A stretch of DNA of 64,000 bases from Amoebophrya sp. A120. Lineage: Eukaryota > Protista > Dinoflagellata. Under the pieces are notes generated by a model, which did no database searches, was not told the origin of the DNA, and saw only the letters and a program-made list of their open reading frames with translations. A program made the position numbers and the translations under genes. Location of the stretch: contig CAJINV010000007.1 in NCBI GenBank assembly GCA_905178155.1, positions 4,428,258 through 4,492,257 of the forward strand. The letters are read 5' to 3'. This document shows positions 1-64,000 of the stretch, one piece after another (position 1 is the stretch's first letter; each line of letters opens with the position of its first letter).

Positions 1-588
1 AAACATGGGCCAATTCACCGACGCGGCGGTGAAGGCGTAGGCAAGGATCCCGAGAAACGCGAATTCCATAATCGCCTGCCGTCGGCCCCGCAAGTCGGAC
101 CACCACGGGCTAAGGGTGCAGACCACGACCATCCCGATCGTGAGCATCAACGCCGCGCCGAGTATCGTGAGGAGCTTTTTCTTCCCAAGCAATTCCCCGT
201 CGTCGTCGCACTGCACGATGACATTCCCATTGGCGTCGGTTCCGCAGGTTTCAAAGGCCAAGTGTATTATCTCCATGGCAGTTTGGGCCCCGGAAATGAG
301 TAGACCCATGGTCAAACTGCTCATGACGGCGGTGAATACGATCAGCCCCATCATCTTTTTTGACGCGTAGTCGCCGATATTCTCCGACCCGAGAATCGAC
401 TGGGTTTTCAGCAAAGTCGGCTTTTTAGACGACAAAAGCCCGGAGGTTTCGTCCGCATTGTACAAGTAGTCTGCAGCTGACGTGGCAGAGAAAGGCTCGT
501 CATTGCCCTGTTTCAGCTTCCGCGACTGTGTTCGTTGTACCACAGGTTTGCTCGCGCCTGCACTTGGTTTTGGTAGTACGCGCGACAT
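1..588 (-). CDS. MFS sugar porter / hexose transporter paralog, 5' part (runs off window start)
   Basis: ATG at 588, open to base 1 (MSRVLPKP...QSILGSENIGDYASKKMMGLIVFTAV...WSDLRGRRQAIMEFAFLG...SVNWPMF). Closely similar to the N-terminal half of the 2971-5224 transporter. Not in the ORF track because it is truncated. Confidence 0.9.
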   Translation of the reverse strand, partial: MSRVLPKPSAGASKPVVQRTQSRKLKQGNDEPFSATSAADYLYNADETSGLLSSKKPTLLKTQSILGSENIGDYASKKMMGLIVFTAVMSSLTMGLLISGAQTAMEIIHLAFETCGTDANGNVIVQCDDDGELLGKKKLLTILGAALMLTIGMVVVCTLSPWWSDLRGRRQAIMEFAFLGILAYAFTAASVNWPMF

Positions 589-600
589 CTTTTGTGCCTA

Positions 601-634
601 CAGATGATATCAGATGATATCAGAAGATATCAGA
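601..634. repeat. 10-bp tandem repeat (CAGATGATAT x~3.4) just upstream of the transporter start codon
   Basis: cagatgatat cagatgatat cagaagatat caga. Confidence 0.8.
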
Positions 635-2970
635 ACACTTGTTTTGCAGTAGTTGTTAGAATCGAGAGTAGAGTGAGGTAAAGGTTGGAAAAAGTTGTAA
701 AAGATAACTTGTTATACTTCACGAGGCGATGCATAACGCAACAATGTAGTTGTGTTTCTTTTGCGGAAAGGAACTTAAACGCTTACTCGAAAAATAGCAA
801 TTTCATTCTAAATTGTGATTTTCTACTCCGTGGATAGTATGTTTCCGTTTCGGTTGATTGAGTTTTTCAGCGCCGTTCGTCTTCCGACTGCACTGCAAGG
901 AGAACTTCAAGTTGAGTGGTTAAACGTGAGAAGTCCTCCCTACAATATCGGAATCCGTGCAGCAAGGTGCTTGCCCTGACAGCAATTTATGCGCTCCACC
1001 CCTCTCTACACAGAGAGATTCAAAACTTTTAAAGTCAAAAAGGGGAGGAGTGCCAGAATTATGCGTAATCGTAATTTAGAGCAAAACAGAAGAAACGTTT
1101 GTGAAGTAGATGGGCGCTTTGACTTTTGACCGTGGTTTTACTTCGAAGCTACTCTAGTTTTCCTTCCACAAAATGTTAACTACATTGCTGGTCTGCGAAA
1201 CAAATGACAAGAAAAATCTATTGTCGCGAAGAACGGTTGGAAGTAGTTCTACTTTTTGCTAAGTAGCATTTGCTTTTGTTAGTGTTGAGCTTGACCAGAT
1301 TAACGAGAGCCGAATTTCAAAAAAAATATCGACCCGGATCGGATGAAAACCGACAGCCTCGGTGATCTTTATTCGATTTGCGTAGCCGCGGCGAGACAAC
1401 CGAGGTGGAAATATCAACAGTAGAGCGCTTTGATTTATTACTAGTTCGCAGCGGTCTTCTAAAATTTTGGATCTTCGATGGATCCAGCCAAATTTCCGCA
1501 AGCTCTTGCAGCCAGCTCTGAGTCTGAACTTTAGTCGACGACAGCAGCATGCAATCGCGTTCATACGACCGACTCGTGCTTCGTCCTCAGATTGCTGAGA
1601 CCGAAAATTATGCGTACAAATTAGAGATAGAGCCTCAGCCTATAAATCTAACCGATATCTTCGATCACCGAGATAATCAGAAGAATGCTCCTGCTCATCT
1701 TCATTTCCAATAGGACCAAGGCATAGGCAACATTTGCTCAGGTACATTCAGTTACAGTTTCCAAGGAAAGAGCATTTGCTCACTGAGAGCCGGTGTGTCT
1801 TTATTAAATCATTTTGCGGCTTTGTGTATTTTTCAGTACTCACCGCGTAGTACATTTTCTCCAGCCCGTTTTTGATTCAGATTCGTTTATCTTGGCTTGT
1901 GTCTGCCAGCAGCCTCAGACATACACCACAGTGGAGAAACTTCATGCCCATTCAATTGCAAGAGAACACACTGTTCGAATGGTACCGTCCAAAATGGTGC
2001 GTGCACCCATGTGACGAGCTCCTGCGTCTTTCTGAATGGGCACTCAATAAACGTGACAATGATTGCTGTGCGTGTGTGTGTAGTAGTTCTTCGCCGAAGT
2101 AGAAGCAAGAGTAGTTGTTCCAATGCCTCCATCGAGCACCGAGAGCAGAAGTAGAGCCAGCAAGTGCATGGAGTACATATCATTTTGCCGGTCACCAGCT
2201 ACAACTACGAGAGTGAATGATGCTAAGACCGGTTCACTCAAATCGCAAATTTTCCCTCGGCTCATAGGAAGCCAACCCTGGTCCAACTCGCAGCTTTCGC
2301 GACAAGGCAATTTATGACTTCAACCACGAAAGGAGGAGCGACCGTAAGAGTCAATGCGTTCTCTGTCGTAGAATCACAGTCGCTAGGAGTCGTAATCTTT
2401 ACTCATTTTAAGGTGTTGCTGATGGGGTCGGAGGACCAATCGATCCGAGGAGAATTTTGCCGCTGGGTGGAATAAGGACGCGCTTTTAACGTCCATGATT
2501 TTCTTTTGGTTCTTCTTCTTGCGTGAATTACAATTACTCACTTCAGACTTTCTCTATAATAAACTCTCTTCTGCTAAAACCTAAAAAAACGTAGTAGCAC
2601 ACATGCGAGTATGTGATATTACATACGACTAATTGACCACGAAGAAGCGCACACAAGGGTGATACACTGCGCCTGTAGTAGTTCTACCAGAATTTTTTCC
2701 GGCCGCCTGTTCTTCTAGACGGGAGGCCATGCCAGACGAATCGCAGTCACCACCAACGCGGAGTTCGGTAGAGAAACTGTGCGACAACTTCAATGCTCAA
2801 TATCACGTACTACATTTTGCGTACTTACGCTTACCGCAGCGTCTTCCGCAGCAGAAGCGAATGCCTGAAATAACCTGGGGGCAAAACATCAAATTCAAAA
2901 TGCAACACTTACTATATGACATAAGAGTCTTAAGTGATCCTTCAAAAAAAAAAAAATGCGTCCTCCTTTT

Positions 2971-5224
2971 TCAAATCCGTCCTGCCCGGTCCCGACCCGC
3001 GTGTACGCCACTTCTTCTCACTGCGGAATCGGTGCTCCGTCGCAAGTAGTTCTGGGCGGCGGAGGAGACTAGCCTATCGTCGTCCTTCTCGTCGTCTGAC
3101 TCCACCCCGGCGTAGACCGGCGAGTTCTCCACGTCCGTGCCCTTCGTCTCCACGACGAAGAAGACCACGAAGAGTAGCGCGAGGATACACAACACGCAAA
3201 ACATCCCGTACAGCACCGTCGTGTGGTCCGCAAACATGCCCATGACGAACAGGATCGGGATCTGCACCACGTTGTTGCAAAGCACCGCGGCCATGCAGCA
3301 AGAAGCGGCGATGACGGTCGGGTAGATGTCCCCCAGGTACACCCACATCACGCCCCCGTACCCGAAGGCGAAGCCGGTCACGTAGAGGAAGACCATCATC
3401 ATGACCAGAATGTCGTCCCAGGTCGACGTGAGGGTCCCTCTCCCGAAGAACAGGTCATTCTTCTCCGCGGGGGTTAGCGTGTCCGCCTCTTTGTGCGCGG
3501 ACGTGTACAGCGTAATCACGAAGTTTGTTGTCATCGCGATAGACATGACCACGCCGGAAATGAGCAACAGCGTCCGCCGTCCCAGCCGGTCGATCAACAC
3601 CGCCATCGGGATGGTCGCCAGCAACATCCACGCCATCATCCCCGTCGTGTAGTACACCGCTTTGCCGCCGGAGATTCTGCTGAAAATATCGTTGACGTTG
3701 GTCATGATCAGGTTAATCCCGGTCAGTTGCTGCATAATCGACAAACCGCAACCTAAGAGAACCCCCCGGCGGTACTTTTTGGAGGACAGTGCCCAGCAGA
3801 CGCCCTTGTGCTCGCCGGTCCGCGCTTGGGTCCTGTTTGATGAAGAGAGTCGAGGATTGAGTAATGGTGCGCATTCATGTTCTATCGTTCGTATCTTTCA
3901 TCAACTACATCATGTGGCAGCAAATCTTCACTATTCCTATTGCTTTCTTTCAGTAAATTATTGGTTTGTGCCTGCTGCTGGTACTAAAGAACCAAAGATG
4001 ACAGCAGCACCACTACCATGTGTGCACCATACAAAGCATGAGCCGCAAACGCGATGAATCATAGCGCAGGCACCCACTGCCAGCTCGACGGCATTACATG
4101 GAGCGCGAAGGGGAAGGCGCAGCAGCAACCCGCACTTTTGCTGCAACTGCAAGTTTCAGTATATCATCAAGCTACTTCTAGTTCTACGTCGATAAAATAA
4201 ATTTAAATTACCTTTCAATGATCTCGTTGACATCCCCGCCGTCCAACTTCGGGTACAGCTGCTTGTACACCCCGGCCGCTTCTCTGACTTTCCCCTTGGT
4301 GATCAGCCATTTGGGCGACTCGATGCCAGGCAACACCACCAGGCACAGCAGGATCTGGACCACCAGCGGAATCACCGGGAAGGCCAGCATCAGTCTCCAC
4401 CAGATTTTCACCTGGAAATGCCACGCGTCCTCCCCTCCCGGGAAGGTGATCGGGGAAATCGCGGTCACGTGTGGCACGGCTTTCGCGAAGTTCAGCTGTG
4501 TGGTCATCGCCATGCCCAGCAATGGGGCAATGATCTGCCCGATGACCGTCATGAGCTGGAACCACGCGCCATACCGTCCCCGAACCACGGGGGGAATCAC
4601 TTCGGCAATGTAGGTCGGCACGATCCCGGCCGCGCCGGTGGTGGCGAACCCGCAGAGAAACCGCCCCGCGAGAAACATCGGCCAGTTGACAGAGAGTGCG
4701 GTGAAAATGTACGCGACGACCCCGAGAAACGCGAACTCCATAATTGCTTGGCGCCGCCCGCGCAAATCGGACCAAAACGGGCTGAAAGTGCAGACGACCG
4801 CCATCCCGATTGTATGTATCAACGAGGCCCCGAGAATCGTGTACATCTTTTTCTTCCCCAGCAGTTCATTGTCGTCGTCGCATTGCACGATCCGACTTCC
4901 ACTCGCGTCCCTTCCGCACGTTTCGAAGGCCAGGTGAATGAACTCGATCGCGGTTTGAGCCCCGGAAATGAGCAAACCCATGTTAAAACTGCTCAACACT
5001 GCGGTAAACACAATCAATACCATCATCTTTTTCGAAGCATAGTCACCGATGTTCTCGGACCCCAGAATCGACTCCGGTTGCTTCGGCGTCTCCAAAAGCG
5101 CAGCTTTTTCCTTTTCGTCATCTGCTGCATAACGATAGGAATCCGAGGCTGAGGCTGCAGAGGAAGGCTCGTAGTTGCCCAGTTTCGGAATCTTTGCGGT
5201 CTCGTTTTGTGGCGGCCGCGTCAT
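2971..5224 (-). CDS. MFS sugar porter / hexose transporter, ~624 aa, 2 exons (5224-4212, 3832-2971)
   Basis: Sugar-porter motifs DLRGRR, GRFLCG, PTYIAE..P...RG, ESPKWL, QQLTGIN, DRLGRR, VETKG. Canonical GTAATT...AAACAG intron 3833-4211 joins the two ORFs in frame (IIER/TQAR). Confidence 0.92.
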
Positions 5225-6784
5225 TTTTTCTCGGTTCGAAAAAATTATCGTTGGCGTTGAAAATGTACAACTGAAGACAAGGCTTTAAAGATAAAGGATT
5301 TTAGAAAGAGGTTTGGCGAATGAAAACTTGATGTGCTACTTCACTTCTAGTAACAGGAATGCTGTATGTAGTAGATGTGCTAGAATTCTTCTATCTTAGA
5401 AGTGATGCGAATCTTCAATCAGTGTGCTTGTTGGTTGTCGAAGGAAAACGCTGCTGCTCTGTTCCGTAGGGAAATACACGAAAGAGATTGTAGTTTTCTG
5501 GAAGACGATGACGATGGTGCCACAAACTGTGAGTATGATCGGTATAATCTATTTGCGACATCACACATGGCGAGGGGGAGACGGACCGAATCGAACCGAA
5601 AGGATTGATCTTCACGATCCAGGATCTTTTTTTTTCTGATCTTCAACGTTCAAAATTTCGATTGGCAACCAACAACATGGAGCGGGCGGTTTATTTTTTG
5701 ACACGGAAGATGAACTACTTCGAGTTCGACCGATGGCAATGGGATCCAAAATCAGCTGGATCAATTAATTTCATTCGATCGTCGTCACAGGTAGTTAAGA
5801 CGTATCCCACACGGAGTTTCCGTCTTAGTAGTACTATGGCTCATATCAATTGGAAACAGGTCTCTGCTAGAAAAGGTGCTTGTTACCGAACTTTCGAACT
5901 TCAACTGCGTGCGGCGCGCTCCGGGGTTGATGTTGATCTGTCACCTTATGATCATAACCTTTTTCTTGACATGCAGAACAAACAGACAACTCACAACAAG
6001 ACCAAGTTGTTCAAGGGCGCCAACTGCTGATGTTAGGGCTGGATCTCGTCCTTGCAAGAAGTAGCAACTCGCTCAATTTTTCTGGATAATGTACATTCTT
6101 GACGATACAATCCTGATTCTGTAGTCCTCATGGCAACATTCTTTGGTTTGTGTCTTGGTCCTCTACTACTTTTCTATCTTCTTGTCAAGCGCAACGAGCG
6201 GGGTTTGGTAGGTGAGAGCTCCCACAGACCATACGTCTGCCCCATTGGAGCCACAGCTTTCGCTTATCGCAGTAGGTCGCGTTGTAGGAATAGTTGGAAA
6301 ATGCAGACGCCAGCTCATGGTGCGACTTCGTAACCACGAGAGCGAGTAGACTACAATCTTTTTCTTGTGGCGTCGAACTCTCCTGTGAAAGTGAAATACA
6401 AATTTACATAGGACCCGGGCTGCTTGAAGCGACGTCAAGAGCGACGAAATCCTTCTCCTTGTCGCCTCGACGTCGATATTGATCCTTTATGTTCTCGAAA
6501 TGCAATAGGAGTGCAATAATGAAAAGCGATAGAACAAGTTAGCAATAATGTTTCCAACGAAAAAGCGTACGCAGATATCGCTAATATGTCAGGTCGTGTC
6601 ATTAGTAAGCATTCAAACTGTACCTAGATAGATACCGGAGCTGTTTGTTCTAGCGCGGTTGTAAATTTAAATTTTGCGATTAGTTGTATGATCTAGGGTA
6701 AGAAATAGGAATCATTTTTTGATGCGATCAGGTTTTTTTGCGGTAAACAAAAACGCGACGAAGAAGTTAAATTTGGTGGACTCT

Positions 6785-9550
6785 TCAGGCTTCTTCCGAA
6801 GTAGCCGCTCCAGCTCCCGCTCCGAAAATGGACGCCAGCAGTCCTCCTTTGCTCCCAGCCACGTCAGCATTGCTCGCTTTGCTCCCTGAGATAAAGTTTT
6901 GTGATGAAGTAGATTTATTTCGGGATAAGTGCGATCCCATTTTTTTGTACAGTGACAGCTTCGACCAAAAGAAAATTTATCTTCATCAATAGTTGTAGCT
7001 GCAGTGCTGCAAGTCCTCAACATTCTCTCCATGACTACCTGGCCCCCTGGACGACTCCGCAACTGCAGCTGGTTCTGCCGAAAAACTGACCTCGTCCTCC
7101 TCCACTACATCCAAACTCCCCTCCGCATCGTCGTCGTCTGGTGACAGTTGGTCGTGACTGTTTGTCAGGTTCCCGATGTCGCTCCAATCCACGGTGGAAA
7201 CCCGGTTCGGCGCAGCAGTTGTAGGCTTATGATTTGTTCTTGTTGTAGCGGGTCCTCTAGTTATACAACTAGTTCTTGCGACGTCGTGGAGATGAAGACT
7301 CTGGCTCAACATCTGGTCGTGCGGTGAGGAAACTGAATTCTCCTTCTCCGGATGCTGGTGGTGTTGCTGACCGGGACTGTTCATGGCGAGGAATTCGTCC
7401 CCGATGAAGACATTTGGCTCTTGATCCCTTTGATCTTCATCGTCGTCAACCACAGAACTAAACGTCACCGAAGGCAGTTCTTCGTTGCACGTTTGGAACG
7501 ACTCGCTTGTGCAGTTCGAATTGTCGCGCTGGTGGTTTTCCAGCAGAACTTTCTGTGCTGCGTGTGCAGCTCCAGAACCAGAACTTCTACTATGATGGTC
7601 GGAGCCACTGGACGCAACGGTGGGTCCCGTAAGATGAACTACCACTCCTGCCGGTTGTTGTTGTACCAACGCCGGAGAGAGCTCCGAGTTTACGACCAGA
7701 GTCACGTCCGGCGCCGTCCACACGTCGTTTTCGTACTCCCTCGATTCCCGGAGGGGCTTCACTTCGGTCGGTATTAACGCACCAGCTGCGGTAGAAGTCG
7801 CACTACTGCTTTTCGGAGAGTTCAACATGGAGGGCGCAGCGGAGGAGGATGTTGTGGTTGCGCCAACATTCATCCCCGTCATGATCCCACTACTGTGCAC
7901 CGTACTATTTGTGGTGCTTTTCGTGGTGGAATCGTTCTTGTCGTCGATAAACAAACTTCCAGGTCGCATCTGGTCCAACTTGACGAGCAGCTTGCTGTTG
8001 CTTTCCTGCTCTGACGAGAACGTTGAAACTGCAACTGTTTCCTCAACGAACTCTAAGGGCGGGGCTGAACTAAAAGACGAGCTACTCGCTGACGTTGTAG
8101 TTACCACCGTTGTCGAGGTCTGCAAATCCTCCTGGATCACATCCGTGATCAAATTCTGATTGGTCGTAGATTCCCTCGCGTTGTTAACATTGTTCAGGGA
8201 AATCTTCAACGACCGCGGCAAAAACGCCCGGTCCTTCATCGACTCGTCCTGAATTGCGTTCAAACTCGCGTTCAACGCCGCGAGATTCTCCAGGTTCAAT
8301 TCGTGGCAATTCTTGTCATTGTCCGAAAGAATAGTTTGTTTGAGCTTGTTCTTCTTCCTTTTGAGGGACGTCGAAGATGAAGAGGCTGCGGTTATTTGCT
8401 CCACACAGCAAGCCTGCTCTGTGCCTGTGTCGCAGTTCCCCTCGTTGTTCAAAACGCCGTCCTTTATCGCGTTGTCGTCCTCCTCTTCGTCCACCTCTGA
8501 CGGTGATTTAGAGCCGTAGAGCGACCCGAGCAGGGAATTTGGGGTTTCGCAGTTGTACAAGGAGCCAAGCGAGCTGTTCGAAGCGGCAGAACTGGTCCGG
8601 CCGGATCTGCACCCCGGTTCCCCGCAGGGCTCGTCCTCGTAACTGTCGGAGTTGTTGCAACCATCCGAAACGGAGTTGATGTCATCGACGACGTGCATGG
8701 AGACTTCGGTACACTGAGAGGAGTTGTCGTCATCCTCATCCTCCTCCTCTTCGAAAGCCGATCGGTCTGGTAACGGCGGACTGCCCGCGCGCTTGGCATT
8801 CTGGATCGCGGCGGCAAGACCGCCTTTCGTGTTGGTTCCGATTTTATTTTTCGCGGAGCTCGTCTGGAGGATGGATTTCGGCTGGTTTGGATTTACGTGT
8901 AATAGTGCTGGCGGTTGTAGCACTTGTTGTGCACTTTTATTCTTCTCTTTTTTCTTTTTCGCACTTGCTCGTGGTGGCGTGCCCGGGCGGAAATTTGTAT
9001 GGATATTTTCGTCATTTTCATCCTCCTCTTCTTCCTGCTCGTCCTCGTCGTGGTCAAACCAGTTGCCGATGGGGTCCTCGGATTCCCGCATCGCCCGGGT
9101 TCTCGGCGTATCGGCAATGTCGAAAAACTTTACCTCTGCGTGCTCCTGCTCCGGCGGGAAGTTCAGCATTGGTAGGCATTTCGGGGGAAATTGCTGTTGA
9201 TGTTGTTGCTGTGCTGTTCTGTTCATTCCTGGTCGCGTGGACATCACCATCGCTGGTGCGCCTTGTCGATTCGCGTTGGTGTTCCGGAGGGTCGCAATGT
9301 CCTTCCGGTCTTCGTCGGGAATGACTGACAGCAGCATCCGCTTCGCTTTCGCGATCTCCTCCTCTGCCTGCTCCATTGCCTGGAGTTTCTCTGCCAGCTT
9401 CTCATGGTCCAGCCGCTTCGTGGGGTCCTCCCCGTCTTCCACCTTCGGCGTCCGGGCCTGCCGCGGGGGCGCGGGTGATTTACCGCGGGTGAACCGGACC
9501 TTCTTGCGCTGCTCCCGGAGGCTTCGTGGGGGAGCACCGGCTTTCTTCAT
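6785..9550 (-). CDS. Hypothetical low-complexity acidic/Ser-Thr-rich protein, ~870 aa (exons 9550-7039, 6885-6785)
   Basis: 854-aa ORF. Phase-1 GT-AG intron 6886-7038 leads to an in-frame terminal exon (GSKASNADVAG...TSEEA*). No domain recognised. Confidence 0.7.
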
Positions 9551-10451
9551 TTTTTGCTGTTGATGATGATGATGAAAAAGCGGACTTTATTCTGTGTTAC
9601 CTTCGAAATTCTTCAAGAAAAAACTGTACAGACTGTATTCTCTGAATTCGCTATAAGTTGTGTCCTAGCTTGTTCCGTTTCTTGCAAGTGATGTGTCGAA
9701 AAAAGCCTGCCGCGACTGCGGTATCACAATAGAATTGGGAAATGGCAACCGATGAAAATGGAACGGATGAAGAAAGAAAATCCGGTCATTTTTAGTTTTA
9801 GTTTTACAACCCTCTCTCAAACGTGATACATAGGTGGCGCGCCGAACCAAAAATAGGTACGTGATCCGACATGACTTCTGTAGAGCCAGCATCAAACCCT
9901 AATTGCAAGAGAATCTTGCTTTTGACAGACGGAAAAAAGGTTGACGTCTCACGGTTACAATTTTTCGCTCGAAGAAAGCAACAGCAACGTGTAAACTAGG
10001 CACCCCACGTCCCATGACTGATGATCCCAACGATGAACAAGTTTACGGATTCATTGATGTTTGACTGTACGTTCTAAAATACGCAGCACGCGACACGACT
10101 CTACGATGATTCACATTCATGGTATTTCGAATAAGTGGGAAAATCTGCTCCGTATGGCGTATGGCTGGGTGATTTAGGACAACCACAACTCGCTTTATTC
10201 AAAATTTTATATATACACGTCTCCGCAGCAACGATGCTAGTGCCGACGTGTTGTATGTGGTGACAGTATGTGCCAGTCTTCTGTTTCGTGTTGCCGTGAT
10301 CAACATCAACCATGTCAATGCTGATTTAGGTTTCCAAAATATCACTTTTCGTCCTCGACGCTTGGGTGTCATATCGGCGGCACTCACCAGTCGGACTCGT
10401 GGAGCAATTCCACCCCGATAAGCGCTTGCACGGTCCGTCATTCATCACTAC

Positions 10452-13400
10452 TCAAAAAAACCGCGGTTGGTGGTGCTGCTGCGGCTGAGAGAAAAACATC
10501 TGCTGTTGCGGCTGCTGCTGGAATTGGTTTTGATGCTGCACAATTGGCACCTGCTGTTGCGGGTGCTGGAATAGCTGCTGTTGCTGCTGTTGTGGCGCTC
10601 CTCCACTTCCCGGCTGTCCTCCGAATAATCCGTTCGGAAAAAGAGATTGCGGTGGCTGCTGCTGCTGCTGCGGCGGAGGCATACCTCCACCGTAAGAAAT
10701 AGAAACCCCGGGGGCTACCTGGTAAGTCGTTTGGCCCGCCGCGCCCTGCGCTGGAAATTGATGTTGCTGGAACACTGGTGGTTGCTGCTGTTGTTGCTGC
10801 ATCACGCTGCTGTTCTGTGGCATGATCGTATTCGCCAGACCAGACAGTGCGGCAGACGCCGACGCAAACCCCTGCTGGGCCAACGTCTGTGGATGGAACC
10901 CTGGGGAGGGCGGGACAGAACCTGAAAACGAATTTCATGTGCTACGTACCAGGGTGATAAAACAAAAAAAAAGGGTCAACAAACACTACTTCACAACAAA
11001 ACATGTTCATGTGTACGATGCATATAGTTATACTACTTCCCTCACCTGCTTGCTGCTGCTCCATCGGGCTGGCCGCAGAAACGTTGCCTCCACCACCACC
11101 GCCCCCACTTCTCACAGACGCCAACAACTGCGATTTTTCCTCGCTTCTCGCGAAACAGTAGTCCGAGATCTGCTGTTTGCACTGCCGGAGGAAGTCCCCT
11201 AGTCTGGTGTAGAAGTTGATCCCATCTGCTAAATCCTTCAACACCGTCAACAGCATATTCGCGCACGCAGTCAAAGCAGTGATGATCTTCGCCCGCTCGG
11301 AGTTTTGAAAGGCGGACTTCCGCGCGTTCACCGTCGTGTTGTACAGATTCAGTAGGTTTTCCGCCTGTTTCCTGTACTCCAGCTTCAGATCCGGTATGGA
11401 AATCGCAGGGAGGTTTTGCATCGAAGTGCCATCCTCGTTGATCATTGTCGTACTATTTGACGCGGACCTCAACTGCGTCAAGTGCTGCTCGATCTTCCCC
11501 TCCACAATCTGCCGGCAGGTTTGGTTCAGCTGCTGATTGGCAGACAGGCCGGAACAATTTGCGGACACAGCAGCAGCATTTCCATTTCCCCCTGTCGTCG
11601 TTGTATTCACTGCGTCTAGTAATTCGCCCTCCACCGTTTTGTCGTTCTTAATCAAGTTCTTCGCTTCGTCAATTTTCTGCCTCAACTGCTGCTCCAACTG
11701 CTCCAGCTTCTGCAAGGCTTGCCGCACCGCGTTGGTGTGCGACTCCAGGACCGACAAATCTCCGTTCCCTCCCTGCGACTCGGCCAATTGCGCCGCAGAC
11801 GGGGTGGTGGAAGCCGGCAAGCCCTGCTCGATTTCCGCACGCGTTTTGCCGATCCACTTCACATTCGCGTTCTTCATCAACGCCTCGCCCCGGGCCTTCA
11901 GCACTTCGTTGGCCTTCCTGGCCTCGGACAGTTTTTTCTCGTACGACATCAAATTCTGCCGGAACTGCTCTTGCAGAACCTCGGATTTTTCTCTTTTCAA
12001 AATCGAGTCCTGTCCCGCCTGCGCGATGCGTTGGCTGAACAGGTTGTCATCCTTCATCTCCTCCTCCAACTTCACGACGCATTCGTTCAAAAGCGATCCG
12101 CAGATCCGATCGTACTCGGTCAACGCTTCCAAGCTAGCCGTCAAACCGCTGACGCCGCCCTTGCTGGCCGCATCCTGGATCTTCGCCCAGGTCTCTTCGG
12201 GCAGAGGTTCGATAGAAGCTTGTGGGTTGTTCGCGGAAGTTCCTTTCGTCGTCACGCCGAGAGTCGACGCGATCAAATCTCTGACGTCTATCGTGTTCTG
12301 ACCGGCAAGAGGACCACCTCCCATTGCCCCTGCACAAGCGCCCGCGGCTTGTTCATCCGAAGGACCACCGGCTGCAGTGCTGGAAGACAGTATCATGTCG
12401 ACCTCCTGCTTCGAATTTTTCCACTCGTCGTCCAACGCAAACAAAACCGACTCCTGCCGCATCTGGTAGTCTTGCAAGGCGGATTGGACAAATTTTGGGA
12501 GCAGCGTTGCCAGCACCGGTTTGTACTTCAACCCATACGCCTCGTCGAAGAACGCGGGGTCGGTAAACCCCGATTTGGAGAAGGAAATAGGCTTGGAAAC
12601 CTCAATTGTCGTGATAATCGGCAACTTCGCAAAATCCGTCACTTCCGGCGGGAAGTAAATGGTCTCGCAGTCGTGCTTCACCTTGTTCAATTCAATCTGG
12701 ATGGCGCTTTTCAAGCTGCCAACGTCGCTGTATTCCGATTTTCCCGCGGTGAACACCGTTTGCTCCGCGTGTTTGAACCGCGCGAGACACTCGCCCCAGC
12801 CGCGCATCGTTTTCTCGCAATTTTCCTTCTCGAACATCGCCTGCTGAAAGACCGCCGCGGCGAGAAAAGTTTTTTCCTGCGCGTCGAAGATCTCCGCGAA
12901 TTGCGGCCCAATCGACCCTATCAAATGCAAATATGTCTGGGTCTGGAAAGTTGGAACTTGTAGTGCTAGCTTTACACTCCTGGGATTGGGAAATTTGTAC
13001 TGCATAACCGACAAAAGCCGCAGCCATTTTTGTCATGCAAGAGCGCAGTTTCTCAGTCTCATGCAGACTACCTATGAGAAACAACTCCGGGAAGTTGTCA
13101 TGCTGGGCTGCATATGGAAGCCTTTTCATCATGCGCATTTTAGCATCACAAGTTTCCAGACCCAGACATATTTGCATTTGATAGACCCGGTGAGCTTCCT
13201 CGCGGCGGTCAGGCACTGGCTGTAGTCATTGGAGACACGCATGGCCAGCTTCGCCAACAGCGACCGGAGTTTCTTCTCCTTGACCGCCTTTTCGTAAACA
13301 CACGTGTTCGCTTGCGCGATCATGACGCAAGACCACATGTGGAGTGCCGATTGCGACAAGTCGTGCGTGGCGATCCCCTGCAAATCGGTCGCGACGAAAT

Positions 13401-13959
13401 CTCGGAGAAACGCGAAAATCCCCGCGGACCGGCAAAAGAGCTGGATCGCGTGTCTGGAGCCCTCCTCCGTCGCGGTGCGGTTTTGGTTCACGGCGGACGA
13501 CCCCTCGAGCGCCGCTAAATTGTAGACGCAACTCGCTTTCTCGAGGAGAAAAGAGGACTGCTGCGTCTTAACCTTCGGGCGGAAGGTGTCGTACCAAACG
13601 AGATCCACTTTGTAGCTGCTGGTGGAGGTCTTCTTCGTGTTGGTGTTCACCAAGTTCGCGAATCTCCCCTCCAAGAGTTGCAGCAACGCGACGTACTCCG
13701 TGATCAGCTGTCGGGAGGTGTCTAAACTCGCGTCCGAGCTCCGGACGTCCCGGCTGATCCGGTCGCGGTGCTTCTGCACGTCTGTGGCGAACTCGAGGAG
13801 GAGGGGGCTGGGGGGCGGGTTCGGGTTGAATCCCGGCCCGGCGTTGTTGAAAGTGGAAACATTGTTCACGATATCCACACCAAAGGCTCTCTGGCAGTAA
13901 GTCGTGATGGCGTCGCGAAGGTTCGCCGGGTCGGTGGGTTTCACGTCGGGTTTTAGCAT
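10452..13959 (-). CDS. ALIX/Bro1-family ESCRT adaptor (Bro1 domain, coiled V-like region, Gln/Pro-rich tail), ~1037 aa; exons 13959-13188, 12917-11046, 10921-10452
   Basis: Bro1 motifs LVWYDTF, FLLEKASCVYNLAAL, AIQLFCRSAGIF, HDLSQ..L.MW...MIAQA, DCETIYF; V-domain end GINFYTRL. Intron 1 is a non-canonical element; intron 2 (10922-11045) is GT-AG. Start codon uncertain. Confidence 0.88.
12919..13183. mobile_element. Introner-like TIR element, family A (TATCAAATGC...), intron in Bro1 gene
   Basis: Perfect 31-bp TIR TATCAAATGCAAATATGTCTGGGTCTGGAAA (12919-12949 / 13153-13183). Perfect TSD GACCC. Removing 270 nt gives KLTG-SIGPQF in frame. Confidence 0.95.
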
Positions 13960-14129
13960 TGTGCGCACTTTTGTTTTGACGTATACTTTCGTGGTGCAGA
14001 TGTCAGCGGTTGCCAGTTGTTGCCTATGCCCAAGACATCATTTTTATTGACGTAGATGGAAGAAAGTAAAGTTTTGACCAACTAGAAAAAGCACGGATCC
14101 GAGCACTTGATGCTGCACGACCTCCAAAT

Positions 14130-16000
14130 ATTACCGGGGCGCAACAAAAATTTTTGCTCATCTTTACGAATAATCACTCTGAAAGAATGTACACACAAGA
14201 GAAACGGATGCCGTCGGAGGGCCTAAGAATGAAAGGAGAATCAATAGCAGCTGCAGCGACCATGCGAAGGACATCTTTTGAGGTAGTAATGCTAAGGACT
14301 CGCCTGCCTCTGCCGAAGCATGACGGCGCGGTCGGAACGTAGGCGAGTACGAACATCGAATCCTCGGATTACGCCCCAACATAAGCCTGCACCAAATTCA
14401 AACGTAGCCCGCCTTGTTCCTTGTGCTGCAGTGGCAGCAGCTAATACGGAGAAAAAGTGCGCAAGCAATGGGAATGGCAACACTGACTGGGCGTGGCTGC
14501 AAAGCAACCACGCCCGGCCGTCCTGACAGACCGGCTTCGGTCACTACACTTGCTAATGGAACGGCTGCCGGAGAGGGCCACGCAGTCTCGGCCTGCGTCA
14601 TTGCACATGCATGGACAACCAACACAGGCCCGCGCGCCCTCGCGCCAAAGAGCGCGCGCCGGCCATCGGGGGCGAAACAGGAAAGATGAAAAAGGCAAGG
14701 GCCGGTGGGAAGGAACGGAACGACCGACCCGAGGGAGCCCGGCCGGCACCGGGCCAGAGAAACCCCACCCCCCGTCTGCTCACAACGCTGCTGCGCGCGC
14801 GCCTGTTTGTTTGCCGGCGGGGTCCCGTTAGTTGGTTTCAGATGAACAGGTCTGCGCGGGCGGCGCCCGGGCAGCAGGCCCAGGCCATAGGCATCGGGCC
14901 GGCGCCCCTGCCCGGCCGGGCCGCCCTGGGGGACGCGCGGGGGGGCCAATTTGCGGCGGCGGGCAGCGAATCAATTCGCGGGCCGGGAGGGCTGCAAGAG
15001 GGGGGCAAACAAAGAAGCGCGGGCGTTGCGCCAGGCGCGGCGCCTACCGCTCGCCCCCTGATGCGTGGCAAGGCTCTTCATCTTTTTGAACAAGGGGCCC
15101 CGACTCCACCACGGGCCTTGCTGCACGCCGCCAAATGCGCGCCCGCGGTCTTCAAGCCCGCCCAGAAGAGCAAAGTCCTCCGCGGGCTCGGCGAAGTTCA
15201 ACGCCGTCGAAAGGCTCTCCGGGGTCGGGCCCTGGCTGGCCTGGTTCCGCAAGAAGGCCACGGTCTGCGTGGTGCAATTGTCCAGGGAGGCGCTCCGGGC
15301 CAGCGGCCCTCCAGCTCCAATTGACTGCCTCGCCTCGGAGCTCCGCCAGGACACACTGCCCCTATTCTGCGCGTTTTTGGCCGCTCCCTCGTCCGCCTCT
15401 GTAGCAAGCCGGGCGGGCCTGGGGCCGGGCCTGCTGCAGCGCACGCCTGCCAAGCACCCGGGGCGCCAGCGGCCAAGCCCACACATCGGGGGGGCCCCTC
15501 CCCTCACCGCAACCAGCTGCGAAATCCTCTAACAATAGGACTAGGAGCGGTGAGGTTTTCGGAAGGTGGTTCCTGCTGAAAGGAGGACGGCTTTCGAAAA
15601 GTCCAACGCAGGGCCATAGGGGTCGTAGAACTCGCGATAGCAAAAAAGAAAAGCCACGGGCCGGGCCGGCCGGCCGGCGCCCGCCCATAAAGCACAACAC
15701 CGCGCGCCCTCCAGAGTGCGCGCGCCCGCCTCGTCGCAATGTGGCCGAAACGCACGGGGCGGCAGGGTTGGGCGGGCCACCACAAAAAAACAGGCGAACG
15801 GACCGCACCCGAAGGCGTCTCGGCGCAACAGACCAACCAGGCGCGCGCCCCCGCGCACACAAGGCCCACGCCGCGGAGGCTCGCGCGCGAAATCTCCCCG
15901 CTTCTTTGTTTGCTAGAGGCTTCTCCTGCACTTGCTACGACGTGCGGCGAGCCTGCATTTCATGCAAAGCGTTGCCCTAACATGGGTCACAACTTTTGCC
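14130..16000. other. GC-rich degenerate insert (probable decayed TE or gene relic) between the Bro1 and CDK genes
   Basis: Abrupt shift to GGCC/GCGC/CCGG-rich sequence with A/T runs. Many overlapping Arg/Gly/Ala/Pro-rich ORFs with no recognisable protein. Boundaries approximate. Confidence 0.45.
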
Positions 16001-16365
16001 GAACACTAAAGCCTGACACACCTGCCATCTTGTTGTGTCCTTCCTTGGTCAACAAGACGACTCAGAAGTGAGCGAAGCATGGCGCTCTCAATTGCGTGAC
16101 ATTATGCCGCGGTCTCGTTGTCTTATTTCAGGAGGCCCTAGATCGTTTATTTTCATTCTTCATGTACTCGAGATTCGTTCCTGTCACTAGTTTGAAAATG
16201 TCTTTTGGCGCACCTTAGCCTCCACAGAATTAGCCATCTCGGGACCAGACCGCGACAGCCAAAGTATTGAGGGTTCAACATCGCCGTCGAATAATCGGAG
16301 TAGTACACATCATAAATCAATAAATTTAAATTTTTTTATTCTTTCTAGTATACAATTACCACGCA

Positions 16366-18758
16366 CTACCGTTGCACAAATGGCAACGCGTTTGGTAACT
16401 TCACACTCCGTACCAGGAACGGATGATTTTCCAACAGGTCCGTCGCCGCGATTCGCTTGTTCGGGTCCAGCGCCACGAGAGAATTCAAAAAAGACAGACA
16501 CCCGTTCTGCGTTTCCTTCTCCTGCCTCACTAACTCGTACAAAGCCACGCTCCAGGAGTTGTTTCGGTCGTATAGTTCTTGCCGACCAGAATTATCTGCC
16601 TCGTTGCTTGTTCTACCTTGTTCACCTTCGCGATAATGTTGCTCCAACACTGCCGCGTTATTTTTACCTCCATTTGGTGCGGTGCGTCCCACAACAGCCC
16701 CTCCTATAGTTGTAGCAAGCGCTGCTGCGCCGGTAACGGTTCGTCCAGTAGCGGAAGTTCCATCTGCTCCTGCTGGAGCCGGGTTGCCTTCTGCTATCTC
16801 CATCCGTCGCCAATACACAGAAACCGGGATCATGGTCTGGTCCTCCTGGTGGCCGTTGTCCGTGTCCGAATTCACTCCAGCCCCCGGGATTGCCTGCCCG
16901 ACTCGCTCGATTTCCGGCCAAACGGACAGAATCTCGCGCCGGAACTTCTGTGCAGAGGGGATGGGCTTTTGGGTCAATTGCAGCTCTACCCGGACTTCAG
17001 CTCCGGTAGTAGCGGTACTAGTTGCAGCAGCCGGAGGTGCTGCCTGCGCAGGTTTTTCTGTTGTCATTGTACTTTGTCGTCCGTTCCTTCCACCATCGCT
17101 CATCCCGGCGGTGGTCCCGTACGAAAGCATGGAATTCAGGATCAGCGGAAGCTGTTCAAATTCCGACGGCGATTGGAAGAGAATGCTGCCGACCACCAGC
17201 TCCGCGAAAATGCACCCGACCGACCAGAGATCGATCCCGAACCCGTAGAAGTAGCTCCGCAGCAAGACTTCGGGCGCGCGGTACCACAAAGACACGACGT
17301 TGGGCGACATCGACCAGACCGGCTCGACATAGTTTGCGTGAGGCTGCAGGTGCTCCACGTTCAGGCCTTCTTGTTCAAACTGCGTTGTAGCAGATGAATC
17401 TTGTGGTCCACCACCACCAAGTATTCTTGCGTCTGTGCTTGTCCTCTCCACCGTCTTGATTTGGTCGCCTCGCTTCTCCTCGTTCATTTTTCCCAGGCCC
17501 TGCTCCGTTCGTCGCTTCTTCGAGGAGGGAGAAGCGGTTGATTTGAGCAGCAACTTTTTGTTGCCGTTGACCTTCCGCAGGAGCTCCTGCTTCCTTGCAA
17601 ATTTCTTCGGCTCCACTACCACTCTTAGCACCGATTCCTCCTTCTCCTCGTCAAAATCTTCGTGCCAGATCGGGTCGCCAACCGTGGATCCGGTCGCAAG
17701 ACCAAAATCCGTGATCTTCAGAAGACCCGTATTCGCGTCGCACAGCACGTTATCCGGCTTCAAATCCCGGTGCACGAGGTTCAGCTCCTCGTGCAAATAC
17801 GCACAGGCGGTGAGAATCTGCTTCATCATGCAGGCAATGTCGGCGTTGGTGAGTCGGGTAAAAGTCGTGTGGTAGTTATTCTTGTTGTGCCACCTATGAT
17901 CATCCGCCCCGCCGATCCCAAACGCTTGCCGGCTTGATGATGTTCCACCTGGTGGCGGTGAACCGGCAACACCAGAAGCAGAAGCTCCTCCAGAAGACCT
18001 CTCCAGCAAATCTTCTTTTCTCTTTTTCTCCCGGTACCTCTCCATCAATTGCACCACTTCCTGCTTCTTCTCCGCGATCAAGGCCGCGTTTTGCCGCGTC
18101 TCCTGGTTCGTCAAGTGCTCGATTTGCTGTTCCAACTCCGCGATGAAAACTGGGTACTTCAACAAGAATACCAGGTCCCGCTGGTGTTGCTCGATGCACT
18201 TCCGCAAGTTCAGGTCCAAAAACGGCATCACCAGGATCAAGTCCTTCGACTTCGCGTCCACGAACGCTGTCACCATGGAGATCAAATTGTCGTGCCTGCA
18301 GATCGACATCGTCTTCAGTTCGCGGATCGACGAGATGTGCAGCCCGGAGATTTGGGAGGACTGGGCCTTGATCTTCTTCAGCGCTACGGTGCTGGAAGTC
18401 AAATTGTCCCGACATTTGATCTATCAAATGCAAAAGTGTCTGGGTCTGGAAACTTGTGACGCAAGGACGGGAATAGTGAGCTCACTGTAATGATGCGCTC
18501 CACAGCATGACAAGTTTTTTTTCATGGTTCTGAGTTGCGTACTCCGCATAAGAAACTGCGTTTTTGCATGACAGGCAGGAGGAGCTCTTTGCGACCACGC
18601 AATACAGAGTTCAGAGTCATGCCAGACTAGCATGAAAAATCTCGCAATCTCCCAGACCCAGACATATTTGCAATCGATATGATCACCTTACCGTAGGTTC
18701 CCTCGCCGACGTGGCGCTCCAGGACCTCGAAGCGGTCGTTCTCGCCGTATTTCAACAT
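16366..18758 (-). CDS. Cyclin-dependent kinase (CDK7/CDK10-like), ~709 aa with long insertions; exons 18758-18684, 18420-16366
   Basis: GEGTYGKV, VALKKIK, GLHISSIRELK (PSTAIRE-equivalent), HRDLKPDNVL, DFGLA, VVSLWYRAPEVLL, IDLWSVGCIFAEL, LDPNKRI. Exon 1 is missed by the ORF track. Confidence 0.92.
18422..18679. mobile_element. Introner-like TIR element, family A, intron in CDK gene
   Basis: TIRs TATCAAATGCAAAAGTGTCTGGGTCTGG / CCAGACCCAGACATATTTGCAATCGATA. Perfect TSD TGATC. Internal homology to the 12919-13183 copy in inverted orientation. Confidence 0.93.
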
Positions 18759-19660
18759 TTTACCTTTAGAATTTTTTCAAAATAGTATCCAAATGAATCA
18801 ATTTAGGTGTCAAACTCGATGAAAAACTCTAACTCTTGTTTTTACTTTACACTTAAAAAAATGTTTATGCGAAACTTTATTTGCTTTTATTTAAGGTGAC
18901 ACACTATAACTCTGGAGGAGGATACGAAAGAAAGACCAGAGGAAGTCGTAGTAGTTGTCGCCTCAGTTGTGATTTGTTTCGATGTCGATTTGTTGGAAGC
19001 TGAGAAATATAAAGAGAGAACGGGAGCGAAGTGCACAGACTTAAAAAAGATACGTCAGGTACAACGAATAATCTATCAGTGGTCTTGCTCGATTTCTTTT
19101 TTTTTGTGTCAGAAGTTCGATAAAGTCGCTACAAGGAAGTAAGTACTCGCTGGTGTGTCGCTGTCGCCTGTGTAATTTGAAAAGAAAAATGTGAACGATG
19201 AAACAAAAAAATGCTTTTGGAACAAGGGATGCACCACACGCATCCTTCAACATCAACGCACGAATGGGAGTGGCTTTACAAAAATGAAGATCGTGATCGC
19301 GATTGTTTTACTGAGCCTGTTAACAACAACAAGAGCGAAAGACCTTGAGAAATGAGGATCCAAAAGAAGATCTCCACCTTCAAAATCCCGCTGAGATCCT
19401 TGCTCGAAATGATCATGTATGAACTGTTAGAGCGCCTGCACGAAGTATGATTCAACTCCAAATAGAACACTGATTCATTTTCTTTCATCCGTGCTGAATT
19501 TCTTGCAGGTACGATTCACAATATCTTTCCAATGGGCAGCGCCATGTCATTTTTCATGTGATCTGGCTCTGGGGGTCGTGGGCGCAGCACTCCCGGCAAG
19601 AAAGAGAGTTCCGCTTCCGAGCTTTTTGATGTCGCGATTGAAATATTAAGTAATCTTCTA

Positions 19661-20470
19661 TCACTGCAAACTGTGCCCCTTGGCCATCATGAGACTTTTG
19701 AGAATATTGCTCATTCTCGGCTGGCCCTTCTTGTTTCGCTGGTTTTCGCGCAAGTGGTTTTTCGTAAACCGTTTGTTCTTCGTTATCCTGCGCTTTTTCG
19801 AAAACTCCTTTTCCTGTTCCAGCTTCTCGTGTAATTCCTGCTGTTTTCTCCTCTCCTCCTCCTTCTGCTGTTGCAGGACTTTGCTAAAACGGGTTTTCTT
19901 CGCTGCAGGGTACGATGCTGTACTCCAGTCGTCGGCTTTCGAAGATGACTTTGCGCTGCTCATCTTCGCCTTGGACGTTTTTCTTTCAACCTTGCTCGAA
20001 GCTGCTGTGCTGGCGTTTTGCTCCGCGCTAGCACATTTTCCTATCGCGGTACCTGGCGCAGCACCGGTATCATTGCCGTTCGTCTTTCGTTTCTTCTTTT
20101 TCTTCTGCTTGTCGGCAGCGCTTGTCTCTGCTGCTGCAGTACTGGCATCTGCATTTGAAGTACTGGTAGCGGTAGTTGCACTTTTCTTGACCGATGGAAA
20201 CGCTAAATCTCGCTCGTACGCATCTTCGTCTACTCGACTGGAAAATTTGTCATGCGGATCTTCGTGTGCCACCCCTGTTCCGTCATCGTGTGCAGCTCCA
20301 TTTCTGTCACCAGCGTCAGAAGATATCCCCATCTCCTTCATGATATGCTTCTTCTGTCGGTTCCACTTGTTCTGCTGTTTTTTCGCCGTGAAGTACTTTT
20401 TCTGCCGCTCCTTCGCCACGTACGCGTTGTACGGAGCGCGCTTCTTCTTCTGGAAGTTTGCGCCCTTCAT
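19661..20470 (-). CDS. Lys-rich nucleolar rRNA-processing protein, Fyv7/CCDC59(TAP26)-like
   Basis: 269-aa Lys-rich ORF with C-terminal KKGQPRMSNILKSLM, resembling the GQP(x)M..I..L motif of the Fyv7/CCDC59 family (from memory). Confidence 0.65.
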   Translation of the reverse strand: MKGANFQKKKRAPYNAYVAKERQKKYFTAKKQQNKWNRQKKHIMKEMGISSDAGDRNGAAHDDGTGVAHEDPHDKFSSRVDEDAYERDLAFPSVKKSATTATSTSNADASTAAAETSAADKQKKKKKRKTNGNDTGAAPGTAIGKCASAEQNASTAASSKVERKTSKAKMSSAKSSSKADDWSTASYPAAKKTRFSKVLQQQKEEERRKQQELHEKLEQEKEFSKKRRITKNKRFTKNHLRENQRNKKGQPRMSNILKSLMMAKGHSLQ

Positions 20471-21708
20471 AATTTTTTTAGTTTGTCACAGTACTAGCAC
20501 AACACGAATTCAAAGTTTACCGTGATTAGCAGTTTCGTACAATGTATTGTATTTGATGTCGCAACAACAAAACTTAAAGAAGCAGGATAGGTCGCTGTGA
20601 CAGTGACATTGAAACACAAAAAAAAAATCGTTCGGGGGTAGTGGGACTTAAATAGAAATGCTGTCCCTATCAAGCACTGCTATTCCCTTCAACTTTTTTT
20701 TTCGTCCTTTCGGGATCTTCTAAATTTCTTTTCTCGATCGATCTGCTCCGCCAATGGATCTTTGACTCCTTCATTCTGAGCGATGTTTTTCTTTGGTTCT
20801 GGAGATTGGACTGTGCATCAACAGAACGCAAAGTAAATTTAGATCAGATCTGCATCTCACAAGTCAAGCTAGAAACATCACTACGAACGCGGCACGACAA
20901 GCACCACAGCATTCATTTCTCTTGATCGCGTGCAGTCGACCGTCGCTGAACAAAATTTCCATGCGATGTAGAGGAGTTCTGCCACAAACAGGGCAGGAAC
21001 CAGCTAGCGGATAACGCAACATCGCCCCTCTTCACTGGACTTTTCCTCGCTCCTTATTCATCTGGGGGTTGCTTCCTGCAAGTCTCGTTTCTTAATAAAA
21101 CACGTTTCTGCAAGTCTCTGTTAGTTGCTCCTGGTATACGTAATGGATATTCAGGGAGGCTGCAGGGCGCGAGCCTTTACTTTCGGGGACTTGCAATGTG
21201 TTTGCTTTTCGAACGTAAGCCTAGCGCAAGAGGAATAGTTAAGGTTTGCTCAATAAAAAAAACCTGGGCAAAACACAAGCTCCACTTTGGGATGTTGGGT
21301 TACATACTAGGAATTTCTACATTTTGTTTCTCCTACTCCTGCATCTTCGGAGCAAAACGAAACTCACACACGTCGGTCAGTACTCTTGAAGTGCTGAGCA
21401 TAATCTCGCGCCACTATTGTTCTGTGCCTTTAATTGTTCTACTCAACTTAAATACTGAGAATGCATCTTCAGCTGGTTATGGTTTCGTCGCTATATTTTC
21501 AAATAAGATCCGTAGGGAAAAATCCATCAACTTTGTCGTTAGGTGTCGTCTACTTGATGTACTTCATTTCATATTCTTGTCGTCATTAGATTTCACATTC
21601 TACTATGTGGCTTTCAGGATGGGGGTACCACCCTCTTTTGCCAACACATAGACATACCTCATTCTTCTTGCTCAAGTGTCCCACTCTTCAGCTCGTTCCT
21701 TGTTAATG

Positions 21709-24700
21709 TTATGCTCCAGAAGATGGAGGAACAGAAGCAGCAGAAGGCGAGCCCGGAGGTGGCAACACAACTGCTTCTTCTTCCACAATAGGGCGATAAT
21801 CTGGTAGGTGCCGCACCCGCGGCCGCATCAAGAAAATAACCGGCTCAACATCGCAGAGACCACCGTTGGAACCACTTTCAGCTCGTCCTTGACGAGCATG
21901 CCGCCCTCGCCTCAGTCTTCTTCTTGCAGCTCCTCCGGAATTGAACTTACTGCTGGCGTACAGCTTCTGCAGGTTTTCGCAAATCAGTTTCTTCGCGGTT
22001 TCAAACGCCGCAACAGAAGCTGGTGACAAAGATGATCCTCCTGGCGACGGCGAGGCTGCTGCCCCGGCTACTTGTTGCCCTTGTGGCGACTGTCGGTGCG
22101 CTTGGACAGATGCCGGATTGTGGTGGTAAAGCCAGGCTTGCCAGTTTTTCTCGATCGTTCGCTCCAATTCCTTGTACAGCTCTGCGTAGCTCAGATTCAT
22201 CACCGTCTTGTAGTACTTCTCCGTCCCGAAGATCGTGGGTAAGTACGTCAGAAAACACCGGCTTTGGTGCTGAAGATGATGATGGTGCTGCGCACCACCG
22301 TGGCTGCCTGCGTCAAACGCAGCTGGTGCTATCACCCCGTCCGCCCCGAAGGAAGACGCCAGCCCGTTATTTCTGTTTTGGTTTTTGGGAAAATAGGAAA
22401 CCGCAAAACAGTTCGGGTGCGCCTCACACTGCCGGAATTTCGTCTCGCACTCGCGGCCGAGGTGGGGAGAAGAATATGAAGATGATGCGCTAGAAGGTTG
22501 CTGGTCGTAAATAACATCTCCAGTGACTTGGTACGTCTGCCAGGGGAAGAAGTTCTTCGAATTTTTCCACGTATCGGGGTCTCGTTTCACCACCTGTTCG
22601 CTAAACTCAAACGCTGGCTGCAGGTAGATCCACTGTGTGGACACCTTTCTCGTCACAGAAGCATTCTGAAAAAGCGAAACCAGCGGGAGCGTTTCCTCGA
22701 AAGTTCGGGTTCCGGTGACTTGCTTTGCCGCGGGCTTAGGCTCCGCGGCCGCGGGCGTGGCACCGGCGCCAGCGGGGGCCGCGGCTTTTGGGGGAGCAGA
22801 AGAAGTCGCCGAGTCGTTATTCGCGGGATTATGCACTGCCGCGTTAGTTGTTCCGTCAATCTGCTGGCCAGCTCCCGCACCGGAAGCTGGAGCTGGATTC
22901 TGTCCCGTTCCTTGCTGTGCTGCTGCAAGACCAGCTGCCGCCTTCCCCGCCGGAGGAACTGTAGCTGTTGCTCCACCTCCACTTCGCTGTTCGCTTTCCC
23001 ACAACCCTCCATCGGGGGAAAACGCGACTGCCCGCCGCAAGACCGCGTCCGCTCGCTCGTGTTCTTTCGCCGTTTCATCCAACAGGCGCAACAGAAACTT
23101 TTTCGCCGACTTCGGAATCCGGATATCCGCGTACTCCTCCGCATTCCGGCCCGCCCGATTCTGCTGTCTCTGCCGCCGACACAGCTCCTGCGACGCGTTG
23201 CAGATCGAGTTTGAGTACGCCTGGTTCGCCGTGTCGGCCAGTTGCGAGTAGTCGCGTACCTGGAAACGCAGGTCGACGAAGTCATCGGGGTTCTCGCCCG
23301 GTTGCACGGACCCGGGACTCACCGGTGGCAAAACTCGGACCTTGTACCGCGTAAACCGCAAGTTCGTTCCGACGTATTTCTCCCCACCGTTCGGCACGTC
23401 ATTCTTCGTTAGAAGGAGCTGTCCGCAGTCGAGAGTGCAGTCGAGTTTCATGTTCGTCATCGTCTCTTCGTTCTGTCGGTTTAGAATGTTGTGGACGTTT
23501 GTCTCCCGCAACAGAAACTGGTAAACCTGCCGAATCGACGTGTGGCCTTCCACCTTTAGATCCCTCTCGATCCGCGCGCGGAGGTTCTTATCCTGCCCGA
23601 GTTTGAGCAGCGTACAGGGGACTTTTTCGTGGTACGCGTACGCACCGGCCTCGTTCTGCTCGTTCTCGTTGACGAACGCTTTCAAGAGCGAACGGATGTT
23701 CACGTGCAGGTCCAAGCTCAACGGTGGTGGGAAAAGGTCGTCTCGCGGGACAAGTGCCGCGGACGAAGACGATGATGAACCTGCAGGGGATCGTCCTCCA
23801 GGCACGGCATTTACTCCTCCTACCGGGCTTGCGGCTGGGGAGTGAAACTGTGGCGTCTGCTGCGGATCCTCGTCGTCAACAGCTGAAGAAACAAAAGCCG
23901 CATCCGATTCCTCCGGATGTAGAGCGTGCACCTCGAGTTGAAACGGTCTGCCGCGCTCCAGGGCGCTCAACTCCGTTTCCGTCTCCCCGACGTAATGCGG
24001 GTCCTCGACGCGGCCGAAGGCTGGCAGAATCAGCGGCAGCTTCGAGTTCGTTTTCGCTCGGTTCAGACTCTGCAGACTGGCGGATAAAATTCCATCCGGA
24101 GAAGAGCCATTCGTGCTCGGGCCTGAAGATCCCCCGGCCGCGGCGCCAAGCGTGGTCCCCGCGCCGTGGGGGAATTCTGCGTGAAGGGAGACCACCACCG
24201 GCTTCGAGCCCTGCCACGTTTCTGCATCGTCGGCGATGGCTAATTCCTGCAGCGAGTTGAACACCGGCATGTTGCTCTGTCGGAGATGCTCGAGCACCTT
24301 CATGGTCACCGAGAGCGGTATCGGGCTTGTTTGCATCTCCACGCAGCGACTGTGGACCTGCCCCATCTTTTCCAGCGTGAAAACGTGCTTGGAAAAATCC
24401 GAGTGCAGCGTCTCCTGCACCTCCGCGAGGGGGAGCAAAAACGGGTACGACGGGTCCGATACCACGTGCTGCTGCTGGTTCGCAAAATTCTGCGGCTTGG
24501 GAATCAGAGGATCGATCAGCCTGCGCTTTTTGTTATTATTTCCGTTGTTATTCCCGCCCGCTGCCCCGAGCGGTCTGTTCATTGCCGGAGGTTTGTTGTT
24601 CCCGACGACATTGCCGCCGTGGTTTCGGGCGAAAAAGCCAGCACCTGCAGCTCCCGGCTTGTTGTTTCCTCGGGTTGTTGACTTCAAACTTGTTTTCTTG

Positions 24701-27700
24701 ACGAGAAAGTTGATGTCGATTTTGTCGCCGGATTGCGAAAACGCAACCTGGGAGTGCTGTGAGCGGAGTCTGTCGGGCTTGAAAATCTTGTTCAGGATGG
24801 TCAGCATCTTGTTTCGCAGTTTTCGGTCCTTGTACAGCCAGCGGGAGACACAGTCGTCGAACTCCACGTCGTGCTTCAAATAGTTTTCCAAAAGGATTCG
24901 CTCCCCGTACTTCGTGCGGGTTCGCAGCTCCCTTATCACACCAGTGTTGAAAAGCACCTCCAGGATGATCACGGACTGGTTGTTTCGGCTGCTGCTGTTA
25001 TTGTTCATCCCTGAACCATTGTTTCCGCCAAACGACTGATGTCCACCACTCCCGTCTGGGTGCGGTGTGCCGGGCGGACTGGGCGACACACTGCCCGAAC
25101 CACTTCGCGCCGCCGCAAAACCCGCACGGGAGGCGAGCGTTTGCGCGAAGCTGGCCGGGACCTTGTCGACTTGCACGTACTCTAATCTCGTGATCACCCC
25201 CTTCGTGCGCTTTTTCACTTCGGATGCGCCGCAGCAGGTCTGTTCCAACCCCGTCGCTAATATATCTGTCCGGGCGATGACTCTCTGGCCAACGTACCAA
25301 CGCATCGGCCCGCCATTCGGACTTCCTCCGAACAAATTTGTGTATGGTGCCGCAAAAGCAGTAGAAGCCGCACCGCCACGGTTAATCTGTTCCGCGATAG
25401 AGGTCGCGGTCAGGTACAGCTGGTGATCCTGCGGACTTCTTGCGTTGTTGGGATTCGTTGCGCCTCCAAGACCTGCTGCGCCACTGAACGGCGTCGCGAC
25501 CCCGTCGAAGCTGGTCATGCGGCTGGTTCTGAACCCCGGATAGTAGAAGGTGCTGATCTGCGCACGCCAGATATCGTAGTCATAGAAATTCCTCGGGCGC
25601 CTGACCGAGGTAAACTTTGCGTTGAGCGGCACAGCGGGGCCGGGGTTGACGCTCGGGCTCGCGAAAGCTGCTGCTGATCCTTGTTGATTCATGTTATTCT
25701 GACTTACCAGCACCGGAGGTGGCAGCACATCGAAGTTCACTCGTACGGATTGGTTCAGCTGCAACTTCTCCAAAAAATTCAACCGGACGCCGTAGAACTC
25801 GGGAATGCGCTTGTAAAACCTGGAATGCGGATTCTCCTGCTTGGAAAACAGAATATCTGTTTCTGGGGTCCGCAGCCGCTGGTTCCAAAACAACTGGCTT
25901 TGGCTGTCTTGGTGCATCTGGGACGCGACTTGAGTCCTGGACAAGTTTGCAGCTTCCCCTTCTGCGGGTGTGGCTGATGTCGGCTGCTGGGCTGGATTGT
26001 TTGGCGAAGCAGGGGGAGGAGCTGTCGCCCCACCGGCACCGTTTGGTGCTGCAGCAGAATCAGCACCACCCTGTTGCTGTGCTCCCCCGGCGGCGCCCTG
26101 GGCACCATTCTCTGTCGAAGGCGAAGCGGCCGGCTGCGGCGGTTGGTGATTCCGTCCATTTGCGTTATTTCCCGCCGGTGTTGCGGATGAAGTGTCTCCA
26201 TCACCAGTCCCTCTGTAGTTCAACCCCTCGTCTTCCACGTCGCTCCAGCCAAAGTTCATGCTATTTTGGTCGTCTTCGATGGAGCAGCTGGGAGTCATCG
26301 TGGGATTGAAAAAATTTGGAAAGTTGATCGGCACTTCGAGATAATCGTCCCAGGTGACGCCGACCGAGGTAAAATCTTGCGCCATGTGGACGCGGATCTC
26401 GTTGTTTTGCTGCTGTTCTTGACCATTTTGGTTTTGCTGCCCGAGAACCTTGCGCAGCGGGTAGATTGTGTTGCTCTGCGGGTGTTGATGATGATCGTCC
26501 CCAGTTCTACTTCTTTCCGAAGCTCCGTAGTAGTCCAGCACCCGCATTTGGCAGAAGTTAGAATAGTAGAAGTTGATGAAATACGGAATGTACCCCATTT
26601 TCACAATGGCGCGCTCCATATACCGGTTGATGCTTCCAACGAGATCTATCGGGTACTGCGGATGGTCTCCTGGGGTGTTGTTATTCGCAGAATCTTCGGA
26701 CTGTGCATCGTCTTCGTTTGCAGCAGCACGACCTGCGGTAGCTGATTGGCCGGAAGGACGAGCGGGATCACTTCTTCTATTCGGCGCCGAACGGTCGTTG
26801 TGGTGTCCGTGGTCCGCGACATTTGGAAAACCGATGTGAACCTCAATGTCCCGCTTCGGCTTCTCCTCATAAGCGGCGCTCTGTTGCTGCTGCTGCTGTT
26901 CGTTTCGGAAGTTGTGGCCGCGATAGTGAAAGTTTGGATTTCTTCTCCTCCGCCGATTATTCAAGGGGTTCGCTGACTGGTCCCTTCTCATCTTCTGCAG
27001 CAACTTTTGCCGAAAGCGGCAATAGGGCCTATTTTTGAATTTCCGAGTCGCCAGCGCGCCCGCATCTGCTCCGGTGCGGCCCCTGTTTGTGTGATTGACG
27101 TTTTGATGCTGGTGCTGACCCCCAGCATCTGCTCCTTCTTGCGCCAGCCCGACGGCTCCCTGTGCGGCGATTTCTTCACAATCGCCGGAGCTGCTCGCGC
27201 TGAGCCGGTTGTTCGCGAGCTCCTCCTCTACCTCGTTTGGATTCGGCCGGTCGTGCACCCGGACGTCCATCCGCATGGACACCACGGTCGCCTTCCTTTT
27301 CCTGCTGTACAGAATCCGGATTTTCGACAGCCACTCGCGGATGAAGCGCTGCTGCGAGTAGGAGATGCTGCGATTGATGATGGCGTTGATTCCGTCCGTG
27401 GCGATCAGAACGGAGGACATGAACCGCACGAACAAATTTCCGCCCATCCCGAAGCCCGGGCCGTCGTTCGCATTCGGGTAGTTGCACGCGTGCGACGGCC
27501 ACAAGCTGCCGAAGATCTTGGCGTACAGCGAGCCCCCGCCGGAACAGAGCAGCACGGAGAGAAGCCGTCGCGGTTTGCGACCCATCTGTTTGGGGCGACG
27601 GGTGGAGGCGGCGGGATTGCTCTGTTGATCAGCTGCAGTGGTCCCAGAAGTGTTTCCGCCTGCTGTCGCCCCCGCGCTGTTAGTGCCGCCGGGTGAGGAT

Positions 27701-30700
27701 CCGGAGGCCAGCGAGCTTCCGGCCATATTCGGGGCCCCAGGAGAATTGCTCCTCTGTTGCTGCTGCGCCGCCTGAAAACTTCTGCTCGCGTGGGGCGGGA
27801 TCAAAGTGTCCAAAATCCGGTCTTGCCTGTCGTTTTCCGCGTTCGATTCTGCGAAGTTGTCTTCCTCATCCATCAAATCCGCGTTGTTCAGTACGTCTGA
27901 AGACAAAGTGAAAAAGTCCGCATCCACGTCGCGTTCGTCAACCTGCCCATTGCCGTGGTTTCGACGGTTCTGAGCCAGATTATAGCCAGAGGACCCACCA
28001 CTTCCAGTCCCGTCTTCGTTTTCATCAGAGTCGACATCTTCTGAGTCGGTGTTGTAGTCGGCACCCGCATGATGATCTCCGTCGCTGCTCTCGATCACTT
28101 CCTCAAAAGCCGCGTACTCGATGATGAGCAGCGATATCTGTCCTTCCATCCACACGTAGGTCGGCATCAGACTCGCGAACACCCAGTGGAACCCGTCCAT
28201 CGGGATTCGCAGCCCGTTCACGTTCACCGAGAGCTTCGTCAGCGTCACGCGAGACGACAGACAGTAGTGGAACAATTCCCGTTCCTTCTCGTTGTCCGGA
28301 AATAAATCCTCCGGGGTGAGTTGCGACAGCTGCTTGGAGCCGTTGGGTGCGTATCGTAAAGACACGGTCTTTTTCACCCGCCGGAGAAAGTTGTCGCATT
28401 CGTGCGCCAGATTTTTGTCATCCGGGTCCTGCTCCTGCTGGTTGCTACTACCGCTGCTCCCGACCTGCCTCGTGACCGTGCGCATCAGATAGGGCTGGTT
28501 CATCTTTCTGGACAGCAGAAACAGCGGCAGGGTCGAGAGGAATACGGGGAAGAGGAAAAACCAAGTCAGTTTGCGGAACTGCGTATATCTCCGTTGCCTC
28601 TTGATTTCCTTCTGGATCTGCCGTTCCTTCGCTAGGCTCGTCTCCGAGACGCGACGGCGACGACTACTCGTGTGGGGTGGATGCGTTTCGTGCGGATTGC
28701 CAGGGTTCGAACCCGCGCCAGGAGCCCAGACGCTACTGTCGGAATGAGAGCGGCGCTTGTGGAAACTCTGCCTCATCGCGTCTGCAGTCACTTCAGGAGA
28801 TGCCTTTCTCGAAGATGACAATACCGTGTTGACGTTGTCCGGATGCAGCTGGCGACTGTGGCGGTTGGTCAAGACACTAGCACTAGCAGTGGATCCAGTT
28901 GCGGTTGCGCCGACATCTTCGACTGCTGGCGACATAATTCCTGCAGATTTTTGGACGTGCTCCGCCTGCTGAAGATTCCTAGCTGCGTCATTTTCTGCGC
29001 GGCGGTGTGGATCATCGGGAGAACAGTCTTCGAGCCCGCCGCCCCTACTGCCGTGGTGCGGAAAAGCCTGCGGCGACGCCTTCTGCTTCTTGCTCCCAGA
29101 AATCGACCACGAGTGTCTTCGCGTCGCGCACCTCCGGCGGCGGACATTCGCTGCAAGAAGGCGGCCGCCGCCACTGCGACCTCCGAGTCCTCGTCGCGCA
29201 TCAACATGGTCTGGCGTAGTTTCAACATCTTCTTCTGACACAAGAACATACTCGTCGTGGTCGCTGCTGGCAACTTCTTCGTCGTCGGTTGCGACATCGC
29301 TGTACTCGTCGGACCAGTCGTCGTCAGAAGAGCAGGAAGTGAGAATCGACGACTCGTCGTAGAAACTCGTCGAGGTCGTGAACAACTCTTGTTCTGCTTC
29401 GAACGACTGCTGGTGGAAGGGATGTCGACTTCTACTTCTGCGTTGACGCGGAGGACCTTGTCTGCAGTGCGCGTCACCGCTCTCAGGCGTGTTGCTGGAC
29501 CGAGACATCAAAGACGACCAGGAAATCCGTGACAGCCGCGGCACAATGGTTTCGTTATTTTTTCTCATGCGATCATTCATCATTCTGTTGCGCGAAGAGG
29601 AACAAGAAGAGCTATGGCCACCTCTTTTGCCGTAGCTATTTCCATAATTCGACCGACTTCTCGTTCTCAACTTCAAACCTCGTCCCCCGCTCTTGGAGCC
29701 TCGCCTGGCCGAGCTTTTGGACCTCAACCTGCCGCTTCGCGTCCGGGGGCAGAACTTTTCGACGCAGCAGGCCGGAAGAAAGTATTTAGCGCAAACCAAT
29801 CTCCCGTCGCGTCTGCTCCTGCCACAACAGGTCCTTCTCAAACGCGCCCGGCAGGTTAATCCGGTTCGATTGCAATGCTCCCCGATCACCTTGAACAAGA
29901 GGTAAAAGACAAACGAGAAGAGCATCACGTGCAGGTAGAGAAACGCGATGAATTCGAAGGAAGAAAGTTGTGCGAAGTTCCACCCCTCGTAATACCCCGT
30001 GCGCTTCTCGAACTGGAAAACAGTGGAACTGACGGACCTCTTCTGGTTTTGGGTATTTCGGTTTTGACTCTGCTGGTTTCGCTGCACCGCCGCATTGCCG
30101 TCATTGCTTGCCGGTGCCACTGTGGATCTCAAGTGGTCCTCGCGATCGCCAGCGAGGCGCACAAAGATGTTCTCAATATTCCAGGCGTTTTCACTCACCT
30201 CCAGCACCGCCTCGGCCTCTTCCAGCTTTTGCTCGAAATCCACGAACTTCTCAGTAGCTGGATAGCTTTGTCTGTTCGGATTGCGATTGCTTCCTCGATT
30301 ACGAGCATTATTTCCACCCCTCCGTCTGTGCTGGTGCCTGTTTTGGTTCAAATTTCCATCTCCACCCCCTCCTGCGCGTCTGTGCGGTGGGTGGTTCCTG
30401 GGCAGCACGCCATCGCTTTGCTGCAAAGCGGCGAATTCCGCCTCCTCTTGGTCCTCCTCCACTTCGCTGGCATCAGAAAAGAACATGCTGTTGCGAAGAT
30501 TCGAATCATCATTTTCGGCCCGGCTTCGTGCAGATTCCATGTCGGATTCATCTCCTGGTGCTGAGTCCTCATTTTCATCCTCATGATCGGAGTTGACGTT
30601 CATATCAGTCTCGTCGTTTTCAACCTCACTATCGGAGGCTAACAGACGGAAATTATCTTGCTCCTGTTGTCCATTATTTCTCCTGTTGACCGCCACGCCA

Positions 30701-33700
30701 TCAAATCCGCTACCGAAGTGGTGCTGGTCTGCACTGTCCACCACCTCTTCCTCCACCCCGCCGCGAAACTCGTTTTGCTCCAAATCCTGCCGCAGTCTGG
30801 CGTTCTGCGACACGTCGAAGGGGTAGTATCGGTCGGTCAGATGCCGCACTTTCACCTTCGACTTCAAATGCACAAAAATCCCGGACACCCGCTTCAGCCA
30901 CGGGAAGACGGAGTTGGTGGCAGGAGCGACGTAGCCGCCGCCGCTGTTCGGGTAGTTGCCGGCTGCGTGCTGGTGGCCCGGGCCACCTCCTGCAGCTCCA
31001 GGGTTGAGGGTCTGTTGTTGTCCACCTGGATTACCAGCTGCACCTGCTCCCCCCACAACTCCATTGCCGTTCAACATCTGCGCACTATTCCCATCCTCTA
31101 CAAACTCGAGAGCCGCGTCCTGCAATTTGGTTTCCAGCTCCACGTAGCCGAAACTGGGCGTCAACTGCACATCCTTCACCCGCAACACCTCCACTTCCTG
31201 ATCCTCCGCCGAGAGAAATTGCTCGTTATCCGAATCGTCGTCCTCCGAGTTGTTCATGGAGCTGTTCGAAAAATCGCTGTTTCCTGCTCCAAACGAGCTC
31301 TTCGTCAGCCTGACGCGGTCGGTGAGCGGTTTCAATAACCCCGTGAGCAGTCGGAAGGGCTCGACCACGAACTGATTGTTCAGATTGGCATTCGCGTTTT
31401 GGTGATGATGTCCTTGACCTCCGCCGGCTGCACGGTTAGCGTTATGAATCTGCTGGTGGTGCTGCTGAAAACTGCCTACGCCGTCAAAAGTGTTGAAGTC
31501 GTTAAAATTCTGCTGATGGGAATTATTCAGCACATTGTGCCGCTGTCTCTTGTTCGCGTGCCACACGCGAAGGACTTTGCCGGTACGAGCAGGGGATGAA
31601 GATAAAGACCCCGAAGGTGGAGGAGAAGTACCTCCTTGTTGATTGCCCCGCCCATCATCTACTGCCGGCACTACAGTCGCCTGCTCGTGGTCCAGTAGTG
31701 CCATGTCCAGCGATCCCGCGAGCATCGCAGTCGGCCGGGGGATGTTCAGCAGTGCGTAGTAGGGCTGTTTCACTTCCACCGTCCCGCACGCGTCGCGTTC
31801 CAGCAGAACCACTGCGCCCGTCACAGGATCCACGCTCTCGCACTGCTTCAGGTTCGCGATGGCCCGCACCTGCTTGAAACCCGGACTGATCTTGAATCTT
31901 TCGGAGAGGGTGTAGGCGAGGATGGTTCCAAACCGGACCATCAAGGGCTGGAGCAGCAGATCCAACGTCGGGATGATCGACGAGGCCGCGTTCCCGTCCA
32001 ACAACATTTCGCGCACGAAAAGCGCCACGTGCGGCTTCACGAGCTGCTCCATTTCCGGGGAGGACGTCCCGGAGAGGGTCTGCGCCAACCGGGTCAAGCC
32101 CCCGATCATGGTGTGTGAGGGGTTGATTTTCAGGTGCTCGCAGCGGATATTCTGGATGTCCACAGCCTGGCCACCCTGCGCAATCTCCGCGGACGCGGTG
32201 GTGGATTTGGTAAACAACGGCTTCCCAATCATCGTCCACTGCCAGTTCGGCTCAATCAGCACGTTGGGGTTGAATTTGTACGGCGGCCGGTCCTCGGCCG
32301 AGAGGAATGGGTTTTGCTGGTTCAAATTGTTGTTCGCATTAATACCGCTGATGTTCATCTGTGTCGCTGAGCCACTAGAGTTTCCCTGCAACTTGTACAA
32401 AAACCGGTGCGCCACGGCGTTGGATCCCGCCTTTGGGTGTCGCGACGGGAAGACCAAGTGTCGGTCGCGCAGCGGGCGGGTGGTCGGGGTCCTCGTAGTA
32501 GGAGTTGCACTACTCTGCTCTCCTCCAAACGCACTATTCCTGTTCCCGCTGGTCCGGGTTGTCGACGACATGAGCCTCTTGGCCACCAACTTCCGGTGGA
32601 ACTCTTCCTCCACCAGCGTCCGGCTGGCGCGAAAGCCCAGCGCGAAGTGAAAGTGCGGGAGCTGGATTTTCTCCACCAGCCCCGACCGGACGCACAGGAA
32701 GCCGGGGACCTTGGTCCAGACATCGGACAGAACGAGGTTTTTGATCCCGACCCCAGCCTCCTTCAAGTCTCCCTCGACGACCAGGTCGCCCAAATCCGTC
32801 TGGGATAGGCCGAACTCAAATTTCCCCTTTGTCAAATACAGCCTTTGGAGCGCGACAACGTCCAAAACCAAGTCATAGTCGCTGAAATCGTCTTCGGGAG
32901 GGTCGCTGGCGGGCGCTGGGGATTGCGAAGGGGGCGTCGCGGGCTGTAGTTGACTTGATGTTGATGTCCCTCCCTCTGCAGGAGGTGGTTGAGAAGACGG
33001 CGCCTGCGGCTGTGGTTGCTGATGTGTAGTTGACGTTGCAAGAGGTGTATTGGTTGGGGCTATACTGGGTGGGACTGAGCTACCTGGCTGCGCGGACTGC
33101 GCTGGCGGTGCTCCGGAGGTTGCTGCAGAATTGGTCCCTGACCCTGCTGCGTTCGCTCCGCCACTTGCTCCGGCTGCGGCACCTGTCGTGCCCTCTGCCG
33201 CCGAGGATGCTGGAGTTGTTCGTCCTGTGCCCGCACTACTAGCACCAGCAGGAGCTGCTACACCTGCTACACTCCCCGCCGCGCCACCAGAAGCCGCACC
33301 TCCTCCATTGGACGATGACCTGTTCAACACCCGCGTCTGCAGCCACTGCGCTGCCGTCCGGACCGCTTCCAGAAAGGGTCGGATCCGCTGCAGCATGCTG
33401 TTGCCCGCGGCGTTCGCGGTCCCCGCGAGCAGCGTGCTCAGTTCGGAGATGATCCAACCCGGGGCGTTCTGCACGGTCACTTGCTGCGAGGCGTGGTCGA
33501 AATTTCCGAACAGGCCGGGGCGCTTTCCCCGGTGCTCCCCGACGATCGGGAACACTCGGTCCGCAGTGCGCGCCTTGTCGCAGGTTTGCTGCTCGCTCTG
33601 CCACAGGTAGTGCTCGTAGGACAAGTCGTAGTTGACGCCCAACAGCTTCATCGCGCCCTCCGAGTCGAAGCCTTCCTCGTCGGTGCGGGCAAATTCGATG

Positions 33701-35520
33701 AACCGGTTGCGCCGCCCGCAAATGCTCTGGTCGCCGAACACGGTCACGCAAAAATCCCGGTCCCCGCGGAGGAAAGCGGGGTCCGTGTTTTGCGGAGTTT
33801 GGGCGGGAGAGGCAGATGACGTAGAAGGAGCTCCCCCGCCGGCAGGTGTAGGTGTTGTCGTTCTTGTGGAGGAAGAAGTACTACTAATAGACGACCGTGC
33901 TCCTGTCGCCGATGTTGCACTAGTACCTCCCTGTTGCTGCTGTTGGAACGGGTCGTTGCCGTTCGCCCACGGGTTCTGGCCCCGGAGCAGCTGCGTGACG
34001 ATGCTGTTAACCGGGTCCCGGTAGCTGGACAGGAAGTGGCCCCCGGCGAGCAGCACCTGCGACAAGAGGCCGAACTGCGGGTCTTGCCGCGCTTCGCCGG
34101 TCGCGCGCCGGCGCAGCTCGCGCAGCGAGTCGGAGTCGTGGGGGGCGAGCATGGGGGAGTCCGCCTGTAGGGTTTCGTCGCAAATCACTTTGGGCTCCTC
34201 GTACCCCTGCAACACGCGGGAATACTCAACCGGGACGGGGCGGTTCTGTTTTTTATGAGAGTGCATAAAGTTGTTTTGCAAAAAAGTATACTTTTGGCAG
34301 AAGATGATGAAAATGCTGAAGAGGTGGTAGAAATTGATGTCGCGCTTATTCCCCGACAGCCTTCGGAAAATCAAACCAATCTCCTCTGCCAGAGGCGAGT
34401 TGTCTGACTGTCACACTCACAGGCACGTGCAGCTGTACTGACTCCCAACCTTAACATGAATGTGATTGTGAAGCAGAAGTGCACAACCACAAAAGATCAA
34501 AGAGCATGAGCATTCAGGCAAAACAAAGACAATCCTTCTTCAAACTACCCACTCACGACTTACCTTCAATTTGACCTTTCGTTCGTTCGTGACGGGATCA
34601 CGAAACACGTTCTCGACCGTAAACCCAGTCACCCAGTTATCGTGCGCCAGCGGATCCCGCACCCACACATTGTCGTTCGCCGCGAGCGCCTTCCGACTTC
34701 CCCAGTAGCACAAGGGAAGCAACGGCGGAATGGCTTCCATCACACACTTAGCGACTTTTAGAACCATGCGCGACAGCAGCCACAAACTCCCGAAGCCCAT
34801 CCGGTCAGGGAGGGAAAAGCCGGCTCTACTAGTTCCGCTTGTGCTTGTTGATGTCGCGCCAGGCGTACTGGCTGCAGGAGGGTTTTCCCCACTTCCATTG
34901 CTCCCGCCGTCTCTATGATTCCCGCCGAACACACGTGCAAAGCCCTGCAGCAGTTCCCGCATCGCGTTGCCGCTATCCCGTCGCATGCACCGTGCGAAAG
35001 TGGACTGCCACACGCCGGAAGTCGACCCTGCCACGTTGCGCGCTGCCTGGGCAACCCCTCGGCCCGCTTGCCCCGTTGCCGCTCCCATGGCGCCCGCGCG
35101 CAGCCGCGGGAGTCCAACTCGTCGCAAGAAGCCGAACAAAGAGGTCCATGATCGAGCAGGAGTTGGGGTGGGGCCATTTGAACCAACTGCTCCCTGCGCA
35201 GTGGTTGCTCCTCCTGGGGACTGCTGCTGTGGACCCGTTGCTGTTGCATCTCCGGGTTGTTGAGGTGGCTGCGCATTTGACGTCGTCGGGGACGATGATC
35301 CACCCATAGAAGCTCCACCAACGCCTCCACCTCCAGCGGGTGCTGCAGGCGAAGCTCCTGTGCTCGGCGGCGGGGTCGCCGGCGCCGGTACTGTTGCTCC
35401 ATGACTTGCGAGCGTGTGCTCCACGTAGCTGGTACTGGTGATACAAAAGAGAAGCAGCAGCAGGATCCCACGAAAGGGCAGCATCGAGTTTTTACTGGTG
35501 GTGCAACAACCGGCGCTCAT
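21709..35520 (-). CDS. Giant (~4,540 aa) predicted membrane protein of unknown function; exons 35520-34564, 34383-21709
   Basis: 326-aa and 4221-aa ORFs joined in phase 0 by a GTAAGT...AG intron (34384-34563). Signal-like GILLLLLFCIT; TM-like FIAFLYLHVMLFSFVFYLLF and WFFLFPVFLSTLPLFLL. Globular blocks alternate with low-complexity linkers. Confidence 0.8.
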
Positions 35521-36264
35521 AGTACAAGAGCTCCTCGGAAGAGATGAATCTTCGAAATTCCGCGTCCGGATCTATAATTCCCAACAGCTCCACCACGTGC
35601 TGTCCTTCGTTAGTTCACTCAGAATCTAGTCAGTGTCTGGAGGGGGTTGCGCCGGTTTTTCGGTGACGTCGGTTTCCTGCGAACTGGTACTTCTTGAGAT
35701 GCCCATTGAAGAAAGAGGCTGCGGTGCGATCGACGAGTAACTTGTGTCCCAAGTCGCAGATGTCCACCACAAATGAGATATGGCCCGGCGCATGCTGCTT
35801 CTTCTTCAGAAAATCAGATATTCGAGCTCGGGGAAAATTGGAAATAAAAATATACAAATGTCGATCGGACAACACAATTTCAAGTTAAATCGAAATCGAA
35901 AACGCGATCGACGCGATTGGGCCAAGGGGAATAAAAATATCACACAACCTTCAAGTCAATTTCAAAAACGTACTATAGTGAACAACCACTATTACCAAAA
36001 CCAATTCCAATAGATCACGATTCAGCTACAGAGAACATAAAAAACCGGACAATGACTATGATGCTCATACTGGCTACACATATTCTTCAGCAGCTCTCGG
36101 CCCAACTAACCGTCCTGTCTATTTTGAGTTTTCTTCTTTGTATCAACCGTGATTTTTACTTTTTCGTCGTTCTTCATCGTCATGATGATGATAGCGATGC
36201 CTTGGATAACATCATTATTTGGATCCGATCACAAGAGATTTTTTCTTCCGAAATTATGACTTTT

Positions 36265-37480
36265 TCAAGATCCATCTGCATGAATACGATTTGCAGACTT
36301 TTGTGTTGTAGTCCGTGCGGTATTTTCTTGATCTTCTGTCTCTGTCTGCCTCTTCAGGTCTATCTTTGATGGGGATCCTGCATGTAGAGCATGCGCACTG
36401 GCACAAGCGGAGTGCCTAATCATGTTCATTTGTAAGCTGCAAATCTTGGTATCACACTTGACTTGCTGCTACTTGATCCACAAGGTGTGTGATCGTGAAG
36501 ATTTTTGCGGATCCGCTTGGTCATGCGTATTCTTTGTCGAAGCACCTCAACACGAGGGGCGGAAATGTAGTCAGAGTGTACCCTGTATCCGGAGGACCAG
36601 AGGCAAGAACGGTTGCTTTTTTGATCTCAGCACTTTTCGACCACCTGCCAGCCTAAGAACCACCCTGAAGCGAAGAATCTAGACCGACGTTTGGGATTGC
36701 TCGTAGTACTTTCTTACTACTAAGCTGCTACTGGTACTGTTATCGTGTTTTTTTTTCGTCGAAACAATCATTGTACAAAGCATTTTACTATCTTCATTCA
36801 TCTTCGGCATCAAGTTGTGCAATAAATCGGTACCTCCTTCTGCTCTTTGGTGACTCTGACCACAATACGATCATAACCATCCTGCCTTGCTGAGTCACTG
36901 AAATTCAACACTGAACGCTTCTTACGAATTATCCAGGAAAAAAAACCCATCATTTTTTGCTATTTTTTCATCTAAAAAATGAACCATTTTTTTCAAAAAG
37001 TTTTCAGGTTTGTGCGGATAGGCTTCTCAAAATATCTATGTCAAAATGATCTAGCTAAAGTGGCGTCGTTAACAGGCACAGAAGGAAGATATCAAACTAG
37101 CTAGGTGCAAAGCAAAACACTCGCAGCTGATGACGGGTCGCAGATCTCGCACAAGTCCTCCTCGCAGGCGCAGATCGCCGCTGGCCCCATGTGGGGCCAG
37201 CGAAGGTCAAATCGACGAGACCAGCCTTCTCCTCGGTTCTGTACTTGGTCGCGCGGCGTATCTCGCTTGGGCCTAGCTAGCTTAAAATCATCTAGTGATA
37301 CTATGTGCCATGGACGCCACTAGCTAGTTGCGTTAGTTACATTTCTTCACGTGCATCATGCGAAAATAATTTTAGAATTTATTTTTTTTTTCATTTTTTT
37401 TCAGGGTTTTTTTGCATAAAAAAAACAGCAAAATGGATGTGGATGGGTTTTTTTTTCTGGATACGAATGTGGAGCACCAT
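36265..37480 (-). CDS. Possible small multi-exon gene spanning the 36930-37463 element
   Basis: Removing the element plus one TSD gives an open frame MVLHIR-KKRSV...EQKE ending at GAG|GTAC. Two further phase-compatible GT-AG exons can be built. No homology support. Confidence 0.25.
36930..37463. mobile_element. 534-bp foldback MITE, TAT...ATA type
   Basis: TIR TATCCAGGAAAAAAAACCCATC / GATGGG(T)nCTGGATA. Perfect TSD CGAAT (36925-36929 / 37464-37468). Further internal inverted blocks (CTAGCTAAAGTGGCGTC vs GACGCCACTAGCTAG). Confidence 0.92.
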
Positions 37481-38076
37481 ACTGGCTGCTTGTACTGCAA
37501 GGGGGTCTTTCTACTTCCAAGAGTAGGCGCAAGTCAAATTTTTACAAACCGAAATAAGCAATAAATGTGAGCAGCAGGCCACCGGCAGTGCCTGTGCTGG
37601 TCATCGATCTACCTAGGTAAAAGTCGATGCCTTCTAAGTCTAACTTCAATTTTGAATTGGTGCTTTCTGTTCTAGATATTCTACAATTACAATGAGAAAC
37701 CGGTACCAGAGAGGATGACGACGAGATGTCCTAAATTATTGGAATTTAATGTCTGGAAGTGACTTCGTGTTCTAAAAAACTGAAATTCATCCGAGCTAAA
37801 TTAATACTTAACTGCAGACACGGCAAGGGTGGCTGTGGTCCAGAGCACAAGAAGTGCATGGATTAAATAACCGCATGCAAGAAAAAAGTTACGAGCAAAA
37901 GGAAGCATGATTAATCTTAATGATGAAATTGAAAGATTGATAGACTTCGACGACGAGGCCGGGTGGATAGCCGGACCTGAAAAAAAATGAAAGACGAAAC
38001 CCTTCGAACAAGTAGACAACGAAACTTCTACGGTGATTTCTAGCCGTCTTGACTCACTGCTGGTATATATACTTTG

Positions 38077-41000
38077 TTACAAGAATGAGGTGGTTGCTGA
38101 AGCTGTCGCCACAGGAGCGGCCGTTCCTGCCTCACCACCGGCTTCTTGCGAGGTTGTGGATGTAGCAGTACTACCATCTTCGCTGGTCGTTGTTGAGTCC
38201 GAGGTTGTGGCGGTGAGGTTTGAAGACGACCCAGTAATTTCTTCCAGTCCCATCTCGATCGTTGCGTACGAGGCCAGCTGGGCGATCCTCGTTGCAAAGG
38301 GCCACGAAATGTTGTCCAGCGTGTCGTCGATTGTGTGCCCAAATTTGGCCTCCGCATCCTAATATGCATGACAAACTGTTCTCAACTATCTCGAAGAGAA
38401 AAAAATAGTTTTGATGGCAAGCCTCATTGGTTTCATTTGGGTCTTCTGGGCGATACATCACGAATCTGTATCGCATAAACAGAAAACCAAAACGAGGATC
38501 CGTCGTTTTCTGTTTGCGACCTCCGTCGGAGGTCGCAATATTTCGTGCAATCTTATGTCAGGTGAGGCTTATCCTCTAAGCAGGGCCGAGGCCGTGATGA
38601 TAGAATGAAATAAAGCTGCATGATCGACGTGCAACAAGCATCTTCGTTCTGCCTACATATGCCAGACTTGTTGTTCGAGACAGGGAGGAGATTAATTTGC
38701 GCTGCATACCAGGTTGTCGCGCTCGATGAGAAGAACCGCCGGGAAGTGGTGATTCAGCATGGAGATGTGGTCGGAACCGAAGCCGTGGTAGTTGACGGAC
38801 AGGTCCAGCTTCGAGGGGTCGTCGTGCGACACGATGCGCTTCGAAAGTTCGCCTAGAAGGTTCACCAGGTGCTGCTGGGGTTGCTTGGTGTGGTCCAGGC
38901 TGGGGTCCGGGTACTCGCCCTTCGTTTCGAAAATCAGACCGGTCGGACCACTCGGAGTCTTCTGGTAACCAACCTGGAGAGAATCGTTTTGTATGTTTAA
39001 TAATATCGGAATGTTTATTCTTCATCAACACATGTTATACTGACACGAAGAACAATTCCAAAAACGATCATGCGGAAACGCAATGCTAAACGAATTTGTT
39101 TCTCTTTTGCAGATCTCCCTTGTCGCTGACTCACAATACTACCTGGTCCATAATCAAGGCCTGGTAGACGGATTTTTTCTGCTCCTGCAATTTCTCTGCA
39201 AAAGCCGCACTACCGTACAGCCCCTCCTCCTCAGCGCTGAAGGCCACGAAGTAGATGGGTATGGAACAGGAAAGATAAATCGCAATCGAATCGTATTAAC
39301 CAATGCGCGTAAACTAAATCCATTTTCATTTTTTTTTCATTTCTCGTCCTCGTGTCTGAGGTAGGTTTACTCAACTTACTACGGAGGAAGGGAAAAATAT
39401 CACATTTCGACTGCTAAACTAACGATACTTAGCAAATCATGGGCATTCTTTCTACTCGCAAGATACAAGAGCTTAAACTTCCTAGAAGTTTCTGTCATTG
39501 CGCGGCCAGTGCCCTGTTAATACAAAAGACATGCAGCGACACACTGGGTTTGAATTTCATTGCGTGCGGTTTTTCCCGTGGCGATACTCGGTCGGTTTGG
39601 TGCCGTTTGCGCTTTCTCGAAGTACTTCGTAGCCTTTTCGGCGGCGATCAGCATTGCTGTGTGGTTTTATTTCAAAGTTGACGCGATTCTCATTTCCGGA
39701 ATAGATCACTCAGACAATGATATTGTGACACTAAGGGTCAGGAAGAGACTAATAGAATACTTTACGCTAATTTAATTTTCTGTACATGCCACTCCACTGG
39801 CATTGTCGTCGGCACCGGGGGCGATTTGTCCGAAAGGACGGCTGTCGTAATGGGCCCCGACCGCAATGATCGGCTGATTTTCGTTACCGCTCTTCGCCTT
39901 CAGCTCGGCAACGACGTTGTAGCACTTTACGCCGGAGTATGAGAGTACTTAAATCCACCTCCCCTTGTTGTTCCCTTCATTTGAACGGCTCGGCAGCATA
40001 CTGTTTCACAACATGAGTCACCAACCGCTTCTTGACACATTCACTTGCACGACCCGGCGTGTGCTAGCCTTTGCCTTGTTCATCCGAACCGACTGAAAAG
40101 TAGATGTGCTGCTAGAAATAGCGAGAGTGATGAAGAGTGGACGATTTCGATAGTTCTTTGGCTTTGCTATCTTGCATATACCTTCAACTCAAGAAGACAG
40201 CGGGGTAAAAAGGGGGCGAATTCTTGCACTCTCATACGGAGCAGTCGAACTCCTCCTCGCGCACGTCCAAATTCGGCAATTTTTCCGGGATATCGCACAA
40301 AAAGCATGCTTCTCGTGTAAACATGTATGACTTTGCAGGATCTGCATCACAAGTTAAAGTCTCGCTTCACATGACAAAGAATAAGATCTGCCATACGTGC
40401 TTTCCAAGAGAGAAAGACAGCACGGCTCAAATATGCATTTTTGCATGATACTATTCGAAGTTTACAGTGCAGAAACGCTACGTTTTTTCTATCCATACAG
40501 GTAGGCCTTGATGTATTCCCGGGCCTTCTTGTTTCCGTCGTTCTCGATGTAGCGCGATTCCTGGTTGTTGACGAATTCGGTGAGTAGGCCTTTGTACTCC
40601 GCCTCTGGCAGGGATGGTACGCTGATCAGGCTTGGCGTTACTTGTGACAAATCCTCCGTCGAGACAAACGCCTCCAGCTGCTCGACGATTTTCGAGTGTC
40701 GACGCGTGATTTTTTTGCTCTTCTCGACGGCCGCTTTCTGTTCTTGTTGTGCAGTGGACTGGCTTTTTTCCACCTGCGCCGATGCGTTCTCGTTCATCTT
40801 TTGCAGCTTCTGAGCTTGTCTTTGCTTGGTAATTTTTCCCACCTTGCTGTAGTTCAGCTTTAAAGACGATGAGGAAGCAATGGCCGTCTGCCCGTTGCTC
40901 GACGTCTTGCTGGTAGATGAAGCGGTAGCGGTGCCGACATTGACTTTGGACGCCGCGAGCTTCTTCTTTTGCAGTAACTGCAGGGTAGATGAAGTGGATG

Positions 41001-41719
41001 ACAGGCTTTCGTGTCGCCCCCCAATCTGGTCCTCATGGTGTCTCCGCAAAAATCCGGTTGGTCCTCTCCGGTGGGGATTTCCGCCAGCCAGCTTTCCTAG
41101 TTTCCGGAGTTCTTGACTAGCCGAACCAGCGATATGCAGTGCAAAAACATCTTTCATCTGGCACACGCACGTAAGTACAACTACGAGCTGCAAGAGCAAG
41201 ACGAGACGAGCAGAAATGTGCATGCCAATGTTGATGTAGCTCTCCATCTTCTTCATGTTCATGTAGTTCATGCCCCTGCTCATCCTGTGGCAGGAAGTTG
41301 TGGTCTTTTGAACAATCCCTCGAAACCGTATGTGCGTGGGTATGATGACGACAAGCAGTACATTCTTGCAATGCATAAGCCGCGCCACTCGAGGACGACG
41401 GGGACGAGGCGCCGGCGATTCCACCTGTCGCCCCTCCTGCTGCAGCAGCTCCGCCTGCTTCTCGTCGTACAAGCTCAGCAAACGCTCCTGTTGCACCACT
41501 CGCTGCTGTTGCAGCCCAGAAAGCGACGAGCGAGCGACAAGTGGATGTAGCACTGGAGGCGCACTTCCGCTGAAGTTTTCTAGTTTGATTCGCTTTAACA
41601 TTCCGCCCCTCTGCATTGTTTCCGCTGCGATTCATAGGCGACATCGTTCTGTGATATAGTCCAGCCGTTGTAGCACGAGAAGTCGTTCGCACTATAGAAC
41701 GGGACGCGGCGGGCGCCAT
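38077..41719 (-). CDS. M28-family zinc aminopeptidase, ~631 aa, 8 exons (41719-41380, 41129-40498, 40285-40237, 39932-39786, 39656-39588, 39255-39143, 38973-38710, 38358-38077)
   Basis: Reconstructed motifs NVVAELK, VGAHYDS, APGADDNASGVA, RPIYFVAFSAEEEGLYGS, LIMDQVGY, GSDHISM..FPAVLLIE, GHTIDDT. Exon lengths sum to 1896 nt with consistent phases. The catalytic exons are absent from the ORF track. Confidence 0.9.
38363..38708. mobile_element. TAT...ATA element (TATGCA family) forming a now-canonical GT-AG intron (38359-38709) of the M28 gene
   Basis: Imperfect TIR TATGCATGACAAACTGTTCTC vs TATGCAGCGCAAATTAATCTC. Flanking 5-mers on the mRNA strand CCTGG / TTAGG. Confidence 0.75.
39260..39586. 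mobile_element. Degenerate TAT...ATA element, intron in M28 gene
   Basis: Imperfect TIR TATGGAACAGGAAAGATAAATCGCAAT vs TATCGCCACGGGAAAAACCGCACGCAAT. 5-mers CCGAG/CCCAT. Removing 332 nt restores NRPIYFVAFSAEE. Confidence 0.75.
39938..40236. mobile_element. TAT...ATA element, family B (TATGAGAGT), intron in M28 gene
   Basis: TIR TATGAGAGT / ACTCTCATA. Perfect TSD CGGAG. Removing 304 nt restores EEEFDCS-GVKCYNVV. Confidence 0.88.
40291..40497. mobile_element. Degenerate TAT...ATA element, intron in M28 gene
   Basis: TAT and ATA ends with a weak TIR. 5-mers ACCTG/TCCCG (mRNA strand). Removing 212 nt restores YIKAYL-EKLPNLDV. Confidence 0.65.
41133..41377. mobile_element. TAT...ATA element (TATGCA family), first intron of M28 gene
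   Basis: TIR TATGCAGTGCAAAAA vs TATGCATTGCAAGAA. 5-mers CGGCT/TCGCT. Removing 250 nt joins ORF 41117-41719 to ORF 40489-41616 in frame (SGAA-GSASQELR). Confidence 0.8.
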
Positions 41720-44166
41720 TTTGACAGTCTTCGTCTTACTTCTCTTGCTGTAGTGTCATCGAAGAAAATACATAGAATGCCATCGACGCCCTCTTCTAGC
41801 ACAAGCACGTTTACGCAACTACCAAATCACAAAGATCCACACGAACGGAAAACCAGAAGGGCTATTTTATCCGGTTTCAAGGTCAGGTGACTTTCCCATC
41901 TGAAATTAATGTCACTTCGGATCTACTTCTAGGTCTAGCAGTGCCACCACTCCTGCTCGTCCAACCTCAATAAACTCAGTGACATCACTCTATCTCCAAA
42001 ACAGGGACGACATAGAAAACACTTCCTCTCGGTTCAACAACCCTTTTCTTCTTCATCATTATCTTGATAAAGTTCTTTGACAGGTGTAGTAAATTGCAAT
42101 TGGTGTGAGCAGAGCTAGTAGATGCTGAACTAGCATACGCACCCGTTTTCCGAACCGACAACACCAGCTCCTGCGATGATGAATTTACGTAAACTTACAA
42201 CGTCTTCACGCAAAAACTCGCGAGACTGCAACTCAATTTCACAACAGAGGAGTGAGTGTTGTGAGAAGGAGATTCCATGGCGATTCCCGAAAGCATTGAC
42301 GACGATTCTCGAAAGCAATTGCAATATGAAGCACCCTGATTTAAGTAGTAATCGACTTAGATAACTGGGCACCATGGTGGGCAGGGAGCGCGCCCAATCG
42401 TTTGCCGCAAAATTTTCCTGAAAGAAACCCCATTCCTGATTATTCTGCTTTCCACCGAAGATCGAACTCTTAGAGGCGCAAACGCAAGCGCGATCCTGTC
42501 CTTAAAAACCACTTGACGCTCTTTCAATGCTCAAGATATCCCAAATCATGCAGAGGCGAAAGAAACAGATGTGATAGTGATAGATCCCGTGCGTAATAGC
42601 GATAGACGGTGTAAACTTTGGTATTCTTCGAATCGATACGGATCGTACTTTGCAACTTCTACGAAATCTGTACAGCAGCAGCCATTGAAAAAAAACCTGC
42701 TTCTGTCCCGCAATAGCATAACTCGAGTCATCTTTCATCTATCTATAGGCTTTATAATTTTGATTAATCTTTAAATTTGAGCAACTTAGGTCCTTGTCAC
42801 CGCCAACATGTTTTTGAATCCATAAAAAAAGCTTCTGCGAGACAATTGTTCTCAGCAATCGGTTAAGTAAGTAACAATGACATATTTATAGATATACCGT
42901 TTTGAAATACCGACGTTAAGAGCGAGGGAGACGAGAGGTTGTCGACAGCTTAAAAAAAAATCAGTACTCGTGCCTGTCTTAATTTCTTTGAAAAATTCGA
43001 ACTACAAATATGCATAAAAGTCCCTTCACTCGTTTTTTGATCTTTGCAGGAGGCAATGACATGCATCTATAAGTTTTTCCGCAGCGACAGCCCCCGGCTG
43101 CTTCTGCATACGCAAGCTTTCATAAGTGTTGTACCTTGTAATGCTATGTATACTATATCGAACGTGATTGCATTGCTTGCACCCTATGAATATGGGTGAA
43201 AAGCCTTCTTAGCGCTCATGGATAAAAGTAGTACCCTTTACATTTTATGAAAAAGATGAAAGTTCTGAGAAACTTACTACAGCGTGTGACACCGCAACTC
43301 AATTGTACGTACGGTTTGTACGTCGGCCGCTCAGATAGTAATCACTTCCTCTTGTTCGTGTTCGTGCAAGGCAAACTCGTGGCTATGCAAAAAACAAAAT
43401 TAAACAGCATGTACGCGTCCTCGCTTTTCATTTTCTCCATCGACATCGATGAGCCCATGCTTCAGCTCAACGAATCATGCGGTAGAAGAAAATACCATCC
43501 ACGTATCCACACCCAGAACCAGATCCAACTCACTCACATACTATAGTATGCATGCCCAAGCGCCGCCGAGGACGTATCAATAAATCGAGATCGACTTCAG
43601 CTAAAAAAAATTGTGGCTGCAAATGCTGTTTCACTCACTGCACACTGTTGAAAAGCCAAAATGTGAGTACGTGGGTCGATAATAATGACTTTGAAACACA
43701 ATGCAGACGAACATCTACCAATGCGCTTTGCTTTTTCATAACCATCGCCGAGAATTACCCGCCAGCGTCCCGGAAAATTCGAATAGAAATAGTGTCCGCT
43801 TGGCTGGTCGTCGTGGGGCACTTATCAAGCTAGACACGCTCCTCGCGAAGGATGGTAATACACAGCTGCATCACCTGTGGTCGGAATGTGAACAATTTTC
43901 AACATCAACATCAAAAACGCAAATTGACTGACCGCGTGTCTACCCGCACGGGTGCGGCTACTAACTTTAGACCGACGCAAGCGCACGCGGATAAAAATCG
44001 GTAAGAGAATGCGAGAGGCATTGCAGAGCACTTTTCGGCTTCCACCAAACGCACGCGCGCTGAGAAGTAGCACGTGCACCAGGTCGCATACTTATAATTT
44101 TCTCAGGTAGTGCCATCGATCAAAAATTTCCGTGTGCTGGATTCGGTGAGGTAAGGCGTGTCTTCT

Positions 44167-47100
44167 TCATGATAAAAACGTGATGACCGCCGTGCCGTCC
44201 GTGATGGCCAGAATTCAAATATCCCACGCGAAGTTACCGCCGCCATCATATTAAGGCTTTGATTTTATTTCGGAGAAGAGATGCTTTCACGTTCACATTT
44301 CAAGCTTATCATGCTTACTCTGTGTAGTTCTCATGCATGGGTGTGCGCGTACTCGTACATAGACATACCTATCACGAAACAATGCTGGTGATGCCGCCGG
44401 CTTACTTCGTTTCTTTTGTAGGATAGCCCAGTCGTGTGTTGTACAAAATGAACGCGTCGTACATTTCGGACAAGAAGATCGGCTTGACACCGGTTGCGCT
44501 ACAAACGTGCGGCCGGATGCTGAATGGCGCGATGCCTCTTAATCCTTGGTACATACCAAGATGCTTGGCAACAGTTTCGCCGTTTTGTCCTTCTCCTTGC
44601 TTGATGAGTGCTTCTTTGTTTTCGATGAGCCTCTCCAGGTTCGCATTTTCTTCACTTGGAGGTGGTGGTGCAACGACGCCGCCTAGTGGTGTAGGGAAAA
44701 CGAGAATCACAGTCAATAAACTGTCTCGCATGATAGATAGCATTAAGCGGCAGGCGGCCCCCGCCGCAGTGCTCAGTTAATATCAGAAATTTACATAGTC
44801 ATAGCCCAACACGGCCACATCTGTGACGTGGACGCGACGAACGATGCCGTCTCTCGGAGCTCTCCGATCTGCCAACTGCCTGTGCCTATATTTGATGATC
44901 AGACCAGAAATTGAAATTGAAAATACTTGCGCGTACCTTTGACCTGTATTGCGTATCCCAAATTTTGTGCGGCCAGGCTGTCCACAGCCTCTTTGATCGT
45001 CTGGCGCGAAAAAGGTACCAAATCCGGGCGCTTGTTGTCCTGGTAACCGGTATCATCATTTTCTGCTTTCGGGTCCCGCAGCAGCTTGGAGCCTCGGGGC
45101 CTGAGGTCTCCGTCTGCTCGGACAACACGCTTCGCCACTTTACACTCAGCGAACTCGTTGCTTTTGGGATCGTGTGGACAGAAGAACGCAACCAAGACGA
45201 GCGAACCCGAACCGCCCCCGCCCGGAGCGCCGCTACCTTCACCAGACGCCTTCTCCTTAAGTAATTTCGCCTCCTCGTCCGCGACAACGACCTCGGCAAT
45301 TTCTTTAGGGCCGGCAGTTTTTGGCCCTTCTGAAGCAGGATACACTCGCTGGAGCTTCAGGCGTGTGTGACGTTGAGTAACTGTTCCGGGTGGACTTGAA
45401 ATCGAGCCGGACCCCTTTCCTGTTGTCGCATCCTTACTCTCTCTGTCGACAGTGACTTGGTACACAGTTATCTCTTTGTCGACAATCTGCATCTTGTCAC
45501 GGATAGCATCTCCTAGGGCTTTGTGAAGTGTCTTTTGCGGCCCTTGGCCAAGGCCAGCCTTTGCCTCCTCTTCGTTCGCAACAATATACACCCAAGAGGC
45601 GGTTTTGGGCTGCCCTAAATATCCCTGTGCGCGCGGGTCGAGTAACCCTGTATCCAACGTACAGGCAGGGAAAAAACTATGGCTCACTCCGCCTACGCCG
45701 CGTGCCTGCAGATCTGGACAGGAGTACGAAAAGGAGGCACACGGGAGGGCAACTTTCGTCGACTTTGTCTTGCCCTCCTGGGCGAACCAACCGTCAGCAC
45801 CACATTTGTCGCCCGCTCCGCTTGGTAGTGCCGGTTTTTGGGCACCAGACGGCGACACGCTGCCAGCCCGTTTCTGCAGGTCCGAGACCTTGAAGTGTTC
45901 TATGCGGGCAGCGGTGGTTTGGCTAGGAAGCCACCAGGCTTCATAGTCTTGGCCATGACTGCGCGAAGGAACTAGTGGTCGGTCTTTGATCCACTCTGCT
46001 TTGTTGATGTCGGAGTCCCGTGATGGCCCACACTCCCCGTAATCTGTTGTCGTTATCAGCTGCGGGTATTCCACGTCAGACCCCTGGGAATCTGTGCTGC
46101 CTGGCACGAGGCAATCTCCTGCGAAATTTCCGTCCTTGGAGAAAGCGTACGTGGGGCCATAGATGTGATGTGGTGCTGGGTCGCCCGAAAGGCCGAAGAA
46201 GAGAAACGAGTTGTCCTGATTCTGCACCATGCTGCCAGCTGATTGCCCGGCAAGCAAGAGTTTCTTCTCCCGCCAAAGCCGTAGAATTTTGGAAAAATAC
46301 GAAGGAGCGTCTCGCACTTCGGCCATTACGTCAAAGACATTTCCGCCACCGATGTAATACATCGTCTTTGCGTCTCCTTCCTTGGGAAATAAGCGATTGA
46401 TGAGCTCGCCTTGAGGAACAGCATCTTCGTGATCGGTATCGTGTGGAATCTTTTGTACCATGTCCGGCTCGTCCGCGTCAATTTTCCAGCTCAGGTTGAT
46501 AAAATTTTCGCCGTCGCTGTGGGGGGAAGGCACCCTAACCCGTAGCTTGTGCCGGACCAAATCAACGTAGAACACTGAATCGTGCGCGATCTTTTTGTAT
46601 TCGGGTACCTGCCGCAGCGAGTCGGTAAATTGCCGCAACGAATTGGCGACGTGTGCTCGGAAGGACGGCGTCATCAGGCACTCGACAAATTCGTATGGTG
46701 GCTGGAACTTTTTCGCTTCTTGTTCTTGTTCTTTCTCTTCTTCTGCTGCTGCTTGCGTCTTTGTTTCCAGCTCCAGTGTGCTCTCTGTCGTGCCCATCTC
46801 ATCTTCATCTACTTCTCCGCGGCATGCTTCGGGATTCCGCAGCATGCTAAGCTTGGCGTCCGCGTTCATGATGAAAGTGAAAGGCGCTTTTCCGTTGGTG
46901 CCACCGCCCCCGCCTTTGCTAACAAACTCCCGGAACAGGTTCACGAATGCCAGCTGCAGGCCGCCATTGTCGATGAGGGTGGACAAGAAAAACCCGTATC
47001 CATAGGACGCAGATCCAGCTTGGGACTGCTGTTCCCGCGGTTGGCCGGCGCTGGACGACATCGAGGCCTCGAGAGCAAGAATGCAGGTCACATACGCGCG

Positions 47101-50100
47101 CTGCGCCACGTGACTGGAATCGGGATACGCGAGGGCAGCGCGTTTCCCGGCAGGTAGGCAACCTGCAACCAACGCCCCTTGTTTTTGTTCGGGTCCAGGT
47201 CCTTGGCCGTTGTTCGCTGTGCCTGCACTACCCTGGACGCCCCCATCTGGTGAAACTACATTCGCATCTTGGATGAGTCGCCACACCCGGTCCTCGACGT
47301 CTTGCTTTTTGCCGCCTGTCGGAATGCATACAACGGACAAAGCGAACAGGGAGGAAGAGCCCAGCGCCTCCGACGACGATTTGGGAGTCTGGGCGGGCTT
47401 CTCTGGGCACATGAACTCCATTGCCTCGAACACGCTGCCATCGCCGCCTAGATACGTGTACTCTCTTTCTTCTTGTGTCTTCGCAAAACCTTGCGCATAC
47501 ATCTTGCACGTCGCCTGGTGGGTGATTTCGGCTTGTTTTCCAGTCCCGCTATGGGGCTGCTGCGTGGCCGCCTCATTCGGGAACGCACCCTTTTGACTTG
47601 CTGTGAGCACCGGCGCGCAATAATCTTCAGGGCCTGGGCTTACGCATTGCCAGCTTTCCTTTTTCCCTTCGGTAGTGGTGCCGCAAACCTTGCACCCGGC
47701 GACCCGGCACGCTTTTTTCGCAATTTTCAGCACCATCTCGTTGTCGTCACTGCTGCCGCCCGGCTGCTGCGTGTACGCTTTGCGGAACCTATCGTAAGTC
47801 TGAGCGAACTTATCAGCGTCACAAGCGTCGTCGGGCCCCGTGACGGAGCGCGAGTGCGCTTTGAAGAGTTCAGCGCCTCCCTCTTCTTTTCCTTTGTTCG
47901 AGAAACCCCATGAAGTCGAGCTCATCAATTTCGTAGATTTTTCGGCCGGCCCTTCTCCTCGCACAAGGAGGAACTCGGCGTCCCCGAGGATTGCCCGAGA
48001 CAGACCATCAAACGGATCCCGGTCGGTCGTGCCACGGACTTCGCCCCCGGGCGTTGTGACGACAGCCATTCCATCGGTAATCGCAATCATTTCGGTTTCG
48101 GTATTTTGCACCAAAAACGTTCCGTACATTAGGGACTCGAAAACCGGCTTCGGTCCCGTGGCGCTGCAGACATGCGGGCGAATGCTGATACCTGGGCCGA
48201 GCCCCCGCAGGCCTTGATACATTCCAAGGGCGCCAGCTCCTACTGAAGCTCCGCTCAGAGCAACCGTGACGCCACCTGGATAGAGATGTTTGTCAGCGAG
48301 CTTTTTCTATTTTTCAGCGCATTTTTTTGCACTGATTCGGGCGCCCACCCTGATCTTTGGCTGCGATTCATGGGCGCCGCTGCACACTCGCATAGCGGGA
48401 CATGGCGTCCACAGCTCATTCCGTACCTCTGCGCAGACGGCGGGCAGGGCGGCGCCAGAGCTTTGCTGTGCTAGCGGGCCGGCCTGCTGTTCGGGCCGGC
48501 GCAAGCCAAAAACACGCCCCCGACCAATACTGAAGGCAACCGGGCACACGGTTAACAACCGCGGTCATGCTGCTGGCCGGCAGGCACGCACCCACGTGGA
48601 ACCCACAGGCGGCAGGGGTGGGCCGCCCCTTCTACTCCGCAAAGAAGGGTCCCGAAGCGAAAGGAGCCGGGTTGGATTCGCCGTCGCAAGGGCAGCGCGG
48701 ATACATGTACCGTGCGCGCGCCCGCTACACCGGGTCGCGGGCGGCTTGATGATCCCCGGTGGCCCGGGGGAGTGTTAGTTTGCCGACCGGGTGTGTGAGC
48801 CGGCAACCGGGCACATGCGCACGGTACGCGGCGCGTTTCATCGGGGCGGCCAAGGCAAGCAAAGAAACACGAGGCGGAAGGCCAACGCAGTGCCTCCCTG
48901 GGGCTTCTATGCTGGCTTTTCGCCGGGCACCTAGGCCGGGCGGGCCCTTCTTGGGTGGCCGGCTGGGCACCTCTCCGAGCCGGCTAGCTAGCTTCGGGGC
49001 CTTTTGGTCGCGCCCCCGACGCGAGTAGGAGATTCGCCCCCCGGCCTTTTTCAATGGCCCCGCCCGAGGACAGGAAAAATCGCAAAGCGCCTCACTGACA
49101 TTCGTTCGTATCTGCCGCGTGCATGAGACGAGGCGATCTGCGCCCATCCGACGCGGCCGGGCGACCGAGCGACCCATCCCCCGAAGGCGTCACTCGGGCC
49201 TTGCGAAACGTCCGCTCGGGGTAACAAAGAAAAAGAACCGCACCGCCCTTCGGCCAACCCATCCGAAGGACGACCGGGCGCCCAGATAGAGCACATGGCC
49301 AAGGCCGCTCGGACCCCTGCCTCTCCACCCCACCATAATTAAATTGGGAGGGCAGCGGCAAAACCAACGGAAACCAAGGCCCGCCAAGGCATATTTTGCG
49401 CAGCTGCCTAACCACCAAGCAAGACACCCGCCGCGGAGCACTGCAAAACACGCAGGGCACGAGAAAACCGCGAACCCGGCGAAGGGGCTGGCGACAAGAC
49501 CCAAGGGCCCGCCCGAAGCCGGCCCGCGCCTTTTTTCCAATTTTGCTGGGTTTTCTGAGTGACACACAAAGAAAAGCCAACGAGGGAGGCTACTTCCACT
49601 CGACAGAGGGGTTCTCGCGCAAGATTCTCGGGCGCTTCACTTCGAATCGTTGGCGCACATCCATGCTTGGATGGCTGGGCCAGGCGCCACTCGGCTTCGT
49701 CCGTTGGGTTCCTTGCCGTCTCCCCGGGGGCGCGGCAAAAATAAAAAATGCACTCACGGTGGCTTGGCTGTCTGCCTGAAACTACCTAGTAAAAAACGAG
49801 CGCGAGCGGCCGCTAGATCTTCATCGTTTTTGCCAAAAAAGCGAATGCCACTCCCTCCCCTTGACCTGATCCCCAAATTAAATGAAAGCGACCAGCCGGC
49901 CCTGGCGGTGGTGGCAGCTGTTTGTTATTTAAGCCCAGGGACATGCGCAAAAGTGCCAGCCACACCCTGTGTGGCCGGACTGTTTTTTCCCGCGCCGCCG
50001 CCTTTCTCCCGGCGCCAACCGCCTTTGGGCGCCCACAGACACCAGATACATTAGACCCCAGCGTGCTGGCTGGGCACCTCAACCAATAGTAGCCGCCCCA

Positions 50101-53100
50101 GCGGGGGTAGTGAGGTCATGGCGGTTTTTTTGTCTTCACGCCAGAAAAAGACGCGAACTCTCTGCCCACCATGCCATCGCGAGTAATGTTATGCAGGACG
50201 GCACGGCGGTCGTTAAAAATCTCGATCCAGAACTGGCCCTCGTTTGGTTTCGAATCGAAAAACCTTCCCCGCATGCTATTGACCCGCCAGGGCCCCCGCC
50301 AGGATCGGCCCCTTGGGAGCCCCAAATCGGGCCCATAGCATGCGGGTTGGTTTTCTGCTTTTGGCGGACTTTGGTTTTTATTGTTTTTCTTTGTGAAAAT
50401 GCCGCATCTTCTGGCCTCAAGTCCGCCTCTGAGATGGCGGATTTTGGTGGCGTCTTTTGCGGGGCCCGAATGTGGGTCAAAATGAAGCCCATACCATGCG
50501 GATTCGCTGTTTTTTCGGAGTGCTACTTTTTGGGCGTCCGTTTTTGGGCGCCCCAAACCGCCAGAAATCAAGGCGGTGGGCGCCTCAGAAGGGCGCCCCT
50601 TTTGCCGGCTCCCCTGCGTCGTTTTATCAAGCGGGAATCGATAGTTTTCGACCGGGCTTGTTTCACGGCAAAGCCCCGGCCGCTTAATAATTGAAAATCT
50701 TTCTTGTCGAAAAACACTTCCGGCCGCTTGAAAACTGCCGGCCGTTTTGCAGGTGAGGTGCCAAAAAAACCGCTAGGATAGAACGTTCGTGACCTCACTA
50801 CATATAAGGCGGCGATGGGACCACGAACAGACCGACCGGGCGCACCCACGGTCGCGCGTGCCAAATACCACAGGGCGGTGCGCTCACTGGATGCCAACAC
50901 GGCAAACTCGCGTCGGGTTGGTAAAATATTGGCTGTGAAGGCGGAGGAGCCTGCACCTGCTTCCGGCCGACCCGAGCAGAAGTCGACGGCCATTTTTTTT
51001 TTTTTGCGGCAGCTGGCAGAGAGGACGCCCAGATAGAACTTGATGAACGCCTGACGGGGGCGTGGCCTCGCCACTTCAACATACATATTTATACAACTCA
51101 CAACAAAGAAAGGCCAAAGGGCTGGAACATTTATTTTCAGTATAAATACCCGCGACTTCCACCTTAATTTTCGTTTCCTCCTGCTGGTCTACACGATTCG
51201 CAGCCGCCTCAATGATGTTTCGCGAAAACGGAACCAGATCAGGGTGCGCGTCTTCATCTCCATTGCGTGCATCCGGGTCCCGCAGGAGCTTTGATCCCCG
51301 TACGCGCAGCTCCCCTGGCCGGTCGCCTCTTCGAGATCGCTTCGCCTTTGCGCACTCGTTATACTTCGGAGACGCCGAATCATGCGCGCAGAAGAATGCA
51401 ACATACACGGTGCTCGGCCGCTCCTGCCCCGACAGTTTCGTCTTCAACCACTGCGCCTCGTCGCCTTCGACTCTTATATGCTTAACCGGCTCGGGTTTGG
51501 GAGAGTCAGAGGGCACCTCCGTCAAGAATGCGCGTGGTACCAACTCGATGCCAACCCCCATCGGCTGCACTGAAGTTGGTGATCCATTCTCCACGTGGCC
51601 AGCTGCCTCAGCGAGAATCACCCTGTACACAAATACAGCTCGATCTACCATGGGCATGAGTGCCGCGATATTTTTTTTGATTGTTAGAGCCACGGCCTCT
51701 TCTTGCGAGTCCTCGCTGCCCGTGTCCCCATCAACGTGCATGTACACCCAGGACGAAGTTTTGGGTTGGCCCAAGTAGCCCTTCGCTTCCGGATCGAGCA
51801 ACCCCGTGTCCTGCTCACAAGCCCGATAGAACTTATCCGAAACACCGCCGACCCCTTTCTCGCGCAGGTCGTGGCACGAATAGGAATACGATGCACAGCC
51901 CTTGAGAGCCCATTCGGAGTTAAAACTTGTGCCGCGGGTACCACATTTCGGCAAATCCACGCCACCCTGCTCGCCGAGCCTGATGAGGCCAGCAGGCTCG
52001 GGACCAGCATCTCCTGCCGCCGGCGCCTTCGCACCTAGTGACTCGCGCTGTAATTCCGACACCTTAAAGAAGTCGATGTTTGCGGCGGTGTTGCGGCTCG
52101 GGTTCCACCAGGACTCGAAATGCTGCCCTTCACTTCGCGGAGGGACAAGAGGGCGATCTTTTACCCACTCACCCTTCTTCTCGTCTGCGTCCCGGACAGG
52201 ATCGCACTCGCCTGTGCTTGTTGGCGTTATCAGCTGCGGCCAATCCAAATCCGATTTTTTGTCCTCTTTCTCCTCCTCGGGGTCGCCGATACAGTTCCCC
52301 GCGAAATTTCCGTCCTTTGAAAACGCGTAGGGCGACTCTTTGTAGATGTGATGCGGAGCAGGGTCGCCCGATAGACCGAACATCAAAAATGAGTTGTCTT
52401 GGTTCTGAACCATACTGCCAGCGGATTGTCCCGCGAGTAATATGTTCTTCGCCCGCCATTGTTCGAGAATATCTGCAAAGTACTTCTGCAGCGCTTCTTC
52501 ACGCACCTCCGCCATAAGGTCGAAGACATTCCCCCCACCGATGTAGTACAAGGATAAGGATTTAGAAATCCCAGTGCTGGCCGCTGATTCGCTTGATGTT
52601 GCCAATTTCGATAATTTCTCGGCCGTCTCTGCTTTCCAATAAGGACTGATAAAGCTCTCGGCTTCCGCAAACGGAATCTTGACGCGAATGCCGTGGCGAG
52701 CAAGATCGACATAGTACGTGGTGCCCCGTGATGTAACCAAGTCAGATAGGTCGGCATTAACGGGTGTCGCCCCTTTCGTGAGCAGAAGCGCGTCGGTGAA
52801 TTGACGAAGGGAATTCGCGACGTGAGTCTTGAACGCCGGCGTCATTACACATTCTGCAAGTGCAAGCAACTCCGTACTAGTTGACCCCGTTTTTCCACGG
52901 CAGTCGGGTGTCTTTGGGTGACGCAACATACTCAGTTTCGCGTCTGCATTCATGATGAAGTCAAACTTCGCGTCATTCGCGCGCCAGTTGTATCCATCCT
53001 TCTGGGCAATGAACTCGCGAAACAGGTTCACAAAAGCGAGTTGCAACCCGCCGTTGTCGATAAGAGTGGATAGGAAAAAACCGTAGCCGTACCGCTCGTG

Positions 53101-56100
53101 CTTTTGTTCACCAAGAGAAGGCACGGCAGCACTGCTCGGGTAATTCGCCGTGGAACCATCAAGCGCAAGCATGCACGTCGCATACAACCGCTCGGTCTTC
53201 TGCTTCTCGTTTGGATAGGCGAGCTCAGCTCGGTGGCGCGCAGTTTGACAGCCCGGGTCAAGAAAATGTTCCTGTTTATAAGGATCTGGTTGGACAGCGT
53301 CTGTGGCCTCCCCTGCATTTCCAGCACCAGTCGACCGCTCGAATGTCGGCATCTCAATCGCAGCCCGGATCCTCCGTATGTAAGGTTCAGCCTCACTCTG
53401 CAGTTTCGGAATGCAGATCATAGATAACGCAAAGAGCGATGAAGTGACGCTATCGCGGCGGCAACCACTTTTGCGAAAAGCCCTTTTTTCCGGTTTTTGC
53501 AGACCTGCTGATCTGCATGCGTCACGCAGGCACGAGCCTGCCTGTCTGATGTAGAGGCCCGCTCGCTGTGGCTCACCATTGTGCTGGCTAGTCGGAAGGT
53601 CTAGCTTTCGCCACCGTGGAGGAGCCTGCCGGCAGTGCCTCTCGGCGCGATGAGCAAAAGCAGCTCTCTTCGGGTCGTGGTTTGTGTTCCTGCAGATTTT
53701 TGCGAACTGCCGCTGCCCGAAGTGGGGTCTTATGCTTAAACTACCGCGGCCATGCATGGCACCGCCCCCCAGAATGCCGTGTCTACAGTGTGAGCAGGTC
53801 GAAAGCTCGCAACCCGAGGAGCCCGAAGGAGGGATCGCATAGGCATACTCCCCCGAGGAAGGGTTTGGGGGACGCCCCTTCGTATAGGTCTTATATATAA
53901 TGAAGGGTAGCTTGCGGAGGCGAGATCGTGATCGCCCCAGAAGGGAAGGTGTTGGGAACGAGAACGGCCCTGCCGGGGCAAAAGAAAAGCTCCTTTCGGC
54001 TTGCAGCCAGAGCGAACAAGAATTCGCCCCACTGGCGAAGCAGCTGAAGACGCAACGCGATCACCCGAGCAGCGCCGCTACGTAGCAGAGGCCGCCGGGT
54101 TCCCCTAGCTTTTGGCGACAACGCCCCACACCGAGGCCGCAACCGCTGGCGCGCATCATGCAACAAGAAGGCGGCCAAGCCGCGCTTTTCTCTTCGTTGC
54201 GGAGGTGCGCGCGTATCTTGTGCAAGTTCGGCTTCGGCATCACTGAAAACGATGAACGACAACACAACCAGCGCTCTGGACCTAAGTAAACTGCCTGACT
54301 TTTACTCCGGCCGCCGCGGGCCAGCCTCGTGGCCCCTGGGCCGTCTTTCTTCTGCGTGTTTCGCCCTAAGCGGTTACTTAAGTGACAAAGAAGCCGCGCC
54401 CATACTATCTAAATACAGGGCACTCTGACAAGATTAAAGTTTCCGGGGTAGCGGACGGGCACACCCGTGTCTGTGCCCGTCGCCGTCCGCGACCGGCGAA
54501 GCAGAATCGCGCTGCTCTCACAGTCACATGTGTCATGCGGAGCAAAAAAATCCTTTTCTTTGTTTTTCGGAAAAAGTGTTTTCCGTTGCCATAGACAACA
54601 TTTTTTTTGCTTCCCTCGGTTTCCTTGTCCTCCGGTATGTTTTCCCAGGGCGGCCGCGGAATCTCCTGGTCGGGACACATAAACTGCACATGCTCGAAGA
54701 CCGTACCGCGCCCCCCTGAGTATGTTGTTTCCTCTTCGCCTCTTCCACTTTCACGAGCAAAATTTAAGCAAGTCCTTCTAGTGCTCAGCTCCTCATTGGA
54801 AATTCCGCCGTTGTGCTTCGATTTCGAACTGGGTGGGGCTATCAACGGCTGCATCAGTTTTTGTTTGAACAGCTGCTGATGTTTCTTGGGTAGGACCGGC
54901 GCGCAATAATCCTCCGGGCCAGGGCTAATACACTCCCACTGCACCTTCGCATTCGCCGAGCCACATACTTTGCAGCCTGCTACCCTACATGCCTTTTTTG
55001 CGATTAGAAGCTGCATTTCATCGAAGTTGTCCGCTAGTGCCGATTTTGTCCCCGCGTCCTCAGGGTTTAGGGTGCCAGGCTTTTTCTTCCATTTTCCCAT
55101 GAGATCGTCGTATTTTTGAGCAAACTTGTCAGCATCACAAGCGTCATCGGGGTGCGTCACCTCTTTGAAGTGTTTCTTAACGACATCTGCTCCGTTTGTC
55201 TCATCGTTCCGGTAGGCAGCTTGAAGCTCTGTGACACTACCTCTACCGGTAGACGAGGCAGTAGCCTTATCCACATCTGGGAATTCATCTTTCTGGTTCT
55301 GCGAACCCTGCGTCTGCCCCTGCTCCTTCTCCTGTCCCTTGTTCCGCTTCCGCTCTCGTTCGTGCCAGTCAGATGTAGTTCCACCTGCTCGAAGCGTGTT
55401 TGCGCCATACTCTTGTCCCGCCGCACTAGATGTCGTAGAGGAACCTTCAGGCGCCGTGCTGCCCATCAACAAAGCGTCTTCGCTCAAGGAGCCATCTGCC
55501 AGATAGTACGTTGGTTTCACATTATTCCTGGTTGCAGGGGACCCCACAGTCGTCTCCTGGTCCTTCATTTTATTACCGTCAGTAGCCGTCCACGTCCTCG
55601 TACCGCCACCGGTCGTCATGATCTTGTCGTCTTTTCCAGCCGACGAGGTCGCACTACCAGATGAAACGAGGCGCGATTGCGAAACCTGCGCCACAGAGGA
55701 GGTGGAGGACGACGTCGCCACAGATGAGCTGGTCTCTGAAGTGGTGGTCGACCTGCTCGCGCCACCAGCAGCTCCACTTCTTTCCACCGCTCCTGGTGGC
55801 GCCGGCGTGGCGGACCCTCCAGCACCAGTGTTGATACGCACGGGTCCGCGGTGGAACTGGTACTTTTGCGGGTTTTGATTTTCCAAAAACGCAAAGGATT
55901 CCTCCCATTCCTGGTCCGCGTTGACGATGCCGTCCGCGTCCATCTCTGCTCGCTTGTTTCCCGTCCGGTCCCCGCTACGCCCGCGGACGAGCTGGTTCGA
56001 ATACAAACATGTCTGGGTCTTCTGTGGTGGAAAGAAAAAAATTGATTGTTGAATTTCTTGGTCTTTATCGACGATCGATATTTGTTCTCGACACTGACTC

Positions 56101-56656
56101 TCTTCTGGTGAGTGGACAGGAAGAGGAGAGACACCACAAAAGACACATCGCAAAAAACAACCTTTTCGTCACTCCATTTGTCAGTTGTCAATGCCAGCAG
56201 CCCCAGCAAACTGCAATGAGATGTCGCACTCAGAGTCAGAGGGTGCAAGAGAAGATCAGCATATTACACGTTTGCAGTAGCGGTACTGCAGCCACTACTT
56301 CACATGCGTCGGACATGTAGAGAATTTAAGCACGTGTTTGCCACGTCCAGCCAAAAATTTCTCTTGAAAGACATCGACATCGTCGGTCTATTCGACGTAA
56401 ATTGCATGACAAAACAAAGAAGAAGAACCGCTCCGACGGAGACACTCCTATTTGCATCTGATCCAAACCCAGACGTTATGTTTGTATTCGATAGGCTCGC
56501 TCACGGAGCGGTAGCCGGTCGCGAGATCCGCAACCAGTAGCAAGGAGAGCAATGGTGCTATGATTGATAAGAAGGGCTTCAAAAACCGACTCCGGAACGT
56601 CGACAACCTGCTATGGAAGTCTCCTCAACAGATAATTACAGATTGAGCTGTTACAT
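44167..56656 (-). CDS. Probably secreted ~2,480-aa protein with two tandem, heavily inserted peptidase S51 (PepE/cyanophycinase-like) domains; exons ~56656-56655, 56607-56496, 55991-54596, 53447-51150, 48275-44937, 44682-44427, 44215-44167
   Basis: Each unit carries YYIGGGNVF, LLAGQSAGSM (nucleophile Ser), GLRG...SIRPH (His) and AITDG(M/T)AV, preceded by a Cys-rich module. Exons sum to 7452 nt with consistent phases. Hydrophobic N-terminus FLSIIAPLLSLLLVA. The start (AT|G split by a 47-nt intron) is tentative. Confidence 0.8.
44220..44425. mobile_element. Degenerate TAT...ATA element, last intron of S51 gene
   Basis: IR TATCCCAC-GCGAAGTTACCGCCGCCATCA vs TATCCTAC...CGAAGTAAGCCGGCGGCATCA. Removing 211 nt gives NTRLG-ILAITDGTAVI, homologous to EMIAITDGMAVV in unit 1. 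TSD largely decayed. Confidence 0.7.
48276..51149 (-). other. 2,874-nt GT-AG intron of the S51 gene, filled with a GC-rich degenerate insert
   Basis: G|GTATTT donor and TCCAG|GT acceptor join VEVAG-GVTV in phase 1. Same position and phase as the 254-nt intron 44683-44936 in unit 2. Confidence 0.75.
53451..54593. mobile_element. 1,143-bp TAT...ATA element with GC-rich interior, intron in S51 gene
   Basis: Imperfect TIR TATCGCGGCGGCAACCACTTTTGCGAAAA vs TATGGCAACGGAAAACACTTTTTCCGAAAA. 5-mers GACGC/GACAA. Removing 1148 nt restores KKNVV-TSSLFALS, collinear with unit 2, which has no intron here. Confidence 0.82.
55995..56493. mobile_element. Family A TAT...ATA element (older, 499 bp), intron near the 5' end of S51 gene
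   Basis: IR TCGAATACAAACATGTCTGGGT vs ACCCAGACGTTATGTTTGTATTCGATA, matching the family A TIR (left terminal TA decayed to GT). 5-mers AGCTG/GGCTC. Removing 504 nt gives YRSVSE-LVRGRS in frame. Confidence 0.82.
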
Positions 56657-57090
56657 CCTCTGCTCGACGTGCGGGTTTGCTGCTGAACAAGAAGGAGAAA
56701 TCACGATGCAAGAGAGGAAGTGTAGCGCTTCTCGCAGTACTTCAAGTTGTAATATTAGCATCAAGGGAAGGAAGTAGAACGATTAAAGACATGAAAATGA
56801 ATTTGGCGCTGATCGTTCCGATAGCAGTCGAACAAGGATTATTCTCGCCAACATGCATTGATGCATCTTGATCTTCATGGTGGTATCATCGGACCTTGCT
56901 TTGTGATTGAACCTGTTTGTGGGCATGACAAATAGCAGAACAAAGATGTAACACCGTCTGAGAATTTTCCAGCTGAGGAGGCCATACAATCGCAACAGGG
57001 CCAAGTCTCGCTTTCTCCACGCCGGTAGTTCGCGTTTCTTCATGTTTTTCATACCATTTTCGTATTTATTTTTCGCCGTGTCCATGCTTT

Positions 57091-58698
57091 TCATTCGCGA
57101 GCCACGTCGTCGCTCTTGTGGTTTGCGTTCCCCTGCTTCTCCAGATCGTCTTCGTACGGATTTGCAACTTGGAAAAAAAATTATGCAAACCCCAGCAAAT
57201 AATTGAGAATCGTGAAAGACGAGACTGTCGAAGTCACTGGCACTGCTTCTTACATGACAGAACTTCAAAAAGAAGGTAATGTGTCAACTTTGGAACTGAT
57301 CCTCCGCCTGACGCTGCATAGGCTACAAAAGAAAAAAAGCTTTTAAGCTCGTCCTATCTATGAGAAGCACGGCAGACGATAGAGATCATGTAGATGTCGT
57401 GACTTCTTCGCTTGATGAATCTACGTACCATGTTATCAGGAATTTAGCTTGCAAACTCTATCTCGATTTGGCCGTGCTAGATTTACCAATTCAGAAATGC
57501 TACTCTCCAGTTCCTGATGTTTTCGTGCAAGACCCAGAAGTCATTGTTTATCTCTTTGACGATTCTCCGGCTAATTACCTCGTGTCCATACACTCCATCT
57601 CTGCAACTGGTGTTTTTGATTCTGCACCCATCCGTCGTCCGCTCGCAGTCACACTTGTTCCCCGGGTTCCACCAGCTCCTTTTAGGCTGCGCTGCTGAGA
57701 GCGGCACAACGAGGAAAATATCGAGTTTTATCGAGTTGAAAGCAGTGCTGATCTTGATGCCGAGCGCCACATAACTAGAAATGGATTTTGATGCAGAAGA
57801 TCATGATCAATCAATTTCAATTCTCTGAGTCAGCGGCAAGTCAAGCTACTACCGGGCTGTGTGGGAGGGCACAAAAAAAAACAATGACGTACCAGTCGAA
57901 GTTACGTAAGGAGAGCAAGGTAGTTGTGTTTTTGTTGCTGCGCGTTCATAAAAAATACCGCTGATCTGCAAAGTGCTGGAGCCGCCATGTTTATTAGTTA
58001 AGAGAACGAGAAAATCTACAGCGGGACATTATATCATGTCTATTTTTGTCATATCGAAACGCTTGCAAGAATGTCACAGACAGTTCCGGTAGCTGGGGGT
58101 GAGACCCCGCAGCTACTTTTCAATGCGATAACAGTATCCACCGACTTCCACCTGCAAGGGAAAACCCATTTCCTAACGGCCAGTGCCAGACGTTCCGCAG
58201 TCTATTTCCTTCGCTGGATTCCGCTTTCGTTGACGTCTCCGACTTTATTCCCTGGTACAAAACATGGTCCTCCTCCTCCTGCTCCTCCCGCACGAATTGC
58301 GCTTTCCGTTGACCTCCTCGCCCGCCCTCGTCCACAGCAGCCGCGGTCTTGTCTCCGGCAAGAAAGGACGCGGGGCAACTGGAGGTCGATGATGCGTTGG
58401 TGTTCGTGGTTTTACCAGCAGAAGCAGTAGCTCCTGCTGCTGCAGCAGCCTCCGAGTTCATCGTAAGCAGGTTTTTGTCCGTTTCCTTATTTGGTCGTCC
58501 TTTCATGGAATGCAGCAAACTGCATGTTTGCCGATCCGGAGTAAGCTGCACTGGTAGAACTTGAGTCGGAACTGTGGAACTCGGCCTGTTCGTCTCCGGC
58601 GTCGGACAGGAAGCCGGACGACCGCCGCCGCCCCCGCGGCTGGCCGGCTCAATGGTGGTGCTCCGTCTGGTATAGTTGTTGCCCCTCAACAGAAACAC
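57091..58698 (-). CDS. Possible multi-exon hypothetical protein (boundaries uncertain)
   Basis: 192-aa low-complexity ORF with a GCAG|GT donor near 58151, phase-compatible with a CAG acceptor near 57695 leading into a Cys/Trp-containing exon (WWNPGNKCDCERTTDGCRIKNTSC). Confidence 0.35.
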
Positions 58699-60048
58699 AA
58701 ACTTGCTTCCCAGTTCCAGTGCTTCTCAACAATCACCAGAATTTCAGACGATGCAAGAGCACTGTCAGTTATACTTAGCAGCAACATGCCACGGACACTA
58801 CTGCGGCCCCCCCGCCACAGATATTCATAATAGCAGGCAACATGCCTAGACCATGCTCTAGTACCTCTTATCTGGAATTTTTGGAGATAGAGAGTTGAGT
58901 TCACGAGCGGAATGGTGGTGCTCGAAGATTTTGCACAGATTGTGCTTCATCATCTCAAAAGTGTCCTCTCATTAAGTCCGCTTTTCTGCATTAAGCGAAC
59001 CCAACAGGCCTTCTGCTGCATCAATTCATTTGACTGACGAACTCTCTTTTCTCGTTTGCTTTTGTCTCATGCCAGCACAGTGCTCTCGTTCTTAGTTCAG
59101 TTCTCCACCATCTTTCTCACATGAAATCACTGAGATATTCATCTCCGCAGCGTGGAGGTAGATACTCTTTTTATTTTTCCGAATATTAGCTTTAGCCTTT
59201 CGTCTTCTCCTGTAGTGTCATCTGTTTCACTTCCAACTGGAACTTCTGAGTTGATGCGCTCACAAGCAGGAGAGGGAGCTGCAGTGCTGGTGTGATCTTC
59301 TACTTTTTCTTGAAGAGAATAAAGACCCGCTCCTCTGGTCATCAACATATCTTGTAAATGCATAGTAGCAGCATCAACATGCATGACAGGCTCGAAAAAT
59401 TCGCAGCGAAGCCAAACCTGCGCAGACGAGGGCGTCGGCGTCTGCCGGTAGAAGTTCCACTCTGACCAAGCGAGTGAGGTGTGTCAAACGAGGATCGCAC
59501 TGATTAAGTAGTGCCAACGTCGAGTAGATATAGTGCATTTAGGCATCACAAACAATTGTGCTGAGAAAGCTTTTTTTAGCTCGATCACAGGAGCGAGCTT
59601 CTGGCGGATAGGTTCTTCATGCCAGAGTACGAGCTCCCCTGTCCCCACGCGGAAACATGCAAGAGGCTGCGCCGTCTACGACCATTTCGTCGTGCACTAA
59701 TATGTTGCATATCAAATTTCGTTGTTCGTGCCAGTACAGCCTCGGCAGGAAAAGACGCAAGTGAAAGAGATATGAACTTATTCTCCAGCTGTTGCTGTTC
59801 CGTCATGCACAAAATCAAAAGCGATGCGTCGTTGTGCCGGTTCTGTCTTTCTAACAGTTTGAAAAACACGGCGCTCACGCGCTGGCACTTCCTCCTCTTT
59901 GTCATCATCGCATCGTAAGGTTCAGAACTTCAATTCTGAAAAGGAACGTATGATTTTTTTTCTTCAACAGCCCGAAATGAAATCTCCATCCTTGTGCCAC
60001 CTGGCCTTCTATTTCCACATGAGATGTAGTCGGGTAAAGTCAAAGTGC

Positions 60049-60074
60049 ATGATGATGATGATGATGATGATGAT
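60049..60074. repeat. (ATG)n microsatellite
   Basis: About 8 tandem ATG units. Confidence 0.85.
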
Positions 60075-61950
60075 CAATATCAGATTCGTAGTTTGTCGTG
60101 ATCCATCCTATGTGTGGTAGCTGCTCTCACTCTCAGTTTATTCATATTCAATATCAAATGTACTAGTCGGCCCACCCTGCCCTTCTGCTCAAACTGGTCG
60201 TCTCGCGCTCCTCATTTCTTAGGAAGAACAACAACAAGGTCTGCACTCACCTCCTGCGAGATACGCTATGCAGTTGCAGAAAAGTAGTATGTAAGTCGCA
60301 TCTGTAGAAATTGAAATTCAAAGAACCGCAGCACATGGCATGAGCACGCCTTGCATTAGGTAGGATGTCGGGTAGCATTGATTTCTAGCATGAGAAATTG
60401 ACTTCGCCGCTTTTTACCTTGCAAAAACAAGTTGTGCTTATTCATGCTGTGTGCACCAGTCCCTTTGCAAGTCTGTGCGACATTTTACTTCTTACTTTTC
60501 CAATTCATAAGAGAGAAGAAACGCGTCGTGCGTTCTGTTCGTTCAGCCCATACACGGTTCTTTTTGTCAGTTGCAGTGCTTGTGTTTGCCGTTTGCGTTG
60601 TAATCAAGCTCCCCCTCGAGGTAGTTTTGAAGTTGGATAGTTTTCGTTTCGCGGGTCAATGTGTTGCAATAAAAAAACTTACTGGTCAGGATCGCGCGTC
60701 GGCGTCTGTCGAAGATCTGGTTTTGTTCTATGGAGGTGTCAGGTGGGAAAACTTCGACAGAATCGCGATAGCGAGCCATGTATAATTTTTCGAAAACAAA
60801 ACCTGTCGTAGGAGCAGGAGCTCCGTTGAGCCCACAGGACGGCCACTGAAACTGATTCAAGAGCCGGCGTTCAAAGCAGGCCAGCATGAGAAAAATGTGT
60901 ACTTACCGACCACCTGCTTTCTTGAAATCGATAACGAGCTCGTCGTCATGCATGCTCTACTTTTTTATTTTTGGCTCGTGCTTCTGCTCCTTCCCCTGCG
61001 AATATCAAGATACAAAAACCCTCCAGACAAAACAAAGAAAAAAAGGCAAAATCGTCTTCATTTTATTTGTCAGGCTCTGCAAGCGTTATTCTTGACTTTT
61101 CAAACCGAAACAGGACCACCTCAAGCATGCATTTTTTTATAAAGAAGAAGAAGATGCAAGCGAACCACGCGTAACCAAGCAGTCACGAAGTTTTTCCTCC
61201 TGACACTTCCATAATCTTCATTTCGCGAAATGCAACCACTCAGCCACGCTATTACTACGAACCAAAATCAACTACTCTTTGTGCTGTTTACCAACATACA
61301 CCAGCAGTGATTGTATACTTGCTTGCTTCGCTTTTTGCTGTGATATGTTTTGCGGATTACGATCATGAGAGAAATGCTTTGTCAATCTGATTATTTCTTC
61401 TTCATCTTCTGTGAGCTTTAAGTTGTGTCAAGACTTGCGTTTGTCGGATGTTCTGATAGATACCGTTATCAAACTGCCCTTGTAAAAAAATCGTGTGTGG
61501 TGCTAGTCGTGCTAAAGGTTCTAGTACTAGTGTCGTGGAGGTTGTGCCGCGATTGGTGTAGCTGTAGTACAAGCGATTTCCTTTTTGTTTTTACATCAAT
61601 GCACAGGTTTCATTTATTTTGTCGCTACCACGTCGTGGCTTCAGTACCATTTTTGCGCAACTTGGGATACAAGCTGCTCATCTTCGTGGGCATTTCATTC
61701 TGGGTACGGAAATCTTGGATTTTTCTCAAACAATGTGTTGAATGGTCTCCGGGTAGCGGTAGTGGGAAATTGTGGACAGTACCAAAATTTTCGTCAACAT
61801 ACGGGGATAACAATAGATCCCGATCCCCGGAGGTCGCCGTCAGCTCATCGTGAGACGCGTTCGCATTCTGCAGCGCCGGGGTGGGTTGGCGTGCGTTGAT
61901 GTTCTCTGCCTTTGGAAACAAAAACCGGATCGAAAGTCGATGCCGATGAA

Positions 61951-63852
61951 CTAGATGAGCGGGTCATTTCCGTCCGTCGAGGTAGCGAAGAACTGGTCGA
62001 TGTCGTCGCCCCAGGGCGGTGCGCCCCCACCTCCCAACTGCCAATCGTCGTTGAGCGAAGTAGTCATCATACTGCCAGGATTTATTTCTCCCCCACCCGC
62101 AACGGCTACCCCTGCCGCGTGCGTCCTCGCTCGTGTGCCCTCCGTCATACTCGTGGGCGTCAGGTTCAAGTTTAGCGAGCTCGTTGTCCCGCTGGGCGGG
62201 GGTGGGAGCGGCGGAACGAAGCTACTCGTCAGATCTTCCACGACAAGTGGGGGTGTGCTGTCGTGCTCTTCGAGTACCGCATCTCCCTGCTGCAACATCG
62301 ACCGGGACCTAGAGGTTGGAGTTAAGGACGCCGCGTTTCCTCGTAGTGTTTCGACTGACGGCGGCTGTACTCCACTAGCCGACGATGGTGCCAGTGAATC
62401 GTTTACCGACGAAGTACCACCGCCCGGCTGTATCCCAGCATTTCTTGCGGCGGACAGAACCGGTGGGCCACCGGAGCTGGAAGTTCCATACGTGACCCTT
62501 GACGGCGACCTGGGCCGCAAGCTCCGCGTGGCGCCCCCGTAGCCTTCCGTGGACGTGGCTGTTGCAAAAAGGCCGCCGTCGTCGAGCGGTAAGTCGCCCC
62601 CACCAAAGTCGTCCTCGTCGTCGGCGAACTTGAACATTTCGCGTCTGGTGCCCGACGATGAAGATGTTCCGACCATCATGCCACTCTTGCTGCCACCACC
62701 CATGCCCATCGCGGACGTGGACGCAAGCTCGACGACCCTCTCCGCAAACGAGTTACTCCCGGAATAACCGCTCTTGGCGGCCTGCTGGCTGGAGTGGTAC
62801 AGGCGGGCCGCGACGTAGATCACCAGGAGTAGCACGATAAACACGGCGATCTGCCGGGTCCTGCTGGCAACCTGTTGCGCCTGTAGGTCTCCGTCCGGTG
62901 GCGATCCGTCTTGGTTTCGTAACAATACGTCGTCTCCGCCGGTCGTTTGTGTTCCACCCCGCCCATAGTTTTCGGCTGCGTTCGGGCCTCCGACTCCGAA
63001 CTTGCCCAGACCGCCGCGAAGCGAGGTTTGCGGCTGGTTGTTGTTCTGGTTCCCCGTGGCGCTGGCCGTCACAATGCTCGTGCTGGTGGTCGCACCGTCT
63101 CCTGTTCCGAAGTTGCTCAGCTTCTGCTGCCAGTAGACCTCCTGGTCGTCCAACCACACATGGAAGTCCTGCGTGCGCTCGCTCGGGACCCGCCGCCACG
63201 TGACGAAGTGGAACTGCCCAAACGGGTTTTCGATCAGGTGCGGTTTATGGAACTGTCAGGATCGAAATCAAGAACAAAATCGAAATACTTTGTGATGCAT
63301 ATAATCGATACCAGTTGGGGCCGCAGTTTCCAAGTGGCGCATGACAAATTTGGGGAGCGCCAAAATCCAGTCTGTCATGCTGTTTGGGCAAAGAAGACGG
63401 CTCCTCTCATGCTACTCTGGCAGCACATTCCATACCCCTAAACAGGCTAGCAATCGGCCTCATTTGCCTGCTCCCCAACACAGGCCTTACGTGCGCGTGC
63501 CCTACATTTTATGCATTACAAATTTTTTGAATTTGATTTTGTCGATTTCGATCCTGACACTCTCATACGGCTTCGGGTGCGCGTACTTCGGCTTCCCGAC
63601 CGAGACGACGGTGTACTCCGTCTGCACGGCGTTCGTGCGAACAACTTTCGACAGCGGAAACGCGATAGAGGTGGACGTCGCCGTTCCGCCCGCGGTTGCG
63701 GGGAGCAGGGAAGAGGTCGCGGGCGTCGCGGTGAGGAGCTTCAGTTGAAAGGCGAACAGGCCGCACTCGTCCGGAAAGTTGGGCTCTTTATCCTGTTCAA
63801 AAGTTGCATCGCGCTCTTCGTAATAGTTGTAATTGCAGCCACTCATTTCCAT
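61951..63852 (-). CDS. Hypothetical single-pass membrane protein, ~524 aa; exons 63852-63568, 63240-61951
   Basis: Two ORFs join in frame (YAHPKP-HLIENPF) on removal of a family B element. TM segment IAVFIVLLLVIYVAARLY. May have further upstream exons. Confidence 0.7.
63246..63567. mobile_element. TAT...ATA element, family B (TATGAGAGTG), intron
   Basis: ~55-bp imperfect TIR TATG(GAAC/AGAG)TGTCAGGATCGAAATC...ACAAAATC...TTTGT(G/A)ATGCATA. TSD CGGTT/CGGCT. Confidence 0.88.
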
Positions 63853-64000
63853 TTTTTACCCTGTTCCTTCTGTGACTGTGGCATCAAATTTCTGCTCATC
63901 TAAAAGTAAAATAACGTGGCTATATGTTGACGAAGATCATTATGCAGCTGCCTGCGCAGCCAAATGCTCAAGAATCTCACCGACCTAAATCGATCCCAAC

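Follow-up and report, generated by a model that had tools for sequence, protein, structure and literature searches.

How do introns that resemble transposons enter the genes of this locus, and how do they leave the message when their borders do not follow the GT-AG rule? The window analysed here is a stretch of 64,000 nucleotides from Amoebophrya sp. A120, an identification based on the spliced product of host gene 1 (below), which contains all 631 residues of the A120-named protein P0001; A120 is a marine parasite. The initial annotation had linked 12 elements of the window, with TAT...ATA inverted termini (TIRs) and a 5-bp target-site duplication (TSD), to the introners of Amoebophrya, and this link agrees with the published description (Farhat 2021, PMC7789003): the inverted repeats of A120 introners are TAT, seven variable bases and then As, the direct repeats are 3-5 nt long (5 bp in the legend of Fig. 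S19), the borders are non-canonical and there is no internal transposase. The window elements are these published introners, as the host, the TAT ends, a 3-5-nt repeat, repetition and non-canonical removal were all found. The initial annotation overstated the novelty of TAT ends with a 5-bp repeat, since both are already in Farhat 2021 (PMC7789003); the element system itself is known for the A120 genome, and the novel detail is the position of the cut. The mechanism of non-canonical splicing in A120 was previously left open and the borders were called variable; what is added here is a testable rule. We consider it probable that an integrase-type DDE transposase, provided in trans, inserted the A120 introners with TAT...ATA ends and a 5-bp duplication, and that their removal, in contigs that are likely RNA, follows one constant register (-1/+4), in which the intron starts 1 nt ahead of the element and ends 4 nt beyond it.

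All 12 reported elements were located at their reported starts, with lengths of 206-1143, and three additional ones (43384-43740, 43823-44174 and 60729-61213) bring the window total to 15. The features are as follows.

12914..13188: element 12919-13183, TATCAAATGC family, TSD GACCC/GACCC, within a minus-strand BRO1/ALIX gene; intron predicted at 12915-13184, checked by frame
18417..18684: element 18422-18679, TATCAAATGC family like 12919, TSD TGATC/TGATC, within a minus-strand protein kinase gene; intron predicted at 18418-18680, checked by frame
36926..37464, minus strand: intron GT..TC, element 36930-37463 plus 5 nt, TSD CGAAT, within the 3' UTR of host gene 1 (M28 peptidase); joint skips 539
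38077..41755, minus strand: host gene 1, M28 peptidase-like; its ORF, which ends at 38077, is interrupted by five element introns plus two of canonical type
38359..38709, minus strand: intron GT..AG, element 38363-38708 plus 5 nt; joint skips 351; orthologues collinear
39256..39587, minus strand: intron GT..CA, element 39260-39586 plus 5 nt; joint skips 332
39934..40237, minus strand: intron GT..CC, element 39938-40236 plus 5 nt, TSD CGGAG; joint skips 304
40287..40498, minus strand: intron GT..CC, element 40291-40497 plus 5 nt; joint skips 212
41129..41378, minus strand: intron TT..GC, element 41133-41377 plus 5 nt; joint skips 250
43331..56624, minus strand: host gene 2, open frame of 2527 codons, interrupted by five element introns plus two of canonical type
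43380..43741, minus strand: intron TT..CA, element 43384-43740 plus 5 nt; joint skips 362 (both=0) and has a short side of 30 letters
43819..44175, minus strand: intron TT..TG, element 43823-44174 plus 5 nt; joint skips 357 (both=0)
44216..44426, minus strand: intron CT..TG, element 44220-44425 plus 5 nt; joint skips 211; paralogous repeat without element
53447..54594, minus strand: intron CT..GT, element 53451-54593 plus 5 nt, the longest; joint skips 1148 in X5
55991..56494, minus strand: intron CT..GC, element 55995-56493 plus 5 nt; loose end of one X5 contig resumes at 56498
60729..61213: extra TAT..ATA TIR pair, TIRs resembling those of 63246; flanks match at 1/5, no frame restored
63241..63572: element 63246-63567, TSD CGGTT/CGGCT; minus-strand intron predicted at 63242-63568, checked by frame

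The inverted termini exceed chance: the window holds 10 TAT..ATA pairs with a TIR score of at least 11, four of them with a perfect 5-mer, and 30 block shuffles yield a mean of 0.9 pairs (maximum 4) and no perfect 5-mer. The four identical 5-mers described initially (GACCC, TGATC, CGAAT and CGGAG) were recovered, as was the decayed left end of element 55995, which reads GTT, the ATA being lost at its acceptor-side end. TAT begins 29 of the 30 element ends, and 22 of the 30 carry at least two As at positions 11-13. Elements 12919, 18422 and 63246 match copies at other loci at about 70-85% (blastn, 152 loci), and the remaining window elements have no blastn match among these 152 loci. Host gene 2 contains an internal duplication with S51 peptidase-like matches; its elements are confined to one repeat, and one canonical intron position is common to both.

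Flank identity over the 15 window elements stands out at k=5 only (60%, p=6e-10), with 13-33% at k=1-4 and 6-10. The initial annotation had asked that the duplication length centre on 5 beyond the window as well, and it does: a perfect 5-bp duplication flanks 96 of 133 paired copies of one family elsewhere in the species (at most 12 at any other k of 2-10, none at k=6 and k=8), as it does 31 of the 42 other TAT..ATA pairs (none at k=3, 4 and 6-9). The partner end is ATA in 127 of the 133 family copies and ACA in one. The constant 5-bp duplication is thus common to several subterminal families, and an A-run at positions 11-15 is likewise shared by the families sampled. The target sites (n=126) have a flat base composition, with no target preference; TIR identity and TSD identity over the 15 window elements correlate with rho 0.39 (p=0.15). 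Insertion would involve a cut with a 5-nt stagger, made with essentially no regard to the target sequence, and the common end motif, TAT followed by the A-run at about positions 11-15, is probably what the enzyme reads.

A single enzyme may lie behind all the families. Several unrelated mobilisers, or an RNA-based route, could instead have left TAT and 5-nt repeats as what splicing allows to survive in genes. The differing subterminal sequences, and the mixed classes and TSD calls of 2-11 that appear in Dataset S2 of Gozashti 2025 (PMC12130899; 44 TIR DNA, 4 non-LTR and 10 unknown among 58 A120 families), speak for this, and one geometry would be expected to prevail if clean removal is selected for. 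However, TAT, the A-run and exactly 5 bp are common to all families sampled, and repeats of 2 or 8 bp would keep the frame equally well, yet they occur in at most 12 and in 0 of the 133 copies, which makes this origin unlikely. The initial claim of one system made by one enzyme holds as regards introns with TIRs and a shared 5 bp; as regards the enzyme, no transposase was found, and the same dataset lists a Mutator family of A120 (8-9-bp TSD, GG/CC ends). Pfam gave no transposase match in the 22 window ORFs or in the three internal ORFs of the longest element (53451), none appeared in the 82 locus ORFs scanned out of 141 of at least 170 aa, and no long autonomous copy was present among 31 unpaired ends. 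Farhat 2021 (PMC7789003), who found none in A120, argues against general mobilisation by a transposase.

The removal of these elements is seen in contigs X3 and X5 (likely RNA; one sample, X3 = X5, covering two minus-strand genes and dropping rare forms), which skip the element plus 5 nt at all 11 junctions seen (10 joints and one loose end). This is the length that the initial annotation had set as a check, and its claim that removal of element plus 5 restores the frame is borne out by contigs at nine of its 12 elements (eight joints and one loose end). For 12919, 18422 and 63246 it stands by frame only, which fixes the removed length modulo 3 (2, 5 or 8); at 18422 the spacing of what we take to be the kinase glycine loop favours 5. 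Where joints fall inside the long contigs, the record coordinates leave zero inserted letters. Two raw RNA runs, X9 and X10, aligned with a repeat at 50688-50804 and nowhere else, and were uninformative. That frame selection alone accounts for the extra 5 nt is rejected on the basis of the 3' UTR element 36930, removed in the same way where the frame is not under selection, together with the lack of 2-bp or 8-bp repeats. At the protein level, orthologues supply empty sites: removal of element plus 5 gives gap-free alignment with them at conserved M28 junctions and in SNF2 (L011) and TCP-1 (L080), the latter two not being gap-free with +2 or +8; the TCP-1 search returned an A120 protein at 100%, and no A120 protein was among the matches of the SNF2 search. 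None of the locus flanks matched the window, and hence there is no empty site at the DNA level.

Only one register is compatible with all 11 junctions, that of an intron which begins 1 nt ahead of TAT and runs to 4 nt beyond ATA, with a chance of 1.5e-4 if registers were uniform (9e-4 for any of six registers); two junctions (43380..43741 and 43819..44175) are unambiguous. Donors are GT, TT or CT, G is absent at +1 in six of 11 introns, AG is the acceptor in one, and 10 of the 11 have borders other than GT-AG, outside the U2-type GT-AG definition. The same contigs skip four canonical GT-AG introns, all with GTA donors.

We propose that the pre-mRNA folds by pairing of the terminal repeats, and that a relaxed spliceosome, in which U1 is undetected (Farhat 2021, PMC7789003), takes N-T-A-T as donor, a motif that would have T at +2 and A at +3, like the canonical GTA donors of the window, but leave +1 free. 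The acceptor would lie 4 nt beyond the stem and would not require AG; the cut distance is likely measured from an RNA hairpin and not from normal splice signals. The intron would take with it a single base from one duplicate and four bases from the second; the message therefore keeps exactly one copy of the target and the protein is unchanged, and because the ends are symmetric, either orientation would work. Terminal pairs (positions 2-3) are predicted with P>0.9 in 11 of 14 introns; for 40291 and 53451 no terminal stem is predicted, yet both are spliced. Rfam gave no match. The bulge-helix-bulge geometry of tRNA endonuclease was rejected, since random targets cannot form its central helix.

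The same elements, with the same duplication, could alternatively be excised at fixed hairpin offsets by a structure-guided endonuclease and a ligase, much as non-spliceosomal excision has been proposed for the euglenid nonconventional introns, whose TIRs are set inside the border according to the available text of the review (PMC11282704). The missing G at +1 (6/11) and AG (10/11), a stem that brings the intron ends together and the undetected U1 would suit such a nuclease. However, N-TAT and the canonical GTA donors coincide at +2 and +3, A120 has U2/U4/U5/U6 and nearly all spliceosomal proteins (PMC7789003), the transposon-derived non-canonical introns of Fritillaria are reported as spliceosomal (PMC11282704), and two introns lack a predicted terminal stem; we regard this alternative as having roughly one chance in a handful. 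Beyond the spliceosomal reading, we hold a wider generalisation, a ruler-type splicing rule, slightly less probable than its negation: any TAT..ATA element with a 5-bp duplication, whatever the target sequence and the orientation, would be cut 1 nt before and 4 nt after the hairpin and the message restored exactly, all such elements belonging to one unnamed integrase-class lineage. Neither G at +1 nor AG would be needed, and the reader might be a spliceosome without U1 or a new nuclease.

Still less probable than the nuclease or the origin from several mobilisers is a splice position that floats within the duplication, always with a net loss of element plus 5 and with the single register peculiar to these two genes, for although Farhat 2021 (PMC7789003) describes positions relative to the hairpin as variable and the annotated spectra hold both N-T donors and A-N acceptors, eight of the 11 junctions exclude the mirror register, all 11 allow -1/+4, and aligner ambiguity alone reproduces the published spectrum. 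In the published annotation A-N acceptors make up 68% (fam2) and N-T donors 69%; read literally, the former would make the mirror register common. The fixed -1/+4 model alone fits this spectrum poorly (r=0.65), and an aligner that chooses, within the duplication, whichever register most resembles GT-AG gives r of 0.93-0.99 for k=3-8, a model that can neither name the true register nor fix k. Open frames (45 codons) in 78 locus elements number 43 for +5, 38 for +3 and 35 for +4, settings that this test does not separate; its 18 oriented cases, nine per orientation, are too weak for use.

A cut fixed at -1/+4, together with a duplication that is invariably 5 bp, would make it possible to correct the annotation of some 30,000 repeated introns. 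It would also limit the candidates for the splicing factor to a reader of N-U-A-U plus stem, and those for the mobiliser to an integrase-type enzyme that combines TA ends with a 5-nt stagger. Under the wider generalisation, one geometric rule would hold for the "variable" non-canonical introns, which number in the tens of thousands.

With the introners of Farhat 2021 the window elements share the organism, TAT inverted repeats, direct repeats, non-canonical borders and the lack of an internal transposase; the difference is that repeat lengths and splice positions are variable there and are always 5 bp and -1/+4 here. The initial statement that no transposon superfamily can be assigned needs qualification, as a Ginger label has been proposed for one family: in the available part of Dataset S2 (Gozashti 2025, PMC12130899), A120 family 38, with 5 copies and ORFs resembling Copia/Gypsy, is a TIR element tabled as Ginger with "5-bp TSD, TA/TA Termini", whereas the main text gives it as lacking Ginger termini and TSDs. 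In that part of the source these ends are stated for this one family, not for the others, and no fixed splice register is given, in contrast to -1/+4 here. TA ends with a 5-nt stagger match none of the superfamilies compared. The closest is IS3EU/GingerRoot, which, as far as the available text of PMC6839031 and PMC10045372 goes, has TA..TA termini and no target nucleotide preference, as in A120, and an integrase-related DDE enzyme of the kind proposed for A120, but a TSD of usually 6 bp (0/133 in A120), TIRs of 100-150 bp and elements of 4-13 kb that are not described there as introns. In Ginger2/TDD, an integrase-like enzyme makes 5-bp TSDs (TDD-4 and TDD-5), the length seen in A120, but the termini are TGTNR instead of TAT and the RTATAY target preference is not seen at A120 sites (PMC2836005). 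Finally, in the available text of the review (PMC11282704), the nonconventional introns of euglenids and those of Fritillaria resemble the A120 introns in bearing TIRs and TSDs and in their non-GT-AG borders, and differ from them in motifs and offsets, with CAG/CTG at +4 to +6 in euglenids and AG-AC/AT in Fritillaria.

The TAT...ATA intron elements are a real feature of the window, and one that has been described previously for the A120 genome. All 12 elements listed in the initial annotation were correctly placed, although the list had overlooked 43384-43740 and 43823-44174, both of which are spliced. The window contains ten strong inverted pairs with TAT...ATA ends, whereas shuffled versions average 0.9 (30 shuffles). 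Four of the ten are flanked by perfect 5-mers, as against none after shuffling. When the 12 elements are taken together with three newly found ones, flank identity in this set of 15 is 60% at a flank length (k) of 5 and at chance level at all other k in the range 1-10. The genes that carry the evidence, and other features of the window, are as follows.

1-597 and 2971-5284, minus strand: sugar transporter genes in tandem, 77% identical over 300 nt
21709-34410, minus strand: open frame of 4233 codons, with no Pfam match and no strong TAT...ATA pair over 12.7 kb; the adjoining genes carry one element per 0.5-2 kb
38077-41755, minus strand: gene 1, M28 peptidase-like
43331-56624, minus strand: gene 2, with peptidase S51-like hits
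48276-51149, minus strand: GC-rich canonical GT-AG intron of 2874 nt, with no Pfam match in six ORFs
50116-50778: inverted pair inside this intron
about 50690-50805: multi-copy repeat, the sole part of this intron matched by the raw RNA runs X9 and X10, which otherwise leave genes 1 and 2 uncovered

The proposal that each element is removed together with exactly 5 nt is borne out at 11 junctions in contigs from one sample (runs X3 and X5), presumed to be RNA. Of the 14 joints that these contigs show within 36600-56500, four mark canonical GT-AG introns, each of which has a GTA donor, and ten omit a TAT...ATA element plus exactly 5 nt; the eleventh junction is a loose contig end at 55993. The 11 junctions belong to nine of the 12 elements and to the two overlooked ones; excision of 12919, 18422 and 63246 is predicted, and 60729 is a candidate element. 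The spliced frames are uninterrupted (643 and 2527 codons), and an exon of the M28 gene matches a protein named Amoebophrya sp. A120, all 631 residues of which are recovered in the spliced translation. The 36930 element, likewise removed with 5 nt, sits in the 3' UTR, and an unspliced contig spanning it is also present at low depth (6.5 vs 119).

To define the register, all cut positions yielding the identical joined sequence were listed for each junction and then intersected. A single value is common to all 11 junctions: in the transcript sense, the first intron base is the one directly ahead of TAT, and the last is the fourth past ATA. These data come from majority forms in two minus-strand genes and one sample of presumed-RNA contigs; the intersection is unchanged after omission of the two overlooked elements, 43384-43740 and 43823-44174. 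The donors are GT (5), TT (3) and CT (3), and AG occurs as the acceptor in one of the 11 introns, while the N-TAT donor matches canonical GTA donors at T in +2 and A in +3. G occupies +1 in 5/6 element introns of gene 1 (36926-41378) and 0/5 of gene 2 (43380-56494; Fisher p=0.015, post hoc), a difference that selection in favour of GT donors in well-expressed genes may explain; gene 1 has the deeper contig coverage.

Empty sites are visible at the protein level, in comparison with orthologues. In M28, removal of the element plus 5 nt aligns without gaps at the conserved junctions 40291, 39260 and 38363, while 39938 and 41133 adjoin gappy stretches. The same removal yields gap-free alignments for SNF2 and TCP-1 at two other loci (L011 and L080, respectively); for TCP-1, removal of +2 or +8 fails. 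Gene 2 contains an internal duplication, its two paralogous halves (491/1159 columns identical) being joined in a single transcript contig; both halves match peptidase S51 weakly. A canonical intron lies at the same position in both repeats and each of four elements is confined to one of the repeats, hence these elements were inserted after the duplication. Comparison of locus flanks with the window revealed no empty sites at the DNA level.

The initial annotation also postulated a 5-bp duplication in several families, and this holds beyond the window, in one species or strain. A search of metagenome_contigs with a degenerate 25-base terminal motif retrieved 152 stretches, out of an estimated total of 380. 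In L080, a TCP-1 exon matches the A120 protein at 100% identity, so these stretches represent the same species or strain rather than an independent lineage. From 181 motif ends, 31 were dropped (at an edge, or with no partner above threshold), and the 133 distinct pairs retained include some long mis-pairings. The 5-mer duplication is perfect in 96/133 and has at most one mismatch in 115/133; perfect matches at other k number 12 (k=2), 3 (k=3), 2 (k=4), 0 (k=6), 1 (k=7) and 0 (k=8). A seed-based search gave 353 other inverted pairs. TAT...ATA ends are present in 42, two of which lie in the window; perfect 5-mers flank 31 of the 42 and are seen in several subterminal families. The listed non-TAT pairs (score at least 16) are mostly internal segments of the same elements. 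Target sites have no base preference, and an A-run at positions 11-15 is common to the other families. At another locus (L008:985-1952) one right end serves three tandem left ends, which suggests tandem or nested copies.

The accessible sections of Farhat 2021 (PMC7789003) describe A120 repeats that begin with TAT, direct repeats of 3-5 nt (with one 5-bp example) and variable splice positions; U1 was not detected there, and no transposase was found in A120. Dataset S2 of Gozashti 2025 (PMC12130899) divides 58 A120 families into 44 TIR DNA, 4 non-LTR and 10 unknown, with a TSD of 5 in 6/58 rows; fam38 ('5-bp TSD, TA/TA Termini') is classed as Ginger, and fam65 as Mutator (8-9 bp TSD). In the annotated splice spectrum, fam2 (9716 introns) shows N-T donors in 69% and A-N acceptors in 68%. 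This spectrum is poorly explained by the fixed register alone (r=0.65), whereas ambiguous placement within the duplication accounts for it well, reaching at best r=0.988 (k=5, one mode) and 0.977 (k=4, the other mode). This agrees with the element anatomy genome-wide, and neither proves nor refutes the register. In fam26, fam71 and fam99 of the same dataset nearly all donors are GT/AT, with no canonical acceptors, and T at +2 recurs in A120 families that are possibly not of the TAT type. In the freely accessible literature covered, no paper was found that gives A120 a fixed -1/+4 register or TSDs of a uniform 5 bp. We therefore regard both as refinements not found in print; they make the open question of splicing testable.

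With respect to mechanism, insertion would be carried out by an integrase-type DDE enzyme acting in trans; no transposase was found in the ORFs of the window or in the part of the long locus ORFs that was scanned. Excision could be performed by a relaxed spliceosome that reads N-U-A-U plus a terminal stem. Such a stem is predicted in 11/14 introns and not in two introns that are spliced, hence sequence motifs may suffice there. As far as the accessible parts of their descriptions allow comparison, IS3EU/GingerRoot (PMC6839031, PMC10045372) share the TA ends and TDD-4/5 (PMC2836005) the 5-bp duplication of the A120 elements. Each differs from them in one defining trait, and therefore the A120 elements resemble both groups and are classed in neither.

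Follow-up and report, generated by a model that had tools for sequence, protein, structure and literature searches.

How are genes read through inserts whose ends are seldom those of an ordinary intron, and what fixes the two cuts? The question arises in a 64,000-nucleotide stretch of Amoebophrya sp. A120 DNA (the window), where genes carry TAT…ATA inverted-repeat inserts flanked by 5-nt target-site duplications (TSDs). An earlier note had listed 11 of them and proposed that ligation takes place at a G common to both TSD copies. Each of the 11 elements was found on the minus strand with the TSD pair quoted for it, and the note's counts of GT-AG ends (only 1 of 11) and of a shared G (10 of 11) were reproduced; five further elements of this kind, likewise spliced, had escaped it (Table 1).

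TAT stands at the left end in 16/16 window elements and ATA at the right end in 15/16, the right end of 55995-56493 being AAC instead; the TSDs are perfect in four elements and decayed in twelve. With terminal inverted repeats (TIRs), a constant TSD length and many copies, the elements are MITE-like, that is, non-autonomous TIR DNA transposons; Farhat et al. (2021; PMC7789003) report no cognate transposase in A120. They are the introners of Amoebophrya sp. A120 published there. That study describes introners in A120 and A25 of about 240 nt, with inverted repeats starting TAT, direct repeats of 3-5 nt across the borders and non-canonical ends with RNA support, for which hairpin end-joining was proposed; such introns make up over 60% of the introns in both strains (Farhat et al., 2021; PMC7789003). 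These hallmarks were found here too: TAT-starting TIRs, a border direct repeat, a repeated family, non-canonical removal and an A120/A25 host, a Bro1 exon of the window being 100% identical to a protein that bears the name Amoebophrya sp. A120 and 57% to A25.

Table 1. TIR introns of the window, with ends as given by the fixed register and joints as read in transcript-like contigs (offsets: positions that fit the joint)
Intron	Strand	Gene	Element	TSD copies	Ends	Joint (runs)	Offsets	Remark
12915..13184	-	Bro1/ALIX	12919-13183	GGGTC, perfect	CT..GT, predicted
18418..18680	-	CDK-like kinase	18422-18679	GATCA, perfect	AT..TC, predicted
36926..37464	-	M28, 3' UTR	36930-37463		GT..TC	36922/37462 (4/4)	slides 7	overlooked earlier
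38359..38709	-	M28 peptidase	38363-38708		GT..AG, canonical	38357/38709 (4/4)	3-5
39256..39587	-	M28	39260-39586	CCGAG/CCCAT	GT..CA	39255/39588 (4/4)	3-4	no shared G at joint
39934..40237	-	M28	39938-40236	CTCCG, perfect	GT..CC	39932/40237 (4/4)	0-5
40287..40498	-	M28	40291-40497	ACCTG/TCCCG	GT..CC	40285/40498 (4/4)	4-5	terminal stem not predicted
41129..41378	-	M28	41133-41377	CGGCT/TCGCT	TT..GC	41127/41378 (4/4)	2-5
43380..43741	-	S51, coding		ATGGT/GCCAC, fully decayed	TT..CA	43379/43742 (4/4)	4 only, slide-free	overlooked earlier
43819..44175	-	S51, coding		GTTTT/AGTGC	TT..TG	43818/44176 (4/4)	4 only, slide-free	overlooked earlier
44216..44426	-	S51	44220-44425	TGGGC/TTTGA	CT..TG	44215/44427 (4/4)	3-4
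53447..54594	-	S51	53451-54593	TTGTC/GCGTC	CT..GT, predicted			1.1-kb element
55991..56494	-	S51	55995-56493	GAGCC/CAGCT	CT..GC, predicted
56608..56987	-			GATTG/GCAGG	GT..AG, canonical	56605/56986 (X1)	4-6	overlooked earlier; one contig, depth 2.4, short side 26 nt
60725..61214	-	last gene, 3' UTR		AAGAT/GAACA	TT..AC	60724/61215 (X1)	4 only, slide-free	overlooked earlier; X5 continues unjoined
63242..63568	-	last gene	63246-63567	AGCCG/AACCG	GT..CC	63240/63568 (X1)	2-5

Removal was read from assembled transcript-like contigs of one sample (runs X1-X4), whose RNA label is a guess and which display the major junction only. They gave twelve joints at TIR elements; ten of the twelve are non-GT-AG, and three of the twelve depend on a single run. 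Removal with non-GT-AG ends, as the earlier note had claimed, is thereby borne out; the contigs join across seven of its 11 elements. The Bro1 and CDK elements were left out of this comparison because their perfect TSDs cannot place the junction; protein P0001 does read across the Bro1 junction, the cut within its perfect TSD being unresolvable. At 53451-54593 and 55995-56493 RNA-like cover was absent or very low and no joint was seen; the predicted register of the former yields the same mRNA as the junction given in the earlier note. Before the count, the low-complexity joint 33021/41498, which has a 21-nt side and is present in X3 only, was dropped together with five X5 joints that lie in repeats and have sides of 21-24 nt. 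The raw RNA runs X8 and X9 contributed 38 and 14 reads, all at one repeat near 50770, with no junction reads. The joined M28 (631 aa) and S51 reading frames are open, and M28 has plain GT-AG introns beside its TIR introns. The S51 stop codon lies at 43333, which makes 43380-43741 and 43819-44175 coding; for the first, this status comes from the open reading frame and repeat homology.

Might the joints be DNA alleles without the element, or reverse-transcriptase jumps over a hairpin, rather than splicing? Stable hairpins and direct repeats favour template switching, the RNA nature of X1-X4 is guessed, and low-depth unjoined contigs are found at 36900-37443 and 43350-43771. However, four plain GT-AG introns are missing from the same contigs as well, a poly(A)-like run closes them at 60550, and X5 contigs traverse the elements at 44001-50128 and 50778-63352 (the X5 comparison excluded 24501-44000). 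Moreover, three joints have zero shared bases, unlike template switching or an empty site, and the joined forms prevail (depth 119 vs 6.5) and restore the frames. We consider an origin in alleles or enzyme jumps highly improbable, and treat the joints as splicing.

Although the sample is small, a single register accounts for all twelve joints: the intron is N-TAT…ATA-NNNN|, so that its first base is the one preceding the left repeat and its last is the fourth base beyond the right repeat. The offset (4,4) alone fits all of them (random-offset null, P = 3.5e-5), several TIR ends, such as those of 43384-43740, having been set after the joint was seen. Three slide-free joints, each at offset 4, fix the register by themselves, and another four leave 2-3 possible positions on one side. 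Every one of the ten non-GT-AG joints in X1-X4 has TAT at +2..+4 and ATA at -7..-5, even with 0-1 shared TSD bases, and the same register, unshifted, gives plain GT..AG in two of the twelve. The first intron base is G in seven, T in four and C in one; GT/GC..AG, the termini of U2-type introns, stand in register in only 2/16 window elements. Since the removed length is that of the element plus 5, a single TSD copy stays behind, and any target sequence is thereby returned to its original state in the gene.

A fixed register, with T at +2, predicts NT-NN ends. Indeed, the nine commonest non-canonical A120 motifs in Table S4 of Farhat et al. are all NT-NN and the nine A25 motifs all TT-NN (PMC7789003). 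Against it counts the legend to Fig. 3, by which the position of the splice sites varies with respect to the hairpin. The text of that paper sees no clear splice signature and calls the borders variable or unknown; the register may have been glimpsed in part in the legend to S23, which puts 1-5 nt between the inverted repeats and the splice sites (PMC7789003). Our search of the literature, as text without figures and mostly outside subscription journals, found no paper giving a fixed register or a G rule for Amoebophrya. The introner class and its non-canonical splicing are already published, and the register is the only addition made here.

What, then, of the G? Six of the seven joined elements on the earlier list can be written as proposed there, the seventh being its own exception, 39260-39586, and the G|..G| form suits 8/12 joints overall. 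At 44216-44426 and 40287-40498 the joint lies at the shared G and not at other shared bases, although both cases are also at offset 4. A shared G is found in 12/16 window TSDs against 8.9-9.4 expected (P 0.07-0.11); for the original 10 of 11, 7.1-7.5 are expected given the shared bases (P(>=10) = 0.05-0.08), so that this count is near chance. For four of the twelve mapped joints the form is impossible, as they lack a shared G; three of these allow no slide at all (43380-43741, 43819-44175 and 60725-61214, the first two coding), which refutes G as a requirement at the junction. Nor is G kept more often than C in decayed TSDs: the bases retained in the 12 window TSDs are A 4/11, C 9/14, G 10/20 and T 4/15. 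Thus both outcomes that the earlier note had named as contrary to its proposal, joints unrelated to G and no excess retention of G, were found. Furthermore, any G|..G| writing slides to |G..|G, so that mRNA alone cannot put the cut after the G, and 5/9 top A120 motifs listed by Farhat et al. do not end in G (PMC7789003).

Copies beyond the window point the same way. A search of one assembly with the TIRs of the Bro1/CDK family gave at least 140 loci of this family (about 340 estimated), with a perfect 5-bp TSD in 112/137 copies. These are known from DNA alone, in a strain that may differ from that of the window. By codon score 73/137 could be oriented and were used for strand-specific counts, the 64 not orientable being excluded; the calls agreed in 14/14 multi-element loci. 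Oriented copies start with TAT in 72/73 and end with ATA in 71/73. They lie 40:33 in the two orientations relative to the gene, so that no one-directional internal signal is needed. Among these in-frame copies 11/73 have a TSD without G on the sense strand, where chance predicts 16.1% (10/58 under a stricter cut); a Pfam scan of 15 exon pieces, taken from 9 loci, named the host gene of just two of the G-less copies scanned (L033 and L108). No selection was found in the 73 copies for G at +1 (24/73, P = 0.52) or for AG at the 3' end (7/73), and intron position -1 is G in 29/73 (P = 0.07). G may still be weakly preferred; that a shared G marks the ligation point we regard as very improbable. Three things produce the G pattern as a side effect: chance, the freedom to slide among shared bases, and TSDs with a final G, which in the fixed register give an intron starting GTAT. 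The earlier proposal therefore stands as regards excision at ends other than GT-AG and the likely guiding role of the TIR stem, and falls as regards the G.

Folding of the native sequences alone predicted the third terminal pair at a probability of at least 0.87 in 11/12 RNA-joined elements, consistent with this guiding stem. For 40291-40497 the end stem was not predicted (P <= 0.01), yet it is spliced in register, and to judge by this element the length of the stem may be less important than the reading of the UAU/AUA sequence. We picture the paired terminal repeats as a ruler that would fix both cuts, with the TIR supplying U(+2) and A(+3), the bases that the window's ordinary GTA donors have there, and with G(+1) and the 3' AG dispensable. 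We are fairly confident that these MITE-like introners are cut in one register, likely set by the paired TIRs and UAU/AUA, and likely by a relaxed, U1-less U2-type spliceosome.

As to the cutting enzyme, the spliceosome is somewhat favoured. The main rival is a structure-specific endonuclease and ligase, acting in the same register and releasing full-length circles or linear introns. It would accommodate the lack of G(+1) and AG and the tolerance of both orientations, U1 was not found in A120 according to Farhat et al. (PMC7789003), and the same proposal exists for the nonconventional introns of euglenids, which hold a stem at fixed positions, +4..+6/-8..-6, and are released as non-lariat circles (PMC4770533; PMC11282704). 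On the other hand, U(+2)A(+3) equals the canonical donors of the window, whose four plain GT-AG introns likewise start GTA, and register-conform GT..AG introns occur (2/12). The same source credits A120 with a near-complete spliceosome, 83/89 spliceosomal proteins plus U2, U4, U5 and U6 (PMC7789003), and MITE-derived non-canonical introns of Fritillaria are reported as spliceosomal (PMC11282704). We thus see endonuclease and ligase as possible but doubtful, and an enzyme of neither kind as improbable.

The rule by which introners are spliced was left open by Farhat et al., and a single register makes the problem testable, as each junction can then be predicted from the DNA sequence. It gives exact positions for mapping lariats or circles, should improve gene models and explains how a transposon without splice-site sequence can freely invade genes; the G rule should be dropped. 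Tentatively, and short of an even chance in our judgement, tens of thousands of Amoebophrya introns might be removed by a geometry-reading process, blind to both terminal dinucleotides, whose cuts lie 1 nt and 4 nt beyond a stem closed by UAU/AUA; this would be the work of a spliceosome branching at an adenosine of the terminal AUA or of a second, non-spliceosomal splicing system that arose independently of that of euglenids. If true, a transposon could enter any 5-nt site, in either orientation, and leave the gene unharmed.

How does this compare with known systems? The A120/A25 introners share with the window elements the TAT inverted repeats, the border direct repeats, the non-canonical ends and the organism label; they differ in that the published text calls the borders variable or unknown, whereas here the register +1/-4 fits 12/12 (PMC7789003). 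The nonconventional introns of euglenids, a lineage unrelated to Amoebophrya, are alike in non-canonical ends, a stem whose spacing to either junction is constant, border direct repeats and a proposed MITE origin (PMC4770533; PMC11282704). Their stem at +4..+6/-8..-6 is mostly CAG/CTG, with pyrimidine|purine junctions, whereas the window introns carry TAT/ATA at +2..+4/-7..-5 and follow no junction base rule; of the euglenid features we thus found the fixed-distance stem, in another register, and neither CAG/CTG nor pyrimidine|purine junctions. Full-length non-lariat circles are a further euglenid feature (PMC11282704). The U2 introns of Fritillaria borealis, in a genome with a spliceosome, are likewise TIR/TSD-bearing, MITE-derived and non-GT-AG, with spliceosomal removal reported; there AG-AC/AG-AT ends dominate, while window introns are fixed only at +2..+4 and -7..-5 (PMC11282704). 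Finally, the introners of Micromonas, Aureococcus and Symbiodinium are also DNA-transposon-like inserts removed precisely so as to leave one TSD copy, but their GY/AG is carried or co-opted from the element or the TSD (PMC9860276); the window elements need neither, and therefore tolerate any 5-nt target.

The introns formed by the TAT...ATA inverted-repeat (TIR) elements have the form N-TAT...ATA-NNNN, running from 1 nt ahead of the left repeat to 4 nt past the right one, since an offset of 4 on both sides (the count of upstream bases of the target-site duplication, TSD, staying in the exon) is the only value fitting all 12 joints mapped across them. One common offset has P = 3.5e-5 under a random-offset null. 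All three slide-free joints lie in this register, and both GT-AG TIR elements become GT-AG precisely in it. The element plus 5 nt is removed in a single register across unrelated families, with TSDs sharing 0-5 bases. In Table S4 of PMC7789003, the nine predominant motifs of strain A120 are all NT-NN (2-3% each, five without a final G) and the nine of A25 all TT-NN; this is support, not proof, because aligner placement at sliding joints could bias the motifs. The same source has A25 repeats starting with TTA, so positions +2 (T) and +3 (A) may be conserved in both strains. Element 55995-56493, with AAC at its right end where ATA is expected and its two outer pairs broken, is a natural test case of the register rule; RNA-like contigs give it no cover.

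The joints derive from four contig sets of one sample (X1-X4), whose RNA status was guessed. These act like transcripts: four plain GT-AG introns (38974-39142, 39657-39785, 44683-44936, 48276-51149) are missing from them, a poly(A)-like run at 60550 closes one contig, and contigs of another set, X5, cross the same elements unbroken. Contigs of X1 and X5 and reads of the raw RNA runs X8 and X9 were placed on 44001-64000, and X1-X4 on 24501-44500. After exclusion of one X3-only and five X5-only rows, all short-sided, 16 joints were kept: the 4 plain GT-AG ones and 12 across TAT...ATA elements, ten of which cannot be GT-AG. Nine of the 12 were present in 4/4 runs; the other three were examined in X1 alone. 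The joined M28 frame is open over 631 aa, and the S51 frame spans three TIR joints, stops at 43333 and matches an earlier repeat of the S51 protein that has no introns. Two 3' UTR elements (36926-37464, 60725-61214) are spliced out without any reading frame depending on it; an unspliced contig of the former also exists at low depth (6.5 vs 118.9).

The window is eukaryotic, and the examined genes are all on the minus strand. Inverted-repeat scans gave inserts of 200-500 nt starting with TAT and finishing with ATA. Pfam matches back BRO1, protein kinase, Peptidase_M28 and Peptidase_S51 as gene names; the last gene has no Pfam match. A Bro1 exon matches a protein named Amoebophrya sp. A120 at 100% identity and the A25 protein at 57%, and that A120 protein and two orthologues read through the Bro1 junction. 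The S51-like gene (43333-56000) is internally repeated (two PF03575 matches; direct repeats of 72-83%, spaced 6.1-7.3 kb), and the three TIR introns of its last, partial repeat were likely gained after duplication, because the matching earlier repeat is without them. Within its 2,874-nt GT-AG intron (48276-51149) lies a repeat of very high copy number (X5 depth summing to ~6,300 at 50004-50670). Between the S51 and last genes, 59194-59961 is covered by an X1 contig (depth 25). Positions 1-300 and 4673-4972 are a pair of gene copies (77% identity, 4,672 nt apart), and a minus-strand coding stretch of ~14 kb (21700-35800) gave no convincing TIR element in scans; RNA cover is low in its part compared with X1-X4 (24501 onward).

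The earlier note had proposed that a G common to both TSD copies marks the ligation point. Its 11 elements and TSD pairs were all located, and joints were found at seven, six of them writable with the shared G as proposed and the seventh its own exception; these parts hold, and G as a requirement does not. Five further spliced elements were absent from its list, three of them without a shared G.

Spliced TIR elements with slide-free joints lacking a shared G
Position	Strand	Intron ends	Listed in earlier note
43380-43741	minus	TT..CA	no
43819-44175	minus	TT..TG	no
60725-61214	minus	TT..AC	no

Of the mapped joints, 8/12 are G-writable and 4/12 are not. Given how many bases the TSD copies share, 7.1-7.5 of the 11 listed elements would have a common G by chance (10 observed, P = 0.05-0.08), as would 8.9-9.4 of the 16 window elements (12 observed, P = 0.07-0.11). 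In decayed TSDs (n=12), G was kept no more often than C (A 4/11, C 9/14, G 10/20, T 4/15). Among oriented copies of the Bro1/CDK repeat family, 11/73 lack a sense-strand G common to both TSD copies, vs 16.1% of flanking 5-mers, and 29/73 have G at -1 (P = 0.07). G-marked ligation is rejected as a requirement by the four joints and 11 family TSDs without a shared G; the counts leave room for a weak preference. Part of the pattern is accounted for by introns that start GTAT where the TSD ends in G (7/12 joints).

This family was collected from one assembly by scanning for the Bro1/CDK repeat pattern, giving 140 loci and 137 complete elements, 112 with a perfect 5-bp TSD; strand-specific counts used the 73 copies orientable in reading frame. 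The sequences point to a symmetric, terminal splicing signal, because TAT is kept at the start in 72/73 and ATA at the finish in 71/73, pairing is limited to 36, 42 and 28 of the 73 at repeat positions 4, 5 and 7, either orientation relative to the gene occurs (40:33), and the length of element + 5 is spread over three phases (58/33/46 of the 137). The end types TATCAA and TATG(C/G)A combine freely, and some loci (L008, L062) hold 4-5 copies per 2-3 kb, often ~50 nt apart.

Structure-guided excision, also suggested in the earlier note, is supported in a sharper form, with one register in 12/12 joints and a predicted terminal stem in 11/12 in place of G-marked ligation. The third terminal pair was predicted at at least 0.87 in those 11 (folding with no shuffled sequences as control); the exception, 40291-40497, follows the register too, even though folding gives it no terminal stem. 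The stem and the UAU/AUA triplets would draw the ends close to each other and serve as a ruler. A relaxed, U1-less U2-type spliceosome is the likelier machinery. With lower, clearly less than even probability, an endonuclease and a ligase would excise these introns, as suspected for euglenid introns, which likewise hold a stem at fixed positions (PMC4770533) and exit as non-lariat circles (PMC11282704).

The intron system itself is already known: PMC7789003 (Farhat 2021) gives non-canonical splicing, a hairpin model and U1 loss. Neither the G rule nor a fixed register was found stated in the literature searched, PMC7789003 being represented by its text without figures, and passages of PMC12130899, PMC11282704, PMC9860276, PMC12005148 and PMC11453091 contain no junction rule for Amoebophrya introns; PMC4770533 and bioRxiv 10.1101/212811 served for comparison. 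Our addition is a register exact to one nucleotide, from 12 joints of one sample, which makes the question of the splicing machinery directly testable in elements that show every defining feature tested of the Amoebophrya introners.

Follow-up and report, generated by a model that had tools for sequence, protein, structure and literature searches.

Whether an intron born from a transposon can pass into ordinary GT-AG splicing, and by which changes, is the question raised by one intron in the 64-kb window analyzed here, the whole stretch of DNA to which all coordinates refer. The locus comprises the following features.

Source: Amoebophrya sp. A120, a marine parasite of algae, 64-kb window.
38077-41719, minus strand: host gene, an M28-family peptidase of 631 aa (PF04389, precomputed) with seven coding-region introns.
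38359-38709, minus strand: spliced intron of 351 nt, phase 0, GT..AG, equal to 1 nt + element + 4 nt; supported by a contig joint and by translation.

Five of the coding-region introns of the M28 gene are of the element type and two are plain GT-AG introns. The exon 5' of intron 38359-38709 (38710-38973, minus strand) matches, at 100% identity, a 631-aa Amoebophrya sp. A120 protein, P0001, whose relatives are found in A25 (73%) and in the g19104.t1 protein (68%), which we take from its gene-name style to belong to strain AT5; PF04389, peptidase M28, is present in all three, and a Pfam scan with three single exons of the gene gave nothing above the cut-off. On the minus strand, the borders of the intron read CAACCTG/GTATGCAGCG...TGTCATGCATATTAG/GATGCGG. 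A contig of run X1 joins 38357 to 38709, skipping 351 nt with 2 letters of slide, and GT..AG is one of the three registers that this joint permits. The contig has a depth of 180 at the joint, shows no other letters on either flanking piece, and splices out six more coding-region introns of the gene. Joining the exons at the RNA joints yields P0001 letter for letter, an agreement to be read with the caveat that the P0001 annotation may share the same data. The joint is backed by this single contig of a single run, and run X7 spans the stretch and lacks this joint. The runs compared over 36700-56699 were X1, X7, X8, and X9, of which X8 and X9 had no coverage at the intron and covered just 2 of 30 bins, in the repeat near 50688-50804; X1 to X4 are presumed to be RNA and contain spliced joints, while X8 and X9 are labeled as RNA.

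Within the intron, the element and its borders are arranged as follows.

38363-38708, no strand assigned: introner element, 346 nt, TAT...ATA termini.
38688-38708, minus strand: terminal inverted repeat, 5' arm, with the TAT + 7 nt + AAA motif of PMC7789003.
38363-38383, minus strand: 3' arm of the terminal inverted repeat, 15/21 complementary to the 5' arm.
38709-38713, minus strand: CCTGG, the upstream copy of the target site; its first four bases are exonic (end of Asn537, Leu538) and its fifth is the donor G.
38358-38362, minus strand: TTAGG, the downstream copy of the target site; its first four bases are intronic, with the acceptor AG at their end, and its fifth opens the exon.
38514-38538, no strand assigned: internal near-perfect hairpin within the element.

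An earlier, sequence-only reading had described canonical ends combined with a TAT...ATA repeat placed as in other elements, a donor GT composed of the last target-site G and the first element T, and an acceptor AG lying in the downstream 5-mer (CCTGG versus TTAGG). The sequence agrees on all these points, as does the register table on the placement of the repeat. The repeat is imperfect, with 15/21 pairs, an exact tip of 6 nt, and no perfect 8-mer. In the comparison with shuffled introns, a check that had been set beforehand, terminal similarity exceeded that of the shuffles, with 15/21 being reached by 3 of 200,000 interior shuffles when GT..AG was kept fixed, by 50 of 200,000 when GTAT..ATA-NN-AG was kept fixed, and by 3 of 5,000 when each could take its best score over 48 end offsets. 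Four plain RNA-supported GT-AG introns gave 2, 4, 5, and 5 of 21 (7 to 9 at the best offset), and the ends of different elements, when paired with each other, averaged 9.0/21, with 3 of 210 pairs reaching at least 15. One of these three pairs, at 16/21, combines the 5' arm of 38359 with the 3' arm of element 41133, a sign that the ends are related. Furthermore, both arms match the end motif published for A120, TAT + 7 nt + AAA, and a leave-one-out end matrix applied to 995 TAT sites placed the 5' arm in the top 39 and the 3' arm in the top 111. No other copy of the element interior was found within the window, and X7 depth over the element did not rise at 88% likeness. The spacing of the target-site copies fits a 5-nt duplication and 2 of 5 bases match, so that it is the geometry that points to a target-site duplication here. 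Insertion into a pre-existing intron was discarded, since no intron is left once the element is deleted together with a single 5-mer. Given the inverted repeat, the end motif, and an intron that equals exactly the element plus one 5-mer, intron 38359-38709 is a real and probably introner-derived GT-AG intron that joins a reported class.

What such an intron owes to its target site becomes visible when it is set beside its neighbors. RNA joints were surveyed over 36700-64000 only, with elements 12919 and 18422 known from DNA alone, and 19 joints were usable after dropping two within the 50644 repeat, two more without listed coordinates, 52329/54895, 54926/51400 (rearranged-looking), and 53448/54601 (a duplicate of 53445/54594). 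Thirteen of the 19 cannot be GT-AG; 12 of these show TAT at +2 and ATA at -7 in a register that the joint permits, and the thirteenth (55991) shows TAT only. Among the six GT-AG-compatible joints, 38359 and 56608 share the element geometry. A register of 1 nt + TAT...ATA + 4 nt is permitted in 15/15 element-type joints, the next best in 9/15, and at three joints (43380, 43819, and 60725) it is the sole possibility. Consequently, the donor is target base 5 followed by T (N+T) and the acceptor is formed by target bases 3-4 of the downstream copy. Under this register the donors are GT in seven, TT in five, and CT in three of the 15 introns, and the acceptors are CC in three and TC, AG, CA, GC, TG, GT, and AC in one or two each. 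The published non-canonical classes of A120 introns nearly all have N-T donors, the leading ones without exception (Table S4, PMC7789003), in agreement with the prediction of this register.

The target-site copies also differ in their state of preservation. Perfect 5-nt duplications are present at the young elements 12919, 18422, 36930, and 39938, while in older elements 0 to 4 of 5 bases match and the downstream copy has decayed in most elements; in the 14 element-type introns other than 38359, the match is at least 3 of 5 in nine and at most 2 in five. The relation between inverted-repeat and duplication match is weak (rho 0.51, P=0.036, n=17; 0.36, P=0.18, for the 15 with RNA). AG is present in the exonic target-site copy of 0/17 elements.

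Three neighboring introns bear most directly on the way in which canonical ends may be acquired.

56608-56987, minus strand: second element-type GT..AG intron, GATT/G TAT...ATA GCAG/G, with its joint in X1 and X2.
39256-39587, minus strand: element-type intron GT..CA, donor G versus exonic T, with an RNA joint.
55991-56494, minus strand: intron of the 55995 element, CT..GC in the common register and CC..AG when shifted by one, 3' tip ATA changed to AAC.

A scan of the window for GTAT..ATA-NN-AG ranked 38359 and 56608 at the top with a score of 23 each, a result that is weak alone, with a third pair at 22 and plus-strand pairs at 18; the end-matrix scan of the window gave no additional convincing element. 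The ungapped inverted repeat of 56608 is modest, at 11/21, a value reached by 11,721 of 200,000 shuffles with the ends fixed. The 55995 element had been put forward as a possible intermediate on account of an AG in its target-site copies. It is indeed spliced (joint 55990/56495 in X1 and X4, with four registers fitting), and its 5-mers, GAGCC and CAGCT, are as described; the AG would be the acceptor only if the register shifted by one base, and its use in that way is possible. Its ATA tip is broken, as in none of the other 14 elements.

Other observations were made on the elements of the window. Those at 12919-13183, 18422-18679, and 55995-56493 have a common end sequence and form one family of differing ages, with repeat matches of 21, 17, and 15 of 21, respectively. 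The element-bearing intron at 36926-37464 (minus strand), which has a perfect 5-nt duplication, is spliced from the 3' untranslated part of the M28 transcript, whose stop codon lies at 38077-38079; the short side of its joint is just 23 nt. At 40035-40701, X7 depth is up about tenfold, and the element at 39938 or 40291 is therefore likely to belong to a multi-copy family.

The two copies of the target site allow some of the changes to be polarized. At 38359, the exon reads AAC CTG/GAT, and the intronic copy, placed in frame, would introduce a stop (DN-stop-DAE); residue 538 is Leu in A120, A25, and AT5. Considering this in-frame stop and the Leu538 common to the three Amoebophrya proteins, the T>A change at -2 that made the AG is most likely a mutation of the intronic copy that postdates insertion. 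The sequence-only reading had attributed the acceptor to substitutions in that copy, which is probably correct for T>A at -2, one of three differences between CCTGG and TTAGG; the other two, both C/T, are synonymous in the exon and give no direction. Of the 11 more distant homologues, 10 carry something other than Leu in the Leu538 column (D, M, E). Directly after the intron, A120 has Asp and A25 and AT5 have Tyr or His, so that the G shared by both copies at target base 5 is a derived state of the A120 line, which most simply arose before insertion. A similar argument applies at 39256, in the same gene, where the exonic residue is Ile in A120 and A25 and Met in AT5: since the intronic G would encode Ser where Ile or Met is kept, the donor G was likely gained in the intronic copy.

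The Asp539 of P0001 (38356-38358, minus strand) lies near the M28 domain's C-terminal GHT motif, at a position held by an aromatic residue or His in 12 of 13 homologues. Among 108 candidate orthologous stretches, 14 were confirmed, at 30 to 49% identity; 13 of them are uninterrupted, transcript-like or intronless, and the other (L014) is a fragment ending in a stop, so that none is informative on the intron position, and the search turned up no alveolate orthologue as a genomic locus. For exon 44429-44680, none of 50 candidates proved to be a relative.

The predicted structure of the intron adds a second layer to the interpretation of these changes. Its fold has a z of -6.2, with 0 of 100 shuffles as stable, and its predicted end pairs have a probability of about 1.0, the stem continuing through CCUGG/UUAGG across both splice sites. 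Tip pairing (at least 3 of the first six pairs at P>0.7) was predicted in 13 of 14 folded element-type introns, 40287 being the one without it, and in none of three plain introns; this suggests that the terminal stem serves as the splice signal of element-type introns. CCTGG is a near-palindrome completed by T>A, and the change therefore lengthens the stem: the predicted energy of 38359 is -122.4 kcal/mol with A at -2 versus -118.2 with U. Templated repair of an imperfect palindrome is a possible route to a change of this kind. Since T>A both completes the near-palindrome and strengthens the predicted fold, stem extension, by selection or by templated repair, would be an alternative cause of it. 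Over 15 elements, the trend toward stem extension is weak in Watson-Crick pairs (15 versus 12.3, P=0.17), and with G-U pairs included it gives 24 versus 19.0 (P=0.036, post hoc). At 43380-43741 (minus strand), the intronic and exonic target copies match at 0/5 positions and pair at 4/5, with a lengthened terminal stem; 43819-44175 resembles it, with one match and four pairs between its copies.

The signals of ordinary splicing were also considered. A YTRAY motif is absent from the 3'-terminal 60 nt of 38359 and of 56608, the two GT-AG elements, while three of four plain introns have one, in one case far upstream at -55; at the 3' end, 38359 has 7 of 12 pyrimidines and the plain introns 5 to 9 of 12, both comparisons being based on a small sample. 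AG acceptors number 2/15, against a neutral mean of 0.89 obtained by randomizing the mismatched intronic bases (P=0.21), or 1/14 without the ascertained case 38359 (P=0.47). The claim of the sequence-only reading, that an introner had here been turned into an ordinary GT-AG intron, is thus supported in its first half, with the introner origin and an AG made after insertion, and goes beyond the data in its second, given the 1+4 register common to this intron and the non-canonical elements, the predicted intact stem, the lack of YTRAY, and the lack of an AG excess. Full conversion is unproven because the AG count is within the neutral range, the predicted stem is intact over both splice sites, and T>A extends that stem.

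The explanation that we favor, with some confidence, is that 38359 is an old A120 introner whose AG was made by one T>A change in the intronic target-site copy, and that it is still removed by a predicted hairpin-guided rule. An element would insert into a CCTGG-like exon site, duplicating 5 bp, and the splicing machinery, guided by the pairing of the ends, would cut one nucleotide ahead of TAT and four past ATA. One target-site copy would thereby end up split into the intron and be freed from coding constraint; target base 5 and the T that follows it would then form the donor, and bases 3-4 of the downstream copy would form the acceptor. At 38359, base 5 would have been G, and base 3 would have become A by drift or by selection for a longer stem. 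The intron is consequently a candidate for dual compatibility, one that may be readable by either splicing route, and a candidate stepping stone rather than a completed conversion.

True conversion under selection is the alternative that survives best, and we regard it as possible, if doubtful. It holds that gains of GT and AG were favored by efficient ordinary recognition, and that 38359 is now a standard intron whose hairpin is a relic. The window contains two GT-AG elements, each with a non-AG exonic copy, yet the AG count lies in the neutral range. The polarized T>G donor gain at 39256 would fit as well, as would the frequency of G, the commonest base at +1 (7/15), except that G is as common at exonic base 5 (6/15), and thus the +1 G would be mostly inherited from the target. 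Against this reading stand the intact TAT/ATA tips and stem, with both splice sites predicted to be paired, and the absence of YTRAY from the last 60 nt. At the scale of the genome, the shares given in PMC7789003 translate into about 21% GT-AG among repeat-bearing A120 introns, versus about 2 to 3% if the ends were random within a fixed register, a difference suggesting that something favors canonical ends in these introns; however, this share is open to the canonical preference of aligners and to insertion at AG/G sites.

We consider it unlikely that the intron was born canonical, by insertion at an N-N-A-G-G site that provided GT-AG from the start, with the exonic copy altered later. Introners commonly take their splice sites from target-site duplications (PMC9860276), the Asp after the intron, instead of the Tyr or His of A25 and AT5, indicates that the site changed in the A120 line, and the Leu538 site is not invariant, given the D, M, or E of 10/11 distant homologues. 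But this course requires an ancestral NAG codon (Gln, Lys, or Glu; TAG itself is a stop) and then a return to Leu, the residue of all three Amoebophrya proteins. Finally, an ancient ordinary intron with introner-like ends by chance would agree with an interior lacking homologues in the window, with flat X7 depth at 88% likeness, and with a 3' arm just in the top 111 of 995 TAT sites, and is nonetheless very improbable in view of the shuffles (3/200,000 and 50/200,000), the 2 to 5 of 21 of plain introns, the exact 1+4 geometry, the fold z of -6.2, and a 5' arm in the top 39 of 995 with 16/21 likeness to the 41133 3' arm.

The rest of the window also deserves description. A 2,874-nt GT-AG intron at 48276-51149 (minus strand) begins with GTAT, lacks an ATA end, and has a CTGAC branch-like motif; it holds a GC-rich multi-copy insertion, with X7 depth of up to 865 at 50040-50706 versus about 7 elsewhere, and it could be an element that has decayed completely or else an ordinary intron in which a repeat is nested. 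About 115 nt of this repeat (50688-50804) are matched at 85 to 95% by hundreds of X8 and X9 reads, nothing else of the 20 kb being covered, and Rfam gave no matches at gathering scores in the 64 kb, including 50688-50804. A GC-rich block (63 to 70%) at 14400-16000 is similar in composition to the insertion at 48300-50000 and is probably another repeat. At 21712-34410 (minus strand), a stop-free frame of 4,233 codons makes up an apparently intron-free 12.7 kb in an intron-rich genome.

It is important to consider what this locus contributes. Canonical A120 introns with such repeats (15%) are already known, as is the proposal of type conversion in euglenids, and the single locus 38359 adds little beyond the published 15%; the new detail lies in the fixed 1+4 register and the polarized changes. 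Under this register, A120 splice dinucleotides that look random would sort into N-T donors and free acceptors. Furthermore, the paired target-site copies constitute a built-in ancestral state, by which selection toward GT-AG is testable on public data. A broader and frankly speculative picture, more doubtful than not, is that a structural ruler removes tens of thousands of transposon introns in A120, and that target-site bases are then selected stepwise to GT and AG and hence to ordinary splicing. If this were true, the whole route would be measurable in one genome through the exonic copies, and its stages would include the gain of a donor at 39256 and of an acceptor at 38359 and at 56608.

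Among known systems, the closest is the A120 introner set itself, described with TAT + 7 nt + AAA ends, direct repeats of 3 to 5 nt over the borders, and a hairpin (Farhat et al. 2021, PMC7789003); 38359 has the same ends and a predicted hairpin, and the spacing of its target-site copies would fit such a direct repeat. In that work the inverted repeat is of 8 to 20 nt and joins both intron ends, singleton elements are classed as well, and the same repeat organization is found in 15% of canonical introns; 35% of A120 introns are canonical and 65% non-canonical, with repeats in 15% and 30%, respectively, canonical sites occupy 24.8% of A120 strain-specific positions, and U1 snRNA was not found in Amoebophrya. 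The legend of its Fig. 3 gives splice sites as variable relative to the hairpin, whereas one register fits 15/15 joints here, and the available part of its text describes no route from non-canonical to canonical introns, while here single changes are polarized by codons. Neither a fixed register nor a polarized conversion in Amoebophrya was found in the accessible portions of the literature, including PMC11282704, PMC9860276, PMC12130899, and PMC12005148; figures S19-S23 of PMC7789003, which depict the positions of repeats, may bear on the point.

In euglenids, an unrelated lineage, nonconventional introns have an end-pairing stem at a fixed offset from the border and variable border bases (Milanowski et al. 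2016, PMC4770533). Their pairing is of +4..+6 with -8..-6 (CAG/CTG), whereas in A120 it is of +2..+4 with -7..-5 (TAT/ATA). Intron 9 of euglenid hsp90 in ACOI 323 has GC-AG ends, and its removal by both routes, with a possible type conversion, was proposed (PMC4770533); the euglenid change was seen across strains, while that of A120 is deduced from the two target-site copies. Collemare et al. (2013, PMC3609843) proposed that introner-like elements of fungi decay into regular spliceosomal introns, and the decay of mobile introns into ordinary-looking ones is an idea common to them and to 38359. These fungal elements have canonical sites, a branch point, and a pyrimidine tract from the start, so that, unlike 38359, they need no change of splice signal. 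In introners with terminal inverted repeats and target-site duplications, the splice sites derive wholly or partly from the duplication (Gozashti et al. 2022, PMC9860276). In those introners the site exists from the moment of insertion, whereas at 38359 the acceptor was likely made later, in an intron that could already be spliced.
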